This document shows, in pieces, positions 1 through 64,000 of a stretch of 64,000 nucleotides of DNA. This DNA is from Candidatus Aminicenantes bacterium (GTDB lineage: Bacteria; Acidobacteriota; Aminicenantia; UBA2199), in contig JAOZUQ010000001.1 in assembly GCA_029938635.1 (NCBI GenBank), forward strand, positions 101,070-165,069, read 5' to 3'. Position 1 is the stretch's first letter, and each line of letters begins with the position of its first letter. The notes under the pieces are model-generated. The model did no database searches, had not been told where the DNA came from, and saw nothing but the letters and a program-made list of their open reading frames with translations. Position numbers and translations under genes: made by a program.

Positions 1-232
1 TTGTGATATCATCTTCTGTCGGCCCAAGGCCGCCTGACACGATCACGAGTTGAGATCTTTTACAGGCATTTTTTATTGTCCAACTAAGGTTATCCCTGTT
101 ATCACCGACAACCATCTTCATGTCTATCAGGATCCCCTTTTCTCCAAGTTTTCTGGCAATATAAAGAGAATTTGTATCTATCTTGTCGTGGTCAAGAAGT
201 TCACTGCCGACTGCTATAAATATTGCTCTCAT
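1..232 (-). CDS. cinA: CinA-family competence/damage-inducible protein, N-terminal part (runs off window start)
   Basis: Manual translation of the minus strand from ATG at 232: MRAIFIAVGSELL...DTNSLYIA...VGDN...VSGGLGPTEDDIT, the MoCF-like CinA N-terminal motifs. Not in the ORF track. Confidence 0.9.
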   Translation of the reverse strand, partial: MRAIFIAVGSELLDHDKIDTNSLYIARKLGEKGILIDMKMVVGDNRDNLSWTIKNACKRSQLVIVSGGLGPTEDDIT

Positions 233-292
233 TTCGGTAAGATATTATTTAATTCCCCTCAACATGTCAAATTAACAACAATTATTGAGATT

Positions 293-355
293 GGTAATAG
301 GTCATGGGTCAGAGGTTTAGCATAGATACCTGTAGATCACCTCTAACCACTTACC
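293..355. repeat. Imperfect hairpin built from ~7-nt GGTNANN / ACCNNTN units
   Basis: GGTAATA-GGTCATG-GGTCAGA-GGT on one arm and ACCTCTA-ACCACTT-ACC on the other. GGTCAGAGGT pairs with ACCTCTAACC (1 mismatch) and GGTAA pairs with TTACC. Confidence 0.5.
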
Positions 356-427
356 CCTTGCCAAGTAGCTGAAAGTTTTGAATATGGGTAAATAATATGT
401 TATATTTAAACTTTATGAGGAGGAGAC

Positions 428-688
428 ATGTGTCTTGCATTTCCGGCAACAATCATCAAATTAGACGGCCCCAATGCCACCGTAGAATTCCACAATGTGA
501 AAAGAGACATTCGTGTTGACCTCATTGGTGATTGTCAGATCGGTGACCATGTTCTCGTTCATGCAGGCTTTGCAATAAATAAACTCGATGAAGAGGGAGC
601 CAGGGAGACTATGGAAACCTGGACCGAGCTTATCGAGATCATGGAAAAAGAAGATAAGAAATTAAAGAACGATCAAAGTCCCGAATAG
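428..688 (+). CDS. hypC: HypC/HybG/HupF hydrogenase maturation chaperone
   Basis: N-terminal MCLAFPA, GDHVLVHAGFAI motif; strong SD GAGGAGG. Confidence 0.95.
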   Translation: MCLAFPATIIKLDGPNATVEFHNVKRDIRVDLIGDCQIGDHVLVHAGFAINKLDEEGARETMETWTELIEIMEKEDKKLKNDQSPE

Positions 689-1776
689 GCATAGACAGCA
701 AAAGAGCCCAGCCAGTGCTCTCCCTCATAATAACCACTCCTGATATTTTCCATTGCAGTTCTCAAGTGTAATTTTAAAGCATCTTCCAATATCCCTTTAA
801 GTGGATCCCCATTCGGAATAGCCTTAAGAATTGCTGAAAAACTCCAGACCCTGCTTAAGTTCAACCCGTCCAGGTGAGATAATTTCCCATCAGTTCTGTC
901 CGAGACAATTGCGGGAATAAGAAGATTACTGTTTCTGATATCCGGGAAGAACTTTTCAAACCATTTTACAAATTCTTCATTTTCCAGGACCCTTGTCATT
1001 AGTAATATTTCCATCAGGCATGGGGAGAAAAAATCCTCACCTCCCGGTTCCCATGAATCGGGGCAATTCATATCATTCCCGAAATATCCTCTGCTCCTGG
1101 ATACAACCAGTTCAAGAAGTTTCTTATTATTTAAAGTTTTTCCGTAATCATATGCGAATAAGAGTCCGAAAGCAGTGTTAGGATGAACTCCCGTTCTGAT
1201 CGGATAGGTTTGCTTCGGCAGGAAATTCAGATAGTTCGAAACGATCTTATCAGCAAGTGGTAAAATGATGACATACATCGCCTTTCCGGCAGGATCATCC
1301 CATGTGTACAATTCTTCCGTTAACTTAAGAAGCCACGACCATCCATAAGTCCGTTCAAATGATTTTCTGCTCTTCTGATTCAGATATTCCACTTCAGCAA
1401 CTATTTTTTCAGGAGTGATGTTTCTTTTAAGTGCTGCAATAATTTTTTCTCTGATACTGATCTCAGGATAAATTTTCAGAACCCTGACCAGCATCCAATG
1501 GCCGTGAACTGAGGAGTGCCAGTCAAAACAACCATAAAATGCGGGATGCTGCTGCCTGGGAAGTTTAAGATCCTTCTCACCATTAAACACATGTGACGGT
1601 TTGTTCGGATACTCCTTCTCAATACAATTCAATGCCATCCCGGCAAATTTTAGTGCCAGCTCCTCGGAGAATTCCGGAATTTGCGGAGAACTATCATTTA
1701 CCGGTGTTGAAAAAATTTTACCGCCTGTTATTAATATAATCCCAAGTATCAGAATGATTGCCACTTTAGTTTTCAT
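673..1776 (-). CDS. DUF2891 family secreted protein
   Basis: Signal peptide; HPAFYGCFDWHSSVHGHW, FERTYGWSW, RTGVHPNTAF, HLDGLNLSR, YEGEHWLGSFA motifs. Confidence 0.85.
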   Translation of the reverse strand: MKTKVAIILILGIILITGGKIFSTPVNDSSPQIPEFSEELALKFAGMALNCIEKEYPNKPSHVFNGEKDLKLPRQQHPAFYGCFDWHSSVHGHWMLVRVLKIYPEISIREKIIAALKRNITPEKIVAEVEYLNQKSRKSFERTYGWSWLLKLTEELYTWDDPAGKAMYVIILPLADKIVSNYLNFLPKQTYPIRTGVHPNTAFGLLFAYDYGKTLNNKKLLELVVSRSRGYFGNDMNCPDSWEPGGEDFFSPCLMEILLMTRVLENEEFVKWFEKFFPDIRNSNLLIPAIVSDRTDGKLSHLDGLNLSRVWSFSAILKAIPNGDPLKGILEDALKLHLRTAMENIRSGYYEGEHWLGSFAVYAYSGL

Positions 1777-1920
1777 AATTTCTCCTTAATAAAATGATAT
1801 ATAATTTTCCGGCAATAATATCAAGTTAAAACCTCTCACGCCTTGCCCCTTACCAAATGCTCCATCTCTATGTTGTTTTTTGAGTGTAATGATTTATAAT
1901 AATAATCGGAGGAGGGGAGA

Positions 1921-2652
1921 ATGAAAAAACTAACATTATTATTTATTATTGCTGTTTTGATGGTAATCCCCGTTTCGGCAAAGGGGATGTTCGAATTCGG
2001 ATTCCATTATTCGGCCTGGAATGTAGATATGATAGCACCTATATTAGAGGATGAGATCATACCTGAGATAGAGTATTGGGATCCTGAATACGGCAGCCTC
2101 AATTTCGATTCTAACGGAAGCAATTTCGGATTTGAGTTCCGATTCTTCCCTGGTGGAAAGAACGGCTCACTTTCATTAGGGCTTTCATATGAAAGGAACA
2201 ATTTCAAAATGAAAGCCGAGGGAAGGTATGATGGATTTGATGATGACGGTGACCCTATAAAAGCAGAAGCTAAAGGCACAATAGACCTGTTCCCTCACTC
2301 GGTCAATCTCAGTATAAGATGGGAACTCTGGGCCACGAAGCGGATTCACCCGTATATCGGATTTGGTTTCGGATTCGGCGCACAGGATGCTCTTGTGAAG
2401 TTTCACTCGAGAGCAACGACTAATACAGGAGGTATTGATATTGTTGAAGAGCAGGACGAGATCTGGACCTTTGAAGATATTGTGGAAGAGTATGAAGCTG
2501 CAGAGGGAAAAAAACTGCTTGTCGGTTTCTTCCCGATTGTACATATAAATTTTGGATTTCGTGGTGAGATAGTGGACAATATATATTTTTTAGGCGAAGT
2601 CGCATTTTATGATGGACTGATATTCAGAGGTGGTATTTCATACAGGTTCTGA
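1921..2652 (+). CDS. Outer-membrane beta-barrel protein
   Basis: Signal peptide, amphipathic beta strands (PYIGFGFGF), C-terminal beta-signal ISYRF; SD GGAGG. Confidence 0.75.
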   Translation: MKKLTLLFIIAVLMVIPVSAKGMFEFGFHYSAWNVDMIAPILEDEIIPEIEYWDPEYGSLNFDSNGSNFGFEFRFFPGGKNGSLSLGLSYERNNFKMKAEGRYDGFDDDGDPIKAEAKGTIDLFPHSVNLSIRWELWATKRIHPYIGFGFGFGAQDALVKFHSRATTNTGGIDIVEEQDEIWTFEDIVEEYEAAEGKKLLVGFFPIVHINFGFRGEIVDNIYFLGEVAFYDGLIFRGGISYRF

Positions 2653-2688
2653 AGATATAATGAATTCAGAAACACCGGAATAACTCAA

Positions 2689-2988
2689 ATGGGAACTGAA
2701 GAAGAAGTCAAACTGTCATCTGACTATAAGACTATTACACCTGAAATGTATAAAGTCGTAATATTTAATGATGACTATACAACAATGGATTTTGTTGTAG
2801 AGGTACTTATATCCTTTTTCAGCAAAACAGCATCAGAGGCAACAAAAATAATGCTGGATGTTCATAAGAAGGGGAAAGGTATCTGTGGGATTTACATACT
2901 AGATATAGCTGTCACAAAGGTAAATCAGGTAAACAAATATTCAAGGGAAAATGATTTCCCTTTAAAATGCAGTTATGAGAAAACATAA
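2689..2988 (+). CDS. clpS: N-degron adaptor ClpS
   Basis: [20 protein letters not shown]...VHKKGKG; directly upstream of clpA. Confidence 0.95.
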
Positions 2989-5277
2989 ATGAAAGTAAGC
3001 GAAGAATTGAACAATATACTTATTGCTTCATTTAATGAGGCAAAAGCAAGAACACATGAATATGTGACCCCTGAGCATATTTTGTATTCATCTCTGTTTT
3101 TCAAGACAGGGACGGATATCCTGGTGAATCTTGGGGGGAATATTAATTCGATAAAAAAACAACTCGAAGAATTTTTTAATAACAATTACATCCCTGTAGC
3201 CAACGGAAAAGACCCTGTGCAGTCAGAAGGATTCATCAATCTTATTGAGAATGCAATGATACATATCTCTTCAGCCGGCAAGGAAGTCCTCAATGTTTCT
3301 GATGTGTTTGCTGCCTTTTTTTCCGATAAGAATTCTCAGATTGTTTCTTTGTTGAATAATGAAGGGCTGACAAAACTCAACCTCCTCACTTATATTTCAC
3401 ATGGAATGGATGATCCGGAACTTCATTCTGTTGAAAAAGATAAAAAAGTACCTGAATCAGCAGTCGGAGAAGAGCAGGTACCTTCAAAAAAACCCGAATC
3501 AAAGAAAAAAGGAAAAAGTTTATCGTTATATGCTGTCGAACTTACCGAACTTGCCCGCAATGGAGAGCTTGATCCTGTGATCGGAAGAGAAAATGAGATA
3601 GAAAGGACAATCCAGGTCCTCTGCAGAAGAACAAAGAACAATCCTATCCATGTTGGTGAACCCGGAGTGGGAAAAACAGCAATAACGGAAGGGTTGGCAC
3701 AACTTATTGCAAAGAGCAAAGTACCGGAAGATCTCATGAACAAAAAGATCTACCGCCTGGACCTCGGAGGGCTTATTGCCGGAACAAAATACAGGGGCGA
3801 TTTTGAGGACAGGCTGAAAAAAATAATCAACGAGCTTGTTGAATCCGGAGAGAACATCCTGTTCATTGATGAGATTCACAATATAGTAGGTGCCGGAGCT
3901 GTATCAGGCGGGGCAATGGATGCATCAAACATTTTAAAGCCGGTTTTATCCGCAAGGAAACTCCAGTGTATCGGTTCTACTACCTACGAAGAATATAAAA
4001 AATATTTTGAAAAGGACAGGGCTCTCTCAAGACGGTTTCAGAAAATAGATATAAAAGAGCCCTCCATCGAAGAAACAGTCTCCATACTTAAAGGGATTAA
4101 AAATAAATTTGAAGAATTTCATAAGGTTAAATACAGTGACAATGCTCTCACCACCGCTGTTGATTTATCAGATAAATATATTAACGAGAGATTCCTTCCT
4201 GATAAAGCTATCGATGTTATTGACGAAGCAGGAGCTCTCCTTAAGATCGAAAATGGGAAGAGGGAAAAGAAAAGCTATCGTATCGGTAAAAAAGAGATCG
4301 AGAAGGTAATATCTAATATATCCCGTATTCCGGAAAAAAATGTTTCAGAAAAAGACCTTTCAAAGTTGAAAAGAGTTGAGAAAGAACTCCGAAAAAGGAT
4401 ATTTGGACAGAACAACGCCGTATCTCTCGTGTCTGAAGCTATCAAAAGATCCAGAGCGGGTTTTGGCAAAGAGGATAAACCTGTCGCATCTTTCCTCTTT
4501 GTCGGGCCTACAGGTGTAGGAAAAACGGAATTATCGAAAGAACTTGCATCTGTTCTGAACATTAGCTTTCACAGATTTGACATGTCCGAATACCAGGAAC
4601 GTCATGCGGTTGCGCGTCTGATCGGAGCTCCCCCCGGCTACGTCGGTTTCGATCAGGGAGGATTGTTGACTGAAACTATAAGGAAGGATCCACACTGCGT
4701 ATTATTACTTGATGAGATCGAAAAAGCTCACAGTGACATCTTTAACACCCTCCTTCAGATAATGGACTATGCAACTCTTACTGATAATACCGGGAGGAAA
4801 GCTGATTTCAGGAATGTAATAATTGTTATGACCTCAAACGCAGGTGCAAGAAAGATCGGAAAATCGGGAATAGGTTTTGATGATAAGATAATTAAAGATG
4901 AAGCAATTTCAAGATCGGTTGAAAAATACTTCTCTCCTGAGTTCAGGAACCGGCTCGATAAAATAGTAATATTTGAAAGACTCGATAAAAGCTCTGTTCT
5001 TAACATTGTTAAAAAAGAGATCAATGAGTTCAGAGATCAGCTGAATGTAAAGAATATTAAAATCGATCTCACTCCGGATGTTTACAAATATATTGCAAAA
5101 CTTGGTTATTCAAATCTTTTCGGAGCGAGAGAGATCGCAAGAGTGGTTCAGGAACAGATCAAAGATTACTTTGTGGATGAAGTACTTTTCGGAAAACTCT
5201 CCAGGGGAGGGGAAGTATCGGGAAGAATTAATAATAATAAAATTGTTTTTGAAATAAATAAAAAGAAGGACAAATAA
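2989..5277 (+). CDS. clpA: ATP-dependent Clp protease ATP-binding subunit ClpA
   Basis: Clp N domain, two AAA+ modules (GEPGVGKT, GPTGVGKT), no coiled-coil M domain, IGF ClpP-binding loop, follows clpS. Confidence 0.95.
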   Translation: MKVSEELNNILIASFNEAKARTHEYVTPEHILYSSLFFKTGTDILVNLGGNINSIKKQLEEFFNNNYIPVANGKDPVQSEGFINLIENAMIHISSAGKEVLNVSDVFAAFFSDKNSQIVSLLNNEGLTKLNLLTYISHGMDDPELHSVEKDKKVPESAVGEEQVPSKKPESKKKGKSLSLYAVELTELARNGELDPVIGRENEIERTIQVLCRRTKNNPIHVGEPGVGKTAITEGLAQLIAKSKVPEDLMNKKIYRLDLGGLIAGTKYRGDFEDRLKKIINELVESGENILFIDEIHNIVGAGAVSGGAMDASNILKPVLSARKLQCIGSTTYEEYKKYFEKDRALSRRFQKIDIKEPSIEETVSILKGIKNKFEEFHKVKYSDNALTTAVDLSDKYINERFLPDKAIDVIDEAGALLKIENGKREKKSYRIGKKEIEKVISNISRIPEKNVSEKDLSKLKRVEKELRKRIFGQNNAVSLVSEAIKRSRAGFGKEDKPVASFLFVGPTGVGKTELSKELASVLNISFHRFDMSEYQERHAVARLIGAPPGYVGFDQGGLLTETIRKDPHCVLLLDEIEKAHSDIFNTLLQIMDYATLTDNTGRKADFRNVIIVMTSNAGARKIGKSGIGFDDKIIKDEAISRSVEKYFSPEFRNRLDKIVIFERLDKSSVLNIVKKEINEFRDQLNVKNIKIDLTPDVYKYIAKLGYSNLFGAREIARVVQEQIKDYFVDEVLFGKLSRGGEVSGRINNNKIVFEINKKKDK

Positions 5278-5305
5278 GGGAGAGAGTATACCCCCCTCCC
5301 CCTTT
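5277..5305 (-). terminator. Intrinsic terminator between converging clpA and the DUF6600 gene
   Basis: Minus strand GGGAGGGGG...CTCTCTCCC stem (G-U pairs) followed by TTATTT. Confidence 0.55.
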
Positions 5306-5310
5306 TATCG

Positions 5311-7377
5311 CTACTTCTTCCTCACCGATCTTGACGAAGATCTTGATGATGAAGAGGATGATGAGCGTGAAGAGCTCTTCGACGATGAACTTCTGGAATA
5401 ACTCCTGGAACTGCTTCCTTTTGAATAACTTTTAGAGCTTCCGCTTCGTGAATAGCTTTTCGAATAACTTTTTGAACTCTTGGAATAGTTTTTATAGGAT
5501 GATGAATTTCCAGACCCGTAATTGTAACTTTTCTTCTTGTATGTGGAAGTCCGAGGTGTGTATGATCTGTAGCTTTTATATGTACTACTCTTGCTGCTAC
5601 TGTATTTTGGTTTTGAGTAAGTGTATTTATTTCCTGAAGTATAACTCTTTTTCTTGTATGAAGATGTCCCTTTTGTTGAAGAATAGTATCTCTTGTAAGT
5701 ATACTTGGATGAATTGGTATTTCCACTCCCGTATCCGGAGATCTTAGAAAGCCCCCGGGTGCTTTTTGAAGAAGGATAAATTGAGTTCCCGGAACTTTGT
5801 GATCCCGAATATCCCCTGTTGGAAAAAGAAGGATATCCTGAGTTCTTCTTTTTCTTTACTTTTGAACGGGTACTTGAACTTGAAGACTTTTTCACTCTTG
5901 ATGTTGATTTCCCGCTGCTTTTATAACTCTTGCTCGAGATCCCTTTTACAGACTTCGTATTCCTGGATCCTGAATATTTGAAAGTGTTGCTCCTTGTGGA
6001 CTTGTTACTCTTATATTTGTAAACAGCCCTTTTCTGAGAAGTACCCGAGCTTTTGTACTTGGAAGGTTTATAGTATGTGGATGATTTTATTCCACTCTCT
6101 TTGAACCTTACTGTCCTCCCTTTGGAATTAAGGACATTCACCTGCTTATAGTTGTATTTGCCGGAAGGAGAAACACCCCTGTATGCAAGCCCCTTGTTCT
6201 TCATTTTAATGAAAGAACCCTGTTTCAAAGCAACCTTTCTTACTGATCTTCCGAGATTTCCCTTCTTAATGAATACAGATGACTGGGATCCCCATGGAAT
6301 ACCGTTCCTGTATTTATAGTTTCTGAGCCATCTCTTGTTAATAACAATTACCGGCCTGTTATACCTGCTCAGAGGTGTCCAGCCGTAATATGATCCGCTA
6401 TAACACCATCCTACCCATGCAGGAGACCATCTGTAACCTGGAAGCCAATGCCAGCCCCAGAAAGGATCATAGTGCCATCTGCCGTAGTGATATGTAAATG
6501 AGTTCCATGGATCATATGAATACCAGTAATAACCGTAATGTGGAGTGTGGACCCATCTGCCGTTGTAATAAGGCCTCCAATTGTTCCCTACATTGTAGGG
6601 GATCCAGATGTTGGATCCGTAAGTCGAACTATACCTCCACCTTCCTGATCTTGATAATTCATATTCATAATCTTCATAACCTCTGTCAAGATACCTTGAA
6701 GAACTGCTTCTTGCATAGTTTACAAGATTGTGTCTCTCAGCGTTCCACAGATCAAAATTATCTTTTTCAGATGAATAGAAAAAGAAAGGCCTCTCGAGAA
6801 CTGAACCATCTCTCATTACTACCTTCTGATTTTCCATAACATTTCTGCTTAAGTTTTCCCCTGCTACTTCAGCAAGTCCCTCATAAACAAAAACTTCAGT
6901 TCCACGTGTTCCGTTATAGTTGATCCTGTAAACACCCCGGTTAAGAATGAAGATTCCACAATCCGGAGTTTGAATCTCAATATCTTTCTCATAATCAAGA
7001 TTGTGAAGATCAAGATATATCCCGCCTCTCCTCACAAAAATCCTGAGGTCGGTTTTTCTCAGTTGCGGGACTTTCTGAAATTCAACTTCAGTATCATAAT
7101 CAAGTCTGAGAAAATTTGACCTGCCCAGATAAATATCAAGTCTGCCGTCATTGGTCCCGGCAATATCTTTTTCAAATATGGGAATGTTAACTCCGGCTTC
7201 TTCGCGGCCCTCGTCGAAGCTTCTTGTCACATAGGTATCTCCCTGAGAGTATTTTACCTTTATGACCTTTGCATTATCGTAGTACTTAGCAACAGTCTGC
7301 TCCGGCTGGGGATAATCAGCAAAAGCTGAAACAGACACAAATATGGCAATGATTGAAAATATTATTAATTTTTTCAT
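5311..7377 (-). CDS. Secreted FecR-like + DUF6600 protein with long Ser/Lys/Tyr/Arg low-complexity tail
   Basis: Signal peptide; FecR-like N domain; WRPYYNGRW...YHYGRW...WSPAWV DUF6600 motifs; S/K/Y/R-rich C-terminus. Confidence 0.8.
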   Translation of the reverse strand: MKKLIIFSIIAIFVSVSAFADYPQPEQTVAKYYDNAKVIKVKYSQGDTYVTRSFDEGREEAGVNIPIFEKDIAGTNDGRLDIYLGRSNFLRLDYDTEVEFQKVPQLRKTDLRIFVRRGGIYLDLHNLDYEKDIEIQTPDCGIFILNRGVYRINYNGTRGTEVFVYEGLAEVAGENLSRNVMENQKVVMRDGSVLERPFFFYSSEKDNFDLWNAERHNLVNYARSSSSRYLDRGYEDYEYELSRSGRWRYSSTYGSNIWIPYNVGNNWRPYYNGRWVHTPHYGYYWYSYDPWNSFTYHYGRWHYDPFWGWHWLPGYRWSPAWVGWCYSGSYYGWTPLSRYNRPVIVINKRWLRNYKYRNGIPWGSQSSVFIKKGNLGRSVRKVALKQGSFIKMKNKGLAYRGVSPSGKYNYKQVNVLNSKGRTVRFKESGIKSSTYYKPSKYKSSGTSQKRAVYKYKSNKSTRSNTFKYSGSRNTKSVKGISSKSYKSSGKSTSRVKKSSSSSTRSKVKKKKNSGYPSFSNRGYSGSQSSGNSIYPSSKSTRGLSKISGYGSGNTNSSKYTYKRYYSSTKGTSSYKKKSYTSGNKYTYSKPKYSSSKSSTYKSYRSYTPRTSTYKKKSYNYGSGNSSSYKNYSKSSKSYSKSYSRSGSSKSYSKGSSSRSYSRSSSSKSSSRSSSSSSSRSSSRSVRKK

Positions 7378-7398
7378 TTTTACCTCCTACTTTACATT

Positions 7399-7415
7399 AG
7401 CATTATCGATGCCAA
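7399..7415 (-). promoter_or_regulatory. Sigma-54 (-24/-12) promoter of the FecR/DUF6600 gene
   Basis: Minus strand TTGGCATCGATAATGCT = GG-N10-GC, just upstream of SD GGAGGT. Confidence 0.65.
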
Positions 7416-7485
7416 TAGAAACATGTTAACATTGTCCTGTTTTTATTACAAAAACAGAGGAGTTTATAGATTTAGCGGGAAATTA

Positions 7486-8310
7486 TTATTTCTTCTTCAG
7501 ATTTATGGCTTTTACCGTCTCATTGGCAAGCTTGTCAATTTCCTTTATTAACAATGTCTCTTTCTTATCAATATAATAAGGAGTTTCGTTGTCTTTTTTC
7601 AATCCAACTGTATTATCGAATGGGAATTCTGCAAGAATTTTATAACCGAGAGCTTTGGTAGAATTTTTCGGATCGGAAATCGGGAACATTTCTGTTTTTT
7701 CATTACAATGAGCACAAATAAGATATTTCATATTCTCGACTATACCCAATATTTCTGTTTCTATCTTATCGGCTTTGAACATATTAATCATCTTAAGTAC
7801 ATCTGCAATAGATGCTTCCTGGGGTGTAGTAACAATTATTCCACCATCAAGCTTAACTTTCTGCAGAATTGACAGAGGGACATCTCCGGTTCCGGGTGGC
7901 AGATCTATAAGCATGATATCAAGCTCACCCCATTTTACATTCCGGAAGAATTGCTCGATCAATTTATTGGCAAGAGCGCCTCTCCAGATAAGTGCTTTCT
8001 CTTTATCTGTGATAAAACCGACAGACATGATCTGGATCCCGAATTTTTCAATGGGGATCATGAACTCGCCCTCTGCCCTGACCTTTACATTATCCACACC
8101 AAGCATCAGCGGCACATTAGGCCCGTAAATATCTGCATCCATAATTCCCACTTTGTAACCCTTCGAAGCAAGGGCAAGTGCCAGATTCACAGTTACAGTT
8201 GATTTCCCCACTCCACCTTTTCCACTTGCAACAGCTATCACTTTCTCTGCGGAAACCGGTATCTTGTCGAATAGAGCCATATTATCGAATAATTTTGATT
8301 TGTCTTCCAT
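7486..8310 (-). CDS. mrp: Mrp/NBP35 (ApbC) Fe-S cluster carrier ATPase
   Basis: GKGGVGKS deviant Walker A, DADIYGP, WRG, DLPPGTGD, ENM-x3-ICAHC. Confidence 0.92.
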   Translation of the reverse strand: MEDKSKLFDNMALFDKIPVSAEKVIAVASGKGGVGKSTVTVNLALALASKGYKVGIMDADIYGPNVPLMLGVDNVKVRAEGEFMIPIEKFGIQIMSVGFITDKEKALIWRGALANKLIEQFFRNVKWGELDIMLIDLPPGTGDVPLSILQKVKLDGGIIVTTPQEASIADVLKMINMFKADKIETEILGIVENMKYLICAHCNEKTEMFPISDPKNSTKALGYKILAEFPFDNTVGLKKDNETPYYIDKKETLLIKEIDKLANETVKAINLKKK

Positions 8311-8424
8311 TTTTCACCTCTAAATTATCTTCAGAGATCACAATCACATCGTGATCCTTCAAAAATTCTGCCACAAGAAAGGCAGTAAAGTTTATTTAAA
8401 TCTAAAATAAAAAATTTCGTTTTA

Positions 8425-8667
<243 letters not shown>

Positions 8668-8790
8668 TTAACTTTTTAACTACATTCTCTAATACTGTTT
8701 TCCTATTTACTTTGATTCCGGTATAAACTAAAATTGATTTTTAATTAACCTGCAATGAATTGATGCAGATTAAAACTTATTGGAGAAAAA

Positions 8791-9672
8791 ATGAAAAAAA
8801 AATCAATGATCATAATATTTTTTATTATATTTTCCGCAATTACTCTCTTCCCCGGTACTGAGCCTGAAGGCACTTCTCTTTTCCCGACAATGGATGATTT
8901 CTCCTTTGATGGAAAAATAGAAACATATACGCCTGACACTCTCTTCGAATATATAAATGGGGGAGCTGACCTTTTCCTCAACTTCGATTTTGTCAAGCTT
9001 CACTCCTTAAGATATAAAAATAAAGATGGCGGTGAGATCACGGCGGATATTTATATTCACTCAAACCTTCCTAACGGATTCGGTATTTATACCCAGGAGA
9101 GGCCGACAGAGGGTGTTTTTATTGAGATAGGAACAGAAGGGTATTATGAAGAGGGCCTTTTGAATTTTTTCAAAGGCCCGGCATATGTCAAAATAAGCAG
9201 TTTTGATCTCGGGAAAAGTGAAGAATTGATACTGAAAAAACTAGCGGCAGGTATATCAGGAAGGATTCCCCAACCGAAAGGGTATCCGGCCATTTTCTCC
9301 AGGTTCCCTTCTGAAAACAAATTTCCCGGTTCGGAGAAATTTATCAATATCAATTTCCTCGGCCACTCATTCCTCAACAGGGTTTATTCGAGAGAATATT
9401 CAAACAATGAGACAATTTTAAGGCTTTTCGTTATCAAAAACGATTCAGTATCTGAATCTGAAGAAGTTCTGTCCAAATATATTGAATTCATCAAAAGGAA
9501 AAACGGTGTGATCAAAAAGAAAGGCAACATTACAACCTTCACCGATCCTTATTATAAGAACAAGGGAAAGATGAACTTTCTGATTTCCGGTAATATTCTC
9601 ATAGGAATGTTTTCTGATGATCCGGGAATATTCCTCAAGATGGCCGGACATATTATTGGAAAAACTAAATAA
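8791..9672 (+). CDS. DUF6599-like exported protein
   Basis: Signal peptide; LFEYINGGA and FFKGPAYVKI motifs. Confidence 0.65.
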   Translation: MKKKSMIIIFFIIFSAITLFPGTEPEGTSLFPTMDDFSFDGKIETYTPDTLFEYINGGADLFLNFDFVKLHSLRYKNKDGGEITADIYIHSNLPNGFGIYTQERPTEGVFIEIGTEGYYEEGLLNFFKGPAYVKISSFDLGKSEELILKKLAAGISGRIPQPKGYPAIFSRFPSENKFPGSEKFININFLGHSFLNRVYSREYSNNETILRLFVIKNDSVSESEEVLSKYIEFIKRKNGVIKKKGNITTFTDPYYKNKGKMNFLISGNILIGMFSDDPGIFLKMAGHIIGKTK

Positions 9673-9761
9673 AAAAGGATTGATAACAGGTTTGATTTTT
9701 TCCTGCAATTTTACTACTATCAGATATTCTGGATATGAATTAAAATTATAAAGGAGGAATA

Positions 9762-11147
9762 ATGTTTAATACAAATGTCTATAAAAAAAGAAGAGAGGTT
9801 TTAAAAAATAATGTAGGATCAGGAGTTGTTATTTTTCCCGGCAACATAGATTCACCGATGAACTACCCTGCTAATACGTTTCATTTCAGGCAGGACAGCA
9901 CATTTCTTTACTATTTCGGCCTTAACAAACCCGGATTTTACGGAGTAATGGATATAGACAATGGAGAAGATTATCTCTTCGGGACGGATTTCACTATCGA
10001 TGATATTATCTGGATGGGCCCCCAACCACTGGTTTCCACATTATCAGACAGTATCGGTGCATCAAAGTCAGGTACTATATCTGAAATGAAAGGTCTTATT
10101 GACACCGCAATAAATACAGGACGCAAAATACATTTCCTCCCCCCTTACAGAGGTGAGAGTATAATGGATCTCTCGGTACTTCTCGGAATAAAGTCCACCA
10201 TGATCAAGGGGTATTCCTCTATTGAACTGATCAATGCAGTTGTAAAACAGAGATCATATAAAGAAGAGAGGGAGATAGTCGAGATCGAGAAAGCCCTGAA
10301 GATCTCTTCTGAGATTTACGATGCTATGTTCAAATCGGTAAAACCCGGAAAATATGAGAAGGAGATGACAGGGATTATCGAGGGAATAGTTGGAAAGTAC
10401 GGAGCAGTAACTTCTTTCCCTATAATATTGTCTGTACATGGAGAAACTCTTCATAATCACGGCCATGAAAACAAGATGGAAGAGGGCGATCTTCTTATAA
10501 TAGATTCAGGTGCTGAATCTCCTGAATATTATGCATCTGATATAACAAGAACCCTCCCCGTATCGGGAAAATTCTCCGATAAACAAAAGGATGTTTTCAG
10601 AATAGTGCAAAAATCAATTGAAACTACAACCGAGTTCGTACAACCCGGAAGAAAATATAAAGATATTCATATGATGGCGGCAGAGATCATTGCCAGTGGC
10701 CTCAAAGACCTCGGATTAATGAAGGGGAATGTTGAGGATGCAGTTAAAGAAGGTGCCCATGCTCTATTCTTCCCTCACGGACTCGGACATATGATGGGGC
10801 TGGACGTTCACGACATGGAAAATCTGGGCGAAAATTATATTGGTTATACTGATGAAATGAAGAGAAGCGATCAGTTCGGCACAGCTTATCTCAGACTGGC
10901 AAGAGAACTTGAACCCGGATTCGTGCTTACGGTAGAGCCGGGAATTTACTTTATTCCCGCCCTCATTGACAAGTGGAGATCTGAAGGAAATCACAAAGAT
11001 TTTATCAATTACGACAATGTTGAAAAATACAGGGATTTTGGCGGCATCAGACTTGAGGATGATGTCCTCGTAAGAGAAAAGGGCCACAGGGTACTCGGAG
11101 AACCCATCCCGAAATCTGTTGAAGATATCGAAGATAAAATGGCTTGA
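9762..11147 (+). CDS. pepP: Xaa-Pro aminopeptidase (M24B)
   Basis: FRQDSTFLY, DSGAE..YASDITRT, HGLGH, TVEPG, GGIRLEDD metal-binding motifs. Confidence 0.92.
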   Translation: MFNTNVYKKRREVLKNNVGSGVVIFPGNIDSPMNYPANTFHFRQDSTFLYYFGLNKPGFYGVMDIDNGEDYLFGTDFTIDDIIWMGPQPLVSTLSDSIGASKSGTISEMKGLIDTAINTGRKIHFLPPYRGESIMDLSVLLGIKSTMIKGYSSIELINAVVKQRSYKEEREIVEIEKALKISSEIYDAMFKSVKPGKYEKEMTGIIEGIVGKYGAVTSFPIILSVHGETLHNHGHENKMEEGDLLIIDSGAESPEYYASDITRTLPVSGKFSDKQKDVFRIVQKSIETTTEFVQPGRKYKDIHMMAAEIIASGLKDLGLMKGNVEDAVKEGAHALFFPHGLGHMMGLDVHDMENLGENYIGYTDEMKRSDQFGTAYLRLARELEPGFVLTVEPGIYFIPALIDKWRSEGNHKDFINYDNVEKYRDFGGIRLEDDVLVREKGHRVLGEPIPKSVEDIEDKMA

Positions 11148-11232
11148 AACTAAAAAAAGCTTATTTTTAACGATTTCCATTTTCAAATGCAGATATAATT
11201 TAATTTTTTAACAAAATAATATCGTTAAATAC

Positions 11233-11261
11233 TTGACTTTTTCCTACCTCTGGAATATAGT
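11233..11261 (+). promoter_or_regulatory. Sigma-70 promoter of rex
   Basis: TTGACT-17 nt-TATAGT. Confidence 0.7.
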
Positions 11262-11291
11262 TAGACATTGAACAATAAAAAGAGGTAGGCA

Positions 11292-11951
11292 ATGAAAAAA
11301 AAAATAAGTTTAAGGGTTATTCGTAGAATTTCCTTCTACTATGAAGCACTATTAAAACTGGACCTTCCGGGTGATGACTACATCTCATCAAAGCAGTTGG
11401 AAGAGATCACAGGTGTCTCCTGCAACCAGGTAAGGCAGGACTTTTTCTATCTGGGAATATCTGTAGGAAAACAGAAAAAAGGATATCAGGTAAAACGCCT
11501 CTTCAAAGAACTGAAGAAGATCCTTTCTATCGATAAGGGAGCAGAGGTTGTTGTTATAGGTGCGGGCCGTCTTGGAAGAGCTCTGTCCGAATATAAACTT
11601 TTCAGGATCAGGAATATTAATGTAAGAGCCCTGTTCGACAAAAAACCGGAGCTTGTAGGTACGATATTAGAACTTAAAGAGAAAAAGATCCCAGTACTTC
11701 ATATTGACAAATTAGGAAGCTTTCTTAAAGAAAACACCAAGATAAAAATCGCCCTTCTGTCTGTTCCCGATTCTGTTGCGCAGGAAATGCTTGACAAACT
11801 TATCGGATTCGGTATGAAAGGTATAGTAAATTTCGCACCAAGGATATTGAAGCTCCCGGAAAATGCTAAGGATGTTCAATTGATAAACGACTGCATAGGA
11901 GCTTCTTTATACAAAATAGTTTATCAGATTTACAATAAACAGAAAAAATAG
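11292..11951 (+). CDS. rex: Redox-sensing transcriptional repressor Rex
   Basis: N-terminal wHTH (ISS..L...QVRQD), Rossmann VIGAGRLGRAL, C-terminal GIVNFAP. Confidence 0.88.
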   Translation: MKKKISLRVIRRISFYYEALLKLDLPGDDYISSKQLEEITGVSCNQVRQDFFYLGISVGKQKKGYQVKRLFKELKKILSIDKGAEVVVIGAGRLGRALSEYKLFRIRNINVRALFDKKPELVGTILELKEKKIPVLHIDKLGSFLKENTKIKIALLSVPDSVAQEMLDKLIGFGMKGIVNFAPRILKLPENAKDVQLINDCIGASLYKIVYQIYNKQKK

Positions 11952-11994
11952 TTGAAAATCCTTTCCGGTAAATATAAAATCCGGAACGGTGTAA

Positions 11995-13242
11995 ATGATG
12001 CTTCTTTATATATTACCTTTTGTTATGCTGGTTTTATTCAGTGCATTCTTTTCTTCTGCCGAAACCTCTCTCCTCTCTCTCAATTCCATCCGCCTCAACC
12101 ATAAAGCAAAAAAAGGGGGTAAAAAGGCCCGGCTCCTCCTGTCGATCCTGAAAAACCCGGATGAGTTCTTTGCAACTATCCTTATCGGAAATAATGTTGT
12201 GAATATTGCAGCTGCATCAATTTCTACTATCTTTTTTACAAAAGTGTTCATCAATGATGATAAAATGATACTTATATCATCCACAATTTTCACCACCCTT
12301 ATCATTCTTGTTTTTGCTGAAATAATTCCAAAATCATATGCTTTCAGACATGGGGATAAGCTTTCATCCATTTATGCCCTTCCGGTCAGATTTTTCTCAA
12401 TTCTTTTTTACCCTTTTGTAAAGATCTTCTCTAAGTTGTCCTCCCTTCTTATCCCGGGTAAAGAGAAAAAGAAAAAAAAGGATATTACAACCGAGGAGCT
12501 GAAACACTTCCTTGCATCTGAAGTTCAATTTTTCAAACACAATCCCCACAACCTCAAAATGATCAACGAAATACTTGACATAGGGGACAGAGATATAAAA
12601 AGTATCATGACACCGAGAGTTGATATAATTGCCCTTGAGATCACGGAAAACATTGATAATTTTAAAAAGATCATAATCGAAAAAGAGATCACAAAAATAC
12701 CTCTATACAAAGACAGCCTTGATAATATAGTTGCAATTATTTATCTGAAAAAAATATTTCCCTCTTTTATAACAAAAGGGGTCAACAAAACAAAGCTCAG
12801 TGACCTGGCCGTGAAGCCTTTTTTTATATCAGAATATTCCTCAATAAATTATATCCTCAAAGAGTTTAGAAAGAACAGTCAGGATCTGGCTGTTGTGCTT
12901 GATGAGTACGGCATAACGATTGGAGTTGTTACCCTTAATGATATTTTCAGGGAGATCCTGGGTGAGTTTGATATCGGAAAAAGCTCTATTGCCCAGCCGG
13001 AGAAAGGGCTCTTCCTGATCAGGGGTGAGCTTCCTGTTGATGAGGTTAACGATCAGTTAAATATTGAGTTGCCGATGAAAAAAGATTTCACAACCATCTC
13101 AGGACTCTTCACCTATTTTTTCGGAAGACTCCCAAAAAAGGGAAGCAGGATAAATATCGGAAACTGTATCCTGGAAGTGGAAAAGATGGGAGACAGGAAG
13201 ATTGTGGAGATTAGTTTAAAGAAATCGTCCCCTTCAAATTAG
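11995..13242 (+). CDS. CNNM/CorC-HlyC family membrane protein (DUF21 + CBS pair + CorC)
   Basis: FSAFFSSAETS, TILIGNN, AEIIPK, IMTPR, VLDEYG. Confidence 0.9.
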   Translation: MMLLYILPFVMLVLFSAFFSSAETSLLSLNSIRLNHKAKKGGKKARLLLSILKNPDEFFATILIGNNVVNIAAASISTIFFTKVFINDDKMILISSTIFTTLIILVFAEIIPKSYAFRHGDKLSSIYALPVRFFSILFYPFVKIFSKLSSLLIPGKEKKKKKDITTEELKHFLASEVQFFKHNPHNLKMINEILDIGDRDIKSIMTPRVDIIALEITENIDNFKKIIIEKEITKIPLYKDSLDNIVAIIYLKKIFPSFITKGVNKTKLSDLAVKPFFISEYSSINYILKEFRKNSQDLAVVLDEYGITIGVVTLNDIFREILGEFDIGKSSIAQPEKGLFLIRGELPVDEVNDQLNIELPMKKDFTTISGLFTYFFGRLPKKGSRINIGNCILEVEKMGDRKIVEISLKKSSPSN

Positions 13243-13291
13243 ATCACCCTTTACCTGCATCAGGATATCGAATATAATCAATGTCGGAATT

Positions 13292-13747
13292 ATGGAATAC
13301 AAGAATATTGCGGTTAACAAAAAAGCTTTTCATGAATATGAGATCATTGAAAAGATTGAAGCCGGCATTTCTCTACTCGGAAGTGAAGTTAAATCTGCAA
13401 GAGAAGGGAAAGTAAATATAAAAGATGCTTATGTGGACCTCAGATCCGGTGAAGCGATTTTATTAAATGCTCATATCAGTATGTACACAAATGCCGGGAT
13501 AAATAATCATGAACCCCTGAGGAACAGAAAGCTGCTTTTACACCGGCAGGAATTAAAAAAATATATAAAAAAAACAACACAAAGGGGCTTTACAGTTATC
13601 CCCCTCAGAATGTATTTCACAAAAAAAGGGCTGATCAAGGTCGAGATCGCACTTGCCAGAGGAAAACACTCCTACGATAAAAAACAACAATTGAAAGAAA
13701 GGGATCAGAAACGTGACATGGCCCGTGAACTTAAAAATTACAAATAA
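13292..13747 (+). CDS. smpB: SsrA-binding protein
   Basis: NKKAFHEY, EAGISLLGSEVKS, RKLLLH, ARGK..YDK. Confidence 0.97.
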   Translation: MEYKNIAVNKKAFHEYEIIEKIEAGISLLGSEVKSAREGKVNIKDAYVDLRSGEAILLNAHISMYTNAGINNHEPLRNRKLLLHRQELKKYIKKTTQRGFTVIPLRMYFTKKGLIKVEIALARGKHSYDKKQQLKERDQKRDMARELKNYK

Positions 13748-13749
13748 TC

Positions 13750-14412
13750 TTAAACATAAGGAGTATTGAATCTGTTTTTGTAAGCTCCATTCTTTTTAAG
13801 CATTCCGTTCCAGTAGAGATTATTCAGCCCGATCAGCGACATAAACCTGTACACTCCTCTTGAAAATGGAGAAAGACGTTCCGGACTTGCCAGTTTCTTT
13901 AATAGTCCCGGATCCAGCGACTTTGTTCCGGCAAACTGCTCGCCGATCTGATTAAAAAGGAGCCTGGATTTTCTGGTCATCATCTGAGGCATTATTCGCA
14001 ACCCCTCACTCCCCCCCTTGACTATGGTTCCCAAATAATCCGCACCCAGTTTTGCCGTTAGTTTTTTCAGATACCTTTCAACACCTCTCGAGTGGCAGGC
14101 CTCCGGGAATCCTGAATGGACTAGAAAAAGGAGGGATTTACCCGACATTGAACCCTGATAATCCGCAAGTTTGTCAATGAATTTCTTAACAATACCCGGC
14201 ATTGCATCTGTATACAACGGAAAAGCCAGAAGGACCGTTTCAGACCGTTTTAAGATTTCGATCATATCCGGATGTTTATCCTGATCCTTTATGTAATGGA
14301 CATTCACATCTCCCGATGTATCTTTAAGGAAACCCTCTTTGAACCAATTGATCAGAATTTCGCTATTCCCTTTTGAACCACGGGTAGAACCGTTAAATAC
14401 TGTTAATTTCAT
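13750..14412 (-). CDS. Flavodoxin-fold NAD(P)H-dependent oxidoreductase
   Basis: FNGSTR..GNS, FPLYTDAMPG, HSGFPE. Confidence 0.8.
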   Translation of the reverse strand: MKLTVFNGSTRGSKGNSEILINWFKEGFLKDTSGDVNVHYIKDQDKHPDMIEILKRSETVLLAFPLYTDAMPGIVKKFIDKLADYQGSMSGKSLLFLVHSGFPEACHSRGVERYLKKLTAKLGADYLGTIVKGGSEGLRIMPQMMTRKSRLLFNQIGEQFAGTKSLDPGLLKKLASPERLSPFSRGVYRFMSLIGLNNLYWNGMLKKNGAYKNRFNTPYV

Positions 14413-14938
14413 TGACTACCTCCATGACTGTAGCAGAAGTATCTCTGAACATCTTTAATTCAGTTTTAAAATTCAGTGCATATCTCTGAAACAAATGTTC
14501 AATAATATCCCTGTCTTCCAGATCTAAATCTCCGGAATCCTCAAGGATCAATCCGAGCCAGGGATATTTCAGGTATCTCTTCTGATGATGACACTCATTC
14601 TGAACCAGCATGATATATGGGTGGACCAGAGGAATTGTTCTGTCCATAGCCATTTTCATAGTGCCGTTCACATAACCCAAGACAGGTTTTGCAACAAATA
14701 AGGTCAGATCAGATTGGATTATCCCTTCCAGAACCCGGGCCATATCATCACGGATCAGACATTCTCCGGGGGTTTTCACCCAGCATCCCCAGCATCCGAT
14801 ACACGATTTGATCTCCATTTGGGTCAGATCAAAATCTTTAAGGTGGTGCCCCTGACCGGCAAGCTGACTGCTCATTGCTTCCTTAAAGTCCCTCACTGAG
14901 GAACTCCCTGACACCGCTGAAATTGTTGTAATTCTCAT
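14393..14938 (-). CDS. Iron-sulfur flavoprotein-like flavodoxin family protein
   Basis: CIGCWGCWVKTPGEC..DDM motif. Confidence 0.8.
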   Translation of the reverse strand: MRITTISAVSGSSSVRDFKEAMSSQLAGQGHHLKDFDLTQMEIKSCIGCWGCWVKTPGECLIRDDMARVLEGIIQSDLTLFVAKPVLGYVNGTMKMAMDRTIPLVHPYIMLVQNECHHQKRYLKYPWLGLILEDSGDLDLEDRDIIEHLFQRYALNFKTELKMFRDTSATVMEVVNEINSI

Positions 14939-15540
14939 TTCCTTTTCCCCTCATCTATAAGTTTTTTAAATAATTCCGGATCTTTTTGATATATGGTCGA
15001 ACTTATCACATCTCCACCTGTCTTGCCCAACAGATCAATAATAAACTCATCACTCTCATTTTCGATGTATCCGGTTGAGATCAGAGTTGCCAGTCCATGG
15101 GTGAAGATCCACATTTTCCGGAGGATATCCTTCCGTTCTTCATCATTAACCAATTGTGAGATTTGATCTTTTTTCATTTGCAGATCGGTGGAATAGTGAA
15201 ACCGCTCAAGCATCTCTTTGAATTTATCCGACTCCAGAAAAAGGACCCTGTATAATTTTCGGTATTCCCGGGCAAAAAATACGATCCCGATCCCGATGTT
15301 CAGGAACAGGTTATCTGTATATTCTTTCTCTGTATAGGAGATCAGAATGTCTATTACTCTGGAGATCAGGCTGGCCTCAAGTTCCGGCATCGATCTGAAG
15401 GTGGAATACACAGGAGTGGTTGAACAACCCAGTTCCCTTGCAATCCTTCGAACCGATAATTTATCCAATCCTTCGCGATTAGCAATACTCAGAGCTCCGT
15501 TTAATATCTCCTCACGTCCATATTTTTCTTTTGGCGGCAT
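14935..15540 (-). CDS. TetR/AcrR family regulator (WHG-like C domain)
   Basis: N-terminal HTH LSVRRIARELGCSTTPVY; WIFTHGLA. Confidence 0.9.
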   Translation of the reverse strand: MPPKEKYGREEILNGALSIANREGLDKLSVRRIARELGCSTTPVYSTFRSMPELEASLISRVIDILISYTEKEYTDNLFLNIGIGIVFFAREYRKLYRVLFLESDKFKEMLERFHYSTDLQMKKDQISQLVNDEERKDILRKMWIFTHGLATLISTGYIENESDEFIIDLLGKTGGDVISSTIYQKDPELFKKLIDEGKRK

Positions 15541-15558
15541 TATTCATTTCTCCACAAT

Positions 15559-15586
15559 ATAACATCTGTTATATAACAACTGTTAT
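15559..15586. promoter_or_regulatory. Tandem palindromic operators upstream of tetR
   Basis: ATAACA-TC-TGTTAT immediately followed by ATAACA-AC-TGTTAT. Confidence 0.7.
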
Positions 15587-15661
15587 TTTACTGGAATATT
15601 TACAAAAAGCAACCATTTTTATTAAATTTGTTTAAAAATATTTTTTAGTGAACCTCTTCCT

Positions 15662-16357
15662 TTAAACCATGCTCAGGAAGAGGAAGGAGAAGCCGGAGAT
15701 AACAAGGGCTTTGAATATCAGGTAAATCACAGAAATAGTCATCGACTTTTTAATATCAAGTTTTGAAAAATATGCTATTCCGAGTGCAATTGCAATTGTA
15801 TACCATACTGAGAAAATATCAAATCTGGATACAAATATATGGATGAATGATTTTGCATCCCCGCCTGTAAAAAAAACAGCCGGAGAAAGAATTCCCAACA
15901 ATTTAACATTAAATATGAGAGAAACCGTTTCGACCATCTTGGGAAAAACTATATCAATTAGTGACGCACCTGTAGCAATAGCAAAATAATTTATATACAA
16001 ACCTTCTGCTCCACCTATCCCGAAGAAAAGGTATGTGAAGAATGCACCAACCCCGATTACAATAAAAATGAATACCAGTTCGGGGATAAGGACGAACATT
16101 TTCTGACCGAATGATAATGACTGGAAATCAAAATTCTGATCCTGGAAATAATCGGCCAGATTTGAATCCTGCAGCATTTCCGACATCTGATCCGCTGCAT
16201 ATGGAAATGTCACAAAACTTAGTATCATAACGGTCAGCAGGATGAAAACAAAATAGGGAATCCATTTTTTGTTTTCCATTAAATTACCAAGTGAAGGGCC
16301 GGGGGTTCTGATTATTCCATCCAACCCGGAAAAAAGTGAATTAATTTTTTCAATCAT
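15662..16357 (-). CDS. Yip1-domain membrane protein
   Basis: About 5 TM helices, P..W N-terminal pattern, DIFSVW; start revised to ATG 16357, 6 nt after TATAAT. Confidence 0.7.
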   Translation of the reverse strand: MIEKINSLFSGLDGIIRTPGPSLGNLMENKKWIPYFVFILLTVMILSFVTFPYAADQMSEMLQDSNLADYFQDQNFDFQSLSFGQKMFVLIPELVFIFIVIGVGAFFTYLFFGIGGAEGLYINYFAIATGASLIDIVFPKMVETVSLIFNVKLLGILSPAVFFTGGDAKSFIHIFVSRFDIFSVWYTIAIALGIAYFSKLDIKKSMTISVIYLIFKALVISGFSFLFLSMV

Positions 16358-16482
16358 TTTCTGATTATACCGCATTTTATTTATTTATCACAATTCCCGG
16401 AATATCTTTTTTAAGCTCTTCAATGTTTCAAAATATATAGAAAAGGTGATATTATATTTCCCGGAAATAAGGAGTAATAAAA

Positions 16483-17667
16483 ATGAACAAAATAGAAGAA
16501 ATTCTTAAGCTGGCTGAAAAATACAGGGATTTTACGGCTGAAAAATTGTCCGATTTAGTTAAAGCTGTATCGATGAGTGGAGATGAAAAGAAGGCTGCGG
16601 ATGTCCTTGCCGGACAAATGAGGGATGCCGGCTTTGATGAAGTATCCATTGACCCACTCGGAAATGTAATAGGCAGGATCGGGTCAGGGGAAAAGATACT
16701 GGCTTTCGATGCTCATATTGATACCGTTGATACAGGAAACAGAGACAATTGGAAATTCGATCCGTATTCAGGAGAGATTAAGGATGGTTTTGTTCATGGA
16801 AGAGGAACTGTTGATCAGAAAGGGGGAGCCGCATCATTTATAACTGCAGGAAAGATAATCAAAGAACTCGGTATCAGAGATGACCTCACTATATATTTTG
16901 TCGGCAGCGTAATGGAAGAAGATTGTGACGGACTCTGCTGGAAATATATTGTTGAAGAGGATGGAATAAAACCTGACCTGGTAATAAGTACAGAACCGAC
17001 CAATCTTAATGTTTATAGAGGGCATCGGGGAAGGATGGAGATAAATGTTAGTTTCAAAGGCGTTTCTTCCCACGGCTCAGCTCCGGAGAGAGGAAAAAAT
17101 GCAATTTATATGGGATCAAAAGTTGCATTGGAAATAGAAAAATTAAATGAAAAACTTAAAGATGACAGCTTCCTGGGAAAAGGCAGTATCACTATTTCAG
17201 AATTTATTTCGGGAAGCCCCTCATTATGCGCAGTTGCAGATTTTGCAAGGTTACACATAGACCGGAGGCTGACATGGGGAGAGACCGAAGAGATAGCTAT
17301 CGCTGAGATAGAAAAAATTATTGAAGGGATGGATGCAAAAGTTACGATCCCGTTCTATGAAGGAGAAGCATATACCGGGCTTAAATATGGAATGAAAAAA
17401 TATTATCCCACCTGGATGATGCCGGAAGACAACGAAATGGTTGTTAAAGGTGTTGAAACATTCTCAGACCTCTTCGGAGAGAAACCGGAAACAGGGAGAT
17501 GGACTTTCTCTACTAACGGCGTAACCATTAAAGGACTGTTCAATATACCGGTTATTGGATTCGGGCCCGGAGATGAGAAACTTGCTCACGCACCGAATGA
17601 GATGATTCCTGTAGAGGATTTAGTAAAAGCATCCGCATTCTATGCCGGATTTGCGTACAAAATGTAA
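16483..17667 (+). CDS. ygeY: YgeY-family M20 hydrolase/deacetylase
   Basis: DAHIDTV, GRGTVDQKGG, EEDCDGLCW, HGSAPERG, WTFSTNG, AHAPNE. Confidence 0.9.
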   Translation: MNKIEEILKLAEKYRDFTAEKLSDLVKAVSMSGDEKKAADVLAGQMRDAGFDEVSIDPLGNVIGRIGSGEKILAFDAHIDTVDTGNRDNWKFDPYSGEIKDGFVHGRGTVDQKGGAASFITAGKIIKELGIRDDLTIYFVGSVMEEDCDGLCWKYIVEEDGIKPDLVISTEPTNLNVYRGHRGRMEINVSFKGVSSHGSAPERGKNAIYMGSKVALEIEKLNEKLKDDSFLGKGSITISEFISGSPSLCAVADFARLHIDRRLTWGETEEIAIAEIEKIIEGMDAKVTIPFYEGEAYTGLKYGMKKYYPTWMMPEDNEMVVKGVETFSDLFGEKPETGRWTFSTNGVTIKGLFNIPVIGFGPGDEKLAHAPNEMIPVEDLVKASAFYAGFAYKM

Positions 17668-17675
17668 ATGGAGAT

Positions 17676-18869
17676 ATGATAATGCCGGAAAAATTATTAA
17701 GAGAGATCAAAGATTTAAAGACAAAATTATACGGGAAAGATTTTCTTCTCACATGGGAGAAAGACAGGCAGGAACTTGAGCAGGTATTGCTGATGGCTGA
17801 TGCTCTCAGGATACTTCGGGGAAAAAACATATCAACAAGATGTTTTGATTCCGGACTCGCTGTTTCATTGTTCCGCGACAACTCAACCAGGACAAGGTTC
17901 TCTTTCGCTTCTGCTGCCAACCTTCTCGGGCTTGAGATCCAGGACCTGGATGAGCAAAAATCTCAAATTGCTCATGGTGAGACGGTAAGAGAAACTGCGA
18001 ATATGATCTCATTTTTGACTGAAGTGATAGGGATCAGAGATGACATTTTTCTCGGAGAAGGCAATAAATTTATGAGGGAGGTTGGAGAAGCGCTTGATGA
18101 AGGTTTTGGCAGGGAAGTACTCCCTCAACGCCCGGGTATCGTAAACCTCCAATGTGATATAGATCATCCGACCCAGTCTATGGCAGATCTCTTTCATTTA
18201 AAGAACCATTTCGGTTCACTCGATTCACTGAAAGGGAAAAAAATAGCAATGACATGGGCATACTCACCTTCGTACGGGAAACCACTATCAGTCCCGCAGG
18301 GGATAATCGGCCTTATGTCCAGATTCGGCATGGAAGTTTCGCTCGCCTTTCCCAAAGGATACGATCTTATCCCTGAAGTAGTGAAGACTGCATCGGAAAA
18401 TGCAGAAAAATCCGGTGGAAGCTTTACAATTTCGGATTCAATGGATGAAGCTTTCCGGGATGCTGATATAGTTTATCCGAAGAGCTGGGCTCCATGGACT
18501 ACAATGGAGAGGAGGACAGAACTTTTAAAAAAGAGTGATTCAAAGGGGCTGGAGCTGCTCGAAAAAGAGAGCCTTGAGAATAACAGAAAATACATGGATT
18601 GGGAGTGTAATTCCGAAAGGATAAAGAGCACGAAGGATGGAGAAGCATTATATATGCATTGCCTTCCGGCAGATATTACCGGGGTGTCATGTAAAAATGG
18701 TGAAGTTGATGCTGAAGTTTTCGAAAAGTACAGGAAAGATACATATATAGAAGCCGGGTATAAACCCTACATAATTGCAGCAATGATAATGGCAAACAAA
18801 TTCAAAGACCCGTCAGAAGTTCTTAATGGATTTATCAGAAGAGGAGCAGATAGAAGGATAGAGGGATAA
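17676..18869 (+). CDS. ygeW: Knotted carbamoyltransferase YgeW
   Basis: FRDNSTRTR, LQCDIDHPTQ, WAYSPSYGKPLSVPQG, MHCLPADI. Confidence 0.93.
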   Translation: MIMPEKLLREIKDLKTKLYGKDFLLTWEKDRQELEQVLLMADALRILRGKNISTRCFDSGLAVSLFRDNSTRTRFSFASAANLLGLEIQDLDEQKSQIAHGETVRETANMISFLTEVIGIRDDIFLGEGNKFMREVGEALDEGFGREVLPQRPGIVNLQCDIDHPTQSMADLFHLKNHFGSLDSLKGKKIAMTWAYSPSYGKPLSVPQGIIGLMSRFGMEVSLAFPKGYDLIPEVVKTASENAEKSGGSFTISDSMDEAFRDADIVYPKSWAPWTTMERRTELLKKSDSKGLELLEKESLENNRKYMDWECNSERIKSTKDGEALYMHCLPADITGVSCKNGEVDAEVFEKYRKDTYIEAGYKPYIIAAMIMANKFKDPSEVLNGFIRRGADRRIEG

Positions 18870-21800
18870 TGACAATTCCTTCCGGGAAAAGCTCAGACAG
18901 ATTCACCCCTTTACCGATCGGCAAACTATATTCCTGGATAAAACATGAACTGTCTGCAGATTCAATTTTCGGTATCCCCCGCGAGTTATTCTTCCGGCCG
19001 TCAACAGAAAACAATTTCCATTTAAGCAGATTCGGGAAATTATTAGAAACTCCGGTAGGGCTTGCAGCAGGGCCCCATACACAACTTGCACAAAATATTA
19101 TTTCAGGGTGGCTTACCGGAGCCAGATATATCGAATTAAAAACAATACAGAACCTTGATCAGATAGAAGTTACCAAACCATGTATCGACATGAGAGATGA
19201 AGGATACAATTGTGAGTGGTCACAGGAATTAAATATCGACCAGTCATTTTCAGAATATCTGAAAGCATGGATACTAATACATTTTCTTAAGAATGAATTA
19301 AACATTGGAAGTGGTGAAGAACAGGGATTTATCTTCAATATGAGTGCCGGCTACGACCTGACCGGGATCAAAGGGAAAAAGGTAAGTGGCTTCCTGGAAA
19401 AGATGAGGAATTCTGCAGAACACAAAAAACTTCTTATTGAAGAGTTATCCGAGCACTTTCCGGACATTAGCAAACTAAAGATCCCTGATGAAATATCTGA
19501 TAACATAACCATATCGACAATGCACGGGACCCCTCCGGCAGAGATCGAAAAGATCGGAAGATATTTCATCGAAGAAGAGGGCCTGAATACAACAATAAAA
19601 CTTAATCCAACACTTCTGGGCCGGAATAAGGTAAGGGAGATAATCAATAATAACCTGGGTTACGATGTTGAGATCCCCGATTCAGCATTTGAACACGATA
19701 TTGAATATAAGGATGCACTCGAGCTTGTCAGGAACCTCAAGGATATCTCAGGAAAGAGAGGATTGTTCTTCGGACTTAAATTAACAAATACACTTGAATG
19801 CATCAACCAGGGAGATATATTCCCGGAAAAAGAGAATATGGCCTACATGAGCGGTAGGGCACTCCATCCGATTTCGGTCAATATTGCTTCTAAGTTCAGA
19901 AATGACATTGAAGATATAGACATCTCATTCTCAGCAGGAGCTGATGCATTCAACATTACAGATATACTATCATGCAACCTTATGCCGGTAACCGTATCCT
20001 CCGATATTCTTAAGCCGGGAGGCTATGGCAGAATAAGACAATACATTGAGAAAATTGAGGAAGCAGTTTCCGCTTCCAAAGGCAGAACAATAGAAGATTT
20101 TATAAAAAACAAAAGCGGGGACATCAAAAATACACCCGTGAAAGCAGCACTTATCAATTTAAACTCTTATGCAGAAAATATTGTAAGTTCAAAAGAATAT
20201 AAAAAAGATGGGTTTAAGAAAAAAGACACAAAAACTATCAGAAAACTGGACTTGTTCGACTGTATTAAAGCTCCATGTACAGATTCATGCGGAACATCCC
20301 AGGATGTCCCGGAGTATTTATATCTGACCTCAAAAAGAAAATTCGATGAGGCTTTTGAAACCGTGATAAAAACTAATTCCTTTCCCAATACGACCGGGAT
20401 GGTTTGTGATCATTTATGCCAGGTGAAATGCACCCGCTCCAATTATGACAATCCACTGAAAATAAGGGAAGTGAAACGATTCCTGGCTGAAAATTACGGG
20501 AATAATATTAAGCGGACCGGGAATCTCCCACAAAAGGGGACAGGTACTATTGCAATAATAGGAGCAGGCCCGTCAGGTTTATCTTGTGCAAGATATCTTT
20601 CAGAAGCAGGTTTTCAGGTAAAAATATATGAGAAAAACGATAACCCGGGTGGGATGATAGAAAAAGTGATCCCTGATTTCAGACAGGGAAGTAATGCTCT
20701 GGCTAAGGATATATCCAGGATCACAGATCCGAATATAGAAATTCTATATAACAATTATATTGACCCGGAAGAATTTAAAAAATTGAGCAAAGAAAATAGT
20801 TTTGTGTATATTTCCACCGGAGCTCCGGAAAGTATCAGGCTTGATATCGTGGGAATCGATTCTCCGGGTGTTTTAGATCCACTCCTATTCCTTTCTGAAG
20901 TGAAATCGGGAAACAAAGTTGAGATCGGGAAGAAAGTCGCAGTGATTGGCGGTGGTAATACAGCAATAGATTCAGCCAGAACCGCACTAAGAGTTGCCGG
21001 CAAAAATGCTGAAGTTACAATCCTTTACAGGAGGACAAAAAAAGAGATGCCTGCTGATAGTGCTGAAGTGATCTCTGCACTTGAGGAAGGGGTAAACCTG
21101 ATCGAGCTTATTGCACCGGAAAGTGTCATCCAAAACAGAGAAGAGAGAGCTTCTGGATTAAGGTGTTTTCGTACCCTTCTTGGGGAAGCTGACAGCAAAG
21201 GGAGAAAATATCCTGAAAAGATAGACAATTCCGGACTGGACCTCATGTTTGACACCATCATGCCGGCAGTAGGCCAGAGGCCCGAGCCTGCTCTCTTTGA
21301 TAAAGGAACTCTCGATCTGAAACGATCAGGGAGACTTTTCAGGGATGGTAACATATTTGCCGGAGGAGACGTGGGGCCGGGCACATCGACAATTGTAAAT
21401 GCTGTAGGTGACGGTAAAGCAGCAGCTGAAATTATTATTAGAGAATCAGGAATTGATCTTACGGACATTAACACTGATCAAAATAGAGAAACACCCTTAA
21501 ATGAACTTCGGTTGAAAAAAGCTGTAAGGAAATTTGGTGAACCGCTTAAGGAACTTCCTCCGGAAGAAAGGCTCATAACAGGCCCGGCAATAGCAGCCAT
21601 GACCCATGATGAAGCAGTAGCAGAATCATCAAGATGTCTTCTATGCGATGAACTATGTGACATTTGTGTTTTCGTTTGCCCTAACAGAGCTAATATTTCA
21701 TATAGTGGCGATTTGTTTTCAATAAATATACCTGTATTCGGAAAAACAGCAAACGGGATAGAAGTAATCGGAAAAGAAAATTTCTCCATAAAACAGCAAA

Positions 21801-22189
21801 ATCAGGTCATGAATATTACCGACCTCTGCAACCATTGCGGAAATTGTACAACCTTTTGCCCCACTTCCGGAAGGCCCTTTATGGACAAACCGAGGATCGC
21901 TATATCAGAAGAGAGTTTCAAAGATGATAATAACGTATATTTGATCTCAAGAGAAAACAAAATAAAAAAGATCATTCACAAAAAAGATTCCGGAAAAACC
22001 TCATACCATACTGAAAACGGGCTTTCCTTTTATTCTTCTGAAAATATTACTCTTTCATTCAAAATGGAGGAACAGGATATATCCGAAATTAGAATTAAGT
22101 ATAACACCGGAGTTTTACCGGATTTTAAAAACATTATGACTTTGAAATACCTTCTGGATAACATCCCGGATCATCTGCCCATCTCCTGA
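18869..22189 (+). CDS. ygfK: YgfK-family Fe-S flavoprotein oxidoreductase (often annotated putative selenate reductase)
   Basis: GLAAGPHTQLAQNI, KPCIDM.DEGYNCEWS, KLNPTLLG, FAD/NAD GxGxxG motifs, CxxCxxxCPNRAN and CNHCGNCTTFCP. Confidence 0.9.
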   Translation: MTIPSGKSSDRFTPLPIGKLYSWIKHELSADSIFGIPRELFFRPSTENNFHLSRFGKLLETPVGLAAGPHTQLAQNIISGWLTGARYIELKTIQNLDQIEVTKPCIDMRDEGYNCEWSQELNIDQSFSEYLKAWILIHFLKNELNIGSGEEQGFIFNMSAGYDLTGIKGKKVSGFLEKMRNSAEHKKLLIEELSEHFPDISKLKIPDEISDNITISTMHGTPPAEIEKIGRYFIEEEGLNTTIKLNPTLLGRNKVREIINNNLGYDVEIPDSAFEHDIEYKDALELVRNLKDISGKRGLFFGLKLTNTLECINQGDIFPEKENMAYMSGRALHPISVNIASKFRNDIEDIDISFSAGADAFNITDILSCNLMPVTVSSDILKPGGYGRIRQYIEKIEEAVSASKGRTIEDFIKNKSGDIKNTPVKAALINLNSYAENIVSSKEYKKDGFKKKDTKTIRKLDLFDCIKAPCTDSCGTSQDVPEYLYLTSKRKFDEAFETVIKTNSFPNTTGMVCDHLCQVKCTRSNYDNPLKIREVKRFLAENYGNNIKRTGNLPQKGTGTIAIIGAGPSGLSCARYLSEAGFQVKIYEKNDNPGGMIEKVIPDFRQGSNALAKDISRITDPNIEILYNNYIDPEEFKKLSKENSFVYISTGAPESIRLDIVGIDSPGVLDPLLFLSEVKSGNKVEIGKKVAVIGGGNTAIDSARTALRVAGKNAEVTILYRRTKKEMPADSAEVISALEEGVNLIELIAPESVIQNREERASGLRCFRTLLGEADSKGRKYPEKIDNSGLDLMFDTIMPAVGQRPEPALFDKGTLDLKRSGRLFRDGNIFAGGDVGPGTSTIVNAVGDGKAAAEIIIRESGIDLTDINTDQNRETPLNELRLKKAVRKFGEPLKELPPEERLITGPAIAAMTHDEAVAESSRCLLCDELCDICVFVCPNRANISYSGDLFSINIPVFGKTANGIEVIGKENFSIKQQNQVMNITDLCNHCGNCTTFCPTSGRPFMDKPRIAISEESFKDDNNVYLISRENKIKKIIHKKDSGKTSYHTENGLSFYSSENITLSFKMEEQDISEIRIKYNTGVLPDFKNIMTLKYLLDNIPDHLPIS

Positions 22190-22228
22190 TATCGACCGGA
22201 AAATAATATCTGATCGCATCTTCCCATT

Positions 22229-22257
22229 TTGATTTAAAGGGAATAGTGTAATAAAAT
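22229..22257 (+). promoter_or_regulatory. Sigma-70 promoter, probably leaderless
   Basis: TTGATT-17 nt-TAAAAT, 6 nt before ATG 22264, no SD. Confidence 0.6.
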
Positions 22258-22263
22258 TACTTT

Positions 22264-24327
22264 ATGAAGAAATCCCTGCTACAATTACTTCTTTTGTCAC
22301 TTCTGATCTCATGTGGGAATGAGATCGAACATAAACAGGTTTTCCTTCCTGACACAATTGATGGAGTGACATGCTTCCTTTTATCTGATCATACGAAGGA
22401 GGATCATTTCACAGGGAGTTGGGAAGCTCCTTTGCTCTCAGGAAAAAAGAAAAAAAAATCCAGAAGGCCCGGCAAAAGGGCAGGTAAACTGAAATTCATT
22501 TCTCTGAAAAAAGAAAAATACATTCTCGATACAAACTTCTTCTCTCCGGACAACCAGATATCTATTTCATTAGGCAACTCCCGGATCAAACTGGAAGGAC
22601 AAAAAAAGTTTTTAAGTGAAAAATTGATAAGAGAGGGAGAAAATTTCATCTCTTTTTTTCCAAAGAGAGGGATGAAATTAAATAATATATCCGTCTTTCC
22701 AAAAAGGATCCTGAGGACGAAAAACTATCAGGAGTTGATTAAAGATGAAAGAACGCTTTTTCTCCCAGGATCACTAAGATATTTTATCAAACCCGAAAAT
22801 AATGAATATTTAAATTTAAAACTGGATCTGCAGGGGAGAGAGAGTACAGAGCTGAAAATCCTTTTGTCGGGTGAGAATAAAAAAAAAGAATTCAGAAAAA
22901 AAATAAAAAACGGGGTTAATTTCACTATCAGGTTGTTACAGGGAGAATTTCAGGAGGTCCTGATCTCATTCCCGGGTCTTAAGAATGGATATTTAACAGT
23001 ATCTGAAAGCTTTATTGTTCATAAAACAGATATCAAAAAAAAAGATGAGGACAGGATAAATAAGATCAGAGATCTGGTGAGAGGCAAGAACCTGCTCTTT
23101 ATACTTCTGGATGCAACAAGAAATGACCGTACAGGATATAACGGATATACCAGAAGGGCCACTCCGAATATTGATAAATTTGCGATCAACTCTCTGGTTT
23201 TCTCAAATTGTTATTCAGAAGCTTCATACACACTGGCTTCCACCGGAACTCTTCTCACAGGTCTGCCTCCTGATTATCATGGTGTAATTTCAAGTTTTTA
23301 TTCATCTCTGAACAAAAGAGTAAAAACATTGGCAGAAATGTTCCTGGCAAAAGATTATTTTACAGGTGCAATTTCTGCAAACCCCAATTTCGGAAAGGCA
23401 TATAAATTTGATAAGGGATTTACAAAATTTGACGAATTGTTTTTAAATAATCCGGTTGTACAGGCAGAAGAATTTCTGGACCCGTTCAAAAAAATGCTCG
23501 ACAATTCCGGAGACAATCCATTCTTTGTATATCTTCATTTACGTGAACCTCATGATCCGTTTGCAATGCCGCCTCCGTTTCTGACCAAATTCCAGAATGA
23601 GTTTCAGACAACACCAGAAAAAATTCTTTCTATTTATATGGCTTCAGAAGGAAAATATAAGGGTAAAAAGGAGATCAGTATACTTCTCGGCAAACTTTAT
23701 GACGGAAATCTTGCTTACGGCGACATGGTGTTCGGAAAGATCCTTGACATCCTGAAGCGGAGAGGTCTCACTTCAGATACAATTGTTGTTTTTCTGTCAG
23801 ATCATGGAGAGGCTATAGGAGAGCACGGAGTTTATGGCCACGGGCATGTACTCTATCAGCAAAGTATGAGGATCCCTCTTGTAATAAAGATCCCGGGACT
23901 TAAAGGAGAGACATATAATTCACAGGTAATCACATCTGATCTTGTACGAACTTTATCAGATATTTTCAAGCTCCCCTATCTTTATAAAATGAACTCTTAC
24001 GGCAGGAATTTGCTGATTCAGGGAAAAAAGAGAAAACTTTTTGTCAGATCAATAAATGCGTACAATTATCCGGGATATATGGTCCAGCAATATCCGTATA
24101 AACTTATAATACACTTCCCATACAACGATAAAACCATGGAGCTTTTTAACATCGAGACCGATCCGGGGGAAAATCATGAAATTAAAAACAGACCCCTGAT
24201 AAAAAAGACTTTATTGTTCTATTTGTTCAATCACCTGAGATTAGCTTCAAAAATAAAACAGGGAATTGTAAATCCGGAGCTTAGAAAAAAAGATATTGAA
24301 TCTCTCGAATCACTGGGATATTTATAA
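22264..24327 (+). CDS. Sulfatase-like (alkaline phosphatase superfamily) lipoprotein
   Basis: Lipobox LLISC; LLDATR.D, TPNID, YTLASTGTLLTG, EPHDP, SDHGE, LESLGY. Confidence 0.8.
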   Translation: MKKSLLQLLLLSLLISCGNEIEHKQVFLPDTIDGVTCFLLSDHTKEDHFTGSWEAPLLSGKKKKKSRRPGKRAGKLKFISLKKEKYILDTNFFSPDNQISISLGNSRIKLEGQKKFLSEKLIREGENFISFFPKRGMKLNNISVFPKRILRTKNYQELIKDERTLFLPGSLRYFIKPENNEYLNLKLDLQGRESTELKILLSGENKKKEFRKKIKNGVNFTIRLLQGEFQEVLISFPGLKNGYLTVSESFIVHKTDIKKKDEDRINKIRDLVRGKNLLFILLDATRNDRTGYNGYTRRATPNIDKFAINSLVFSNCYSEASYTLASTGTLLTGLPPDYHGVISSFYSSLNKRVKTLAEMFLAKDYFTGAISANPNFGKAYKFDKGFTKFDELFLNNPVVQAEEFLDPFKKMLDNSGDNPFFVYLHLREPHDPFAMPPPFLTKFQNEFQTTPEKILSIYMASEGKYKGKKEISILLGKLYDGNLAYGDMVFGKILDILKRRGLTSDTIVVFLSDHGEAIGEHGVYGHGHVLYQQSMRIPLVIKIPGLKGETYNSQVITSDLVRTLSDIFKLPYLYKMNSYGRNLLIQGKKRKLFVRSINAYNYPGYMVQQYPYKLIIHFPYNDKTMELFNIETDPGENHEIKNRPLIKKTLLFYLFNHLRLASKIKQGIVNPELRKKDIESLESLGYL

Positions 24328-24340
24328 AGATTGAGAATAT

Positions 24341-25138
24341 ATGAAAAAAAATTTCAGGGAATACAGAACACTCGGTAAGACCGGGCTTGAAGTCAGCAGG
24401 CTTGGTATCGCTTCCGCATACGGACTGCCCACTGTAGCGATAGAGAAAGGGTTTTATGAATACGGGATAAATTATTTCCTGTGGAGCTCCCCTAAAAACA
24501 AAAAGATGGGGACAGCATTAAAGAACATATGTAAAAAGGATAGAGAAAAAGTGGTTACGGTCTTTCAATCCTACGATCATTCCGGCATCCTCACTCCCCG
24601 TTCTGTTGAGAAAGGGCTGAAGATACTGGGAACAGACTACACAGATGTGCTTCTCCTCGGCTGGTACAATTATCTTCCAAAAAGAGTGCTCGAAAAAGCT
24701 ATGCTTCTGAAGAAAGAAGGGAAGATACGGTTCATAGCACTATCGGGACACAACCGCAAATTATTCGGGAAACTTGCATCCGATCCGGATTGCCCGATTG
24801 ATATTTTAATGTTCAGGTATAATGCAGTTCATACAGGCGCGGAGAGAGATATTTTCCCCAATATTCCGGAAAAAGATGCACCCGGTGTTACGATCTACAC
24901 CTCAACAGCCTGGAGGAAACTTCTGAATCCAAAAAAAATGCCTTCAGGCGAATCACCTCTGACAGCTGCAGAATGTTACAAATTCGTCCTGTCTCATCCG
25001 AAAACAGATCTCTGTTTTACAGCTCCTTCTACTCAGGAACAACTCGATGAGAATATGATAGCACTTGATGATGGTCCCCTGTCTGAGGAAGAGATGAATC
25101 GGATTCGCAGGATCGGAAAATTCATATATAAAAAATAA
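24341..25138 (+). CDS. Aldo/keto reductase-fold protein
   Basis: RTLGKTGLEVSRLG, LGTDYTDVLL, EGKIRFIALS. Confidence 0.75.
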   Translation: MKKNFREYRTLGKTGLEVSRLGIASAYGLPTVAIEKGFYEYGINYFLWSSPKNKKMGTALKNICKKDREKVVTVFQSYDHSGILTPRSVEKGLKILGTDYTDVLLLGWYNYLPKRVLEKAMLLKKEGKIRFIALSGHNRKLFGKLASDPDCPIDILMFRYNAVHTGAERDIFPNIPEKDAPGVTIYTSTAWRKLLNPKKMPSGESPLTAAECYKFVLSHPKTDLCFTAPSTQEQLDENMIALDDGPLSEEEMNRIRRIGKFIYKK

Positions 25139-25152
25139 GGGAGATAAACCTG

Positions 25153-25572
25153 ATGTCAAAACTTATAAGATTTGGAGTTTCACTTAGTTCTGATCTGCTT
25201 AAACAATTTGATAAACTGATCGACCTAAAAGGATATAAGAACAGATCCGAGGCTATAAGGGACCTGATAAGGGAAGAACTTATCTCGGAAGAATGGAAAG
25301 AGGAGGGGAGGGAAACCGTCGGAGTTTTCAGCCTGGTTTATGATCACCACAGGAATGATCTATCACAGGTTATAAACAATATACAGCATGATAATCTTGA
25401 CATAATCCGCTCTTCAACCCATGTTCATATTGATCATAAAAACTGCCTGGAAGTAATAATTCTCAAAGGAAAAAGCAGTGAGATCAAAAAGCTGACAGAC
25501 CGCCTTACAAGCACTAAAGGTATTAAGCATGGAAAGCTTATTATGACATCGACCGGATCAGATCTCACCTGA
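25153..25572 (+). CDS. nikR: Nickel-responsive regulator NikR
   Basis: RFGVS ribbon-helix-helix, NRSEAIRDLIR, YDHH, QH, HVHIDH..CLE. Confidence 0.95.
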   Translation: MSKLIRFGVSLSSDLLKQFDKLIDLKGYKNRSEAIRDLIREELISEEWKEEGRETVGVFSLVYDHHRNDLSQVINNIQHDNLDIIRSSTHVHIDHKNCLEVIILKGKSSEIKKLTDRLTSTKGIKHGKLIMTSTGSDLT

Positions 25573-25580
25573 AATTCCTG

Positions 25581-26300
25581 TTATCTGTATATATACGGGA
25601 CTTCCAGTGAATTGCTTTCCATCAGGTTTTTATCAGAAAGTATTTTCTTCGATCCCCCTATGGCTTTGATAATACTATTATTCAGAATCATAACATTGTC
25701 ACAAATCTCTCCGATCATATTCAGGTCGTGACTTACTATAAGTTTCGTCCCTTTAAAATCCTGAATTAATCCGGCCAGCTCTTTTCTCCCTCCGGGATCA
25801 AGTTCATTTGAAGGTTCATCCAGAAGAAGTATTTCCGGACTACGGGCAAATGCGGCTGCCAGACAGACTCTTTTTTTTTGACCGAGGCTCAAATGATGAC
25901 TGCTTCTCAACTCGAATCCGTCAAGCCCGGCTGAATTGAGGGACTTCTTCACGATATCATTAATTTCTTCTTCCGAGTATCCGAGCTTGTTAAGCCCGAA
26001 AGAGATGTCTTCCTCAACATGCGGCATGAAGAGTTGATCATCCGGATTTTGAAAAACAAAACTTATTTTCTTTCTGATATCATTTATATTCTTCTCTGAT
26101 TTAATTTCTCCATTGATAATTATCTCACCACTATTGTTAATAAGGCCTGACAACGCAAGCAGGAGTGTCGTTTTCCCGGCTCCATTAGGCCCGATAATTC
26201 CCAGGGATTCACCTTCTGCAACTTTAAAGGAAATATTTTTAAAAACTTCAATTCCATCAGGATATGTATAACTTATGTTCTTCACTTCTACAATCGTCAC
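25581..26300 (-). CDS. nikO: ECF transporter ATPase (NikO/CbiO)
   Basis: GPNGAGKT, FQNPDDQLF, LSLGQKKR, LLDEP. Confidence 0.88.
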   Translation of the reverse strand: MTIVEVKNISYTYPDGIEVFKNISFKVAEGESLGIIGPNGAGKTTLLLALSGLINNSGEIIINGEIKSEKNINDIRKKISFVFQNPDDQLFMPHVEEDISFGLNKLGYSEEEINDIVKKSLNSAGLDGFELRSSHHLSLGQKKRVCLAAAFARSPEILLLDEPSNELDPGGRKELAGLIQDFKGTKLIVSHDLNMIGEICDNVMILNNSIIKAIGGSKKILSDKNLMESNSLEVPYIYR

Positions 26301-26932
26301 TGCAATCCTCCATTTCCATCATATCCTCTCATCAGCATTGCATGATATACTCTTTCAGCCCTCTCATAGCTTTTAATGAACAGGATCGCAAGTATCTGAC
26401 TGTATATTTTGAATATCCCGGACCCTCCGGTGCCACCTGACCTCAGCTTCACAGCTCTTATCATTTTTTCCATCTCTCCCGTCAACAGGAAAAAATACCT
26501 GTACATAAATGAGAGGATCATGATCATTATCCGGGGAAAATGCCATCGGGAAAGGGTTTTCATAATATCTGAAAATCTTGTGACCGATACCAGAAGCACC
26601 AGAGAAAAAATACTTAAAAATGACCTGACCGAAAGTATCAGCGAGTGACTCAGCCCGGATTCCATAAATATAGAGTTAAGTACTATTACCGGGATGATCA
26701 GCGGCAGGATAACAAGTGTCCTCTTTACAACATGTTTAACCGGGACACGCGAGAAAATCAAGATGATTATCAGAAGTAGTAACAGAGGGAGTGCTGAAAA
26801 TGATATATAGTCACCGGGCAATATAGTAAGAATAAGAACAAGTAAGATAACAAATAAAATTTTAACACCCGGGGATAACCTGTGGACAGGAGTGTCAAGC
26901 CCGCTGAAGTGATCCCAGAATGAGTGCCTCAT
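26297..26932 (-). CDS. nikQ: ECF transporter T component (NikQ/CbiQ)
   Basis: Multi-TM; YRY; SYERAERVYHAMLMRGY. Confidence 0.88.
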   Translation of the reverse strand: MRHSFWDHFSGLDTPVHRLSPGVKILFVILLVLILTILPGDYISFSALPLLLLLIIILIFSRVPVKHVVKRTLVILPLIIPVIVLNSIFMESGLSHSLILSVRSFLSIFSLVLLVSVTRFSDIMKTLSRWHFPRIMIMILSFMYRYFFLLTGEMEKMIRAVKLRSGGTGGSGIFKIYSQILAILFIKSYERAERVYHAMLMRGYDGNGGLQ

Positions 26933-27549
26933 ATTTTTTTCAACTCCAACAGGCCAGGTTTTAATTTTTTGATCATACCCAGAATCAGTACAGTTATAAA
27001 ACCTTCACCAACCCCCGCAAACAAATGAGATGAAAGCATAGCTATCATCCCTGCCTTCAGCGGTATCGTTCCGGAGACTATTAATTCCACCGCACAAATT
27101 GCAGCAGCAATAAATACTGCCGAAAATGCCGCTATAAATGCTCCTGAAATATACAACTTATTAGAAAATATCTTGAAAATATAATAACCAAGAACGGCCT
27201 GGATAACTGCAATATTCATAATATTCGCACCTGCGGTAATTATTCCTCCATGCTGAAATAGAAACGCCTGAAGCAGAACTGCTGAAGTAGTTATCAGAAA
27301 TCCCGATAAAGGGCCGAGAAGTATTGATATCAAAACTGCACCTGTAAGGTGAACCGATGTCCCTCCGAAAACCGGAAAACTTAATAATTGAGCAGTGAAA
27401 ACAAAAGCGGCAGACAATCCCATGAGAGGTATCCTCTCAGGTCTTATCTCTTTATCCAGTTTTTTTACCGAAATATATAAAAGAGAAGCTGATACGGCAC
27501 TCGTTGATATTAAAACAGGAAGCGAGAGGAATCCATCAGGAATGTGCAT
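26929..27549 (-). CDS. nikM: ECF Ni/Co S component (NikM/CbiM)
   Basis: N-terminal MHIPDGFL metal-binding motif; GGTSVH; HGG. Confidence 0.9.
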   Translation of the reverse strand: MHIPDGFLSLPVLISTSAVSASLLYISVKKLDKEIRPERIPLMGLSAAFVFTAQLLSFPVFGGTSVHLTGAVLISILLGPLSGFLITTSAVLLQAFLFQHGGIITAGANIMNIAVIQAVLGYYIFKIFSNKLYISGAFIAAFSAVFIAAAICAVELIVSGTIPLKAGMIAMLSSHLFAGVGEGFITVLILGMIKKLKPGLLELKKI

Positions 27550-28000
27550 CCAAGCTCCTCTTCCGGTCTCTTCTGGCTAAAGCAAAAAAGAGAACCCCTG
27601 TCAGACCGAATATCACCATGATACCTGATAATATCTTAATTCTTCTACCCACAGGTTTTTCAATTGCCTCATCCTGAACTATAGAGGAACCATTAATAAT
27701 GACATATTTTGTCCCTCCATGTCCGGTCCCGTCATTGACAACCACCTTCCATTTCCCATCCGCATCAGGGAAGAAAAGGAAACGCCCGTTCCTGTCTGTT
27801 ACTCCGACCTGGAACAGCTCATAACCATTTTCAGGTGAATATATAATCACATCTGCATGTGAAATCGGGTCACCGGAATCATATCTTGCCTCGATGCCGG
27901 TCCCGCCATTTATCAATACGATATCAACTCCATGCGAAAATAGGGATAATGGAAATAAAAGAGCGGCAAAAACAATAATTGATAAGAATAATCTATTCAT
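27536..28000 (-). CDS. NikL/CbiL-like accessory protein of the ECF Ni transporter
   Basis: Signal peptide followed by HGV; GVTDRNGRFLF.PD..GKW..DGTGH; C-terminal TM; first gene of the nikMQO operon. Confidence 0.7.
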   Translation of the reverse strand: MNRLFLSIIVFAALLFPLSLFSHGVDIVLINGGTGIEARYDSGDPISHADVIIYSPENGYELFQVGVTDRNGRFLFFPDADGKWKVVVNDGTGHGGTKYVIINGSSIVQDEAIEKPVGRRIKILSGIMVIFGLTGVLFFALARRDRKRSLDAHS

Positions 28001-28019
28001 CTTTCCTCATACAAATCCA

Positions 28020-28046
28020 GTGTTACCATTTTTGTAATCGTAGCAC
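28020..28046. promoter_or_regulatory. Probable NikR operator
   Basis: GTGTTAC-N13-GTAGCAC inverted repeat (1 mismatch) 20 nt upstream of the nik operon start. Confidence 0.65.
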
Positions 28047-28088
28047 ACGAAAAACCCAAATTCAACTCCCTCAAAAAATGCAACATCC

Positions 28089-28261
28089 GGGGACGGTTCC
28101 ATTTTTGTGTACAATATATTACAGGCGTAGCCATCCATCGGCTGTTGCGGCCACCTTGTATGTTAGATTATTAAATTAGTTTTACTTAATTTAATAGCTT
28201 GGGGCCGCTGATAATATCGAAAGCCAAAACTGAGTTGTCTATAAAAAAGAGAACCGTCCCC
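28089..28261. repeat. REPIN/MITE-like unit bounded by a perfect 11-bp inverted repeat
   Basis: GGGGACGGTTC (28089-28099) and GAACCGTCCCC (28251-28261). Confidence 0.65.
28122..28233 (+). repeat. Variant copy of the structured intergenic repeat (ends conserved, core replaced)
   Basis: Starts CAGGCGTAGCCATCCATC and ends CGAAAGCCAAAACTGA, as in the 61850-61987 copy. Confidence 0.75.
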
Positions 28262-28322
28262 AAATTATGTAGACAATATGGTATGGAAGAGGGCATGGGT
28301 TTTGTGGTATAATTTTAAAGTT

Positions 28323-28406
28323 GCCGAAGTGGCGGAATTGGTAGACGCGCAAGTTTCAGGTATTTGTGAGAGCAATCTTGTGGGGGTTCGAGTCCCCCCT
28401 TCGGCA
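28323..28406 (+). tRNA. tRNA-Leu(CAG)
   Basis: Acceptor GCCGAAG/CTTCGGC, D arm with GGTAGA, anticodon stem CAAGT/ATTTG with loop TTCAGGT, long variable arm, T arm GGGGG-TTCGAGT-CCCCC; discriminator A, CCA not encoded; TGTGGTATAAT upstream. Confidence 0.95.
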
Positions 28407-28428
28407 CACTTAATCAAATCCAGATCAT

Positions 28429-29046
28429 ATGAATACCAAAAAAGGAAAAATTGCTATTCTCCTCTCCGGCAGGGGTTCAAATTTTGAGGCCATTTATAAA
28501 AATTCAATCATCGGGGATTCCCCTTTTGAGATCGCTGTAGTTGTGAGTGATAAGAGAAAAGCAAAGGGATTAAAAACAGCAGATGATCTCGGGATACCAG
28601 CCTATTTTATAAGGCCCCGTGATTTTTCTTCAAAAGATGAATATGAAAAAAATCTAATTGAACTTTTCGAAAAATTCAAAATCGACCTGGTCTGCCTCGC
28701 AGGATTCATGAGGATCATTTCTCCTATTCTCATTAAAAAATATCCCAACAGAATAATCAACATCCATCCTTCACTCCTCCCTTTATTCCCGGGACTTGAT
28801 GCCCAGAAACAGGCACTCGAAGCAGGAGCTGAATTAAGCGGCTGTACAGTTCACTTCGTAGATGAAGGTGTAGATTCCGGCCCGGCCATAATGCAGGCAA
28901 GCGTGGGGATTAAAAAAAACGATTCGGAAGAGTCCCTCAGTAAAAGAATCCTCATAGAAGAACACAGGATCTATTCTGAAGTTATAAGGCTCTATTTTCG
29001 CAATAAATTGAAAATAGAAGGGAGAAGGGTTAAAATTCTCACATGA
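28429..29046 (+). CDS. purN: Phosphoribosylglycinamide formyltransferase
   Basis: SGRGSNF, LAGFMRI, NIHPSLLP, GCTVHFV...DSGP. Confidence 0.97.
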   Translation: MNTKKGKIAILLSGRGSNFEAIYKNSIIGDSPFEIAVVVSDKRKAKGLKTADDLGIPAYFIRPRDFSSKDEYEKNLIELFEKFKIDLVCLAGFMRIISPILIKKYPNRIINIHPSLLPLFPGLDAQKQALEAGAELSGCTVHFVDEGVDSGPAIMQASVGIKKNDSEESLSKRILIEEHRIYSEVIRLYFRNKLKIEGRRVKILT

Positions 29047-29594
29047 AAAAATTATTGATAATATTTTTTTTAATTCCACTCTTTCTAGCCCCTGCTACAG
29101 AATTCTCACTTGAAAGGGCAAAAAGGATTGACGGATACCTGAAAAGAATATCTGCAAAAAAAACAGAAAGTGTAATCCTTAAAAATATAACATTCTCACA
29201 AAGGGACCTTAATTCCTATCTTAATCTCATTTACACCAGAAAATATGCAAGGGAAGTAAAGTATATAAAACTGGAATTCGGCAAGAACAATTATGTAGGC
29301 GGCAATATGAAAATTGTACTTAAAGGGGAAAAATATGAGAAGATCCCATCCTTCCTTAAAGATTTTGAGATAGATTTCGAAGGAAAGGTTTTCTGCAGTA
29401 ATTACAGAATGAGATATGATTTTGAAAAAGTAAGGATAAATGGAACTTCATTCTCACCTGAAATTCTTGATGAGGCTTTCGGTGCAGCTCAGACCGGTTA
29501 TAAGATCAAAAAATCAATGTTCGACTGGTTCAGGCTGCTTCCGGGAATTAAAAATATAAAAACAGACCATAAGAAACTGATAATATTCTATTGA
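29043..29594 (+). CDS. Hypothetical exported protein
   Basis: Signal peptide; overlaps both purN and recG by 4 nt. Confidence 0.6.
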   Translation: MKKLLIIFFLIPLFLAPATEFSLERAKRIDGYLKRISAKKTESVILKNITFSQRDLNSYLNLIYTRKYAREVKYIKLEFGKNNYVGGNMKIVLKGEKYEKIPSFLKDFEIDFEGKVFCSNYRMRYDFEKVRINGTSFSPEILDEAFGAAQTGYKIKKSMFDWFRLLPGIKNIKTDHKKLIIFY

Positions 29595-31615
29595 TACCGT
29601 TTCTAGATTCCTCTCCCCGGATAATCAAAGGGGTAGGTGACAAATATCTCGAGATTCTTAACAGGTACAGATATAACAGTGTTTATGACCTGATCACTCA
29701 TTTCCCCGAGCATTATATCGACACATCAGATACAGACAATATAATTGAAGACGGGATCGAGAAGGTCTACCTGCTAAATATTAAAAGTTCCAATCTTTAC
29801 AGAAACTACCGGAGAAGGCTTTCGATCATCAATATTTCAGGAACCATCGGAGAAGTCCCTGTGGACATGGCAATATTCAACAAACCCTATATGATGGAGC
29901 TGATCAGATCCTCTGATAAATTGAGAGTGTACGGGAAAGTTCTGGTTAAAGGAATAAAGAACAAGATCGAGAATCCGAGAATATTGAAAGATGAAGAGGG
30001 GATCATTCCGGTTTATAAAAATATCGGAAGCATTAGTGGTGGAGCCGTTAAAAATTTCATTGAAAATGTTTTTATTCAAAAAGAAATTTCAGATGATATT
30101 CTGCCGGTCCATCTTGTAAAGGAGTACGGATTCGAGCCATTTTGGGGATCACTTGAGAAGATCCATTCTCCTGATTCTGCCGAGCACAAATTTGAAAGTA
30201 TCAGGGAAAGGTTCATTTATACCGAATTTCTTTTTTTTCAACTTGAGATCGCTTATATCAGAGAAAGGTCGGGAAAGATCAAAAGGGGGAGGAAGTATCT
30301 CATTCACGATCCGGAAAAAACAATAAGGGATCATGTCAATTTTCAACTGACCTCAGACCAGAAGAAAGCTGTTGAAAATATTATGTCCGACCTGAGCGGT
30401 AATTTTACAATGCAGAGGATCCTTCTTGGTGATGTCGGATCAGGCAAGACCATTATCTCCTTCATTTTTCTGCTATTTGCTGTACAAAACGGTTATCAGG
30501 GAGCTTTCCTTGCCCCAACCGAGATATTGATCAGCCAGCATTTCGAAAATGCTGCAGGATTCTTCAAGGGAATAAATATTGCCATTCTGACCGGAAGCAC
30601 TTCATCTTCGGAAAGAAAGAAAATAATCAGTGACCTTCAAAGTGGTAAGATCCAGTTAATATTCGGCACACACTCTTTAATAAATGACAAAATAATCTTC
30701 CATAATCTTTCAGCAATAGTTATCGACGAACAGCACCGTTTCGGTGTAGCTCAAAGAGCAGCTTTATTCTACAAAGGAGAGAAAGCCGACCTGATGGTCA
30801 CAACTGCCACACCGATCCCAAGGACCCTCCTCCTTTCTCTCTACAAGGACCTTGATGTCAGTGAGATAAGATCCATGCCTGAGGGGAGACTCCCGATCGA
30901 AACTCTTATCCTGAAGCAGGAAATCCGCGAACAATTCTATTCAGAAATAAAAAGAAGGGCAGAAGGGGGAGAAAAAGTTTTCATAGTCCTTCCCCTGATC
31001 TCCGAATCCACCCGATTCAAAAATCTCAGATCTCTGGAAAGAGAAGCCCCTTTCTTTAAAAAAATATTCAAAGGGGTCACTTTTGGTGTGATTTCGGGAA
31101 AGGTTGACACGGAGGAGAGGAGTTCAGTGTTTCGTAAATTTTCTGATGGGGACATAAGAATACTTATATCAACGACTGTTATAGAAGTGGGAATTGACAT
31201 CCGTGATGCAACAATAATGGTTATTGAAGATGCAGACAAGTTCGGCCTCAGCCAGCTGCATCAATTAAGAGGACGGGTTGGACGTGGGGACAAAAAGTCA
31301 TTCTGTTATCTCTTCCCCTCATCCAGGATAACAAGTACCGGCAGTGAAAGGCTCAGGATCATAAAGGAGACCTCTAACGGATTTGAGATAGCGGAGAAAG
31401 ACCTTGGCATGAGGGGGGGCGGAAATATAGCAGGGACAGAACAATCCGGATATCTCGATTTCCGGATCTCAGATATCAGAGAATATCCGGAACTCTATTT
31501 CAGAGCAAGCAGAGACGCGGCAGCTCTTATAAAAAACAAAACACTTCATAATATCCATATAACAAAAAAACTTGAACTGATCGAAAAGAGGTTGAAAAAA
31601 ATTAGTTTCAGTTAA
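29591..31615 (+). CDS. recG: ATP-dependent DNA helicase RecG
   Basis: GDVGSGKT, APTEIL, DEQHRFGV.QR, TATPIPRT, QLRGRVGRG, GFEIAEKDL. Confidence 0.93.
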   Translation: MIPFLDSSPRIIKGVGDKYLEILNRYRYNSVYDLITHFPEHYIDTSDTDNIIEDGIEKVYLLNIKSSNLYRNYRRRLSIINISGTIGEVPVDMAIFNKPYMMELIRSSDKLRVYGKVLVKGIKNKIENPRILKDEEGIIPVYKNIGSISGGAVKNFIENVFIQKEISDDILPVHLVKEYGFEPFWGSLEKIHSPDSAEHKFESIRERFIYTEFLFFQLEIAYIRERSGKIKRGRKYLIHDPEKTIRDHVNFQLTSDQKKAVENIMSDLSGNFTMQRILLGDVGSGKTIISFIFLLFAVQNGYQGAFLAPTEILISQHFENAAGFFKGINIAILTGSTSSSERKKIISDLQSGKIQLIFGTHSLINDKIIFHNLSAIVIDEQHRFGVAQRAALFYKGEKADLMVTTATPIPRTLLLSLYKDLDVSEIRSMPEGRLPIETLILKQEIREQFYSEIKRRAEGGEKVFIVLPLISESTRFKNLRSLEREAPFFKKIFKGVTFGVISGKVDTEERSSVFRKFSDGDIRILISTTVIEVGIDIRDATIMVIEDADKFGLSQLHQLRGRVGRGDKKSFCYLFPSSRITSTGSERLRIIKETSNGFEIAEKDLGMRGGGNIAGTEQSGYLDFRISDIREYPELYFRASRDAAALIKNKTLHNIHITKKLELIEKRLKKISFS

Positions 31616-31622
31616 AACAGGG

Positions 31623-32573
31623 CTAACTCTTTTTTATTACTACAAAACTTATGTCATCCGAAGGGTCAGCAAAATCCTGCATATCATCAAGGATCCTGTG
31701 ATAGATCTCTTTTGATGAAAGTTCTTTCACTTCTCTTACGATCGTTTCCAGCCTCTCTTCAAAATAAAGGAGATCCATATCAATACCATGCTCCATAAGG
31801 CCGTCAGTGAAAAGTATCAGAATATCACCAGTCCCCATCAGGTGAATTTTATTCACCGAATATCTCTTTTTAAATCCCAGACGACTCTTACTTCTGCTGG
31901 AATCAACATCTACAACTGACGGCAGAGTCCCCACGGGAGGAAAAGACAAAGCCTTCTTTGAACAAACCTTCATAAGCTTATCAAACTTATTTGAAAAAAC
32001 TACGGGCGACGGATGCCCTGCATTTATGAAACGGAAAGTTCCGTCTGAAGAGATCTCTCCATAGATCATCGTTATAAATTTTGAAAAAGCTGAAGATTTA
32101 TAGAACCTTGAATTTAATATTTCAAAAAGTTCACTTGTCACTTCTCCGAAGGTCTTCAATTCATACAAAACACCTACCATAAATGCCTGATGAAGCATAG
32201 CAGCCATTGAAGCATCGGTCAGCTTGTGTCCTGAGACATCCGCAATAAGAATTCCGGCCTTATTTTTGAGGCATTTCAATCTTTCAGCAACCTTAACTTC
32301 ACCATTCTCTAAAGCATCATGTATCCTGACATCGAGATCATACCTTTTATTAAAATCGATATATATTATGTGATCTCCGCCCGCTATCCCGTTCATAGGC
32401 ATGGAACCTCCGAAAATATCAATACTCTCTAACGCCGGGAGTTCACCTGAAGAAGGTTTTATCGCTCCAACGATCTCATTTAGATTTTCGAGCTCCTCCT
32501 TCATGAAAGCGAGGCTTTTTTCCGATAATATTTTCTTCCTTTTTTTACTTTTTTCAGAACTTTCACTCATCAT
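31623..32573 (-). CDS. PP2C/SpoIIE-family protein-serine phosphatase, no obvious sensor domain
   Basis: GGDH, IADVSGH, NAGHP, FTDGL, DDIS. Confidence 0.85.
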   Translation of the reverse strand: MMSESSEKSKKRKKILSEKSLAFMKEELENLNEIVGAIKPSSGELPALESIDIFGGSMPMNGIAGGDHIIYIDFNKRYDLDVRIHDALENGEVKVAERLKCLKNKAGILIADVSGHKLTDASMAAMLHQAFMVGVLYELKTFGEVTSELFEILNSRFYKSSAFSKFITMIYGEISSDGTFRFINAGHPSPVVFSNKFDKLMKVCSKKALSFPPVGTLPSVVDVDSSRSKSRLGFKKRYSVNKIHLMGTGDILILFTDGLMEHGIDMDLLYFEERLETIVREVKELSSKEIYHRILDDMQDFADPSDDISFVVIKKS

Positions 32574-33975
32574 TAACACCTTTCATCTCTTTTTTATCAT
32601 TTATCCGGACCTTTTTCCACTTTCCAGGCAAATACCATATTAAAATAATAAAAAACGCAAAAATATTTGAGAAGAACATTCCCCACCACACCCCGTTATG
32701 GGCCCCGGGATTCCCCGGCCCTTTGAGCATAACAAATGAGATCAAATATACGATTGGGATCCTGAACATCCATATACGAAGAATATTCGATACCATTACC
32801 GGAATTGTATATCCGGAACCCTGAAATGCTCCGTTAAGGACAGAACCCAGAGCAAAAAACAAAACTGATGGAGATATAATAAGAAACATGGACGAACTGA
32901 TATTTTCAACCAGCTTATCACCGGGAATAAAAAAGGCTGTAAAATATTTACCATAAAAAGTGGATAAAATAATAAAGGGGGTCAATATGAGGAGCATTAG
33001 TTTTAACCCTGTCAATACAGATAACGAGGCCCTCCTGACATCACCTGCACCAAGGCTTTGTCCGACAATAGCGGTAACCGCAGAAGCGATCGCCATTGCA
33101 GGCATTGTGTACAAGTGGACAATCCTTGACATGATACCGTAAGCAGAGATCACAGCCGTACCGAACTGATTTACAAAACCGATCAGAACAATGAACCCGA
33201 TTGATGCTCCGGCCATTCCGAAAGCAGCAGGAACCCCGGTTCGCATTATCATTCTGATTATCTTCTTATCCGGGATCAGCATTCTTAATGAGATTTTCAA
33301 TCCACGTTTTCCTGAAAACAGGATATATAATCCGGCGGCCGATGCTATTGCTCTTGAGCCGACAGTCACCAGAGCTGCACCATTAACACCGAGAGCGGGA
33401 AGACCGAAGTACCCGAAGATAAAAACAGGATCCAGAATTATATTTATTAATGCCGAGAACAATTCGATTTTCAATGGAGTTCTGGTATCTCCATACCCGT
33501 TAAAAACAGAATAAAAAACAAAGAACGGAAAAGCTAACGGCATCCCGACAAGGGAGATACGGAAATATGAAACGGTCTGGACAAATGTGTCCTCCGGTGT
33601 TTTCAGAAGTTTGAAGATCTCATTGCTGAAAGGTAATAACAATACAACTGCGGCTATGGAGATCACACTCATGATAAAAAGGAGATTACCGGATACTTTG
33701 TTGGCGCTATCCTTCTCCTTCGCTCCGATATATTGTGAAACGAGCGATGTACCAGCCACAGAGAAACCTATTCCAAGTCCGATCAGCAGGAATAATATGA
33801 AGAATGAGATCACAGGCGCAGATATTGCACTCCTGCCCAACCTTCCCAGCCAATAAGTATCTGCAAGGTTATACAGCATTTGTACCGCTGAACCGATCGC
33901 AATCGGCATTCCCAGCCTGAAGATGATCTTTTTGAGATCACCTGTAAGCAGATCGATCTTATATTCTTTTTTCAT
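32563..33975 (-). CDS. MATE family efflux transporter
   Basis: About 12 TM; YNLADTYW, GDTRTP, NIILDP, GVNGAA. Confidence 0.9.
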   Translation of the reverse strand: MKKEYKIDLLTGDLKKIIFRLGMPIAIGSAVQMLYNLADTYWLGRLGRSAISAPVISFFILFLLIGLGIGFSVAGTSLVSQYIGAKEKDSANKVSGNLLFIMSVISIAAVVLLLPFSNEIFKLLKTPEDTFVQTVSYFRISLVGMPLAFPFFVFYSVFNGYGDTRTPLKIELFSALINIILDPVFIFGYFGLPALGVNGAALVTVGSRAIASAAGLYILFSGKRGLKISLRMLIPDKKIIRMIMRTGVPAAFGMAGASIGFIVLIGFVNQFGTAVISAYGIMSRIVHLYTMPAMAIASAVTAIVGQSLGAGDVRRASLSVLTGLKLMLLILTPFIILSTFYGKYFTAFFIPGDKLVENISSSMFLIISPSVLFFALGSVLNGAFQGSGYTIPVMVSNILRIWMFRIPIVYLISFVMLKGPGNPGAHNGVWWGMFFSNIFAFFIILIWYLPGKWKKVRINDKKEMKGVNDE

Positions 33976-34016
33976 ATTTTATCGTAACAGGAACATACGA
34001 ATCTTATCCGGTAAAG

Positions 34017-34874
34017 TTATTGAATCTCAGAATAAGGAACCCGGATCAGCTCAAATTCACCATTTATTATTATAATCTTGAGAAAATACCTGATCAATAC
34101 AAACACTTGATAGAGTATAAACACAAAAATCATCCCTAGGAAATCTTCTGCAACACTCATGAACAATTTAAAAATAATATAAAGTACTCCGGTCGAAATA
34201 AAATAAAAGAGGAAGAGAAGGAGGATGTTTTTTTTGTTCTTAAAAACAAACCTGACCCCTTCCCTGAACGAGAAGAAAAAATTTCTTCCATCCTTAAGCC
34301 TGATTATCCGCGAATAATCATATATAGCAACAGAAAACACAAGCAGGATCATAGCAATAATGAAAAATATAACTATGAATATCCCGAATAGAGTTTCATT
34401 CAATGATCTCTCCAAAGTCATCCAGAAAGCAAAAACCAGAAACGCCATTGGGATAAGTGCGAGGGCAAAATTAATAACATTTATTAAAAACACCTTCAGA
34501 AACCTGAAAAAATTGTCAATTGATGCTGATAAAAGTGTGAAAAATGTAGCTTTTTCCTCTTCCATCATAACTGAAAATATGCCGGCAGAAATAAACACTG
34601 ATGTAATGATATACAGGATCCCAAAATAAAAACATATAGATACAAGCAATGTAAAGCTCCCGGGGAAGTTATTAAATATATCCAGCAGAGCAGTAAATAA
34701 TCCGTACATTCCAATCTTTTCTGCTATCATCGATTTCCCTGCAGAGATCACAAATACCATATAAAAACCAAAGTAGATAATAAGTGAGATCAACATATTA
34801 TAAAACCATGCATATGCGGCGAGTTTTATACTCCTGAGATTAAAACCTCTTCCGATTATTTTTAATATGTTCAT
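34017..34874 (-). CDS. Hypothetical integral membrane protein
   Basis: About 6 TM segments; stop-start adjacent to the M1-like gene. Confidence 0.65.
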   Translation of the reverse strand: MNILKIIGRGFNLRSIKLAAYAWFYNMLISLIIYFGFYMVFVISAGKSMIAEKIGMYGLFTALLDIFNNFPGSFTLLVSICFYFGILYIITSVFISAGIFSVMMEEEKATFFTLLSASIDNFFRFLKVFLINVINFALALIPMAFLVFAFWMTLERSLNETLFGIFIVIFFIIAMILLVFSVAIYDYSRIIRLKDGRNFFFSFREGVRFVFKNKKNILLLFLFYFISTGVLYIIFKLFMSVAEDFLGMIFVFILYQVFVLIRYFLKIIIINGEFELIRVPYSEIQ

Positions 34875-34875
34875 T

Positions 34876-36813
34876 TTAAAGTATAAGAGAGGCTAAAACA
34901 TTCTGGAAATAGAATCCGAATTTAACCGCAAGTCTCCTTAATACACTATTCTCTTTCTTCAAAACCTTTGAATTATTAACCAGATTTATATCCAGGAGTA
35001 TCTTGACTCCGGGATCAACAATAGCAAAATCCACAGGCGATTCATCAATGAATACAACCGTCTTCCATTTCTCATTCTTTTCCCAGAAAAGTTTTATCTC
35101 CTTCCCGCCCTTTAGTATGACCGAGAGCTCAACAGGCCAATAACCGCTCTTCCTCACAAAAACCACTTCATTCTTATATTTCCCACTCTTCCCGATCCGG
35201 TCAGATCTGACAGAGTATACTGCTGTATCAAGATCCCTGTCCGTTCCGACAAACTGATCGAATGCCCAGGCATAATCTCCGTTAAAAAAATTATTGAACT
35301 CCGACTTAAAGATAACGGTATTATGATGGCTGAATTTTATTTTGTCGAAATAATAGCGTAAGAATCCCATGAACTTTTCTTCCCCGATTATATTCTTAAG
35401 ACTTCTGAGTAATAGTGAAACTTTTGAATACATATTACCGACAAAAAATTTATTATTAATTATGTTCCAGGAAAGATACTTCGATCTTTCGAGAGGGGAC
35501 AGATTTATATAAGCCCTTCTTTTTATCTCCCAATCGAATATTCTTAAATATAGTGAATTGAGAAGTAAGTTCCTCTTTTCAAAATATTTGTCCATTATCT
35601 CCATCTCATAAAATACGGCAATACCTTCATCCAGCCAGGGTTCCTTAAAGCCGTCACTCCCGGCCACTCCATACCAGAACTGGCGGGAAATACCATGAAT
35701 TACTGCAAGTTCAGAATATTTTAGAGATGCAGGAAGGATTTTCAGATAAGCTGCAGTCAAAATTGTGGGATATGCATGTCCGGCTGAATTGAATCCCTGA
35801 AGAGGCGGATCAATTACTGTTAAGGTTCTGTATGGATAAGATGCAAGATTCTCTTCGAAATATTTCAATGCGAATTTTACTATATTAAGATATCTCTCCT
35901 TAGCCGATCTGTTTCGGTGTGATAAAAGAAGAATTATATCTGTATCAAAATCATTCCCTTTCAATCTTATTTTGTCCCTGACCTCAATAAAATTCGGATA
36001 TGCAGCCCACGCAAAATCCTGAACATTATCCTGTGTAAATTCAAAAACCATTAATTTATCATTAAGCCTTTCACCGGAAATCTTCTCACCTGTTGCTCCC
36101 ACTATGAAATTGTCCGGAATTGTTATTCTTACGTGATAGTTACTGAACTCCGAAAAGAACGCGGGCATTCTGTGCAATTGGTGCCCGGCCCACTCCCCGT
36201 TGCTTCGGAGAACGCATACCCTGGGATACCAGTGTGCCATGAAAATATATTTCCCGGATTGTCCGGTTTTATAAAAAATATCGGGGATCTTCAATTTAAA
36301 TTCCGCTTTTATCCAGATTGTCTGCCCCGGCTGCACAGGTTTCTTCAGGCTAAAATCAACATTAGTCCTGTCATCTGCATTTTTGTCATCCGGGCTCAGA
36401 TAGGTCAGGACACCGGTTATATTTTCATTCCTGTTTATAATTTCTATCTTTTTAACTTCAATATTTCCAAAATTATATTCTTTTAGTTTCTCTTTGGAAG
36501 CTTTGAATATAGAGGTCTCGTTAAAGAAAGTGGATTTCGGATTACCGAAAGCATTGTAGAAAAGGTTCAATCTCAGAGAATTTACATCTATACCGGTCCT
36601 GTTGGTCCACCTGATTATCTCGACCCCTTCCAACTCCCTTTTCCCCGGGAATATTCTTGCATTTATCTGATATTTCGTCCTGTTTTCCCCACCGGATAAC
36701 TCCTGATACTCTTTCAGATCCCTGCTCTCATGATCTTCTTTTGTAACAATTTCGCCTGTAATGTGCAGAGCTGCAAAGATGTAGAATATTATAATATATT
36801 TGATATGCCTCAT
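34876..36813 (-). CDS. M1 aminopeptidase-fold exported protein with degenerate zinc site
   Basis: WYPR, QDFAW, YPY, WLDEG present; GAMEN and HEXXH replaced by SAGHAYP and HGISR. Confidence 0.75.
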   Translation of the reverse strand: MRHIKYIIIFYIFAALHITGEIVTKEDHESRDLKEYQELSGGENRTKYQINARIFPGKRELEGVEIIRWTNRTGIDVNSLRLNLFYNAFGNPKSTFFNETSIFKASKEKLKEYNFGNIEVKKIEIINRNENITGVLTYLSPDDKNADDRTNVDFSLKKPVQPGQTIWIKAEFKLKIPDIFYKTGQSGKYIFMAHWYPRVCVLRSNGEWAGHQLHRMPAFFSEFSNYHVRITIPDNFIVGATGEKISGERLNDKLMVFEFTQDNVQDFAWAAYPNFIEVRDKIRLKGNDFDTDIILLLSHRNRSAKERYLNIVKFALKYFEENLASYPYRTLTVIDPPLQGFNSAGHAYPTILTAAYLKILPASLKYSELAVIHGISRQFWYGVAGSDGFKEPWLDEGIAVFYEMEIMDKYFEKRNLLLNSLYLRIFDWEIKRRAYINLSPLERSKYLSWNIINNKFFVGNMYSKVSLLLRSLKNIIGEEKFMGFLRYYFDKIKFSHHNTVIFKSEFNNFFNGDYAWAFDQFVGTDRDLDTAVYSVRSDRIGKSGKYKNEVVFVRKSGYWPVELSVILKGGKEIKLFWEKNEKWKTVVFIDESPVDFAIVDPGVKILLDINLVNNSKVLKKENSVLRRLAVKFGFYFQNVLASLIL

Positions 36814-37799
36814 TTTTCTTTAAGCTTCTTCTCCCAGTCCCAGGCATTTTTAATAATAAGCTCAAGATCATCTGATTCCGGGACCCAATTTAATTCTTCC
36901 CTTATCCTTGATGAATCTGCTGTCAATTCCGGTGCGTCTCCTGCCCTTCTCGGAGCATCTTCCACATTAAAGTTTATGCCTGTTATCTTTTTAACAGCTT
37001 CAATAACTTCCCTGACGCTGCTCCCCTTCCCGTATCCGCAGTTCAGGATCCTGCTATCCTTTCTCTCTTTCAGAAAATCAAGTGATAAAAGATGGGCCTT
37101 AGAAAGATCATCGACATGAATATAATCTCTGACTGCTGTCCCGTCCGCCGTATCATAATCTGTCCCGAACACTTTTAATGAAGGATTCTCACCAAGAGCA
37201 GCTCTCAGTGCAAGGGTGATCAGGTGTGTAGGTTTTTTATAATTTTGTCCTATCCTTACTTTTTTATCCGACCCGGCTACATTGAAATATCTGAGAGCAA
37301 TATAGTTGAAATTTTCATTTGCATCTGCGGTATCCTTTAACACCATTTCGGTAAACAATTTAGAATTTCCGTAAGGATTTATCGGTTTTAACGGTGAAAA
37401 CTCGGTTGCAGGGATAACATCCGGCATTCCGTAGACGGCAGCAGTGGAAGAGAACACAAAGTTCTCTATCCCGCATTTAACACAATTCCTTATCAGCTTG
37501 AAAGATTTTACAGAATTATTGTAATAATATTTTAACGGGTCACTGACCGATTCCTCTACTTGAATAAATGCAGCAAAATGGATAACACTTTTGATGTTAT
37601 ATTCACTTATCACACGGGAGAGGAGTTCGTCATCCTCGATATCCCCTTCAACGAAATCACCACAGAGGATGTAATCTTTGTTCCCCATCGACAGATTGTC
37701 GACAATAACCGGGTTGTACCCGTTCTCTCCGAGGTCTCTTACTATATGACTACCAATATATCCGGCACCACCTGTAACAAGCACATTTTCTTTTCCCAT
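36810..37799 (-). CDS. galE: UDP-glucose 4-epimerase
   Basis: TGGAGYIGSH, SSTAAVYG, PYGNSK, LRYFNVAG, RDYIHV. Confidence 0.96.
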   Translation of the reverse strand: MGKENVLVTGGAGYIGSHIVRDLGENGYNPVIVDNLSMGNKDYILCGDFVEGDIEDDELLSRVISEYNIKSVIHFAAFIQVEESVSDPLKYYYNNSVKSFKLIRNCVKCGIENFVFSSTAAVYGMPDVIPATEFSPLKPINPYGNSKLFTEMVLKDTADANENFNYIALRYFNVAGSDKKVRIGQNYKKPTHLITLALRAALGENPSLKVFGTDYDTADGTAVRDYIHVDDLSKAHLLSLDFLKERKDSRILNCGYGKGSSVREVIEAVKKITGINFNVEDAPRRAGDAPELTADSSRIREELNWVPESDDLELIIKNAWDWEKKLKEK

Positions 37800-37844
37800 T
37801 GAAAGAATATTTTACTCTAACAGGGAGCAACAATCAACCGTTTT

Positions 37845-37880
37845 CCCCTCACCCCATCCCTCTCCCAGAGGGAGAAGGAG
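37845..37880 (+). repeat. REP-like CCCCTCACCCC-CCCTCTCCC-N3-GGGAGA palindrome
   Basis: CCCCTCACCCCATCCCTCTCCC-AGA-GGGAGAAGG; resembles a widespread intergenic repeat type. Confidence 0.6.
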
Positions 37881-37894
37881 TTAAAATAGGATCA

Positions 37895-38018
37895 GCCGTG
37901 GACATGTATTGCTTTTACGGGACTGGCAGCCTGAGTCCGTCAATATCGGACGGAAGGCGGGCGTCCAGAAAAATACCAGCAGGATTTTGCGGTAGTAAAA
38001 GTAAATACGGCCAGAGGC
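37895..38018 (+). repeat. Structured intergenic repeat, copy E1 (subtype I)
   Basis: Outer stem GTATTGCTTTTAC/GTAAAAGTAAATAC; inner hairpin GTCCG-TCAATAT-CGGAC; second hairpin; TTTTGCGGTAG junction shared with 62032-62161. Confidence 0.7.
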
Positions 38019-38057
38019 ATATCTGAACCCCTTGAACCAACGTTTACAGTGGAAATA

Positions 38058-39083
38058 CTATTTCAGGTCGTGGACATAAAGCTCCCAGACCTCTTCATCA
38101 ACATCATCGACAAGCTGGTATAGCTTTCCATCCTTTATGGTATAGGGGTAAAGATCTCTTGCTGTTGCTTCCGGAATCTGAAGATAGATATTATCCTTAA
38201 GAAGCTTCCAGTTAAGGTCATACACTTCAAACTCTGTCTTACCGTCCGGCCCCGGATATCCATTAACATAAAGTTTTTCATCAACAACATCCATACCCCT
38301 GATGACCGGAAAGGTTGATGGAAACTGGAATTGAGCTTTAACTGCTTCATAAAAATTCTTAGTCTGAGGATCTGTTCTGAAATATTCGTGATACCTCTTT
38401 ATATCCGAGTCTCTGACCTTCAGTTTTTTCAATCCGCATTTAAGTTCTTTCTTAATATCTCCATTATGATCAAAGATCAGCACATATCCTTCCCTCTCTC
38501 CGGTTATGAATATTTGATTTTTATATAATCTGAACCATGCTCCCCATGTCCTCAGAGGATTAAGTTTTCTCCCCTGCTGAAAGAACTGAGGCTCTTTATA
38601 TACCTGTTTGATCTTTTTCATTTCAGAATCATAAAGTTCAACAGTTGAATAATTTATTTTCTTCTTTTTGTCCTGGTAACCACTATAAGAAACAAATTTT
38701 TCTCCGAAAGGTTTATAAACATTTGCAAGTCCGGCACCTTTCGGCCTCTTCTCACTTAAAAACTTTCCATTCCTAGTATAATAGGAAATCTTCATATGAC
38801 TTCCGATGACTATCTTGTCAGGATTTTCCGGATCTTTCTGGATCCTGATGTATTGCGAGAACTCCTGCGGCCCATCTCCCTTTTTTCCGAATTTGGTTAT
38901 TAAACTGAAATCTTTTTGTGAATAAACATAAACGGTCGGGAACTCAGTAATAAGGATCTGCCCGCCATCAACTACAATATTTCCGGGCTTATTGATCTCA
39001 GCCAGTTCTACACCATTTTCTCCTCCGGAAATAAATGGTGATAACAGAGTTAAAGAGAATAAAACGATCAGATGTTTTTTCAT
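38058..39083 (-). CDS. Secreted 6-bladed beta-propeller protein
   Basis: Signal peptide; FGKKGDGPQEF NHL-like motif; beta-rich. Confidence 0.75.
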   Translation of the reverse strand: MKKHLIVLFSLTLLSPFISGGENGVELAEINKPGNIVVDGGQILITEFPTVYVYSQKDFSLITKFGKKGDGPQEFSQYIRIQKDPENPDKIVIGSHMKISYYTRNGKFLSEKRPKGAGLANVYKPFGEKFVSYSGYQDKKKKINYSTVELYDSEMKKIKQVYKEPQFFQQGRKLNPLRTWGAWFRLYKNQIFITGEREGYVLIFDHNGDIKKELKCGLKKLKVRDSDIKRYHEYFRTDPQTKNFYEAVKAQFQFPSTFPVIRGMDVVDEKLYVNGYPGPDGKTEFEVYDLNWKLLKDNIYLQIPEATARDLYPYTIKDGKLYQLVDDVDEEVWELYVHDLK

Positions 39084-39133
39084 AAAATCCTCCTTACAAT
39101 ATAACTAACGTATAGAAAAGAAATTTGTTTAGA

Positions 39134-39841
39134 TCAGATAGAATTTTCTACTATTTTCACCTTCAGGCGGGAGAGATATTCCGTTATCTTGATATCCTTG
39201 GGACATGCTTCCATACAATTGAAAATAGTATGACATCTCCATATCCCATTCTTATCATTTACTATATCCATCCTGTCATTTGCCCCGTCATCCCTGGTAT
39301 CAAAGATGAATCTATACGCCCTGAGCAAAGCTGCGGGTCCCAGATAATCTTCATTCCCCCACAGGCTCGGGCAGGATGAGGTACAGGCTCCACAGAGAAT
39401 ACACGTCACCGATTCTCTGATGTGTTCAAATTCCTCTGGAGATTGTGTAAATTCCTTGTCCGGAAGAGGTTTGTCAACAATCAGATAAGGTTTCACCTTT
39501 TTTAATTTTTCAAAGAAAAGATCCATATCAACTACCAGATCTTTAATTATTGAAAATCCGGGAAGCGGTTCGATCTTTATTTTCCCTTTGAACTTGTGAA
39601 TAGGTGTCTCACATGCAAGAATATTCTGGCCGTTCACCTTCATTGCGCAGGAACCGCAAATTGCGCTTCTGCAAGATCTCCGGTATGCTAGCGAACCATC
39701 AATCTTCCAGTGGATTTCATTCAGAACATCGAGAATTGTGGAATCAGAATCATATTCACCTGTATAATCAACCCAATGCGGTTTTTTATCATTTGCTGGA
39801 TCGTATCTTAAAATTTTTATTACTCTTTTCTCTTTTGACAT
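39134..39841 (-). CDS. sdhB: Succinate dehydrogenase Fe-S subunit
   Basis: SCRSAICGSCAM, CILCGACTSSCP, CHTIFNCMEACP. Confidence 0.95.
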   Translation of the reverse strand: MSKEKRVIKILRYDPANDKKPHWVDYTGEYDSDSTILDVLNEIHWKIDGSLAYRRSCRSAICGSCAMKVNGQNILACETPIHKFKGKIKIEPLPGFSIIKDLVVDMDLFFEKLKKVKPYLIVDKPLPDKEFTQSPEEFEHIRESVTCILCGACTSSCPSLWGNEDYLGPAALLRAYRFIFDTRDDGANDRMDIVNDKNGIWRCHTIFNCMEACPKDIKITEYLSRLKVKIVENSI

Positions 39842-39852
39842 CTGATAGCTCC

Positions 39853-41589
39853 TTAATATTTTCTTTCAAGCGGCGGGAATCTGTCCATGTAAATGATCGC
39901 TTTTCTTGTATGATCAAGCTTTACACCCTTAGCTGTTTTCCATGCAAAAGTATGCTTCATCCATTTCTTGTCATCACGTTTCGGATGATCTGTCCTGAAG
40001 TGAGCGCCTCTCGATTCTTTCCTCGCAATTGCTCCTTCGATCATAACCTCTGAAAAACTCAAAAGATTTCCGACCTCGAATGCTTCGAAAAGATCCATAT
40101 TGTAAGCATCACCCTTATCATCAATTGTAACCTTTTTATATCTTGCCTGAAGCTCTTTGATGACCTTCATGAGTTTCTTCATATCCTTCTCATTCCTGTA
40201 AACTCCGGCATACTTAGTCATATTCTCCTGAAGTTCTTCTTTGAGAACTGAATGGCGCTCCTTCCCCTTTCCTTCCATTAATGCCGATACTTTCCCTCTG
40301 GCATTATCGGTTTCATTTGCAGGAAGATTTTCCAGCCCGTTATTTTTCACGAATTCAGACATTGAGGTCCCTGCGACTCTTCCGAATGTCGCTGCTTCCT
40401 GTAGAGAATTTGTCCCGAGTCTGTTTGCACCATGAAGAGACAGGCATGAGGTCTCGCCTGCAGTATAAAGGCCGACAACAATGTCACCCTTCGGATTTTT
40501 CAAAACTTCGGTGTTTATATTTGCCGGAATTCCGCCCATCGAATAGTGTGCTGTCGGTTGAATGGGAACCGGCTCATTGATCATATCAACCTTAAGATAG
40601 TTAATAGCAAGATCTCTTACCTGAGGTAATCTTTTTATGATCTTCTCTTCACCAAGATGCCTCATGTCGAGGTAAACGTAATCATCTCCATTACCCCCAC
40701 GGCCTTCATTTATTTCCGTCTGTTCAGATCTGGAGACAACATCTCTCGGTGCGAGCTCCATTTTTTCTTTTGCATATTTTTCCATGAACCTTTCGCCTTT
40801 TCCGTTAGTAAGATAACCACCTTCTCCACGACAGGCCTCAGACATCAATATTCCATGTTTAAAAAGACCGGTAGGATGGAATTGGACAAACTCCATATCT
40901 TCGAGAGGAAGTCCGTTCTCAAGGATCAGGCCGAGGCTGTCTCCTGTATTGGCATGGGCATTGGAAGTAACCTTAAATGCCCTTCCGTATCCCCCGGTAG
41001 CAAGAAGGACAGCTTTTGCATGAAACGTATGGAGCCCTCCGTTTCTGATATCCCAGGCAACAACCCCTCTTGAAATATTCTTTTCCACCAGTAGTGAGAA
41101 AACCTGGAACTCATTATAAAAATGGACATTGTATTTGAGACATTGTTCATATAATGTGTGAAGGAGAACATGCCCGGTTATATCTGCCGAAAAGCATGCC
41201 CTCGGCTTCTGATGGCCACCGAAAGCCCTCTGGTTTATCCTTCCATCCTCGGTTCTGGAGAAAGGAACACCCATATGTTCAAATTCATAAACAGTTTTTT
41301 TTGCTTCACTGACGAAAAATTCGATTATATTCTGATCACCGAGCCAGTCACTCCCCTTTACTGTATCAAACATATGTAATTCTTCTGAATCATCTGTAGT
41401 ATTTGCCAGGGATGCCGCAATCCCTCCCTGAGCCGCACCCGAATGTGACCTTGTCGGATACACTTTTGTAAGAACAGCTACTTCATGTCCATCCCTTGCA
41501 AGTTCCAGAGCTGCTCTCAGACCAGCCAGTCCGGCACCAACAACAATTGCATCCATCCTGTGATATTTTTTTGCTTCTTCTATGTTCAT
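39853..41589 (-). CDS. sdhA: Succinate dehydrogenase flavoprotein subunit
   Basis: [16 protein letters not shown] (covalent FAD His), [23 protein letters not shown]. Confidence 0.96.
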
Positions 41590-41951
41590 AATTTCGCTCC
41601 AGCTTTAAAAATGGTAAGCATCCCGACGAACATCAGGATGACTCCGAGCATTACCAGAACAGAAAACACAAATATCCTGGTGCCCTTCTTCTTCATATAA
41701 TCTTCCGCAACCATCCATATCCCGTTGATCCCGTGATACAAAGCCGTTAAAAGAAAGAGAAATTGTATCAGATTGAACCAGGGTGCTTTCATCTTTTCAA
41801 TTATATCTACATACTTTACTACCCCATGCCCAATAAAATGGTAAGTCACATAATGTGCCATCAGTAGTACGAATAATACGACAGCCGAGAGTCTCTGAAA
41901 CAACCAGATGATCCCGCCGCTTTTTGAAGTTTCTTTAAAATTCTTGTCCAT
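41586..41951 (-). CDS. sdhD: Succinate dehydrogenase membrane anchor
   Basis: [22 protein letters not shown]; 3 TM. Confidence 0.88.
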
Positions 41952-41960
41952 TACATCCTC

Positions 41961-42332
41961 CTACATGTGGGAAATGATCAAGTATCCACCGGCAACCCAG
42001 AGTGCAAATGCAATAAAGATCATTATGTAAAAAAGTTTTTTATGATTAAGTGATCCTTTCCAGAAGTCAACAATTACAACCCTTATACCGTTGAAAGCAT
42101 GAAATAATATAACTCCCCACAGCCCTATCTCCAGCAATTTAAACAAAGGGGATGCAAGAACTCCCATCACCCTGTTGAAACCTTCCGGCCCTTTTGAAAT
42201 AGTGCTGATAACCCATATGTGAGCTGAAAGATAAAAAATAAGAGCAAGGCCTGAAAGACGATGAAGTATCCATGCCCAGGACCCTGTGAATTTGTAATAA
42301 CTTAGATCAAAGAACTTTTTATCCTTGTACAA
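41961..42332 (-). CDS. sdhC: Succinate dehydrogenase cytochrome b subunit
   Basis: WILHRLSG, AHIW, FHAFNGIR; TTG start behind SD GGAGGAGG. Confidence 0.9.
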   Translation of the reverse strand: MYKDKKFFDLSYYKFTGSWAWILHRLSGLALIFYLSAHIWVISTISKGPEGFNRVMGVLASPLFKLLEIGLWGVILFHAFNGIRVVIVDFWKGSLNHKKLFYIMIFIAFALWVAGGYLIISHM

Positions 42333-42437
42333 TTTTGCCTCCTCCGTACAGAATTATGATTTTTAATTCTAATACGTAGAAGTACTTACTTCAACAAAAA
42401 AATTGATTTTTTTTTGAAAAAGGACTAACCTTTGGAA

Positions 42438-43595
42438 ATGGATGAAAGGGAGAAATACAAAAGCAATTTCAAAGCACCTGAATTCCTGGCATTCGATCGT
42501 CTGATCAAAGATAATCAGTGGTTGATCAAAATCAGATTCTTTTACACCATTTTCGTTTCTGTCTTCTTCATAATACTCAATCTTGCAAATGAGACCGACA
42601 CGGTCAGGCTCAGAGACCTCTCATTGCTCCTCAGTCTGATGGTGATCGGTAATATCCTTTTCAATATAACCCTAAAGAAAGTGATAAGAAAGAAACTTGA
42701 GAACCTGGATTACAAAAGCCTCCAGTCACTTGCAACCGTCCAGATTGATTTTGATTTTGTTCTCCTGTCAATAATTGTCTTCATTTCAGGAGGTGTGAAC
42801 AGCCCTGTCATGATCCTGTACATCTTCTACATTATGATATCCACATTTATTGTGACCCATGATAAAGCCATCAGGAATACTTCAATAGCAATAATTCTGG
42901 TATCTTTAATATTTTTTATAGACAACTCATTCGAGATCAAACAAAGGCTTCCGGTCATGATCTCATATGATTTAATCCTGCTGCTCGCATTTTTTATCTC
43001 CTCCCATCTTTCACTGAACCTTAGAGAGAACAGGGAGATACTCCAGGAACTCCTGAAGAAAACAAGAGACCTCTCGATCAGGGACGGCCTGACAGGCCTT
43101 TTAAATCAGACCCATTTTTTCCAGATGATGGAGGATCACCTGAAAAAAGCGAAAAGATATAACGAAGTGTTCTCCGTCCTTTTATTCGATATAGATAATT
43201 TCAAGAACTATAATGATAACAATGGACATATTAACGGTTCCAGCGTGATAAGAAGGATCGGTCATATTGTCACAGATACTTTCAGGACTTTCGATATCTC
43301 AGCCAGATATGGTGGTGATGAATATGTTATCTTTCTCCCCAACACTGACAAAATAGGATCGTTTCTGGCAGGGGACAGGCTGAGGGAAAGAATTGAAAGA
43401 TCAAAATTCCCGGGAATGGAGAAGCAGCCGCAAGGGAGCGTAACGATCTCCATGGGGATATCATCTTTCCCCGAGGATGGTGAAACCAGAGAAGAGGTCC
43501 TCAATATGGCAGACAAGGCACTCTATTATTCCAAAGAGAATGGGAAGAACCGGGTAACTTTGTTTAAAAAAGAGATCCTTACCGGAGAAGAGTGA
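42438..43595 (+). CDS. Membrane-bound diguanylate cyclase
   Basis: About 6 TM; DGLTGLLN, DIDNFK..ND, RTFD (RxxD I-site) before RYGGDEY; start revised to ATG 42438. Confidence 0.88.
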   Translation: MDEREKYKSNFKAPEFLAFDRLIKDNQWLIKIRFFYTIFVSVFFIILNLANETDTVRLRDLSLLLSLMVIGNILFNITLKKVIRKKLENLDYKSLQSLATVQIDFDFVLLSIIVFISGGVNSPVMILYIFYIMISTFIVTHDKAIRNTSIAIILVSLIFFIDNSFEIKQRLPVMISYDLILLLAFFISSHLSLNLRENREILQELLKKTRDLSIRDGLTGLLNQTHFFQMMEDHLKKAKRYNEVFSVLLFDIDNFKNYNDNNGHINGSSVIRRIGHIVTDTFRTFDISARYGGDEYVIFLPNTDKIGSFLAGDRLRERIERSKFPGMEKQPQGSVTISMGISSFPEDGETREEVLNMADKALYYSKENGKNRVTLFKKEILTGEE

Positions 43596-43617
43596 CCCCC
43601 GTTTCTCCGCTTTATAA

Positions 43618-43646
43618 TTGACATTTTTTACATATTATTATAAACT
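43618..43646 (+). promoter_or_regulatory. Sigma-70 promoter of the hrcA operon (probably leaderless)
   Basis: TTGACA-17 nt-TAAACT, 7 nt before ATG 43654. Confidence 0.65.
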
Positions 43647-43653
43647 TTCCAGT

Positions 43654-44673
43654 ATGTGGATTAGCAAAAGAGATACGGAAATACTGGCTACACTGGTTAA
43701 TTTATACAGTAATACCAGACTTCCGGTCAGTTCTGCACAATTATCAGGCTATCTCCCTTTCTCCTGCTCCCTTATAAGAAAAGAGCTGCAGAAACTTGAA
43801 GCAAACGGACTCATAGAGAAGAGCAGCAGCTCTTCAGGAAGAACACCATCCGACAGAGGTATTAAGATGTATCTGAGAGGGCTTGATAAAATGGTCGAAA
43901 CCGGCCCTCTCTCTCCGGAATTTCTGAAGGCAACCGGAAAGGACTTCAGTGACCTCTCCACAAAAAGTGCCGATCTCCTTTCACGGGAGTCAGATCATAT
44001 AGGCTTTGTTTATTTTGATTCTATTTTCGATCTTGAGTTTAAAAGCTTAAAACTGATAAAGATCGATTCATATAAAATAATGATGATCCTGAGAGGAAGC
44101 AACCAGTGGATATTTTCAAAAATCTTTATAACAAACAGGAATTATTCAGAAGCTGAACTAAAAAACTGGGAGCAGATTCTGAACAAAGAGTTCTCACACC
44201 GTTCCCTGAACAGGGTTTTTAAGATAATAAGGAACAGGCTTTTCAAGGACAAGGAAAGGTATATAAATGTTTACCGGGGTATCTATAATCTCCTCGGGAC
44301 TGAGGACCTTATGACTGCCGATCTTTTCTACAACGGCACTCTGAACCTTCTCAACTCCCGTGTGACAGATACAGAGACCCTGAAAAAAATAATCCGCACA
44401 CTCGAGGAAAAAGAGAGATTTGCAAAGTTCCTCAAGGATATTCTGAACGAAAAGGACAGGAATCCGGTTATCGCATTCGGAGGGGAGTCGGGTATATCTG
44501 AATTTGAAGAGCTTATTCTGATAATTTCAAACTTTTACTGGTCGGAAAACCCAATAGGGAAACTGGGTATAATCGGCCCTAAATTTACAAGATACTCTGA
44601 AACTATAAACAGGGTAAAACATTTTTCAAGTCATATTAGTACAATATTGTCTGAAAACCCCATGGAGGCATAA
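43654..44673 (+). CDS. hrcA: Heat-inducible repressor HrcA (divergent)
   Basis: wHTH PVSS..L...IR.EL..LE..G...SGRTP; C-terminal GKLGIIGP; precedes grpE. Confidence 0.8.
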   Translation: MWISKRDTEILATLVNLYSNTRLPVSSAQLSGYLPFSCSLIRKELQKLEANGLIEKSSSSSGRTPSDRGIKMYLRGLDKMVETGPLSPEFLKATGKDFSDLSTKSADLLSRESDHIGFVYFDSIFDLEFKSLKLIKIDSYKIMMILRGSNQWIFSKIFITNRNYSEAELKNWEQILNKEFSHRSLNRVFKIIRNRLFKDKERYINVYRGIYNLLGTEDLMTADLFYNGTLNLLNSRVTDTETLKKIIRTLEEKERFAKFLKDILNEKDRNPVIAFGGESGISEFEELILIISNFYWSENPIGKLGIIGPKFTRYSETINRVKHFSSHISTILSENPMEA

Positions 44674-45315
44674 ATGAGTGTTGATGATAATGAACTGGAT
44701 ATTGGTTATGTTCCTGATGACCCTGATTTCGGGAAAGATGAGAGAGTTCAGAAGAAACCAGTTGAAAAGAGAGTAGATCAAAAGAAAAAAGCCCAGGTAA
44801 GAAAATCCATCGCCAAACTGAAGGTTCAGGAAAAGGTCATTGAGAAACTAACCACCGAAAGGGATGAGTTTAAAGATAAGTTTCTTCGGAATATGGCAGA
44901 AATAGATAATTTCAGAAAGAGGGTAAAAAAAGAGAAAGAAGAACATCAAAAATATGCTTTGGGAGATTTTCTCAAAGAGCTTTTAGTAATAACCGACAAC
45001 CTTGAGAGAGCCCTGAAGGTCAAAGATGGCGAATCCAGGGAAAATTCGATAGTTTCCGGTGTCGAAATGATCTACAGGCAATTAATAGAAATACTGAACA
45101 AGAATGGAGTGAAAGAGATCGAAGCAATGAACACACCCTTTGATCCCAATATTCACCAGGCTCTTTCCAAAGAAGAGGCTGATTTTGTCTCAGGACCAAC
45201 AATAGTAGAAGTTTATCAGAAAGGATTCACGTATAACGACAAATTGCTGAGGCCGACTCTGGCCAAAGTTGCAATTCCGCCGGAACCGATTATCCAGACC
45301 GATACTCAGGAATAA
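44674..45315 (+). CDS. grpE: Nucleotide exchange factor GrpE
   Basis: AEIDNFRKR, DNLERAL, FDPNIHQA, QKGF...LLRP. Confidence 0.95.
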   Translation: MSVDDNELDIGYVPDDPDFGKDERVQKKPVEKRVDQKKKAQVRKSIAKLKVQEKVIEKLTTERDEFKDKFLRNMAEIDNFRKRVKKEKEEHQKYALGDFLKELLVITDNLERALKVKDGESRENSIVSGVEMIYRQLIEILNKNGVKEIEAMNTPFDPNIHQALSKEEADFVSGPTIVEVYQKGFTYNDKLLRPTLAKVAIPPEPIIQTDTQE

Positions 45316-45319
45316 AAAA

Positions 45320-47134
45320 ATGGCTAAAAATATCGGGATTGATCTTGGTACAACAAATTCATGTATTAGTTTCTTCGAAGGTTCAGTACCTGAGATCATC
45401 CCAAATCCGGAAGGATCAAGGGTCATTCCCTCTATAATATCGCTCAATAAAAACAAAAAACCGATCTTCGGCAATATCGCAAAGAGACAATTCCTTTCAG
45501 ACCCTGAAAATACGATCTGGGGAGTTAAGAGGATCATAGGGAGAAAATTCGATTCTCCGGAGATCGACAAGATAAGAAGCACAGCTGCTTATAACATTGT
45601 TGAAGCTGAAAACGGTGATGCCCATATAGATTTCAACGGAGAGATCTGCACTCCGGAGGAGATCTCTGCAATGTTCCTGAGGTACCTGAAGGGGATAGCA
45701 GAAGATTACCTTGGTGAAAATGTGGGAAAGGTTGTTATCACGGTTCCGGCATTTTTTAATGATGCACAACGATTGGCAACCAAGAACGCCGGTGAAATAG
45801 CCGGACTTGAAATTTCCAGGATCATCAACGAGCCGACATCTGCACTTATCGCATACAGGGACAAGATTAATAAAGATGGCTATTATGCCGTTTATGACCT
45901 TGGGGGCGGTACTTTTGATATTTCTATCATAGAAGTCAAAGATGAGATATTCAAGGTAGTATCAACTCTGGGAGACACTTTCCTCGGAGGAAATGATTTT
46001 GATGCTACTGTTTCGGACTGGATCCTCTCAGAGATCAAAAAGGAGATAAACACTGACCTTTCCGGCAATATGGACAGCATGCAGAGGATAACCCAGGCGG
46101 CCGAGAAAGCAAAGATCGAACTATCTTTTAACTCGGAAACACAAATATCCATCCCTTACCTCTTCCACTCAAAGAAGGGGGGGAATTACCATTTCCAGAA
46201 AAATCTGGACAGAGAAAAACTTGAACTACTTACATCGAAACTGGTGGCAAAGACTATAAAACTTGTCAAGGATTCTATGGGTGAGATCGATCTGGAACCT
46301 GACCAGATTGAAAAAGTACTTCTTGTCGGAGGCCAGAGCAGAATGCCGATGGTCTCCCGTTTTCTGACCGAACTTTTCTCAAAAGAGCCAAAATTCGATC
46401 TGAATCCGGAGGAGGTTGTTTCTATCGGTGCAGCAATGCAGTCCGAACTTCTGCATGGAAGGATAAGAGACCTGTTACTCCTGGATGTTACCCCTTTGTC
46501 CCTCGGGCTTGAAACAAAGGGAGATAAATTTACGAAACTTATTGACAAGAATTCTTCAATACCGATAAAGAAATCGATGATATTCACCACAATAAGCGAT
46601 AACCAGCAGACAGTTAAAATTCACATCCTTCAGGGAGAGAGAGAGATCGCATCTGAAAATAAGCCTCTCGGAGACTTTAACCTGATCGGGATCCCGCTAT
46701 CTCCGAAAGGGTTACCGCAGATCGAAGTAACATTCGAGATAGATGCAAACGGCTTGGTCAAAGTATCAGCAATTGACCTGCAAACCGGATTATCACAGAG
46801 CATGAATGTTCTGCCTGCAAGCGGATTATCACCTGAGAAAATAAAACAATTGATCGAGGAAGCAAAAGAGTTTGAGATAAAGGACCGGGAAACTATCAGA
46901 CTTAACCAGACTGTCGCTAATATTGAAGAAGAAAAAGAGACAATAAAATTCTTCATGGAGCGGTATGAAGACAAGCTTACCGAAAAAGAGATCGGGGAGA
47001 TCGATATCCTGATGACCCAGATAGAAGAGGTCCTGGAGGAAAAGGACATCCCAACAATGACCGGTATGCTGATGAAAACTATTGATATCAGAAAAAGAAT
47101 AAACAACCTGCTCATATCTGATTTTGAGGAATAA
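45320..47134 (+). CDS. dnaK: Hsp70/DnaK chaperone (divergent)
   Basis: GIDLGTTNS, TVPAFFNDAQR, DLGGGTFD, LVGGQSRMP, DLLLLDVTPLSLG; start revised to ATG 45320. Confidence 0.88.
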   Translation: MAKNIGIDLGTTNSCISFFEGSVPEIIPNPEGSRVIPSIISLNKNKKPIFGNIAKRQFLSDPENTIWGVKRIIGRKFDSPEIDKIRSTAAYNIVEAENGDAHIDFNGEICTPEEISAMFLRYLKGIAEDYLGENVGKVVITVPAFFNDAQRLATKNAGEIAGLEISRIINEPTSALIAYRDKINKDGYYAVYDLGGGTFDISIIEVKDEIFKVVSTLGDTFLGGNDFDATVSDWILSEIKKEINTDLSGNMDSMQRITQAAEKAKIELSFNSETQISIPYLFHSKKGGNYHFQKNLDREKLELLTSKLVAKTIKLVKDSMGEIDLEPDQIEKVLLVGGQSRMPMVSRFLTELFSKEPKFDLNPEEVVSIGAAMQSELLHGRIRDLLLLDVTPLSLGLETKGDKFTKLIDKNSSIPIKKSMIFTTISDNQQTVKIHILQGEREIASENKPLGDFNLIGIPLSPKGLPQIEVTFEIDANGLVKVSAIDLQTGLSQSMNVLPASGLSPEKIKQLIEEAKEFEIKDRETIRLNQTVANIEEEKETIKFFMERYEDKLTEKEIGEIDILMTQIEEVLEEKDIPTMTGMLMKTIDIRKRINNLLISDFEE

Positions 47135-47135
47135 A

Positions 47136-48248
47136 ATGGCAAAAAGGGATTATTATGAAGTTCTGGGAGTATCGAAAAATTCAACCCAGGCAGAGATAAA
47201 AAAAAAATATCGACAGATAGCAATGAAATACCACCCCGACAGGAATCAGGATGATAAAGATGCTGAGGAAACGTTTAAAGAGGCATCAGAAGCATATTCT
47301 GTCCTCGGAAACGAAGAGAAAAAACTTAAATATGATCAATTCGGATTCAATGGCCTCAACTCACAAGGGCAGGGATTTTCTGATTTTTCTTTCTTCTCCG
47401 ATTCGATATTTTCAGATTTTGAAGATATTCTGGGAGATGTTTTCGGTTTTGGAAGCAGGTCCTCTTCAAGGAACAGGCAGAACATGCCGAGAAGAGGTGC
47501 GGATATCGGTGTTGAGACTACCATAACTCTTGAAGACTCATTCCACGGGATCGAAAAAGAGATAGCAATAGAGCGTGAAGTTAGTTGTTCGGCCTGCAAC
47601 GGTTCCGGAAGTGAGCCCGGCACTTCACCTGAGACCTGCAAACAATGCGGCGGCCAGGGAAATGTGAGAAGAAGTCAGGGTTTCTTTTCCATCTCAACAC
47701 CTTGCCATGCATGCAGGGGGAAAGGGACGATAATTGTCCACCCATGCAATACATGTTCCGGGACAGGCCGTGAAAAGATGGAAAAAGATATTAAGATCAA
47801 TATACCTGCAGGAGTCGATAGTGGAAACAGGCTGAGAATTTCCGACGAAGGCGATGGCGGCCATATGAACGGAAGGGCCGGGGACCTCTATATTCTCATA
47901 AACGTTAAGAATGATGAAAATTTCAGCAGAGAGGGGTTGGACCTCATATACGATATGGAAATAACTTTTTCCCAGGCTGCACTCGGTGAAGATATATCTA
48001 TTAATGCATTTCACGGAAAAGAAAAAATAAAGATCCCGGCCGAAATCCAGAGCGGGAAGATCATGAAGATCAAGAATAAAGGGTTTAAAAATCTAAATGG
48101 CTGGGGAAAGGGAGATCTTCTGATAGTGATAAACGTAAAAACCCCGACAAAACTTTCAAAAAAGGAGAAAGAACTTTTCAGGGAACTGAAAAAGATCGAA
48201 ACGGCAAAGAAAACCGGATCTGAAAAGAAGAATCCCCTGTCCAACTGA
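47136..48248 (+). CDS. dnaJ: Chaperone DnaJ (class A)
   Basis: J domain with HPD, G/F region, four CxxCxGxG motifs. Confidence 0.95.
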   Translation: MAKRDYYEVLGVSKNSTQAEIKKKYRQIAMKYHPDRNQDDKDAEETFKEASEAYSVLGNEEKKLKYDQFGFNGLNSQGQGFSDFSFFSDSIFSDFEDILGDVFGFGSRSSSRNRQNMPRRGADIGVETTITLEDSFHGIEKEIAIEREVSCSACNGSGSEPGTSPETCKQCGGQGNVRRSQGFFSISTPCHACRGKGTIIVHPCNTCSGTGREKMEKDIKINIPAGVDSGNRLRISDEGDGGHMNGRAGDLYILINVKNDENFSREGLDLIYDMEITFSQAALGEDISINAFHGKEKIKIPAEIQSGKIMKIKNKGFKNLNGWGKGDLLIVINVKTPTKLSKKEKELFRELKKIETAKKTGSEKKNPLSN

Positions 48249-48946
48249 TGAGACCCAGAAGGTTCTATTCAGATAAAAAGTCTGTGTCGGGACATATCGA
48301 GATAGTATCTGATGAGCTTTTCCACCTTCGCAAAGTTCTGAGAAGCAAGCCCGGAGATCCTGTAGAAGTATTTAACGGGCAAGGGACACTTTTTTCGGGA
48401 AAGATCGAAACCATAGGAAAGTCAAAGGCAATTGTAAAGATCGAAAAAGAGATAGTTAAAGAGAGACCTCCGGTAAATATCATGATCGCACCTTCCCTGC
48501 TGAAAAAAAAACCGATGAGCCTGATGATAGAAAAACTTACCGAGATGGGAGTTGATGAGATACGCCCTGTAATCTTTTCCAGGACGGAAGCAGCACTAAG
48601 TGAATCATCCATAAAAAAATGGGAAAAACTTGCAATAGAGTCACTTAAGGTCAACGACAATCTGTGGGCGACCAGGATCTATCCCCCATGTAAAATGGAG
48701 GAAATTATTAGCGGATCTGAAAACATTAAAAATAGAATACTTCTGGACATAGAGGGGGAAAAAGTAACTATAAAAGATGAAGGCCCTTTCCTCTGTGTTG
48801 TAGGCCCCCCGGGAGATTTCACAAATGAAGAGAGGGAAATGTTTATTAACTCGGGATTTACACCTGTAAATATAAATGATTCTGTTTTGAAAGTGGAGAC
48901 TGCAGCTTTTTCTGCAGTTTCAATATTGAAATATTTAACAAGATAG
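48248..48946 (+). CDS. rsmE: 16S rRNA m3U1498 methyltransferase
   Basis: HLRKVLR, EKLTEMGV, VGPPGDF, LKVETA. Confidence 0.9.
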   Translation: MRPRRFYSDKKSVSGHIEIVSDELFHLRKVLRSKPGDPVEVFNGQGTLFSGKIETIGKSKAIVKIEKEIVKERPPVNIMIAPSLLKKKPMSLMIEKLTEMGVDEIRPVIFSRTEAALSESSIKKWEKLAIESLKVNDNLWATRIYPPCKMEEIISGSENIKNRILLDIEGEKVTIKDEGPFLCVVGPPGDFTNEEREMFINSGFTPVNINDSVLKVETAAFSAVSILKYLTR

Positions 48947-48984
48947 AGATAATATATATATACTTGTAACTGGAGGAAAACCAA

Positions 48985-49929
48985 TTGATAGAGATCAAAG
49001 GTACTTTAGGAAAGTATAAGATTAAAAAAAAGCTTGGAAGTGGCGGATTCGGTACCGTCTACCTTGCCGAGGATACTTTTCTAAAGAGCGACAGGGCCCT
49101 CAAGATTCCCCATGGGATCGGCTCCCAGAAAGACAAACTTTTGAAAGAATCAATGGTTCAAACCAAACTTCTTGACCATCCGAACATTGTAAAACTCCTG
49201 ACAGTAGACATGATTGACGGCAATGTCATAATGGTAATGGAATATGTCAATGGTACAAATCTCGAAAAGATAATTGACGATAAAGTAAAACTCAGTGTAA
49301 AAGTTTCACTGGCATATTTCCGCCAGATCCTCTCTGCATTAGGATATGCACACGAGAATAAAATACTCCACAGGGATATCAGGCCGTCAAATATAATGAT
49401 CGACAAAAAAAATAATGTTAAGATAACCGATTTCGGAACCGCCACCTTCCTCGAAGAGAGTCGTTATGCGACAACTAAGATCGGATCTCCACCATATATG
49501 GCACCCGAACATTTCGAGGGGAAGACCGTATTTGCATCTGACATTTATTCCTCCGGATGTCTGTTCTATGAGATGATAACAGGATTCCCTCCCATAGTCC
49601 TTGCAAATCCGATGGAGATATATAAGAGGGCTAAGGCAGGGGATTTCCCGTCTCTTATAAAAAAGATGCCCACAATCTCACCTGAACTCAGTGAAATAAT
49701 AATGAGAACCCTCTCCCCGGCAGTTTCTAACAGATATAAGAATACCGGGGCCATCCTTGCCGACCTCGATTCACTGGAGCAGAAAAAAACAGGGGATCCT
49801 TCCGAAATAAGTGATATAAAGAAAAGGATTGCGGCAAGAGATGAGAGGACAGATCATGTATGCTGGAGCTGCAGGAAGACGATCCCCCAAAAAGTAGAAA
49901 AATGTATCTATTGCGGCGCCGACCAGTAG
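48985..49929 (+). CDS. Hanks-type Ser/Thr protein kinase with C-terminal zinc ribbon
   Basis: GSGGFGTV, ALK, HRDIRPSN, DFG, YMAPE; CWSC..CIYC at the C-terminus; TTG start after GGAGG. Confidence 0.9.
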   Translation: MIEIKGTLGKYKIKKKLGSGGFGTVYLAEDTFLKSDRALKIPHGIGSQKDKLLKESMVQTKLLDHPNIVKLLTVDMIDGNVIMVMEYVNGTNLEKIIDDKVKLSVKVSLAYFRQILSALGYAHENKILHRDIRPSNIMIDKKNNVKITDFGTATFLEESRYATTKIGSPPYMAPEHFEGKTVFASDIYSSGCLFYEMITGFPPIVLANPMEIYKRAKAGDFPSLIKKMPTISPELSEIIMRTLSPAVSNRYKNTGAILADLDSLEQKKTGDPSEISDIKKRIAARDERTDHVCWSCRKTIPQKVEKCIYCGADQ

Positions 49930-49935
49930 ATAATG

Positions 49936-51348
49936 TCAGGTCACATTAAGGAACTTAAGCATATTTGTTGCACCCTTCATTGGAGTTTCCCCGGCGACAA
50001 CAAGGAGAGTATCTCCCTTTTTAAGATAGCCGTCAGCTTTAAGTTCCTGCTCCCCTTTAATTATCATATCATCTGTCTTTGATGTGAATTTTATAAGACG
50101 CGGAGAAATACCCCAGAATGCAGCCATTCTGTTCCTGATCCCCGGATCGGGAGTGAATGCAAAGACCGGGCACGGAGGCCTGTATTTGGATAATAAAAGT
50201 GCTGTACTTCCCGACCAGGAAAATACCATCAATGCCTTAACATCCATATCGAAAGCCATTTCGGCAGCTCCTTTCGCTATCGCTTCCGTATGCTGCAGTT
50301 CATAATCATCTTTTTCGATCGCATACGGGTAAAGCCTGGAACCTTCGGTAGTACCTGCGATCCTCTCCATTATGTTCACGGCTTTAACAGGATATTTCCC
50401 GACCGCCGTCTCGCCGGAGAGCATTACACAATCGGACCCATCAAGGATAGCATTCGAAACATCCGATGCTTCGGCACGGGTCGGCCTCGGGCTTGATATC
50501 ATAGACTCAAGCATCTGGGTAGCAGTGATCACAAGTTTGTTCTCCCTGTTGGCGAGGAGAATAAGTTCTTTTTGAATGATAGGAACCTTCTCGGGAAGAA
50601 CTTCTACACCGAGGTCCCCCCTCGCTATCATTATCCCGTCAAAAACATCGACGATCTCAATTATATTATCAAGGGCCCGGGGCCTCTCGATCTTGGCAAT
50701 AACGGGAATATCTGCAGAATATGTTTTCAACATCTTCCTTACAGGGACTATATTTTCGGGTGAATCTACAAAGCTCATTGCAATAAGATCCACCCCTTCT
50801 CCGATACTGAATTTAAGATCTTCCCTGTCCTTTTTTGTAAAAACCGGAATTGAAAGTCCCGAAGAGGGCAGGTTAATCCCTTTCTTTGATTTCACAACAC
50901 CGGGAGTTACAACTTTACAATCAACCGAGTTGCTTTTTACTTCTGTTACTTTCAGTTCTATATTCCCGTCATCGATCAGGATAGGGTCCCCTTTTTTTAC
51001 GATCTCAGGAAGCATAGTGAAATCTGTATAGATAGTCCCATCCCCTTTACGGGTCCCAAACGAAACAACTTTATTCTTTATCAGTTCAACCGGTTCATCC
51101 AGTTCACCCACCCTGATCTTCGGGCCGCTCAGATCAGCAAGAATTGCTGTCGGGATACCGGTATTTTTCGCTGCTGTTCTTATATTCTTTATTGATCTTT
51201 TGTGAGTTTCAAAATCGCCATGGGAGAAGTTCAGGCGGGCAACCGACATTCCACCCTTAAGCATTTTTTCAAGAACTTCGACACTTTCCGAGGAGGGACC
51301 TATAGTGCATATTATCTTTGTGAATTTTTTTTTATCCTGTGTTTTCAT
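49936..51348 (-). CDS. pyk: Pyruvate kinase
   Basis: TKIICTIGP, RLNFSHG, IAKIER, ARGDLGVE, ATQMLESM, MLSGETA. Confidence 0.97.
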   Translation of the reverse strand: MKTQDKKKFTKIICTIGPSSESVEVLEKMLKGGMSVARLNFSHGDFETHKRSIKNIRTAAKNTGIPTAILADLSGPKIRVGELDEPVELIKNKVVSFGTRKGDGTIYTDFTMLPEIVKKGDPILIDDGNIELKVTEVKSNSVDCKVVTPGVVKSKKGINLPSSGLSIPVFTKKDREDLKFSIGEGVDLIAMSFVDSPENIVPVRKMLKTYSADIPVIAKIERPRALDNIIEIVDVFDGIMIARGDLGVEVLPEKVPIIQKELILLANRENKLVITATQMLESMISSPRPTRAEASDVSNAILDGSDCVMLSGETAVGKYPVKAVNIMERIAGTTEGSRLYPYAIEKDDYELQHTEAIAKGAAEMAFDMDVKALMVFSWSGSTALLLSKYRPPCPVFAFTPDPGIRNRMAAFWGISPRLIKFTSKTDDMIIKGEQELKADGYLKKGDTLLVVAGETPMKGATNMLKFLNVT

Positions 51349-51448
51349 ACTTTGCCCCTCCGTAAGGCCGGTTTAACCCGATTTTATCTGAAAATTATAA
51401 TTAGTCAACAATTGGATCAAACAGTGAAACAATATATAATATAGTTTA

Positions 51449-53482
51449 ATGGATATAAAGATAAAAATAGAGGAGATCTCGGCAAAACTGCTGAAATATC
51501 AATACCACTATTATGTTCTTGCCGATCCCATTGTCTCCGATAATGAATATGACAGGCTTTTCGACCAACTCCTCGATATTGAGAAAAAATATCCGGAACT
51601 CACACAGAAAAATTCTCCGACAAAGAGGGTGGGATCAGATCTCGACAACACTTTTGCCGAAATGGAACATTCCGTTTCTGTCCTCAGCCTCGACAAGGAG
51701 TACACCGGGGAAGGGATTACAAAATGGGTGGATAAGATCTCTGCCGGCAGTGATATGAAGGCGGAGTATGTGGTCGAAGAGAAACTCGACGGTGCATCGA
51801 TCGTCCTCTACTATAAAAAAGGTATCCTTGAAACAGCTTTGACCAGAGGTGACGGGGTCAGGGGAAATGTGGTGACCGAGAATGTGAGAACCATAGGCCA
51901 GATCCCCCTTGTTCTCCCGGAGGAAATTGACATAGCGGTCAGGGGCGAAATATTTATAAAAAAAAGTGAATTTGAAAGATTCAATAAAAAATTTGAAAAC
52001 AAATATTCCAATCCCAGAAATCTGGCAGCGGGATCATTAAGGAACCTGAGGTCGTCAATCGTGGCCGGGGTTCCTCTCAATATGTTCGCTTATGAAGGAT
52101 ATTATAAGAACGGCAAAGGACATGTGGAAATTTTATCCGATCTGAAGGCTTTGAATTTTCCGGTAAACAAAAATCTCGCCCTATTTTCAGGAGATAAAAA
52201 TTTCCTTGATCAAATGAAAAAAGAGCTCCCCGGGATCACAACAGGATCTGTTGATAAAATTTTTGATTATATAGAAAATCATACAAAAGAGAGGGATAAG
52301 CTCGATTATGATATCGACGGACTCGTGATAAAGGTGAACGGGATAGCCCTGAGAGAAGAGCTCGGGGAAACATCGCATCATCCGAGATGGGCGATAGCTT
52401 ATAAATTTGATTCACCGGCTGCTGAAACAATATTGGAAGATATAGCTATCCAGGTCGGCAGGAACGGAAGGGTCAGCCCGGTAGCTATTCTTGCTCCTGT
52501 GCAGATAGCAGGAAGTATCGTAGCGAGAGCAACACTACACAATCAGGAGTATATAGATATTCTAGAATTGGGAATCGGGGACAGGGTCTCGATCTCAAAG
52601 CGGGGGGATATAATCCCGGCGGTGGAGAGGGTGATAGAGAAGGATGAAAAAGATCCTTCCATTTATAAAATAAGGTCCGATTGTCCTTTCTGCGGGACAG
52701 AATTCGTCAAGGACGGGGCACACCATTTTTGTAAGAATACCGAATGTCCGGAGAGGCTCAGGCGGTCGATAGTTTTTTTTGTAGCAAAGGGGCAGATGGA
52801 TATAGATACCCTGGGGGAAAAGACTATAGAGTTCCTCCTGGAAAAGGGATTTATTAAAAGCATTCCTGATATTTATTCTTTTGATCAAAACAAACTTCTC
52901 GGTGAAGAGGGATTCAAAGAGAAGAAGATAGATAATATTAAAAACAGTATTGAAGAGAGTAAAGGGAACGATTTTGCCACGGTTTTCACTGCCCTCGGAT
53001 TTGAGGGGATAGGAAAGGTAGCAGTATCCGATCTGATAAAGAACGGCTTTGATTCCTTCGATAAGATAAGGGAAGCTGCGGAGACCGGTGATATTGAACT
53101 ATTTTCAGATATCCCGGGATTCGGAGATATCACAGCTCGGTTTTTGATAGAACATTTTTCAGATAAAGATAAATTAAAACTTATAGACGACCTTGCAGAT
53201 GCCGGATTAAGAATGAGAGCCGAAGAGAGAAAAAATCCTGAAGAGGAACAGGTGTTCGCCGGGGATATCTGGGTGATCACGGGAAGTTTTGAAAATTTTA
53301 ATCCGAGATCTATTGCAGCTGAGGAAATAGAGAAGAGGGGCGGAAAAGTAACAAATACCGTCACCTCAAAGACAACTCATCTCCTGGCCGGGCCGGGAGC
53401 AGGATCAAAACTGGACAAAGCGGAAAAACTCAAAATAAAAATAATTAATGAAAAAACATTTATAAAATTGCTGAAACCATGA
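51449..53482 (+). CDS. ligA: NAD-dependent DNA ligase
   Basis: EKLDG, TRGDG, NPRN, WAIAYKF, C4 zinc finger, BRCT (AGSKL.KA). Confidence 0.96.
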   Translation: MDIKIKIEEISAKLLKYQYHYYVLADPIVSDNEYDRLFDQLLDIEKKYPELTQKNSPTKRVGSDLDNTFAEMEHSVSVLSLDKEYTGEGITKWVDKISAGSDMKAEYVVEEKLDGASIVLYYKKGILETALTRGDGVRGNVVTENVRTIGQIPLVLPEEIDIAVRGEIFIKKSEFERFNKKFENKYSNPRNLAAGSLRNLRSSIVAGVPLNMFAYEGYYKNGKGHVEILSDLKALNFPVNKNLALFSGDKNFLDQMKKELPGITTGSVDKIFDYIENHTKERDKLDYDIDGLVIKVNGIALREELGETSHHPRWAIAYKFDSPAAETILEDIAIQVGRNGRVSPVAILAPVQIAGSIVARATLHNQEYIDILELGIGDRVSISKRGDIIPAVERVIEKDEKDPSIYKIRSDCPFCGTEFVKDGAHHFCKNTECPERLRRSIVFFVAKGQMDIDTLGEKTIEFLLEKGFIKSIPDIYSFDQNKLLGEEGFKEKKIDNIKNSIEESKGNDFATVFTALGFEGIGKVAVSDLIKNGFDSFDKIREAAETGDIELFSDIPGFGDITARFLIEHFSDKDKLKLIDDLADAGLRMRAEERKNPEEEQVFAGDIWVITGSFENFNPRSIAAEEIEKRGGKVTNTVTSKTTHLLAGPGAGSKLDKAEKLKIKIINEKTFIKLLKP

Positions 53483-53674
53483 TATGATTCGACCTTGATA
53501 TTTTTTTTGTTCAACGTTTAACAAAACAAAAAAATTAAATGAATTTTATTATGACACATTGTTTACTAATAACTTTAGTTCTTACCTTCAGCATCTTTAG
53601 CAAAGCAAAAATAAATTTATTAACATTAACCCCCGAATCTGCTCTTACCTTCGGAAGGGCTGGAAAGAGATAAA

Positions 53675-54376
53675 ATGAAGATCTGGAAATATTTGCTCAT
53701 ATTAGCAATGACTACATTTATTGTTTATTGTTTAGCAGGTGAAAAAGAAACCTTCGTATTATGTCTCGGTGACAGTATCACGGATAGCGAATGGGGAAAT
53801 TACCCGACACACCTGAACAAATTATTTGTAAAAAGAGATGTAGCATATACCGCGATTTCGCGTGGAATACCAGGAAATACTTCGGGAGAATATTTAGAGT
53901 TCTTTTCGAAGTCAAAAATGATGAAAAAATTCAGGCCTAAAGTAATCGTTATAATGCTCGGTACAAATGATGTCAGGATCGATCATGACAGAACTTCGAC
54001 AAAAAAATTCAAAAAAAATATGTCGGAAATTATAAATATAATCAAGGCATTTGAAAAAAAGGAAAAGTATAAAATAGATGTATATCTCTGCACGATCCCG
54101 CCGATCTTCACCACCGATCTCAATACATTTACCAAAGAATCAGCAATAAGGGTAAATGAGGAAATCGTTCCGGCTATTGAAGAGTTATCGGTTGAACACG
54201 ATCTGGAATTGATCGACCTCCACTCGGTCTTTGAAAGGAACAAGGACCTCCTCCCAGGAATCCACCCGTCCCCGGGCGGCTACTACAAGATAGGCAAAGT
54301 AATATTCAACCGGATCATGCGCGACTCCCGGACAAGCATCCTGCCATGCAGCGGAGACACCTGCAATATAAATTAG
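53675..54376 (+). CDS. SGNH/GDSL hydrolase, exported
   Basis: LGDSIT, G..G, LGTND, GIHP. Confidence 0.85.
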   Translation: MKIWKYLLILAMTTFIVYCLAGEKETFVLCLGDSITDSEWGNYPTHLNKLFVKRDVAYTAISRGIPGNTSGEYLEFFSKSKMMKKFRPKVIVIMLGTNDVRIDHDRTSTKKFKKNMSEIINIIKAFEKKEKYKIDVYLCTIPPIFTTDLNTFTKESAIRVNEEIVPAIEELSVEHDLELIDLHSVFERNKDLLPGIHPSPGGYYKIGKVIFNRIMRDSRTSILPCSGDTCNIN

Positions 54377-54458
54377 CCTGAAGTTGCAGGAATAACATCA
54401 GAAGCTAAACCTGGCCTACAGCCATCAGCTTTCAGCTCCAGCAAAAACAAAATTTTAT

Positions 54459-54558
54459 GTAGGGGCGACTCCCCGTCACACTCTCTAAAGCACTGGTGAT
54501 TCTATGGTCGCCCATATTTACAAGAATTATAGAACAGGATAGACGCGAGGCCTACCCC
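54459..54558. repeat. GTAG-type REP pair (REPIN-like)
   Basis: GTAGGGGCGAC...GTCGCCC, then a degenerate inverted unit GGATAGAC-GCGAG-GCCTACCCC. Confidence 0.6.
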
Positions 54559-54592
54559 TTGTACTGAATATTTCAAGATTCGGGCAGGCTAC

Positions 54593-54625
54593 AATCATGG
54601 CAATCATGTGAATCATGGTTCAGAC
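54593..54625 (+). repeat. 9-nt period AATCATG tandem repeat ending GGTTCAGAC
   Basis: AATCATG at 54593, 54602 and 54611; overlaps the methyltransferase stop codon. Confidence 0.6.
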
Positions 54626-55288
54626 TATAATTTCACAAAATACAGAAGATTCATCCACTTCATATACCTTTGCCTGCAAATCCAGGCTTGAGGCCATTTT
54701 CATGAAGTCTTTTTCAGTATATGTTGTTGCCATGAATCCATCTTCACAGACTATATTTCCATTCCCGGTTTTTTTTTGATCAATCTTCCCTATCAACCCG
54801 AGATCAGCCTGTACTTCGAACCATTCAAGCCTGGTTTCCCAGATCTTTTCCGAATAACTTGAAAAGAGGATAGAACCTCCACTCCGGGTTACCCTGACCG
54901 TTTCACTGATCAATTTTTCCGGATCCGACTTGAATGCGGATATCCCGTTCTGGACACAGATGACAAGATCAAAAATATCATCTTTGAATTTCAGGTCAGC
55001 CGCATCCATAACAAAGAATTCCATATTTGATCTTCCTCTGCAAATTTCTCCGGCAAGTTCTATATTATCTTCCGAAATATCGATCCCGGTCACTTTCCCG
55101 GCCTTGTCAGCCAGCCTTACCGCTACCCTTCCATAACCGCATCCCAGATCCAGAACCGATGAACCTTCCTGCGCCTTATCCAGAACATGAAGGATCTCGG
55201 CCTCAAGGAATTGCTTTATCCTTGGTGTAGAAACCTCATAACACTTCACAAGCCGGGCTGAATTTAATGATTTTGAATAATAGTCCAT
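54620..55288 (-). CDS. Class I SAM-dependent methyltransferase
   Basis: VLDLGCGYGR, GIDIS, DA..L.F..FDLV. Confidence 0.88.
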   Translation of the reverse strand: MDYYSKSLNSARLVKCYEVSTPRIKQFLEAEILHVLDKAQEGSSVLDLGCGYGRVAVRLADKAGKVTGIDISEDNIELAGEICRGRSNMEFFVMDAADLKFKDDIFDLVICVQNGISAFKSDPEKLISETVRVTRSGGSILFSSYSEKIWETRLEWFEVQADLGLIGKIDQKKTGNGNIVCEDGFMATTYTEKDFMKMASSLDLQAKVYEVDESSVFCEIIV

Positions 55289-55297
55289 AAAATAAAA

Positions 55298-58200
55298 TTA
55301 TTTACCGATGACTTCAGGCACTGTTTCCAGGTTGTAATCTATGTGATCTTCAGGTAATAATTTTATAACCTCATCAACCAGCTCTCTTAATTCGACAATA
55401 TAATAGTTTGCTACATTAATATTCTTTTCAATATCATCAATGCTGATAATAAAACGGAGCTGGGTGCCGTCTTTTACCCCTTTGTAATAATAATTCTCTT
55501 TAAATTCATCCAATGGGAATCCCGAGAGAAACTCTTTTATCCCCGATGACTCTTCATGGGTTAGAACCCGATTAATAAGTGTATAGTCCTTCTGATTTAG
55601 CACAATAGATGATTCACTCATCAATTGTTCATGGGTAACAATAATCCTGATGTTCTCCCGCCCGAAATAATATTTAATGATCTCGATCTTAAACTTTTTA
55701 ATATCTTTATTCATATTTTCTGCCTCTCTGTTCTCTAATCTATGCTTGTCCTTTTCCTTACTTTCACGGTACATATCCGCCACGTTATCTATCTTCGGAG
55801 ATCTTTTGACCGCCTTCCAATCAAATTTTTCATCAAATGGGTCAAGCGCTTTTTGAGGCTCGAAAATCCTACTATCAACTGCTATAGCATCATAAGGTTT
55901 GTAATCTGGAGTATCTGTGAAAAAATCAGCCAGATCAGTAGCTCCGGCATCATACTGATTTAAGTACGGAAGGGCCAGAATATTCCAGAATGTCTTGAAC
56001 AAACTGCCGAAACTATAATGAACATGACTTACATAATCCCTTTTTACCCATGGGGAAACAATCATAAGCAAACTGCGGTGAGCATCAATATGATCTACAC
56101 CATTTTGTGCATCATCTTCTGTTATGACGATCAACATACTTTTCCAATAAGGTGTCCTTGAAAGATATTCCACAATACGGCCGACAGCCAGATCATTATC
56201 CGCCATATAACTCTCGCGGAAAGGGTAACCTGCATCAGGGCGATCGCCTGCTCCATGGTCATTTGGAATGATCACCGTAATAAATTCCGGCATTGTATCA
56301 CTGCCTGTAATCCATTTTTTATCAAACTCCTTTATAAACTGATCTATTCTGAATTGATCAGGAATTGCCATATTATATGTCGGGTACATTCTGGAAGTAC
56401 GTTCAAAAAGGGGCTGCGGAACCGGATAATTTATATAATGTTTAATTCCTGTATATTTATACTCAACCTTATAAAGTCCCGGTTCGAACATTATGCTGAA
56501 GCCGAAATTATAGAACCGGACATCATGACGTTCCAGATGATCCCACATGGACCCTGCTTCATTATAATCTTCCGGATAAATTGCACCGGCAGTCCCATTC
56601 ATCCCAAACACCCCAGGTGCCTTCGAATTTTCCCGATAATTACGATTATTGCCATAACTGGCTGCAGTTGACGTTTCACACCACTCATTCGGGTATGTGT
56701 TTACCAGCCAGCGGTGTCCATCAGCAGACACATCAGAATCGACATAAAAATTATCTGAAATGGCAAACTGCCCGGCGAGTGCCAGATGATTGGGCATAAC
56801 CACAGCATTGGAAACAGAGCTTGTCTTATCTCTGTTTGAAAACGTCGCACCTTTTCCATATCTTGCCAACGACGGATCACCTTCAGTATTTTTTATCTGC
56901 CCGAAAACTTCATCATAGGTTCTGTTTTCCTTTGAAATAAAAACAATGTGATGAATAGGGCTGATCTTTTCTCCGGGGAATAATGGAATTGGATTGCTCT
57001 TCCTACTTTTAAAAACCGGATCATCGGCTTTTCTGAATTTAAAATTATTCGAAATGACCTGTGCAGTCAATTTTTTCAATTGTTGATCATCAGGAATCTC
57101 CACTACCTGAATGGTCCCTTTCATTAAGGAACCGATGTAACTTCCCTCCGGTCCCCTTTCAAAAGCTGCCCCCCCGTTCGGACCGCTCCCATATCCCTTT
57201 GCATTGGCGATAATCAGATATTTTCCGTTTTTGCTGACTTCGACCTTTGAGGGAAACCAGCCCGTCGGAATATGACCTAGAACTTTCAGATCTACAGCAT
57301 TTATAACTGCAACTGCATTTATTCCCGACTCTGCAACATATAACCTTTTCCTGTCCGGACTTAACGCCAGGCCGAAAGGGATTACCCCCCTGAACTGTTT
57401 TATCCGGTTTTCAGGTTTAAGATATATAGTGTCGACCACATTATCTTCTTTCAAAGAAATTACAGAGATACTATCATTTGTACCATTGCTGACAAATACA
57501 TATTTATCATTTGCAACAATTGAGTTGGGACTGGATCCTCCAACTGCCGGGATCCCCTCTACTAATGCGCCCACCAAATGTCCGGTTTTTATTCTGCCAA
57601 CAACTACCGGATCTGTTTTAGACTTAAGATCAATAACAAAAACAGAGAACGCCTCAATAGCATTCGGATCACCAAGGCCGGGAATTGACACCGACTCATT
57701 TTGTATCCCCTCAATCATCTCTTTTGAACCATAGGGGAAAGGGGGGAAATCTATTGGTTTTACTTTAGATCTATCCCCCGATCCCCCTCTTATCAGAGAA
57801 TATTCAAACATTCCAACATTGGCTACATAAATTTTTCTCTCATCAGGAGAGAGACAGATACCGAACGGGTAACGTCCCACAGGGACAGAGTGTTTCAGAG
57901 TTCCGGCAATTGTGTCTATAACAACCACTCTGAATCCAATCTGATCCACTGCATAGAGAGTTTTGCCATCCTTTGTTAATTTCAGGTCACCTATATATCC
58001 ATGTGAATAATCTACTTTCTCAGAAATATAAGAACAGTCTATAACACCCGTCCTCTCCCCGGAATTGACATCGAACAAATATATCCTGTTTGCCTGCCCA
58101 CCTGCAACATAAATTGTTTTATTGTCAGGTGATATTGCCAGACCCATAAACACAGAGGCCAATACTCCCTTATCGGAAGAAGGACCGGGCGGTATCTGCT

Positions 58201-58513
58201 TTACTTCAGGATGTGATGATAAAATATTTCGGACAATGGTAATTGATAGTGGATCTACCCCGGAATTTGAAGTGACTACAGTTTGCCCGTCCGGACTGAG
58301 AGTCAATCCATAAGGATGAGGTGCAGTTATTATACTTTTCCCTGAGGGGGTAATATATCTGCCATTAGGGATCACCGTTCTTCCGTTCTTATTGATATTT
58401 GTAAATTCATCTCCTGCAGGTGCTGATATTATCCATAAACCCTTATGCTTTGAATTATCCTGCAGACAACTCAACGTTAAAAACACCATTATCAGAAGTA
58501 CAATTTTTTTCAT
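55298..58513 (-). CDS. YVTN/YncE beta-propeller + phosphoesterase (phospholipase C-like) lipoprotein with extra C-terminal domain
   Basis: Lipobox LTLSC; VG..P.G..LSPD repeats; KENRTYD, DNFY, SADGH, PNDH, EDDAQNGVDHIDAHR. Confidence 0.85.
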   Translation of the reverse strand: MKKIVLLIMVFLTLSCLQDNSKHKGLWIISAPAGDEFTNINKNGRTVIPNGRYITPSGKSIITAPHPYGLTLSPDGQTVVTSNSGVDPLSITIVRNILSSHPEVKQIPPGPSSDKGVLASVFMGLAISPDNKTIYVAGGQANRIYLFDVNSGERTGVIDCSYISEKVDYSHGYIGDLKLTKDGKTLYAVDQIGFRVVVIDTIAGTLKHSVPVGRYPFGICLSPDERKIYVANVGMFEYSLIRGGSGDRSKVKPIDFPPFPYGSKEMIEGIQNESVSIPGLGDPNAIEAFSVFVIDLKSKTDPVVVGRIKTGHLVGALVEGIPAVGGSSPNSIVANDKYVFVSNGTNDSISVISLKEDNVVDTIYLKPENRIKQFRGVIPFGLALSPDRKRLYVAESGINAVAVINAVDLKVLGHIPTGWFPSKVEVSKNGKYLIIANAKGYGSGPNGGAAFERGPEGSYIGSLMKGTIQVVEIPDDQQLKKLTAQVISNNFKFRKADDPVFKSRKSNPIPLFPGEKISPIHHIVFISKENRTYDEVFGQIKNTEGDPSLARYGKGATFSNRDKTSSVSNAVVMPNHLALAGQFAISDNFYVDSDVSADGHRWLVNTYPNEWCETSTAASYGNNRNYRENSKAPGVFGMNGTAGAIYPEDYNEAGSMWDHLERHDVRFYNFGFSIMFEPGLYKVEYKYTGIKHYINYPVPQPLFERTSRMYPTYNMAIPDQFRIDQFIKEFDKKWITGSDTMPEFITVIIPNDHGAGDRPDAGYPFRESYMADNDLAVGRIVEYLSRTPYWKSMLIVITEDDAQNGVDHIDAHRSLLMIVSPWVKRDYVSHVHYSFGSLFKTFWNILALPYLNQYDAGATDLADFFTDTPDYKPYDAIAVDSRIFEPQKALDPFDEKFDWKAVKRSPKIDNVADMYRESKEKDKHRLENREAENMNKDIKKFKIEIIKYYFGRENIRIIVTHEQLMSESSIVLNQKDYTLINRVLTHEESSGIKEFLSGFPLDEFKENYYYKGVKDGTQLRFIISIDDIEKNINVANYYIVELRELVDEVIKLLPEDHIDYNLETVPEVIGK

Positions 58514-58728
58514 TTATTCCCCATCCAGTGCAATAATTATACCTATAATAGAAATTAATAGAAGAGGGGATGGAATCACCAACGCCTAGTGATATATTTT
58601 TTTGTTTTTGGCTGGGACTAAGCACTTTTTAAATGGGTCAGACACAATTGTTCGCCTGAAATAAAAAAATGATTATAATTCATCTTTTTGTTAAAGAATT
58701 ACGTATATATTATATGACGGAGGGAAAT

Positions 58729-59064
58729 ATGGAGATAACAAAAAGAAATAATGGAGATATTACAATACTTGATCTGGACGGAAAATTACTTACAGGAAAT
58801 GATGTAGGATATTACAGAGATGTATTCGACACATTGATAAAAGGCGGAGAATCAAAGGTTATATTAAATTTTGCAAATCTCAGCATGATGGACTCAACTG
58901 GATTGGGGGAACTTACCCGGTCTTATACAAAAGCAAAGAATAATGGCGGAATGGTAAAACTGGTAAACATGACCGCAAGGATCAAGGATATCCTGTATGT
59001 CACAAAACTGATAACAGTTTTTGACACCTACGAGAATGAGGAAGATGCCGTTAACAGTTTTTAA
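58729..59064 (+). CDS. STAS-domain anti-sigma factor antagonist
   Basis: DSTGLG phospho-Ser motif; start revised to ATG 58729 after SD GGAGGG. Confidence 0.9.
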   Translation: MEITKRNNGDITILDLDGKLLTGNDVGYYRDVFDTLIKGGESKVILNFANLSMMDSTGLGELTRSYTKAKNNGGMVKLVNMTARIKDILYVTKLITVFDTYENEEDAVNSF

Positions 59065-59089
59065 TAGTTAATAATTCTGAATTCCGGAT

Positions 59090-59263
59090 CTATTTTCCGA
59101 GGAATTTTTGAACTTTTTGTGACGATGCTCCTGCAAACTTTACTGCTGCTACCAGGCTTCCTTCCTCAACTCCGAAAAATTCACTCCACTCTTTTACATC
59201 TTGCGGATCATTAATATTAATTTCTTTTCCTTCTTTAATCTGCATTACTTTGTCTTCTGACAT
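59090..59263 (-). CDS. DUF3606-like small protein (57 aa)
   Basis: Manual translation MSEDKVMQIKEGKEININDPQDVKEWSEFFGVEEGSLVAAVKFAGASSQKVQKFLGK*; SD AGGAG; shorter than any ORF in the track. Confidence 0.75.
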   Translation of the reverse strand: MSEDKVMQIKEGKEININDPQDVKEWSEFFGVEEGSLVAAVKFAGASSQKVQKFLGK

Positions 59264-59451
59264 AATTCACTCCTATTATCATTTTGTTCTGGTTTTTATA
59301 TTTAGAATGCCTCTTTTTCAAAAACATCCGATATAACGGATGTGAAGTCATGTCTTTTTCAAACCGGACTATAAACTCATCCAATTTATTTTAAAATGTA
59401 AAATACATCAACTTTAAACATAATGCAACTCAAAAAATAAAAAAAATTTTT

Positions 59452-59497
59452 CTGATCCTGCTACTCAATAGCAAAACACCGAAACGCCACATCTTGG
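59452..59497 (-). repeat. Degenerate left arm of the subtype I structured repeat
   Basis: Minus strand CCAAGATGTGGCGTTTCGGTGTTTTGCTATTG aligns with CCAAGACAAGTGGCGCTTCCGTGTTTTACTTTTG at 62023-62056. Confidence 0.6.
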
Positions 59498-59535
59498 CAA
59501 CCAAAATGAGTGATATTTATTTAGAAGAAAGATTA

Positions 59536-59669
59536 AGGCGTAGCCATCTATCTGCACTCGTGGGCCTGGAGGGGTGACTCGCTAATATCGAGAACCCCGA
59601 GGCCGGGCAGCATAGCCGTATGAGAGCATACGGCGCGGGAGCGAAGTAGATGATGGCGAAAGCCAAAAA
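59536..59669 (+). repeat. Structured intergenic repeat, copy E3 (subtype II)
   Basis: AGGCGTAGCCATCTAT...GGGGTGACTCG-CTAATAT-CGAGAACCCC...GCCGTATG-AGAG-CATACGGC...GTAGATGATGGCGAAAGCCAAAA. Confidence 0.85.
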
Positions 59670-59677
59670 TATTTATT

Positions 59678-60376
59678 TTATTTAAAGAATATTTTCAGAT
59701 TAAGCATCATCTTACGAAATTTAATAAAAGGGATCACAATAGCCGGGGACGAATATCTGGCAGGTTTTTTCTTCATAGATTTCATAATATGTTTTACAGC
59801 TTTTTTAACCGGCATTATGAAAGGTTTCACATCACCCTTTGCCATCTTCGTATTAACAAAGCCGAACCGGACATTAGTTATCTTCACAGGAGTGTCTTCC
59901 AATGCAAGGGCCATACTTTCCAGATAGCTGGTAAACCCTGCCTTCGATGCATGATAGGCCGGACTGTCATACGAGTGCATCTCATCTGCAAAACTTGAAA
60001 GGCCTATAAAATGGCCTTTGCCATTCTCTTCCATCGCCGGGATCACAACAGAGACAGTTCTCACCATCCCCATCAAATTTATATCAAGGGTCTTGATATC
60101 CATATCCATATCATCCAGATCCAGTAATTCTCCTATCCCCGGACAATAGATACAAAGGTCAGGCGGGCCTTCTTTCTTAACTATTTTTTTCAACTTGATT
60201 ACATATTCATTATCGGTAACATCACACACAATATGATTGTAGGATGAATTTTTGACTGGTGATCTGCTCCTTGAAAATCCATTGACTATCCATCCATCTT
60301 GTAATAATTTTTTGGTAATAGCCAGCCCGATACCATCCGAATTCCCGATAATTATTGCCTTTCTATTCATAAACAT
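59678..60376 (-). CDS. Short-chain dehydrogenase/reductase
   Basis: GNSDGIG, YHASK, FGFVNTKM. Confidence 0.88.
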   Translation of the reverse strand: MFMNRKAIIIGNSDGIGLAITKKLLQDGWIVNGFSRSRSPVKNSSYNHIVCDVTDNEYVIKLKKIVKKEGPPDLCIYCPGIGELLDLDDMDMDIKTLDINLMGMVRTVSVVIPAMEENGKGHFIGLSSFADEMHSYDSPAYHASKAGFTSYLESMALALEDTPVKITNVRFGFVNTKMAKGDVKPFIMPVKKAVKHIMKSMKKKPARYSSPAIVIPFIKFRKMMLNLKIFFK

Positions 60377-60386
60377 CCCTCAACTT

Positions 60387-60896
60387 TTACCATTTTCCTG
60401 CATAGGATAATGAATTGCCTGACAGGTGTTTATGATAATTAAATTTAAGGCCGAGTATCTGTCTCAAATGAAGATAATCGTGGGCAAGCCAGTTGGAGAG
60501 GAACATCTTCGCTGTCATTTTTCCGAACACAGGGTGGTCATGTGCGTTATCCCATGAGGGATTTACTAAACTACGTATCCATTCGATCGACCATTCTCTC
60601 TCCATCAGAAATTTTTCCACCGTGTTATTAAAGTCCTGTTCAATATATTTTCTATCTGCTACCCATCCCGGGGGATCGATCGGGCTTAGTGACTTTTCCG
60701 GATCTTCCATTACCGATTTTATTCTTGCTCTGAAATCTTCCTTCTCCTCATCATAAAGATGGCAGGCCACCTCCAGGAGGCACCATTTCCCGGGTTCAGG
60801 TTTCCACAAATATTCTTCTCTGGTCAATCCGGAAAAAAGTTTTTTGAAAATATCCTTGTTCATAGAAAATTCATCAACAATTCTTACTATGTCCAT
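60387..60896 (-). CDS. DinB family protein
   Basis: WKPEPGKW..LE..CHL.DEE; AHDYLHLRQ. Confidence 0.88.
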   Translation of the reverse strand: MDIVRIVDEFSMNKDIFKKLFSGLTREEYLWKPEPGKWCLLEVACHLYDEEKEDFRARIKSVMEDPEKSLSPIDPPGWVADRKYIEQDFNNTVEKFLMEREWSIEWIRSLVNPSWDNAHDHPVFGKMTAKMFLSNWLAHDYLHLRQILGLKFNYHKHLSGNSLSYAGKW

Positions 60897-60926
60897 TAGG
60901 CTTTTCCCCTTTTTCAGGTGATAAAT

Positions 60927-61679
60927 CTATTTCTTTGTCTTGATATAAATATGTTTTATATGTCTCTTCCCGCTGTCTCTTTCATCAACAAGAAAATATT
61001 TTTTTAAAGATTTTATCAATGGTGTCAATTTCGAGAAGCCATAATTCCTGGGGTCAAAATCAGGTTTCTTCTTAATAATCAGGGAACCAACCTCGGCTAA
61101 AAATGCCCACCCGTCATCATCAGCTATATCATCAACTGAAGAAACGATTAATTGAATAAATTTATTATCTATCGGCTCTACTTCATCTCCCTGTGAAGGT
61201 GCTGTCTTTGTAGAAGTTTGCTGTTTGCTCCCCTTTTTACGACTGATTATTTCAATATAAATAAACTTATCACATGCCACTATGAAAGGCTTCGGAGTCT
61301 TTTTTTCACCTATCCCGATCACGACCTTCCCCGATTCTCTTAACCTTGTTGCCAGTCTTGTGAAATCACTGTCACTTGAGACAAGGCAGAATCCATCCAC
61401 TTTTTGACTATGCAGAATATCCATTGCATCAATTATCATTGCAGAGTCGGTTGCATTTTTCCCGACCGTATAACTATATTGCTGGATCGGAGTTATCGCA
61501 TGCTCAAGTAGTGATTTTTTCCAGCCCGAAACTGTCGGCTTCGTCCAGTCGCCATATATCCTTTTAATCGTCGGCACTCCCAATTTTGCGATCTCATCAA
61601 GCATCTCTTTTATATTTGAATACGGTATATTATCGGCATCAATAAGTACTGCCAAGTTTAAATCATTTTTTTCTCTCAT
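60927..61679 (-). CDS. NYN (LabA/DUF88) domain protein with C-terminal LOTUS/OST-HTH
   Basis: LIDADN, IYGDW, GKNATD...IDAMD, SSDSDF, FDPRNYGFSKL. Confidence 0.92.
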   Translation of the reverse strand: MREKNDLNLAVLIDADNIPYSNIKEMLDEIAKLGVPTIKRIYGDWTKPTVSGWKKSLLEHAITPIQQYSYTVGKNATDSAMIIDAMDILHSQKVDGFCLVSSDSDFTRLATRLRESGKVVIGIGEKKTPKPFIVACDKFIYIEIISRKKGSKQQTSTKTAPSQGDEVEPIDNKFIQLIVSSVDDIADDDGWAFLAEVGSLIIKKKPDFDPRNYGFSKLTPLIKSLKKYFLVDERDSGKRHIKHIYIKTKK

Positions 61680-61798
61680 ATTATCCCCCTTACTGTAACT
61701 AAATAGTAGATCAATTACACAAATATGATATCACATTCAAATGATTTATTGTTGATTCGGCTTTCATAAATAACTGTGTATTATTTATCTGTGAAATA

Positions 61799-61824
61799 GT
61801 GGCTTTTCCCGTAATTACTTTTGG
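61799..61824 (-). repeat. Isolated right arm of the subtype I repeat
   Basis: Reverse complement CCAAAAGTAATTACGGGAAAAGCCAC matches 62136-62161 at 25/26. Confidence 0.75.
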
Positions 61825-61849
61825 AGTTAAGGAATTTACAAATATCATT

Positions 61850-61987
61850 CAGTTTTGGCTTTCGCCATCATCCACATCGCTCCGCTACGGATATTCTCAT
61901 CCGCTTAACGCTGCTTGTCCCCGGGGTGATCGATATTAACGAGTCACCCCTGAGGTGCCCGCTTATGCAGATGGATGGCTACGCCTG
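61850..61987 (-). repeat. Structured intergenic repeat, copy E4 (subtype II)
   Basis: Minus strand CAGGCGTAGCCATCCAT...GGGGTGACTCG-TTAATAT-CGATCACCCC...CGGATG-AGAA-TATCCG...GTGGATGATGGCGAAAGCCAAAACTG; colinear with E3. Confidence 0.85.
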
Positions 61988-62031
61988 AAACTCCCTGCTG
62001 GCAAAAACCATTTCTTTTATTCCCAAGACAA

Positions 62032-62161
62032 GTGGCGCTTCCGTGTTTTACTTTTGCGGGGCCAAATCCGAAGTCTCGCTAATATCGAACTGAGGATTTT
62101 CGCCCAGCGAAAAATGATAAGCATTTTTGCGGTAGCCAAAAGTAATTACGGAAAAAGCCAC
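62032..62161 (+). repeat. Structured intergenic repeat, copy E2 (subtype I)
   Basis: GTGGC..CCGTG..TTACTTTTG / CAAAAGTAA.TACGG..GCCAC outer stem; TCG-CTAATAT-CGA loop; AAAAATG-ATAAG-CATTTTT hairpin; GCGGTAG. Confidence 0.8.
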
Positions 62162-62257
62162 GCAAACTAAATCGCAGTTGTGAATGAACAAAATGAAAAA
62201 ATTTAGACTTAGAAATAAAAAACGATTATTATATAAGAATGAAGGATAATGTAACAA

Positions 62258-63298
62258 ATGGGGAATAAAATGAAAACCCTGGAAATAAATGGAAACACCG
62301 GTAATTCAACGATCTATATTAATAAGCCTTTCACATATGCGAAAAAATTATTAAAAGGGGAAAGGATCATTATCATTACCGATGAAAATGTCAAAGGCCT
62401 GTATGAAGATAAATTTCCTTCAGGGGATATCATAACGATCGGAAAGGGAGAGGGGATCAAAACCCTTCAGACTGTGGAAGATATTTATAAGAAACTAATG
62501 GACCTGGAATTCGACCGTTCCGGCTTCATCCTCGGCATCGGCGGCGGGATCGTTTGCGATGTAGCAGGCTTCGCTGCATCCACATATATGCGGGGGGTCA
62601 GATTCGGTTTTATTGCTTCCACACTCCTTGCACAGGTCGATGCTTCTGTCGGTGGAAAGAACGGTGTCAATCTTGAAGGCCATAAAAATATGGTAGGGGT
62701 TTTCAGCCAACCCGAATTTGTTTTATGTGATCCGGAGATGCTTAAAACCCTTCCTGCAAAGGAATTGAAGAACGGATTTGCTGAGATCACCAAACATGCT
62801 TTAATAGGCGACCGGAATTTATTCGAATTCATGGAGCAGAATCATAAAAGTGCACTAGGGCTGGATCCCGATGTGATCGGCAGGTTGACCCATGACTCTC
62901 TTGTCCTGAAATCAGGAATAGTCAACAGAGATGAGAAAGAAAAGGGCGAAAGACGTAAACTCAATTTCGGACACACGATTGCTCATGCATTGGAAAAAAC
63001 CATGAATCTGAGTCACGGTGAAGCTGTTTCTGTCGGAATGGGCATATCGGCTAAACTATCGGTAAAGATGAGTGACCTGTCAGCTGAAGGGGAAAAAAGG
63101 ATCTATGAGTTATTTAAAAAATTCGATCTGAATCAGAATATAAAAATTTCATGCAGCGGGATCAAGAAGGCTGTCAGGAGAGACAAGAAAAGAGAAGGGG
63201 ATAATATAAATTTCATTTTGTTAAAAAAGATTGGAGAGGCAATTATTGAAAAGATCCCGATAAAAGTTCTTGAGGGAGTAATCGATGATATGTGTTAG
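62258..63298 (+). CDS. aroB: 3-dehydroquinate synthase
   Basis: GGGIVCDVAGF, STLLAQVDASVGGKNG, LNFGHT, HGEAV. Confidence 0.96.
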   Translation: MGNKMKTLEINGNTGNSTIYINKPFTYAKKLLKGERIIIITDENVKGLYEDKFPSGDIITIGKGEGIKTLQTVEDIYKKLMDLEFDRSGFILGIGGGIVCDVAGFAASTYMRGVRFGFIASTLLAQVDASVGGKNGVNLEGHKNMVGVFSQPEFVLCDPEMLKTLPAKELKNGFAEITKHALIGDRNLFEFMEQNHKSALGLDPDVIGRLTHDSLVLKSGIVNRDEKEKGERRKLNFGHTIAHALEKTMNLSHGEAVSVGMGISAKLSVKMSDLSAEGEKRIYELFKKFDLNQNIKISCSGIKKAVRRDKKREGDNINFILLKKIGEAIIEKIPIKVLEGVIDDMC

Positions 63299-63944
63299 TA
63301 TCGGTAAAATTAACTATCCGGACCTGTTGTTTCTATTGAACAATGAACAACTTGTTGAGATACGGCTGGATATGAATGATTTTTCTGATGATGAAATCAG
63401 AACGATCTTCTCAAGTACGGCAAAAACCATTGCCACCTGCAGGCCGGGAACATTTACGGAAACCGAAAGGATCGAAAAGTTAAAAACATGCATCAAAGCG
63501 GGAGCATCTTATGTCGATCTGGAATTAGGAACAGACGAAGAATACCTTAAGGAGCTAAGAACACTTTCCGGGGAAAATGAATGTAAGATCATTATTTCCT
63601 GTCACGATCAAAAAAAAACTCCATCTATATCCGAATTGAAAAAAATATATGAATCATGCTCGGAGAAAGGAGCAGATATTGTCAAGATCGCATGTAATAT
63701 TATCTCGGGAAGTGATAATGCCAGATTGTTGTCACTTTACGATTTTGAGGATCTTTCTGAAAAAATCCCGCTGATCGCAATCGGGATGGGAGAAAAAGGG
63801 AAGATAACAAGACTTGCCGTACCACTACTCGGAGCCCCCTTTACATATGCATCATTAAATGATGGAAAGGAAACTGCAAAAGGCCAGATCAGCAAATCCA
63901 TTCTGAAAGAAATATATAAATTGATCACAGATGAAAATAATTAA
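63285..63944 (+). CDS. aroD: Type I 3-dehydroquinate dehydratase
   Basis: VEIRLD, IATCR, ISCHD, IVKIA, MGEKG..TR, TAKGQ. Confidence 0.9.
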   Translation: MICVSIGKINYPDLLFLLNNEQLVEIRLDMNDFSDDEIRTIFSSTAKTIATCRPGTFTETERIEKLKTCIKAGASYVDLELGTDEEYLKELRTLSGENECKIIISCHDQKKTPSISELKKIYESCSEKGADIVKIACNIISGSDNARLLSLYDFEDLSEKIPLIAIGMGEKGKITRLAVPLLGAPFTYASLNDGKETAKGQISKSILKEIYKLITDENN

Positions 63945-64000
63945 TACATTTGCCGTTGCAGGTTATCCTGTTGCTCATAGCAAAAGCCCCATCATTTTTA
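63931..64000 (+). CDS. aroE: Shikimate dehydrogenase, N-terminus (runs off window end)
   Basis: MKIINTFAVAGYPVAHSKSPIIF: G-x-P-x-x-H-S-x-S-P motif, overlapping the aroD stop. Confidence 0.8.
   Translation, partial: MKIINTFAVAGYPVAHSKSPIIF

Follow-up and report, generated by a model that had tools for sequence, protein, structure and literature searches.

Correia/NEMIS, ERIC and pneumococcal BOX elements are structured MITE-like repeats of bacteria. The element family analysed here, which occurs in the window (the whole stretch of 64,000 nt under analysis), is unannotated and matches no Rfam family. Its nearest known kinds include REP/MITE-like repeats and orphan RNA motifs. Like Correia/NEMIS, ERIC and BOX repeats, the elements are 100–150 nt long and intergenic, form long hairpins and, in some subtypes, have terminal inverted repeats. 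Mosaics of several module types are a further likeness to BOX, and possible outward promoter-like ends are one to the whole group. In contrast to these repeats, neither a target duplication nor a parent IS was found, and the fold was conserved by covariation throughout a taxonomic family while the termini changed. REP/REPIN-RAYT systems share with the element a short, non-coding, intergenic and multi-copy nature, a strand-specific single-strand fold, an arrangement in mosaics and the lack of target duplication. Mobilisation would likewise be in trans, and the genome carries RAYT-like genes. The element core is a three-way junction of 135 nt with conserved loops, whereas REP sequences are palindromes or palindrome doublets of 20–40 nt.

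The PATEs derived from IS200/IS605 are similarly strand-specific, structure-dependent and free of target duplications. Further likenesses were the asymmetric ends, with the 5' end at a stem and a 3' tail with a box, and that A-type copies, in one orientation, directly follow a fixed short sequence on its 3' side. Unlike PATEs, the element forms one joint fold without separate subterminal hairpins at the two ends, its B and C types have inverted ends, and neither a short TnpA (Y1, ~150 aa) nor TnpB was found in the genome. Integron attC sites are also single-stranded sites set by fold and not by sequence, 60–140 nt long and sometimes branched. They have conserved core sites at the stem ends. 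The stem ends of the element lacked these core sites, as judged against the consensus, and its copies were dispersed in both orientations instead of forming same-orientation cassette arrays; a link to an integrase was not found. The element differed from retrons, group II introns and DGRs in that RVT_1 was not found in G000, the own genome and an incomplete draft. With the orphan multi-copy structured RNA motifs of Rfam it shared covarying multiple stems, lineage restriction and multiple copies, but no Rfam 15 family matched any of its subtypes, at E values up to 1 or 10. At the gathering threshold, tRNA alone was matched in the whole window. The elements in 59400-62300 were unmatched at E up to 10, and 12 loci of the own genome gave no match at E up to 1. 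Fifteen loci of divergent members gave four weak matches at E up to 1, every one outside the element. Self-cleaving ribozymes, riboswitches and Acidobacteria-specific motifs were included in this comparison. A titles-level search of the literature on repetitive elements and noncoding RNA of Aminicenantes returned nothing relevant.

The original prediction had placed four copies of the element in the window, and all four were located there. Each folded far better than shuffled sequences (z = −4.7 to −4.9; 0 of 200 shuffles as good for each copy). Covariance-model matches were obtained at 37879-38027 (+), 59521-59673 (+), 61848-62001 (−) and 62018-62168 (+). The motif CGYYAATATCG occurred four times compared with 0.11 expected, and none of 100 shuffles reached four. 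Model R1 was based on 14 copies, all of type B or C. The features are as follows, with core coordinates for copies 1 to 4.

28089..28261, no strand: inverted pair of GGGGACGGTTC repeats (28089-28099 and 28251-28261) around the decayed copy
28122..28234, + strand: fifth, decayed A-type copy, read by sequence; nhmmer E 6.7e-4
37893..38020, + strand: copy 1, subtype C, with the motif; loop CGTCAATATCG at 37938-37948; R1 122 bits; fold z −4.83
59511..59518, + strand: box TGATATTT upstream of copy 2, direct orientation, 16 nt before the copy
59535..59666, + strand: copy 2, subtype A; loop at 59580-59590; R1 45 bits, E 6.5e-10; R2 106 bits; fold z −4.91
61800..61839, − strand: 'half element', the 3' strand of a B-type outer stem only; comes after the box; recurrent module
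61840..61848, − strand: box, ATGATATTT as read on the − strand, immediately 3' of copy 3
61855..61987, − strand: copy 3, subtype A; loop at 61931-61941; R1 37.9 bits; R2 104 bits; fold z −4.71
62032..62161, + strand: copy 4, subtype B; loop at 62077-62087; R1 158.5 bits; fold z −4.69

Copy 2 was matched by R1 although no A-type copy had gone into this model. The stop of a convergent short-chain dehydrogenase gene (59678-60376, −) lies 12 nt beyond its end. Copy 3 is directed towards an NYN-domain gene (60927-61679, −) and is present at the same place in the metagenome relative L153. Copy 4 diverges from copy 3, and a promoter-like site of aroB (62204-62232) follows downstream of it. The 'half element' module also follows a box in C103, C132, C89, C17 and C63. 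At this module a 104-nt indel (61754-61857) was observed in run X2 and in L153; the joint in X2 led from 61753 to 61858, with seven other letters between. The decayed copy retained both strands of the outer stem, with AT-rich sequence in place of the hairpins. In G007 (L051), the syntenic locus is occupied by a full copy. The GGGGACGGTTC repeat around it also flanks RAYT-like genes elsewhere in the genome.

The predicted layout was upheld, running from an outer stem through a loop-capped long hairpin, CAGC, a second hairpin and GCGG(T/G)AG back to the outer stem. In the core of ~135 nt, a long closing stem (P0/P1) encloses a long bulged hairpin capped by a YY-AAUAU loop (P2) and a short hairpin capped by a GAGAA-like loop (P3). 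The three-way junction bases G, A and GGUA were nearly fixed. The original prediction had distinguished two outer-stem subtypes. Multiple subtypes were present, but their number had been set too low, with at least three in the genome: A (copies 2 and 3), B (copy 4) and C (copy 1). Copies 1 and 4 have the inner part of the outer stem in common and differ in the long hairpin. The loop, described as invariant, varied between genera: it is fixed in this genus but was AAUGC, AAUGU, AACAU and similar elsewhere, with AGAGA in one genus. A tRNA-like anticodon loop was considered and dropped, the second loop position being variable (U, C or A). A coding or type I toxin function was also dropped: the short frames from P3, inspected by eye, were wholly different between subtypes and without ribosome-binding sites.

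Compensatory changes across subtypes and genera, together with strict strand asymmetry, supported the proposed functional three-way junction of RNA or ssDNA. All 12 A copies of the own genome were recovered by R1 with E values of 1e-6 to 1e-10. In the 14 copies of R1, 88% of cells paired and 13 pairs changed on both sides; 0 of 500 shuffles reached either value. A model-fitted alignment of 53 copies from 10 genomes had 86.2% of cells paired compared with 66.7% in shuffles and 33–45% with a slid partner, and 40 of its 46 pairs showed changes on both sides. The layout was retained across seven genera with new stem sequences. The named strand was stabler than its complement by a mean of ~9 kcal/mol in all 26 own copies and all 25 copies of relatives (51/51). 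The 'central' module, a different repeat, had the opposite strand sign in 8 of 8 copies; the method of assigning the fold strand therefore has no built-in bias.

The own genome, a 3.05-Mb draft of Candidatus Aminicenantes with 92.7% completeness, contains 26 near-full copies and fragments, several of them at contig ends. Among the dispersed repeats of this draft, in which insertion sequences are not recognisable, the element is the main one. A set of 72 genomes represented a single taxonomic family of uncultured bacteria from vents and sediments; 23 of them were matched, with 1 to at least 34 matches each when up to 43 candidates per genome were scored. Over these 23 genomes, ~200 matches reached E values of 0.001 or below. 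None of 85 genomes from 11 sister families matched. G005, which belongs to the genus of the own genome and is 96% complete, was likewise without a match. An exact-pattern scan of genome contigs gave 61 stretches; four loci, all of the same genus, were confirmed by the model, and the other 57 were chance. Two stretches in viral contigs were found and neither was confirmed, and blastn against plasmids and phages gave no match. These repeats break Aminicenantes assemblies at contig ends, and contigs from four DNA runs were fragmentary, with breaks at the repeats.

Occupied and empty loci were observed between species in both directions, and syntenic loci can carry different subtypes. In G002, G006 and G003, the spacer between the NYN gene and aroB is empty. 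A relative with 89% aroB identity holds copy 3, with other modules where copy 4 would be. Some copies were syntenic across species with almost unchanged cores, for example the C12 locus and G006; copies of this type fit a conserved gene as well as a mobile element. No target-site duplication was seen beside terminal repeats or in comparisons of occupied and empty loci, where the genomes were diverged and short duplications could be blurred. A clean empty-site junction was found neither in any between-genome comparison nor in contigs from the four DNA runs.

Most copies adjoin another module or a box, forming mosaics with other structured modules bounded by the 9–19 nt ATGATATTT box. Only about half of the copies carry the terminal box, which is lineage-specific; other lineages have other terminal repeats or none. 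In another genus (G061/G068), the box recurs ~19 nt before the element. Two tRNA genes have similar upstream TGn-TAT..T boxes, at C79:13814 (TTGACA, 17-nt spacer) and in the window at 28300-28310.

Candidate partner enzymes were sought in the draft. RVT_1, DDE_Tnp_1 and OrfB_IS605 were not found at its 92.7% completeness, and it contained no dispersed multi-copy ORF of at least 150 aa. The only HUH genes found were four RAYT-like Y1 genes with frames of ~300 aa. All four Y1_Tnp genes were flanked by inverted GGGGACGGTNC and not by the element, which is a further difference from REP/REPIN-RAYT systems. A RAYT-like protein was present in 48 of 61 related genomes compared with 8 of the same 61 for the element (R1), and G005 has four RAYT-like genes. 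These genes were rejected as the mover on account of the different flanking repeat and the lack of co-distribution. The likeness of the AATAT loop to HUH nick sites is speculative. In the single-copy genomes of g14, the copies lie between MFS transporter and PP-loop ATPase genes, with flipped orientation between G092 and G075, and no candidate partner gene was found there.

The original prediction had left the choice between a new noncoding RNA and a non-autonomous element, and many copies, the lack of an Rfam match and dispersal as variable DNA bear this out. The best explanation, tentatively held at slightly less than even confidence, is a lineage-specific, ORF-less interspersed element whose ~135-nt core acts as one defined single strand, RNA or ssDNA, and is spread in trans. 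Copying to new sites would be performed by machinery of the host or by machinery absent from the assembly. It would recognise the folded core via the two loops and the junction, and the intermediate would be single-stranded, as ssDNA or RNA. New copies may preferentially land beside existing boxes or modules. Since cores were intact at loci where the flanking boxes had decayed, the core is probably also useful in place, most simply as a transcribed, protein-binding RNA. In this genus, the loop AAUAUC is exactly complementary to GAUAUU, the core of the ATGATATTT box, which stands before A-type copies and terminates most modules. A mobile three-way junction that uses its loop as a base-pairing guide to the box in single-stranded DNA or RNA is conceivable but improbable; the final step of insertion would fall to a nuclease or ligase of the host, or to the RNA itself. 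As a general rule, loop-box pairing was rejected, because no flank motif matching the loop was seen in genera whose loop is AAUGC or AAUGU.

Multi-copy genes for small structured RNAs, trans-acting or protein-binding, are a possible but less probable alternative. They would have their own promoters, with the ATGATATTT box as an extended −10 element. A strand-specific fold with a conserved junction and conserved loops is what functional RNAs typically show, and the intact cores beside decayed boxes, like the interspecies synteny at some loci, suit such genes. In 8 of 12 A-type copies, TGATATTT precedes the element by ~16–22 nt in the same orientation and, as a promoter, would place the RNA start at the base of the extended stem; similar boxes before the two tRNA genes agree with a promoter. 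However, the key A of the box is lost in four A-type copies, the box is inverted or absent in B and C, and no upstream motif is common across subtypes. A consensus scan of 59300-62400 gave no promoter-like or terminator-like site at the three copies there, and among sequencing runs no RNA run was listed as containing the stretch. Rapid turnover of loci and a copy number that varies between 0 and at least 34 among close relatives, with none in G005, also argue against RNA genes.

A cis-acting RNA role has been proposed for REP/BIME and Correia elements. Here, the corresponding reading as a 3' stabiliser, terminator or processing site of neighbouring transcripts, spread passively as a repeat, is unlikely. 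Copies are intergenic, in any orientation to genes. It is consistent with a cis role that 14 of 25 copies end 12–55 nt short of a convergent gene's stop codon, that eight lie downstream of a same-strand gene, and that with inverted boxes the full element is, on both strands alike, one long hairpin with AUAUUU after it. Yet orientation to the downstream gene was unbiased (14 copies convergent, 11 in the same direction) in spite of the strand-specific fold, and transcripts at the 14 convergent copies would carry the weaker complement. Six copies lie between divergent genes and no terminator-like site was scored. A simple hairpin would suffice for such a role, which leaves the conserved junction and loops unexplained.

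Equally doubtful is an ordinary DNA-level MITE with terminal inverted repeats and an incidental fold, moved by a DDE transposase outside the assembly. Inverted repeats of ~19 nt that end in the box enclose the B and C copies of G000, G003 and G006, the same ends occur on other modules, and draft MAGs often lack their IS elements. Against this reading, the box repeats of A-type copies are direct, termini differ by lineage while the core fold is kept family-wide, and neither the compensatory changes nor the strand asymmetry would be expected of a double-stranded substrate. No target duplication was found, and searches for DDE_Tnp_1 and multi-copy ORFs in the 92.7%-complete draft found no autonomous parent with the same ends. 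Chance similarity or an assembly artefact, suggested by several copies at contig ends of a draft MAG, is refuted by copies inside long contigs with unique flanks, by recurrence in 22 other assemblies and an independent metagenome contig, and by the excess of the motif over expectation.

Altogether, a well-supported structured element is added to a phylum-level lineage known from metagenomes only. The covariance model can flag these assembly-breaking repeats. The combination of deep fold conservation, strict strand specificity and rapid gain, loss and reshuffling points to a dedicated partner that reads the folded single strand. If found, this partner could reveal a new route by which non-coding DNA spreads or a new RNA-protein system.

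All four elements of the original prediction were present in the window, each a non-coding three-way-junction repeat of about 135 nt, and a decayed fifth copy was found.

37893-38020, + strand: element copy 1
59535-59666, + strand: element copy 2
61855-61987, - strand: element copy 3
62032-62161, + strand: element copy 4
28122-28234: decayed fifth element copy, A-type

Across the 64 kb window there were exactly four occurrences of the motif CGYYAATATCG, one per intact element, with 0.11 expected. Four or more were reached in 0 of 100 dinucleotide-preserving shuffles. Folded singly as RNA, the window copies showed z values of -4.69 to -4.91, and none of 200 shuffles equalled any of them. Directly 5' of copy 1, a C/T-rich and then purine-rich inverted repeat (CTCTCCC-AGA-GGGAGA) was located at 37845-37885, and the copy on contig C37 was also preceded by a similar CTCTCCC stretch. 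The decayed copy lay exactly between inverted GGGGACGGTTC repeats (28089-28261), with a tRNA gene (28323-28406) about 60 nt downstream.

The genome holding the window, G000, was a draft of 3.05 Mb in 137 contigs with 37.7% G+C and 92.7% completeness. All genomes compared were draft MAGs. Sequencing runs containing the stretch were labelled as hydrothermal vent, cold seep, marine and sediment metagenomes. Further copies were present in G000, where a profile from 20 seed copies detected 26 near-full copies along with roughly a dozen fragments, several at contig ends. The original prediction had distinguished two outer-stem subtypes. The genome held three, which shared a common layout and differed in the sequences of all three helices. 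Subtype A comprised 12 copies, with window copies 2 and 3 among them, and subtypes B and C comprised seven each, including window copies 4 and 1, respectively. Hybrid copies at L005:370-470 (C17:39820-39920) and, in the related genome G002, at L050:200-380 combined a C-type 5' half with a common linker (about 25 nt, GCGGCAAGGTGAAT...), followed either by the 3' half of the A type or by a core that lacked the outer stem, an arrangement suggestive of recombination between subtypes.

The structure was drawn manually from the 14 copies of subtypes B and C. Stems P0 and P1 closed the element, P2 was a long bulged hairpin and P3 a short hairpin. The tip of P2 carried the 7-nt loop YYAAUAU closed by G-C, and the junction strands were G, A and GGUA. 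In the 14 copies, 88% of cells were paired and 13 pairs were changed on both sides; 0 of 500 shuffles matched either value and slid controls reached 33-46% paired. The covariance model R1 was built from these copies with A-type sequence excluded. It nevertheless recovered 12 of 12 A-type copies, with rough E-values of 1e-6 to 1e-10, among 28 matches in G000. As no A-type sequence had entered the model, this represented an independent test, by which subtype A shares the fold of B and C. An alignment to R1 of 53 copies, taken from G000 and nine relatives, had 86.2% of its cells paired, against 66.7% for shuffles and 33-45% for slid controls; double changes affected 40 of 46 pairs, with 475 double-change cells versus 164 expected, figures that are not probabilities because the alignment was fitted to the model and the copies share kinship. 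Double-sided changes exceeded the control values both on the 14 copies and on the model-fitted alignment of 53 related copies, in favour of a conserved structure.

The named strand folded more stably than its reverse complement in all 26 copies of G000 (mean -54.5 versus -45.8 kcal/mol) and in 25 of 25 copies of relatives (mean -51.0 versus -42.2). A second repeat family of G000, used as control, gave the reverse sign in each of 8 copies, so the measure was unbiased. Given this consistent asymmetry, selection acts on the element as one strand with a fixed polarity, which could be either RNA or ssDNA; both tolerate G-T wobble.

R1 matched 8 of 61 related genomes, namely G000, six of the seven other genomes of the genus and one genome of a second genus. 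A second model, R2, built from the 53 copies, had matches in 23 of the 72 genomes of the taxonomic family, spread over 7 of 18 genera. With no more than 43 candidates scored in any one genome, matching genomes had from one up to at least 34 matches each; G005, of the same genus and 96% complete, had no match with R2. When genomes were sampled across the class, matches occurred in 18 of 65 from this family and in 0 of 85 from 11 other families. A strict pattern scan of 185,579 species genomes gave true matches in this genus only, and the same scan of viral contigs gave nothing real. Rfam 15 contained no match to any subtype, plasmid and phage collections had no match to the element, and a limited literature search on repetitive elements or noncoding RNA of Aminicenantes found nothing relevant.

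Divergent members retained the three-way junction with all stems new in sequence. The P2 loop was a pentaloop starting with AA (AAUAU, AAUGC, AAUGU and others; AGAGA in one genus), the P3 loop was of the GAGAA or GAGCA type and one junction strand was UA(A)AG. The predicted persistence of loop and junction motifs on exchanged stems extended to these members, in which every stem sequence was rewritten. The invariance claimed for the loop held for CGYYAATATCG in the four window copies but not for the divergent members, whose P2 loop differed.

All copies were intergenic by crude ORF calls, which also placed 13 between tandem genes (nine antisense, four sense), six between divergent and four between convergent genes. 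Read along the element, the next gene downstream converged on it in 14 copies and ran in the same direction in 11 (crude ORF calls); stop codons of the convergent genes were often 12-55 nt from the element. The original prediction asked which gene family is enriched beside copies; the copies had no link to any gene class. Placement was dispersed, variable, clustered and orientation-free, with large swings in copy number. The spacer between an NYN-domain gene and aroB, holding copies 3 and 4 in G000, was element-free in G002, G006 and G003. A metagenome contig with an 89% identical aroB product retained copy 3 at the same place; a central module (see below), a half element and an A-type fragment replaced copy 4. 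The same contig carried a B/A pair upstream of a STAS gene, where G000 had none. Loci on C12, C11, C48, C10 and C104 were common to different species, with the subtype differing between the two species at C10 and C48, and other loci were filled in one species only. Comparisons of occupied and empty loci between genomes showed no target duplication and no clean junction. In three species of genus g14 (L150-L152), a single copy lay between genes for an MFS transporter and a PP-loop ATPase (TilS-like). Between G092 and G075 its orientation was reversed, and in G090 it was duplicated in tandem.

The terminal box ATGATATTT, often lengthened to about 19 nt, was found 15-25 nt past the 3' end in about half of the copies. 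Eight of the 12 A-type copies had it 16-22 nt upstream in direct orientation. An inverted upstream box was seen in the B and C copies of G000, G003 and G006, so that terminal inverted repeats of about 19 nt bound the element. Other repeat modules ended in the same box:

L001:266-426 (C103:3515-3675), outside the window: example of the 'central' module, about 165 nt, ending in outward-facing ATGATATTT boxes
Further box-ended module: 3' end sequence the same as that of the central module
'Half element': 3' strand of the B-type stem, box-ended

The central module gave 14 blastn hits in G000, eight full-length and two nearly so, and no Rfam match. It occurred as two subtypes with their own compensatory changes, and in 8 of 8 copies the better fold was that of the strand opposite to the neighbouring A-type element. 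Modules adjoined in recurring orders, e.g. half element, central module, A-type copy. The box resembled an extended -10 element. Two tRNA genes of G000 were preceded by extended -10-like TGn-TAT..T boxes, at window 28296-28322 (TGGTATAAT) and at C79:13814 (TGATATTTT); the latter box, which follows TTGACA at a distance of 17 nt, matched the repeat-associated box exactly. The box was lineage-specific, and copies of G001, G004, G013 and G023 carried other flanks, often different long inverted repeats. Copies of G004 (L036, L041, L048, L054) were surrounded by short repeats of other kinds (GGGCGAAATGCCTTTCGCCC hairpins, CTTCTGACTTCTG runs), unlike the landscape of G000. The loop core AAUAUC was the exact complement of the box core GAUAUU, and the copies of G061 and G068 were preceded by GATATTT at about 19 nt. 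In genera with other loop sequences, the flanks showed no matching change.

Mobilising enzymes were searched as RVT_1, DDE_Tnp_1, OrfB_IS605 and Y1_Tnp. The first three were not found in the 92.7% complete draft of G000, which also had no dispersed multi-copy ORF. Four RAYT-like Y1_Tnp (IS200-like) frames of about 300 aa each (L013-L016) were flanked by inverted GGGGACGGTNC repeats:

C56:8127-9002: RAYT-like Y1 frame
C20:19456-20382: RAYT-like Y1 frame
C12:103000-103911: RAYT-like Y1 frame
C126:12668-13546: RAYT-like Y1 frame

A pattern scan of G000 gave 39 GGGGACGGTNC sites, about 35 of the RAYT-flanking type. This protein type was present in 48 of 61 relatives, much wider than the element. 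In G007, an intact element copy was situated inside a RAYT-type repeat pair, syntenic with the decayed window copy.

Fold, strand specificity and the conservation of loop and junction across the family are shown, as are placement and copy number; taken together, they are consistent with an interspersed element that lacks an ORF, functions as a single folded strand and spreads in trans. The kind of intermediate, the enzyme involved and a possible use in place are what we infer beyond this. The main rival is a plain sRNA gene family, a reading that partly overlaps with the mobile one, as transcripts may well arise from a mobile module. The element failed the tests for a REPIN, a classical MITE, an IS200/IS605 derivative, attC and every Rfam family. 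On these grounds, the ORF-less element of Aminicenantes is placed among structured bacterial repeats.
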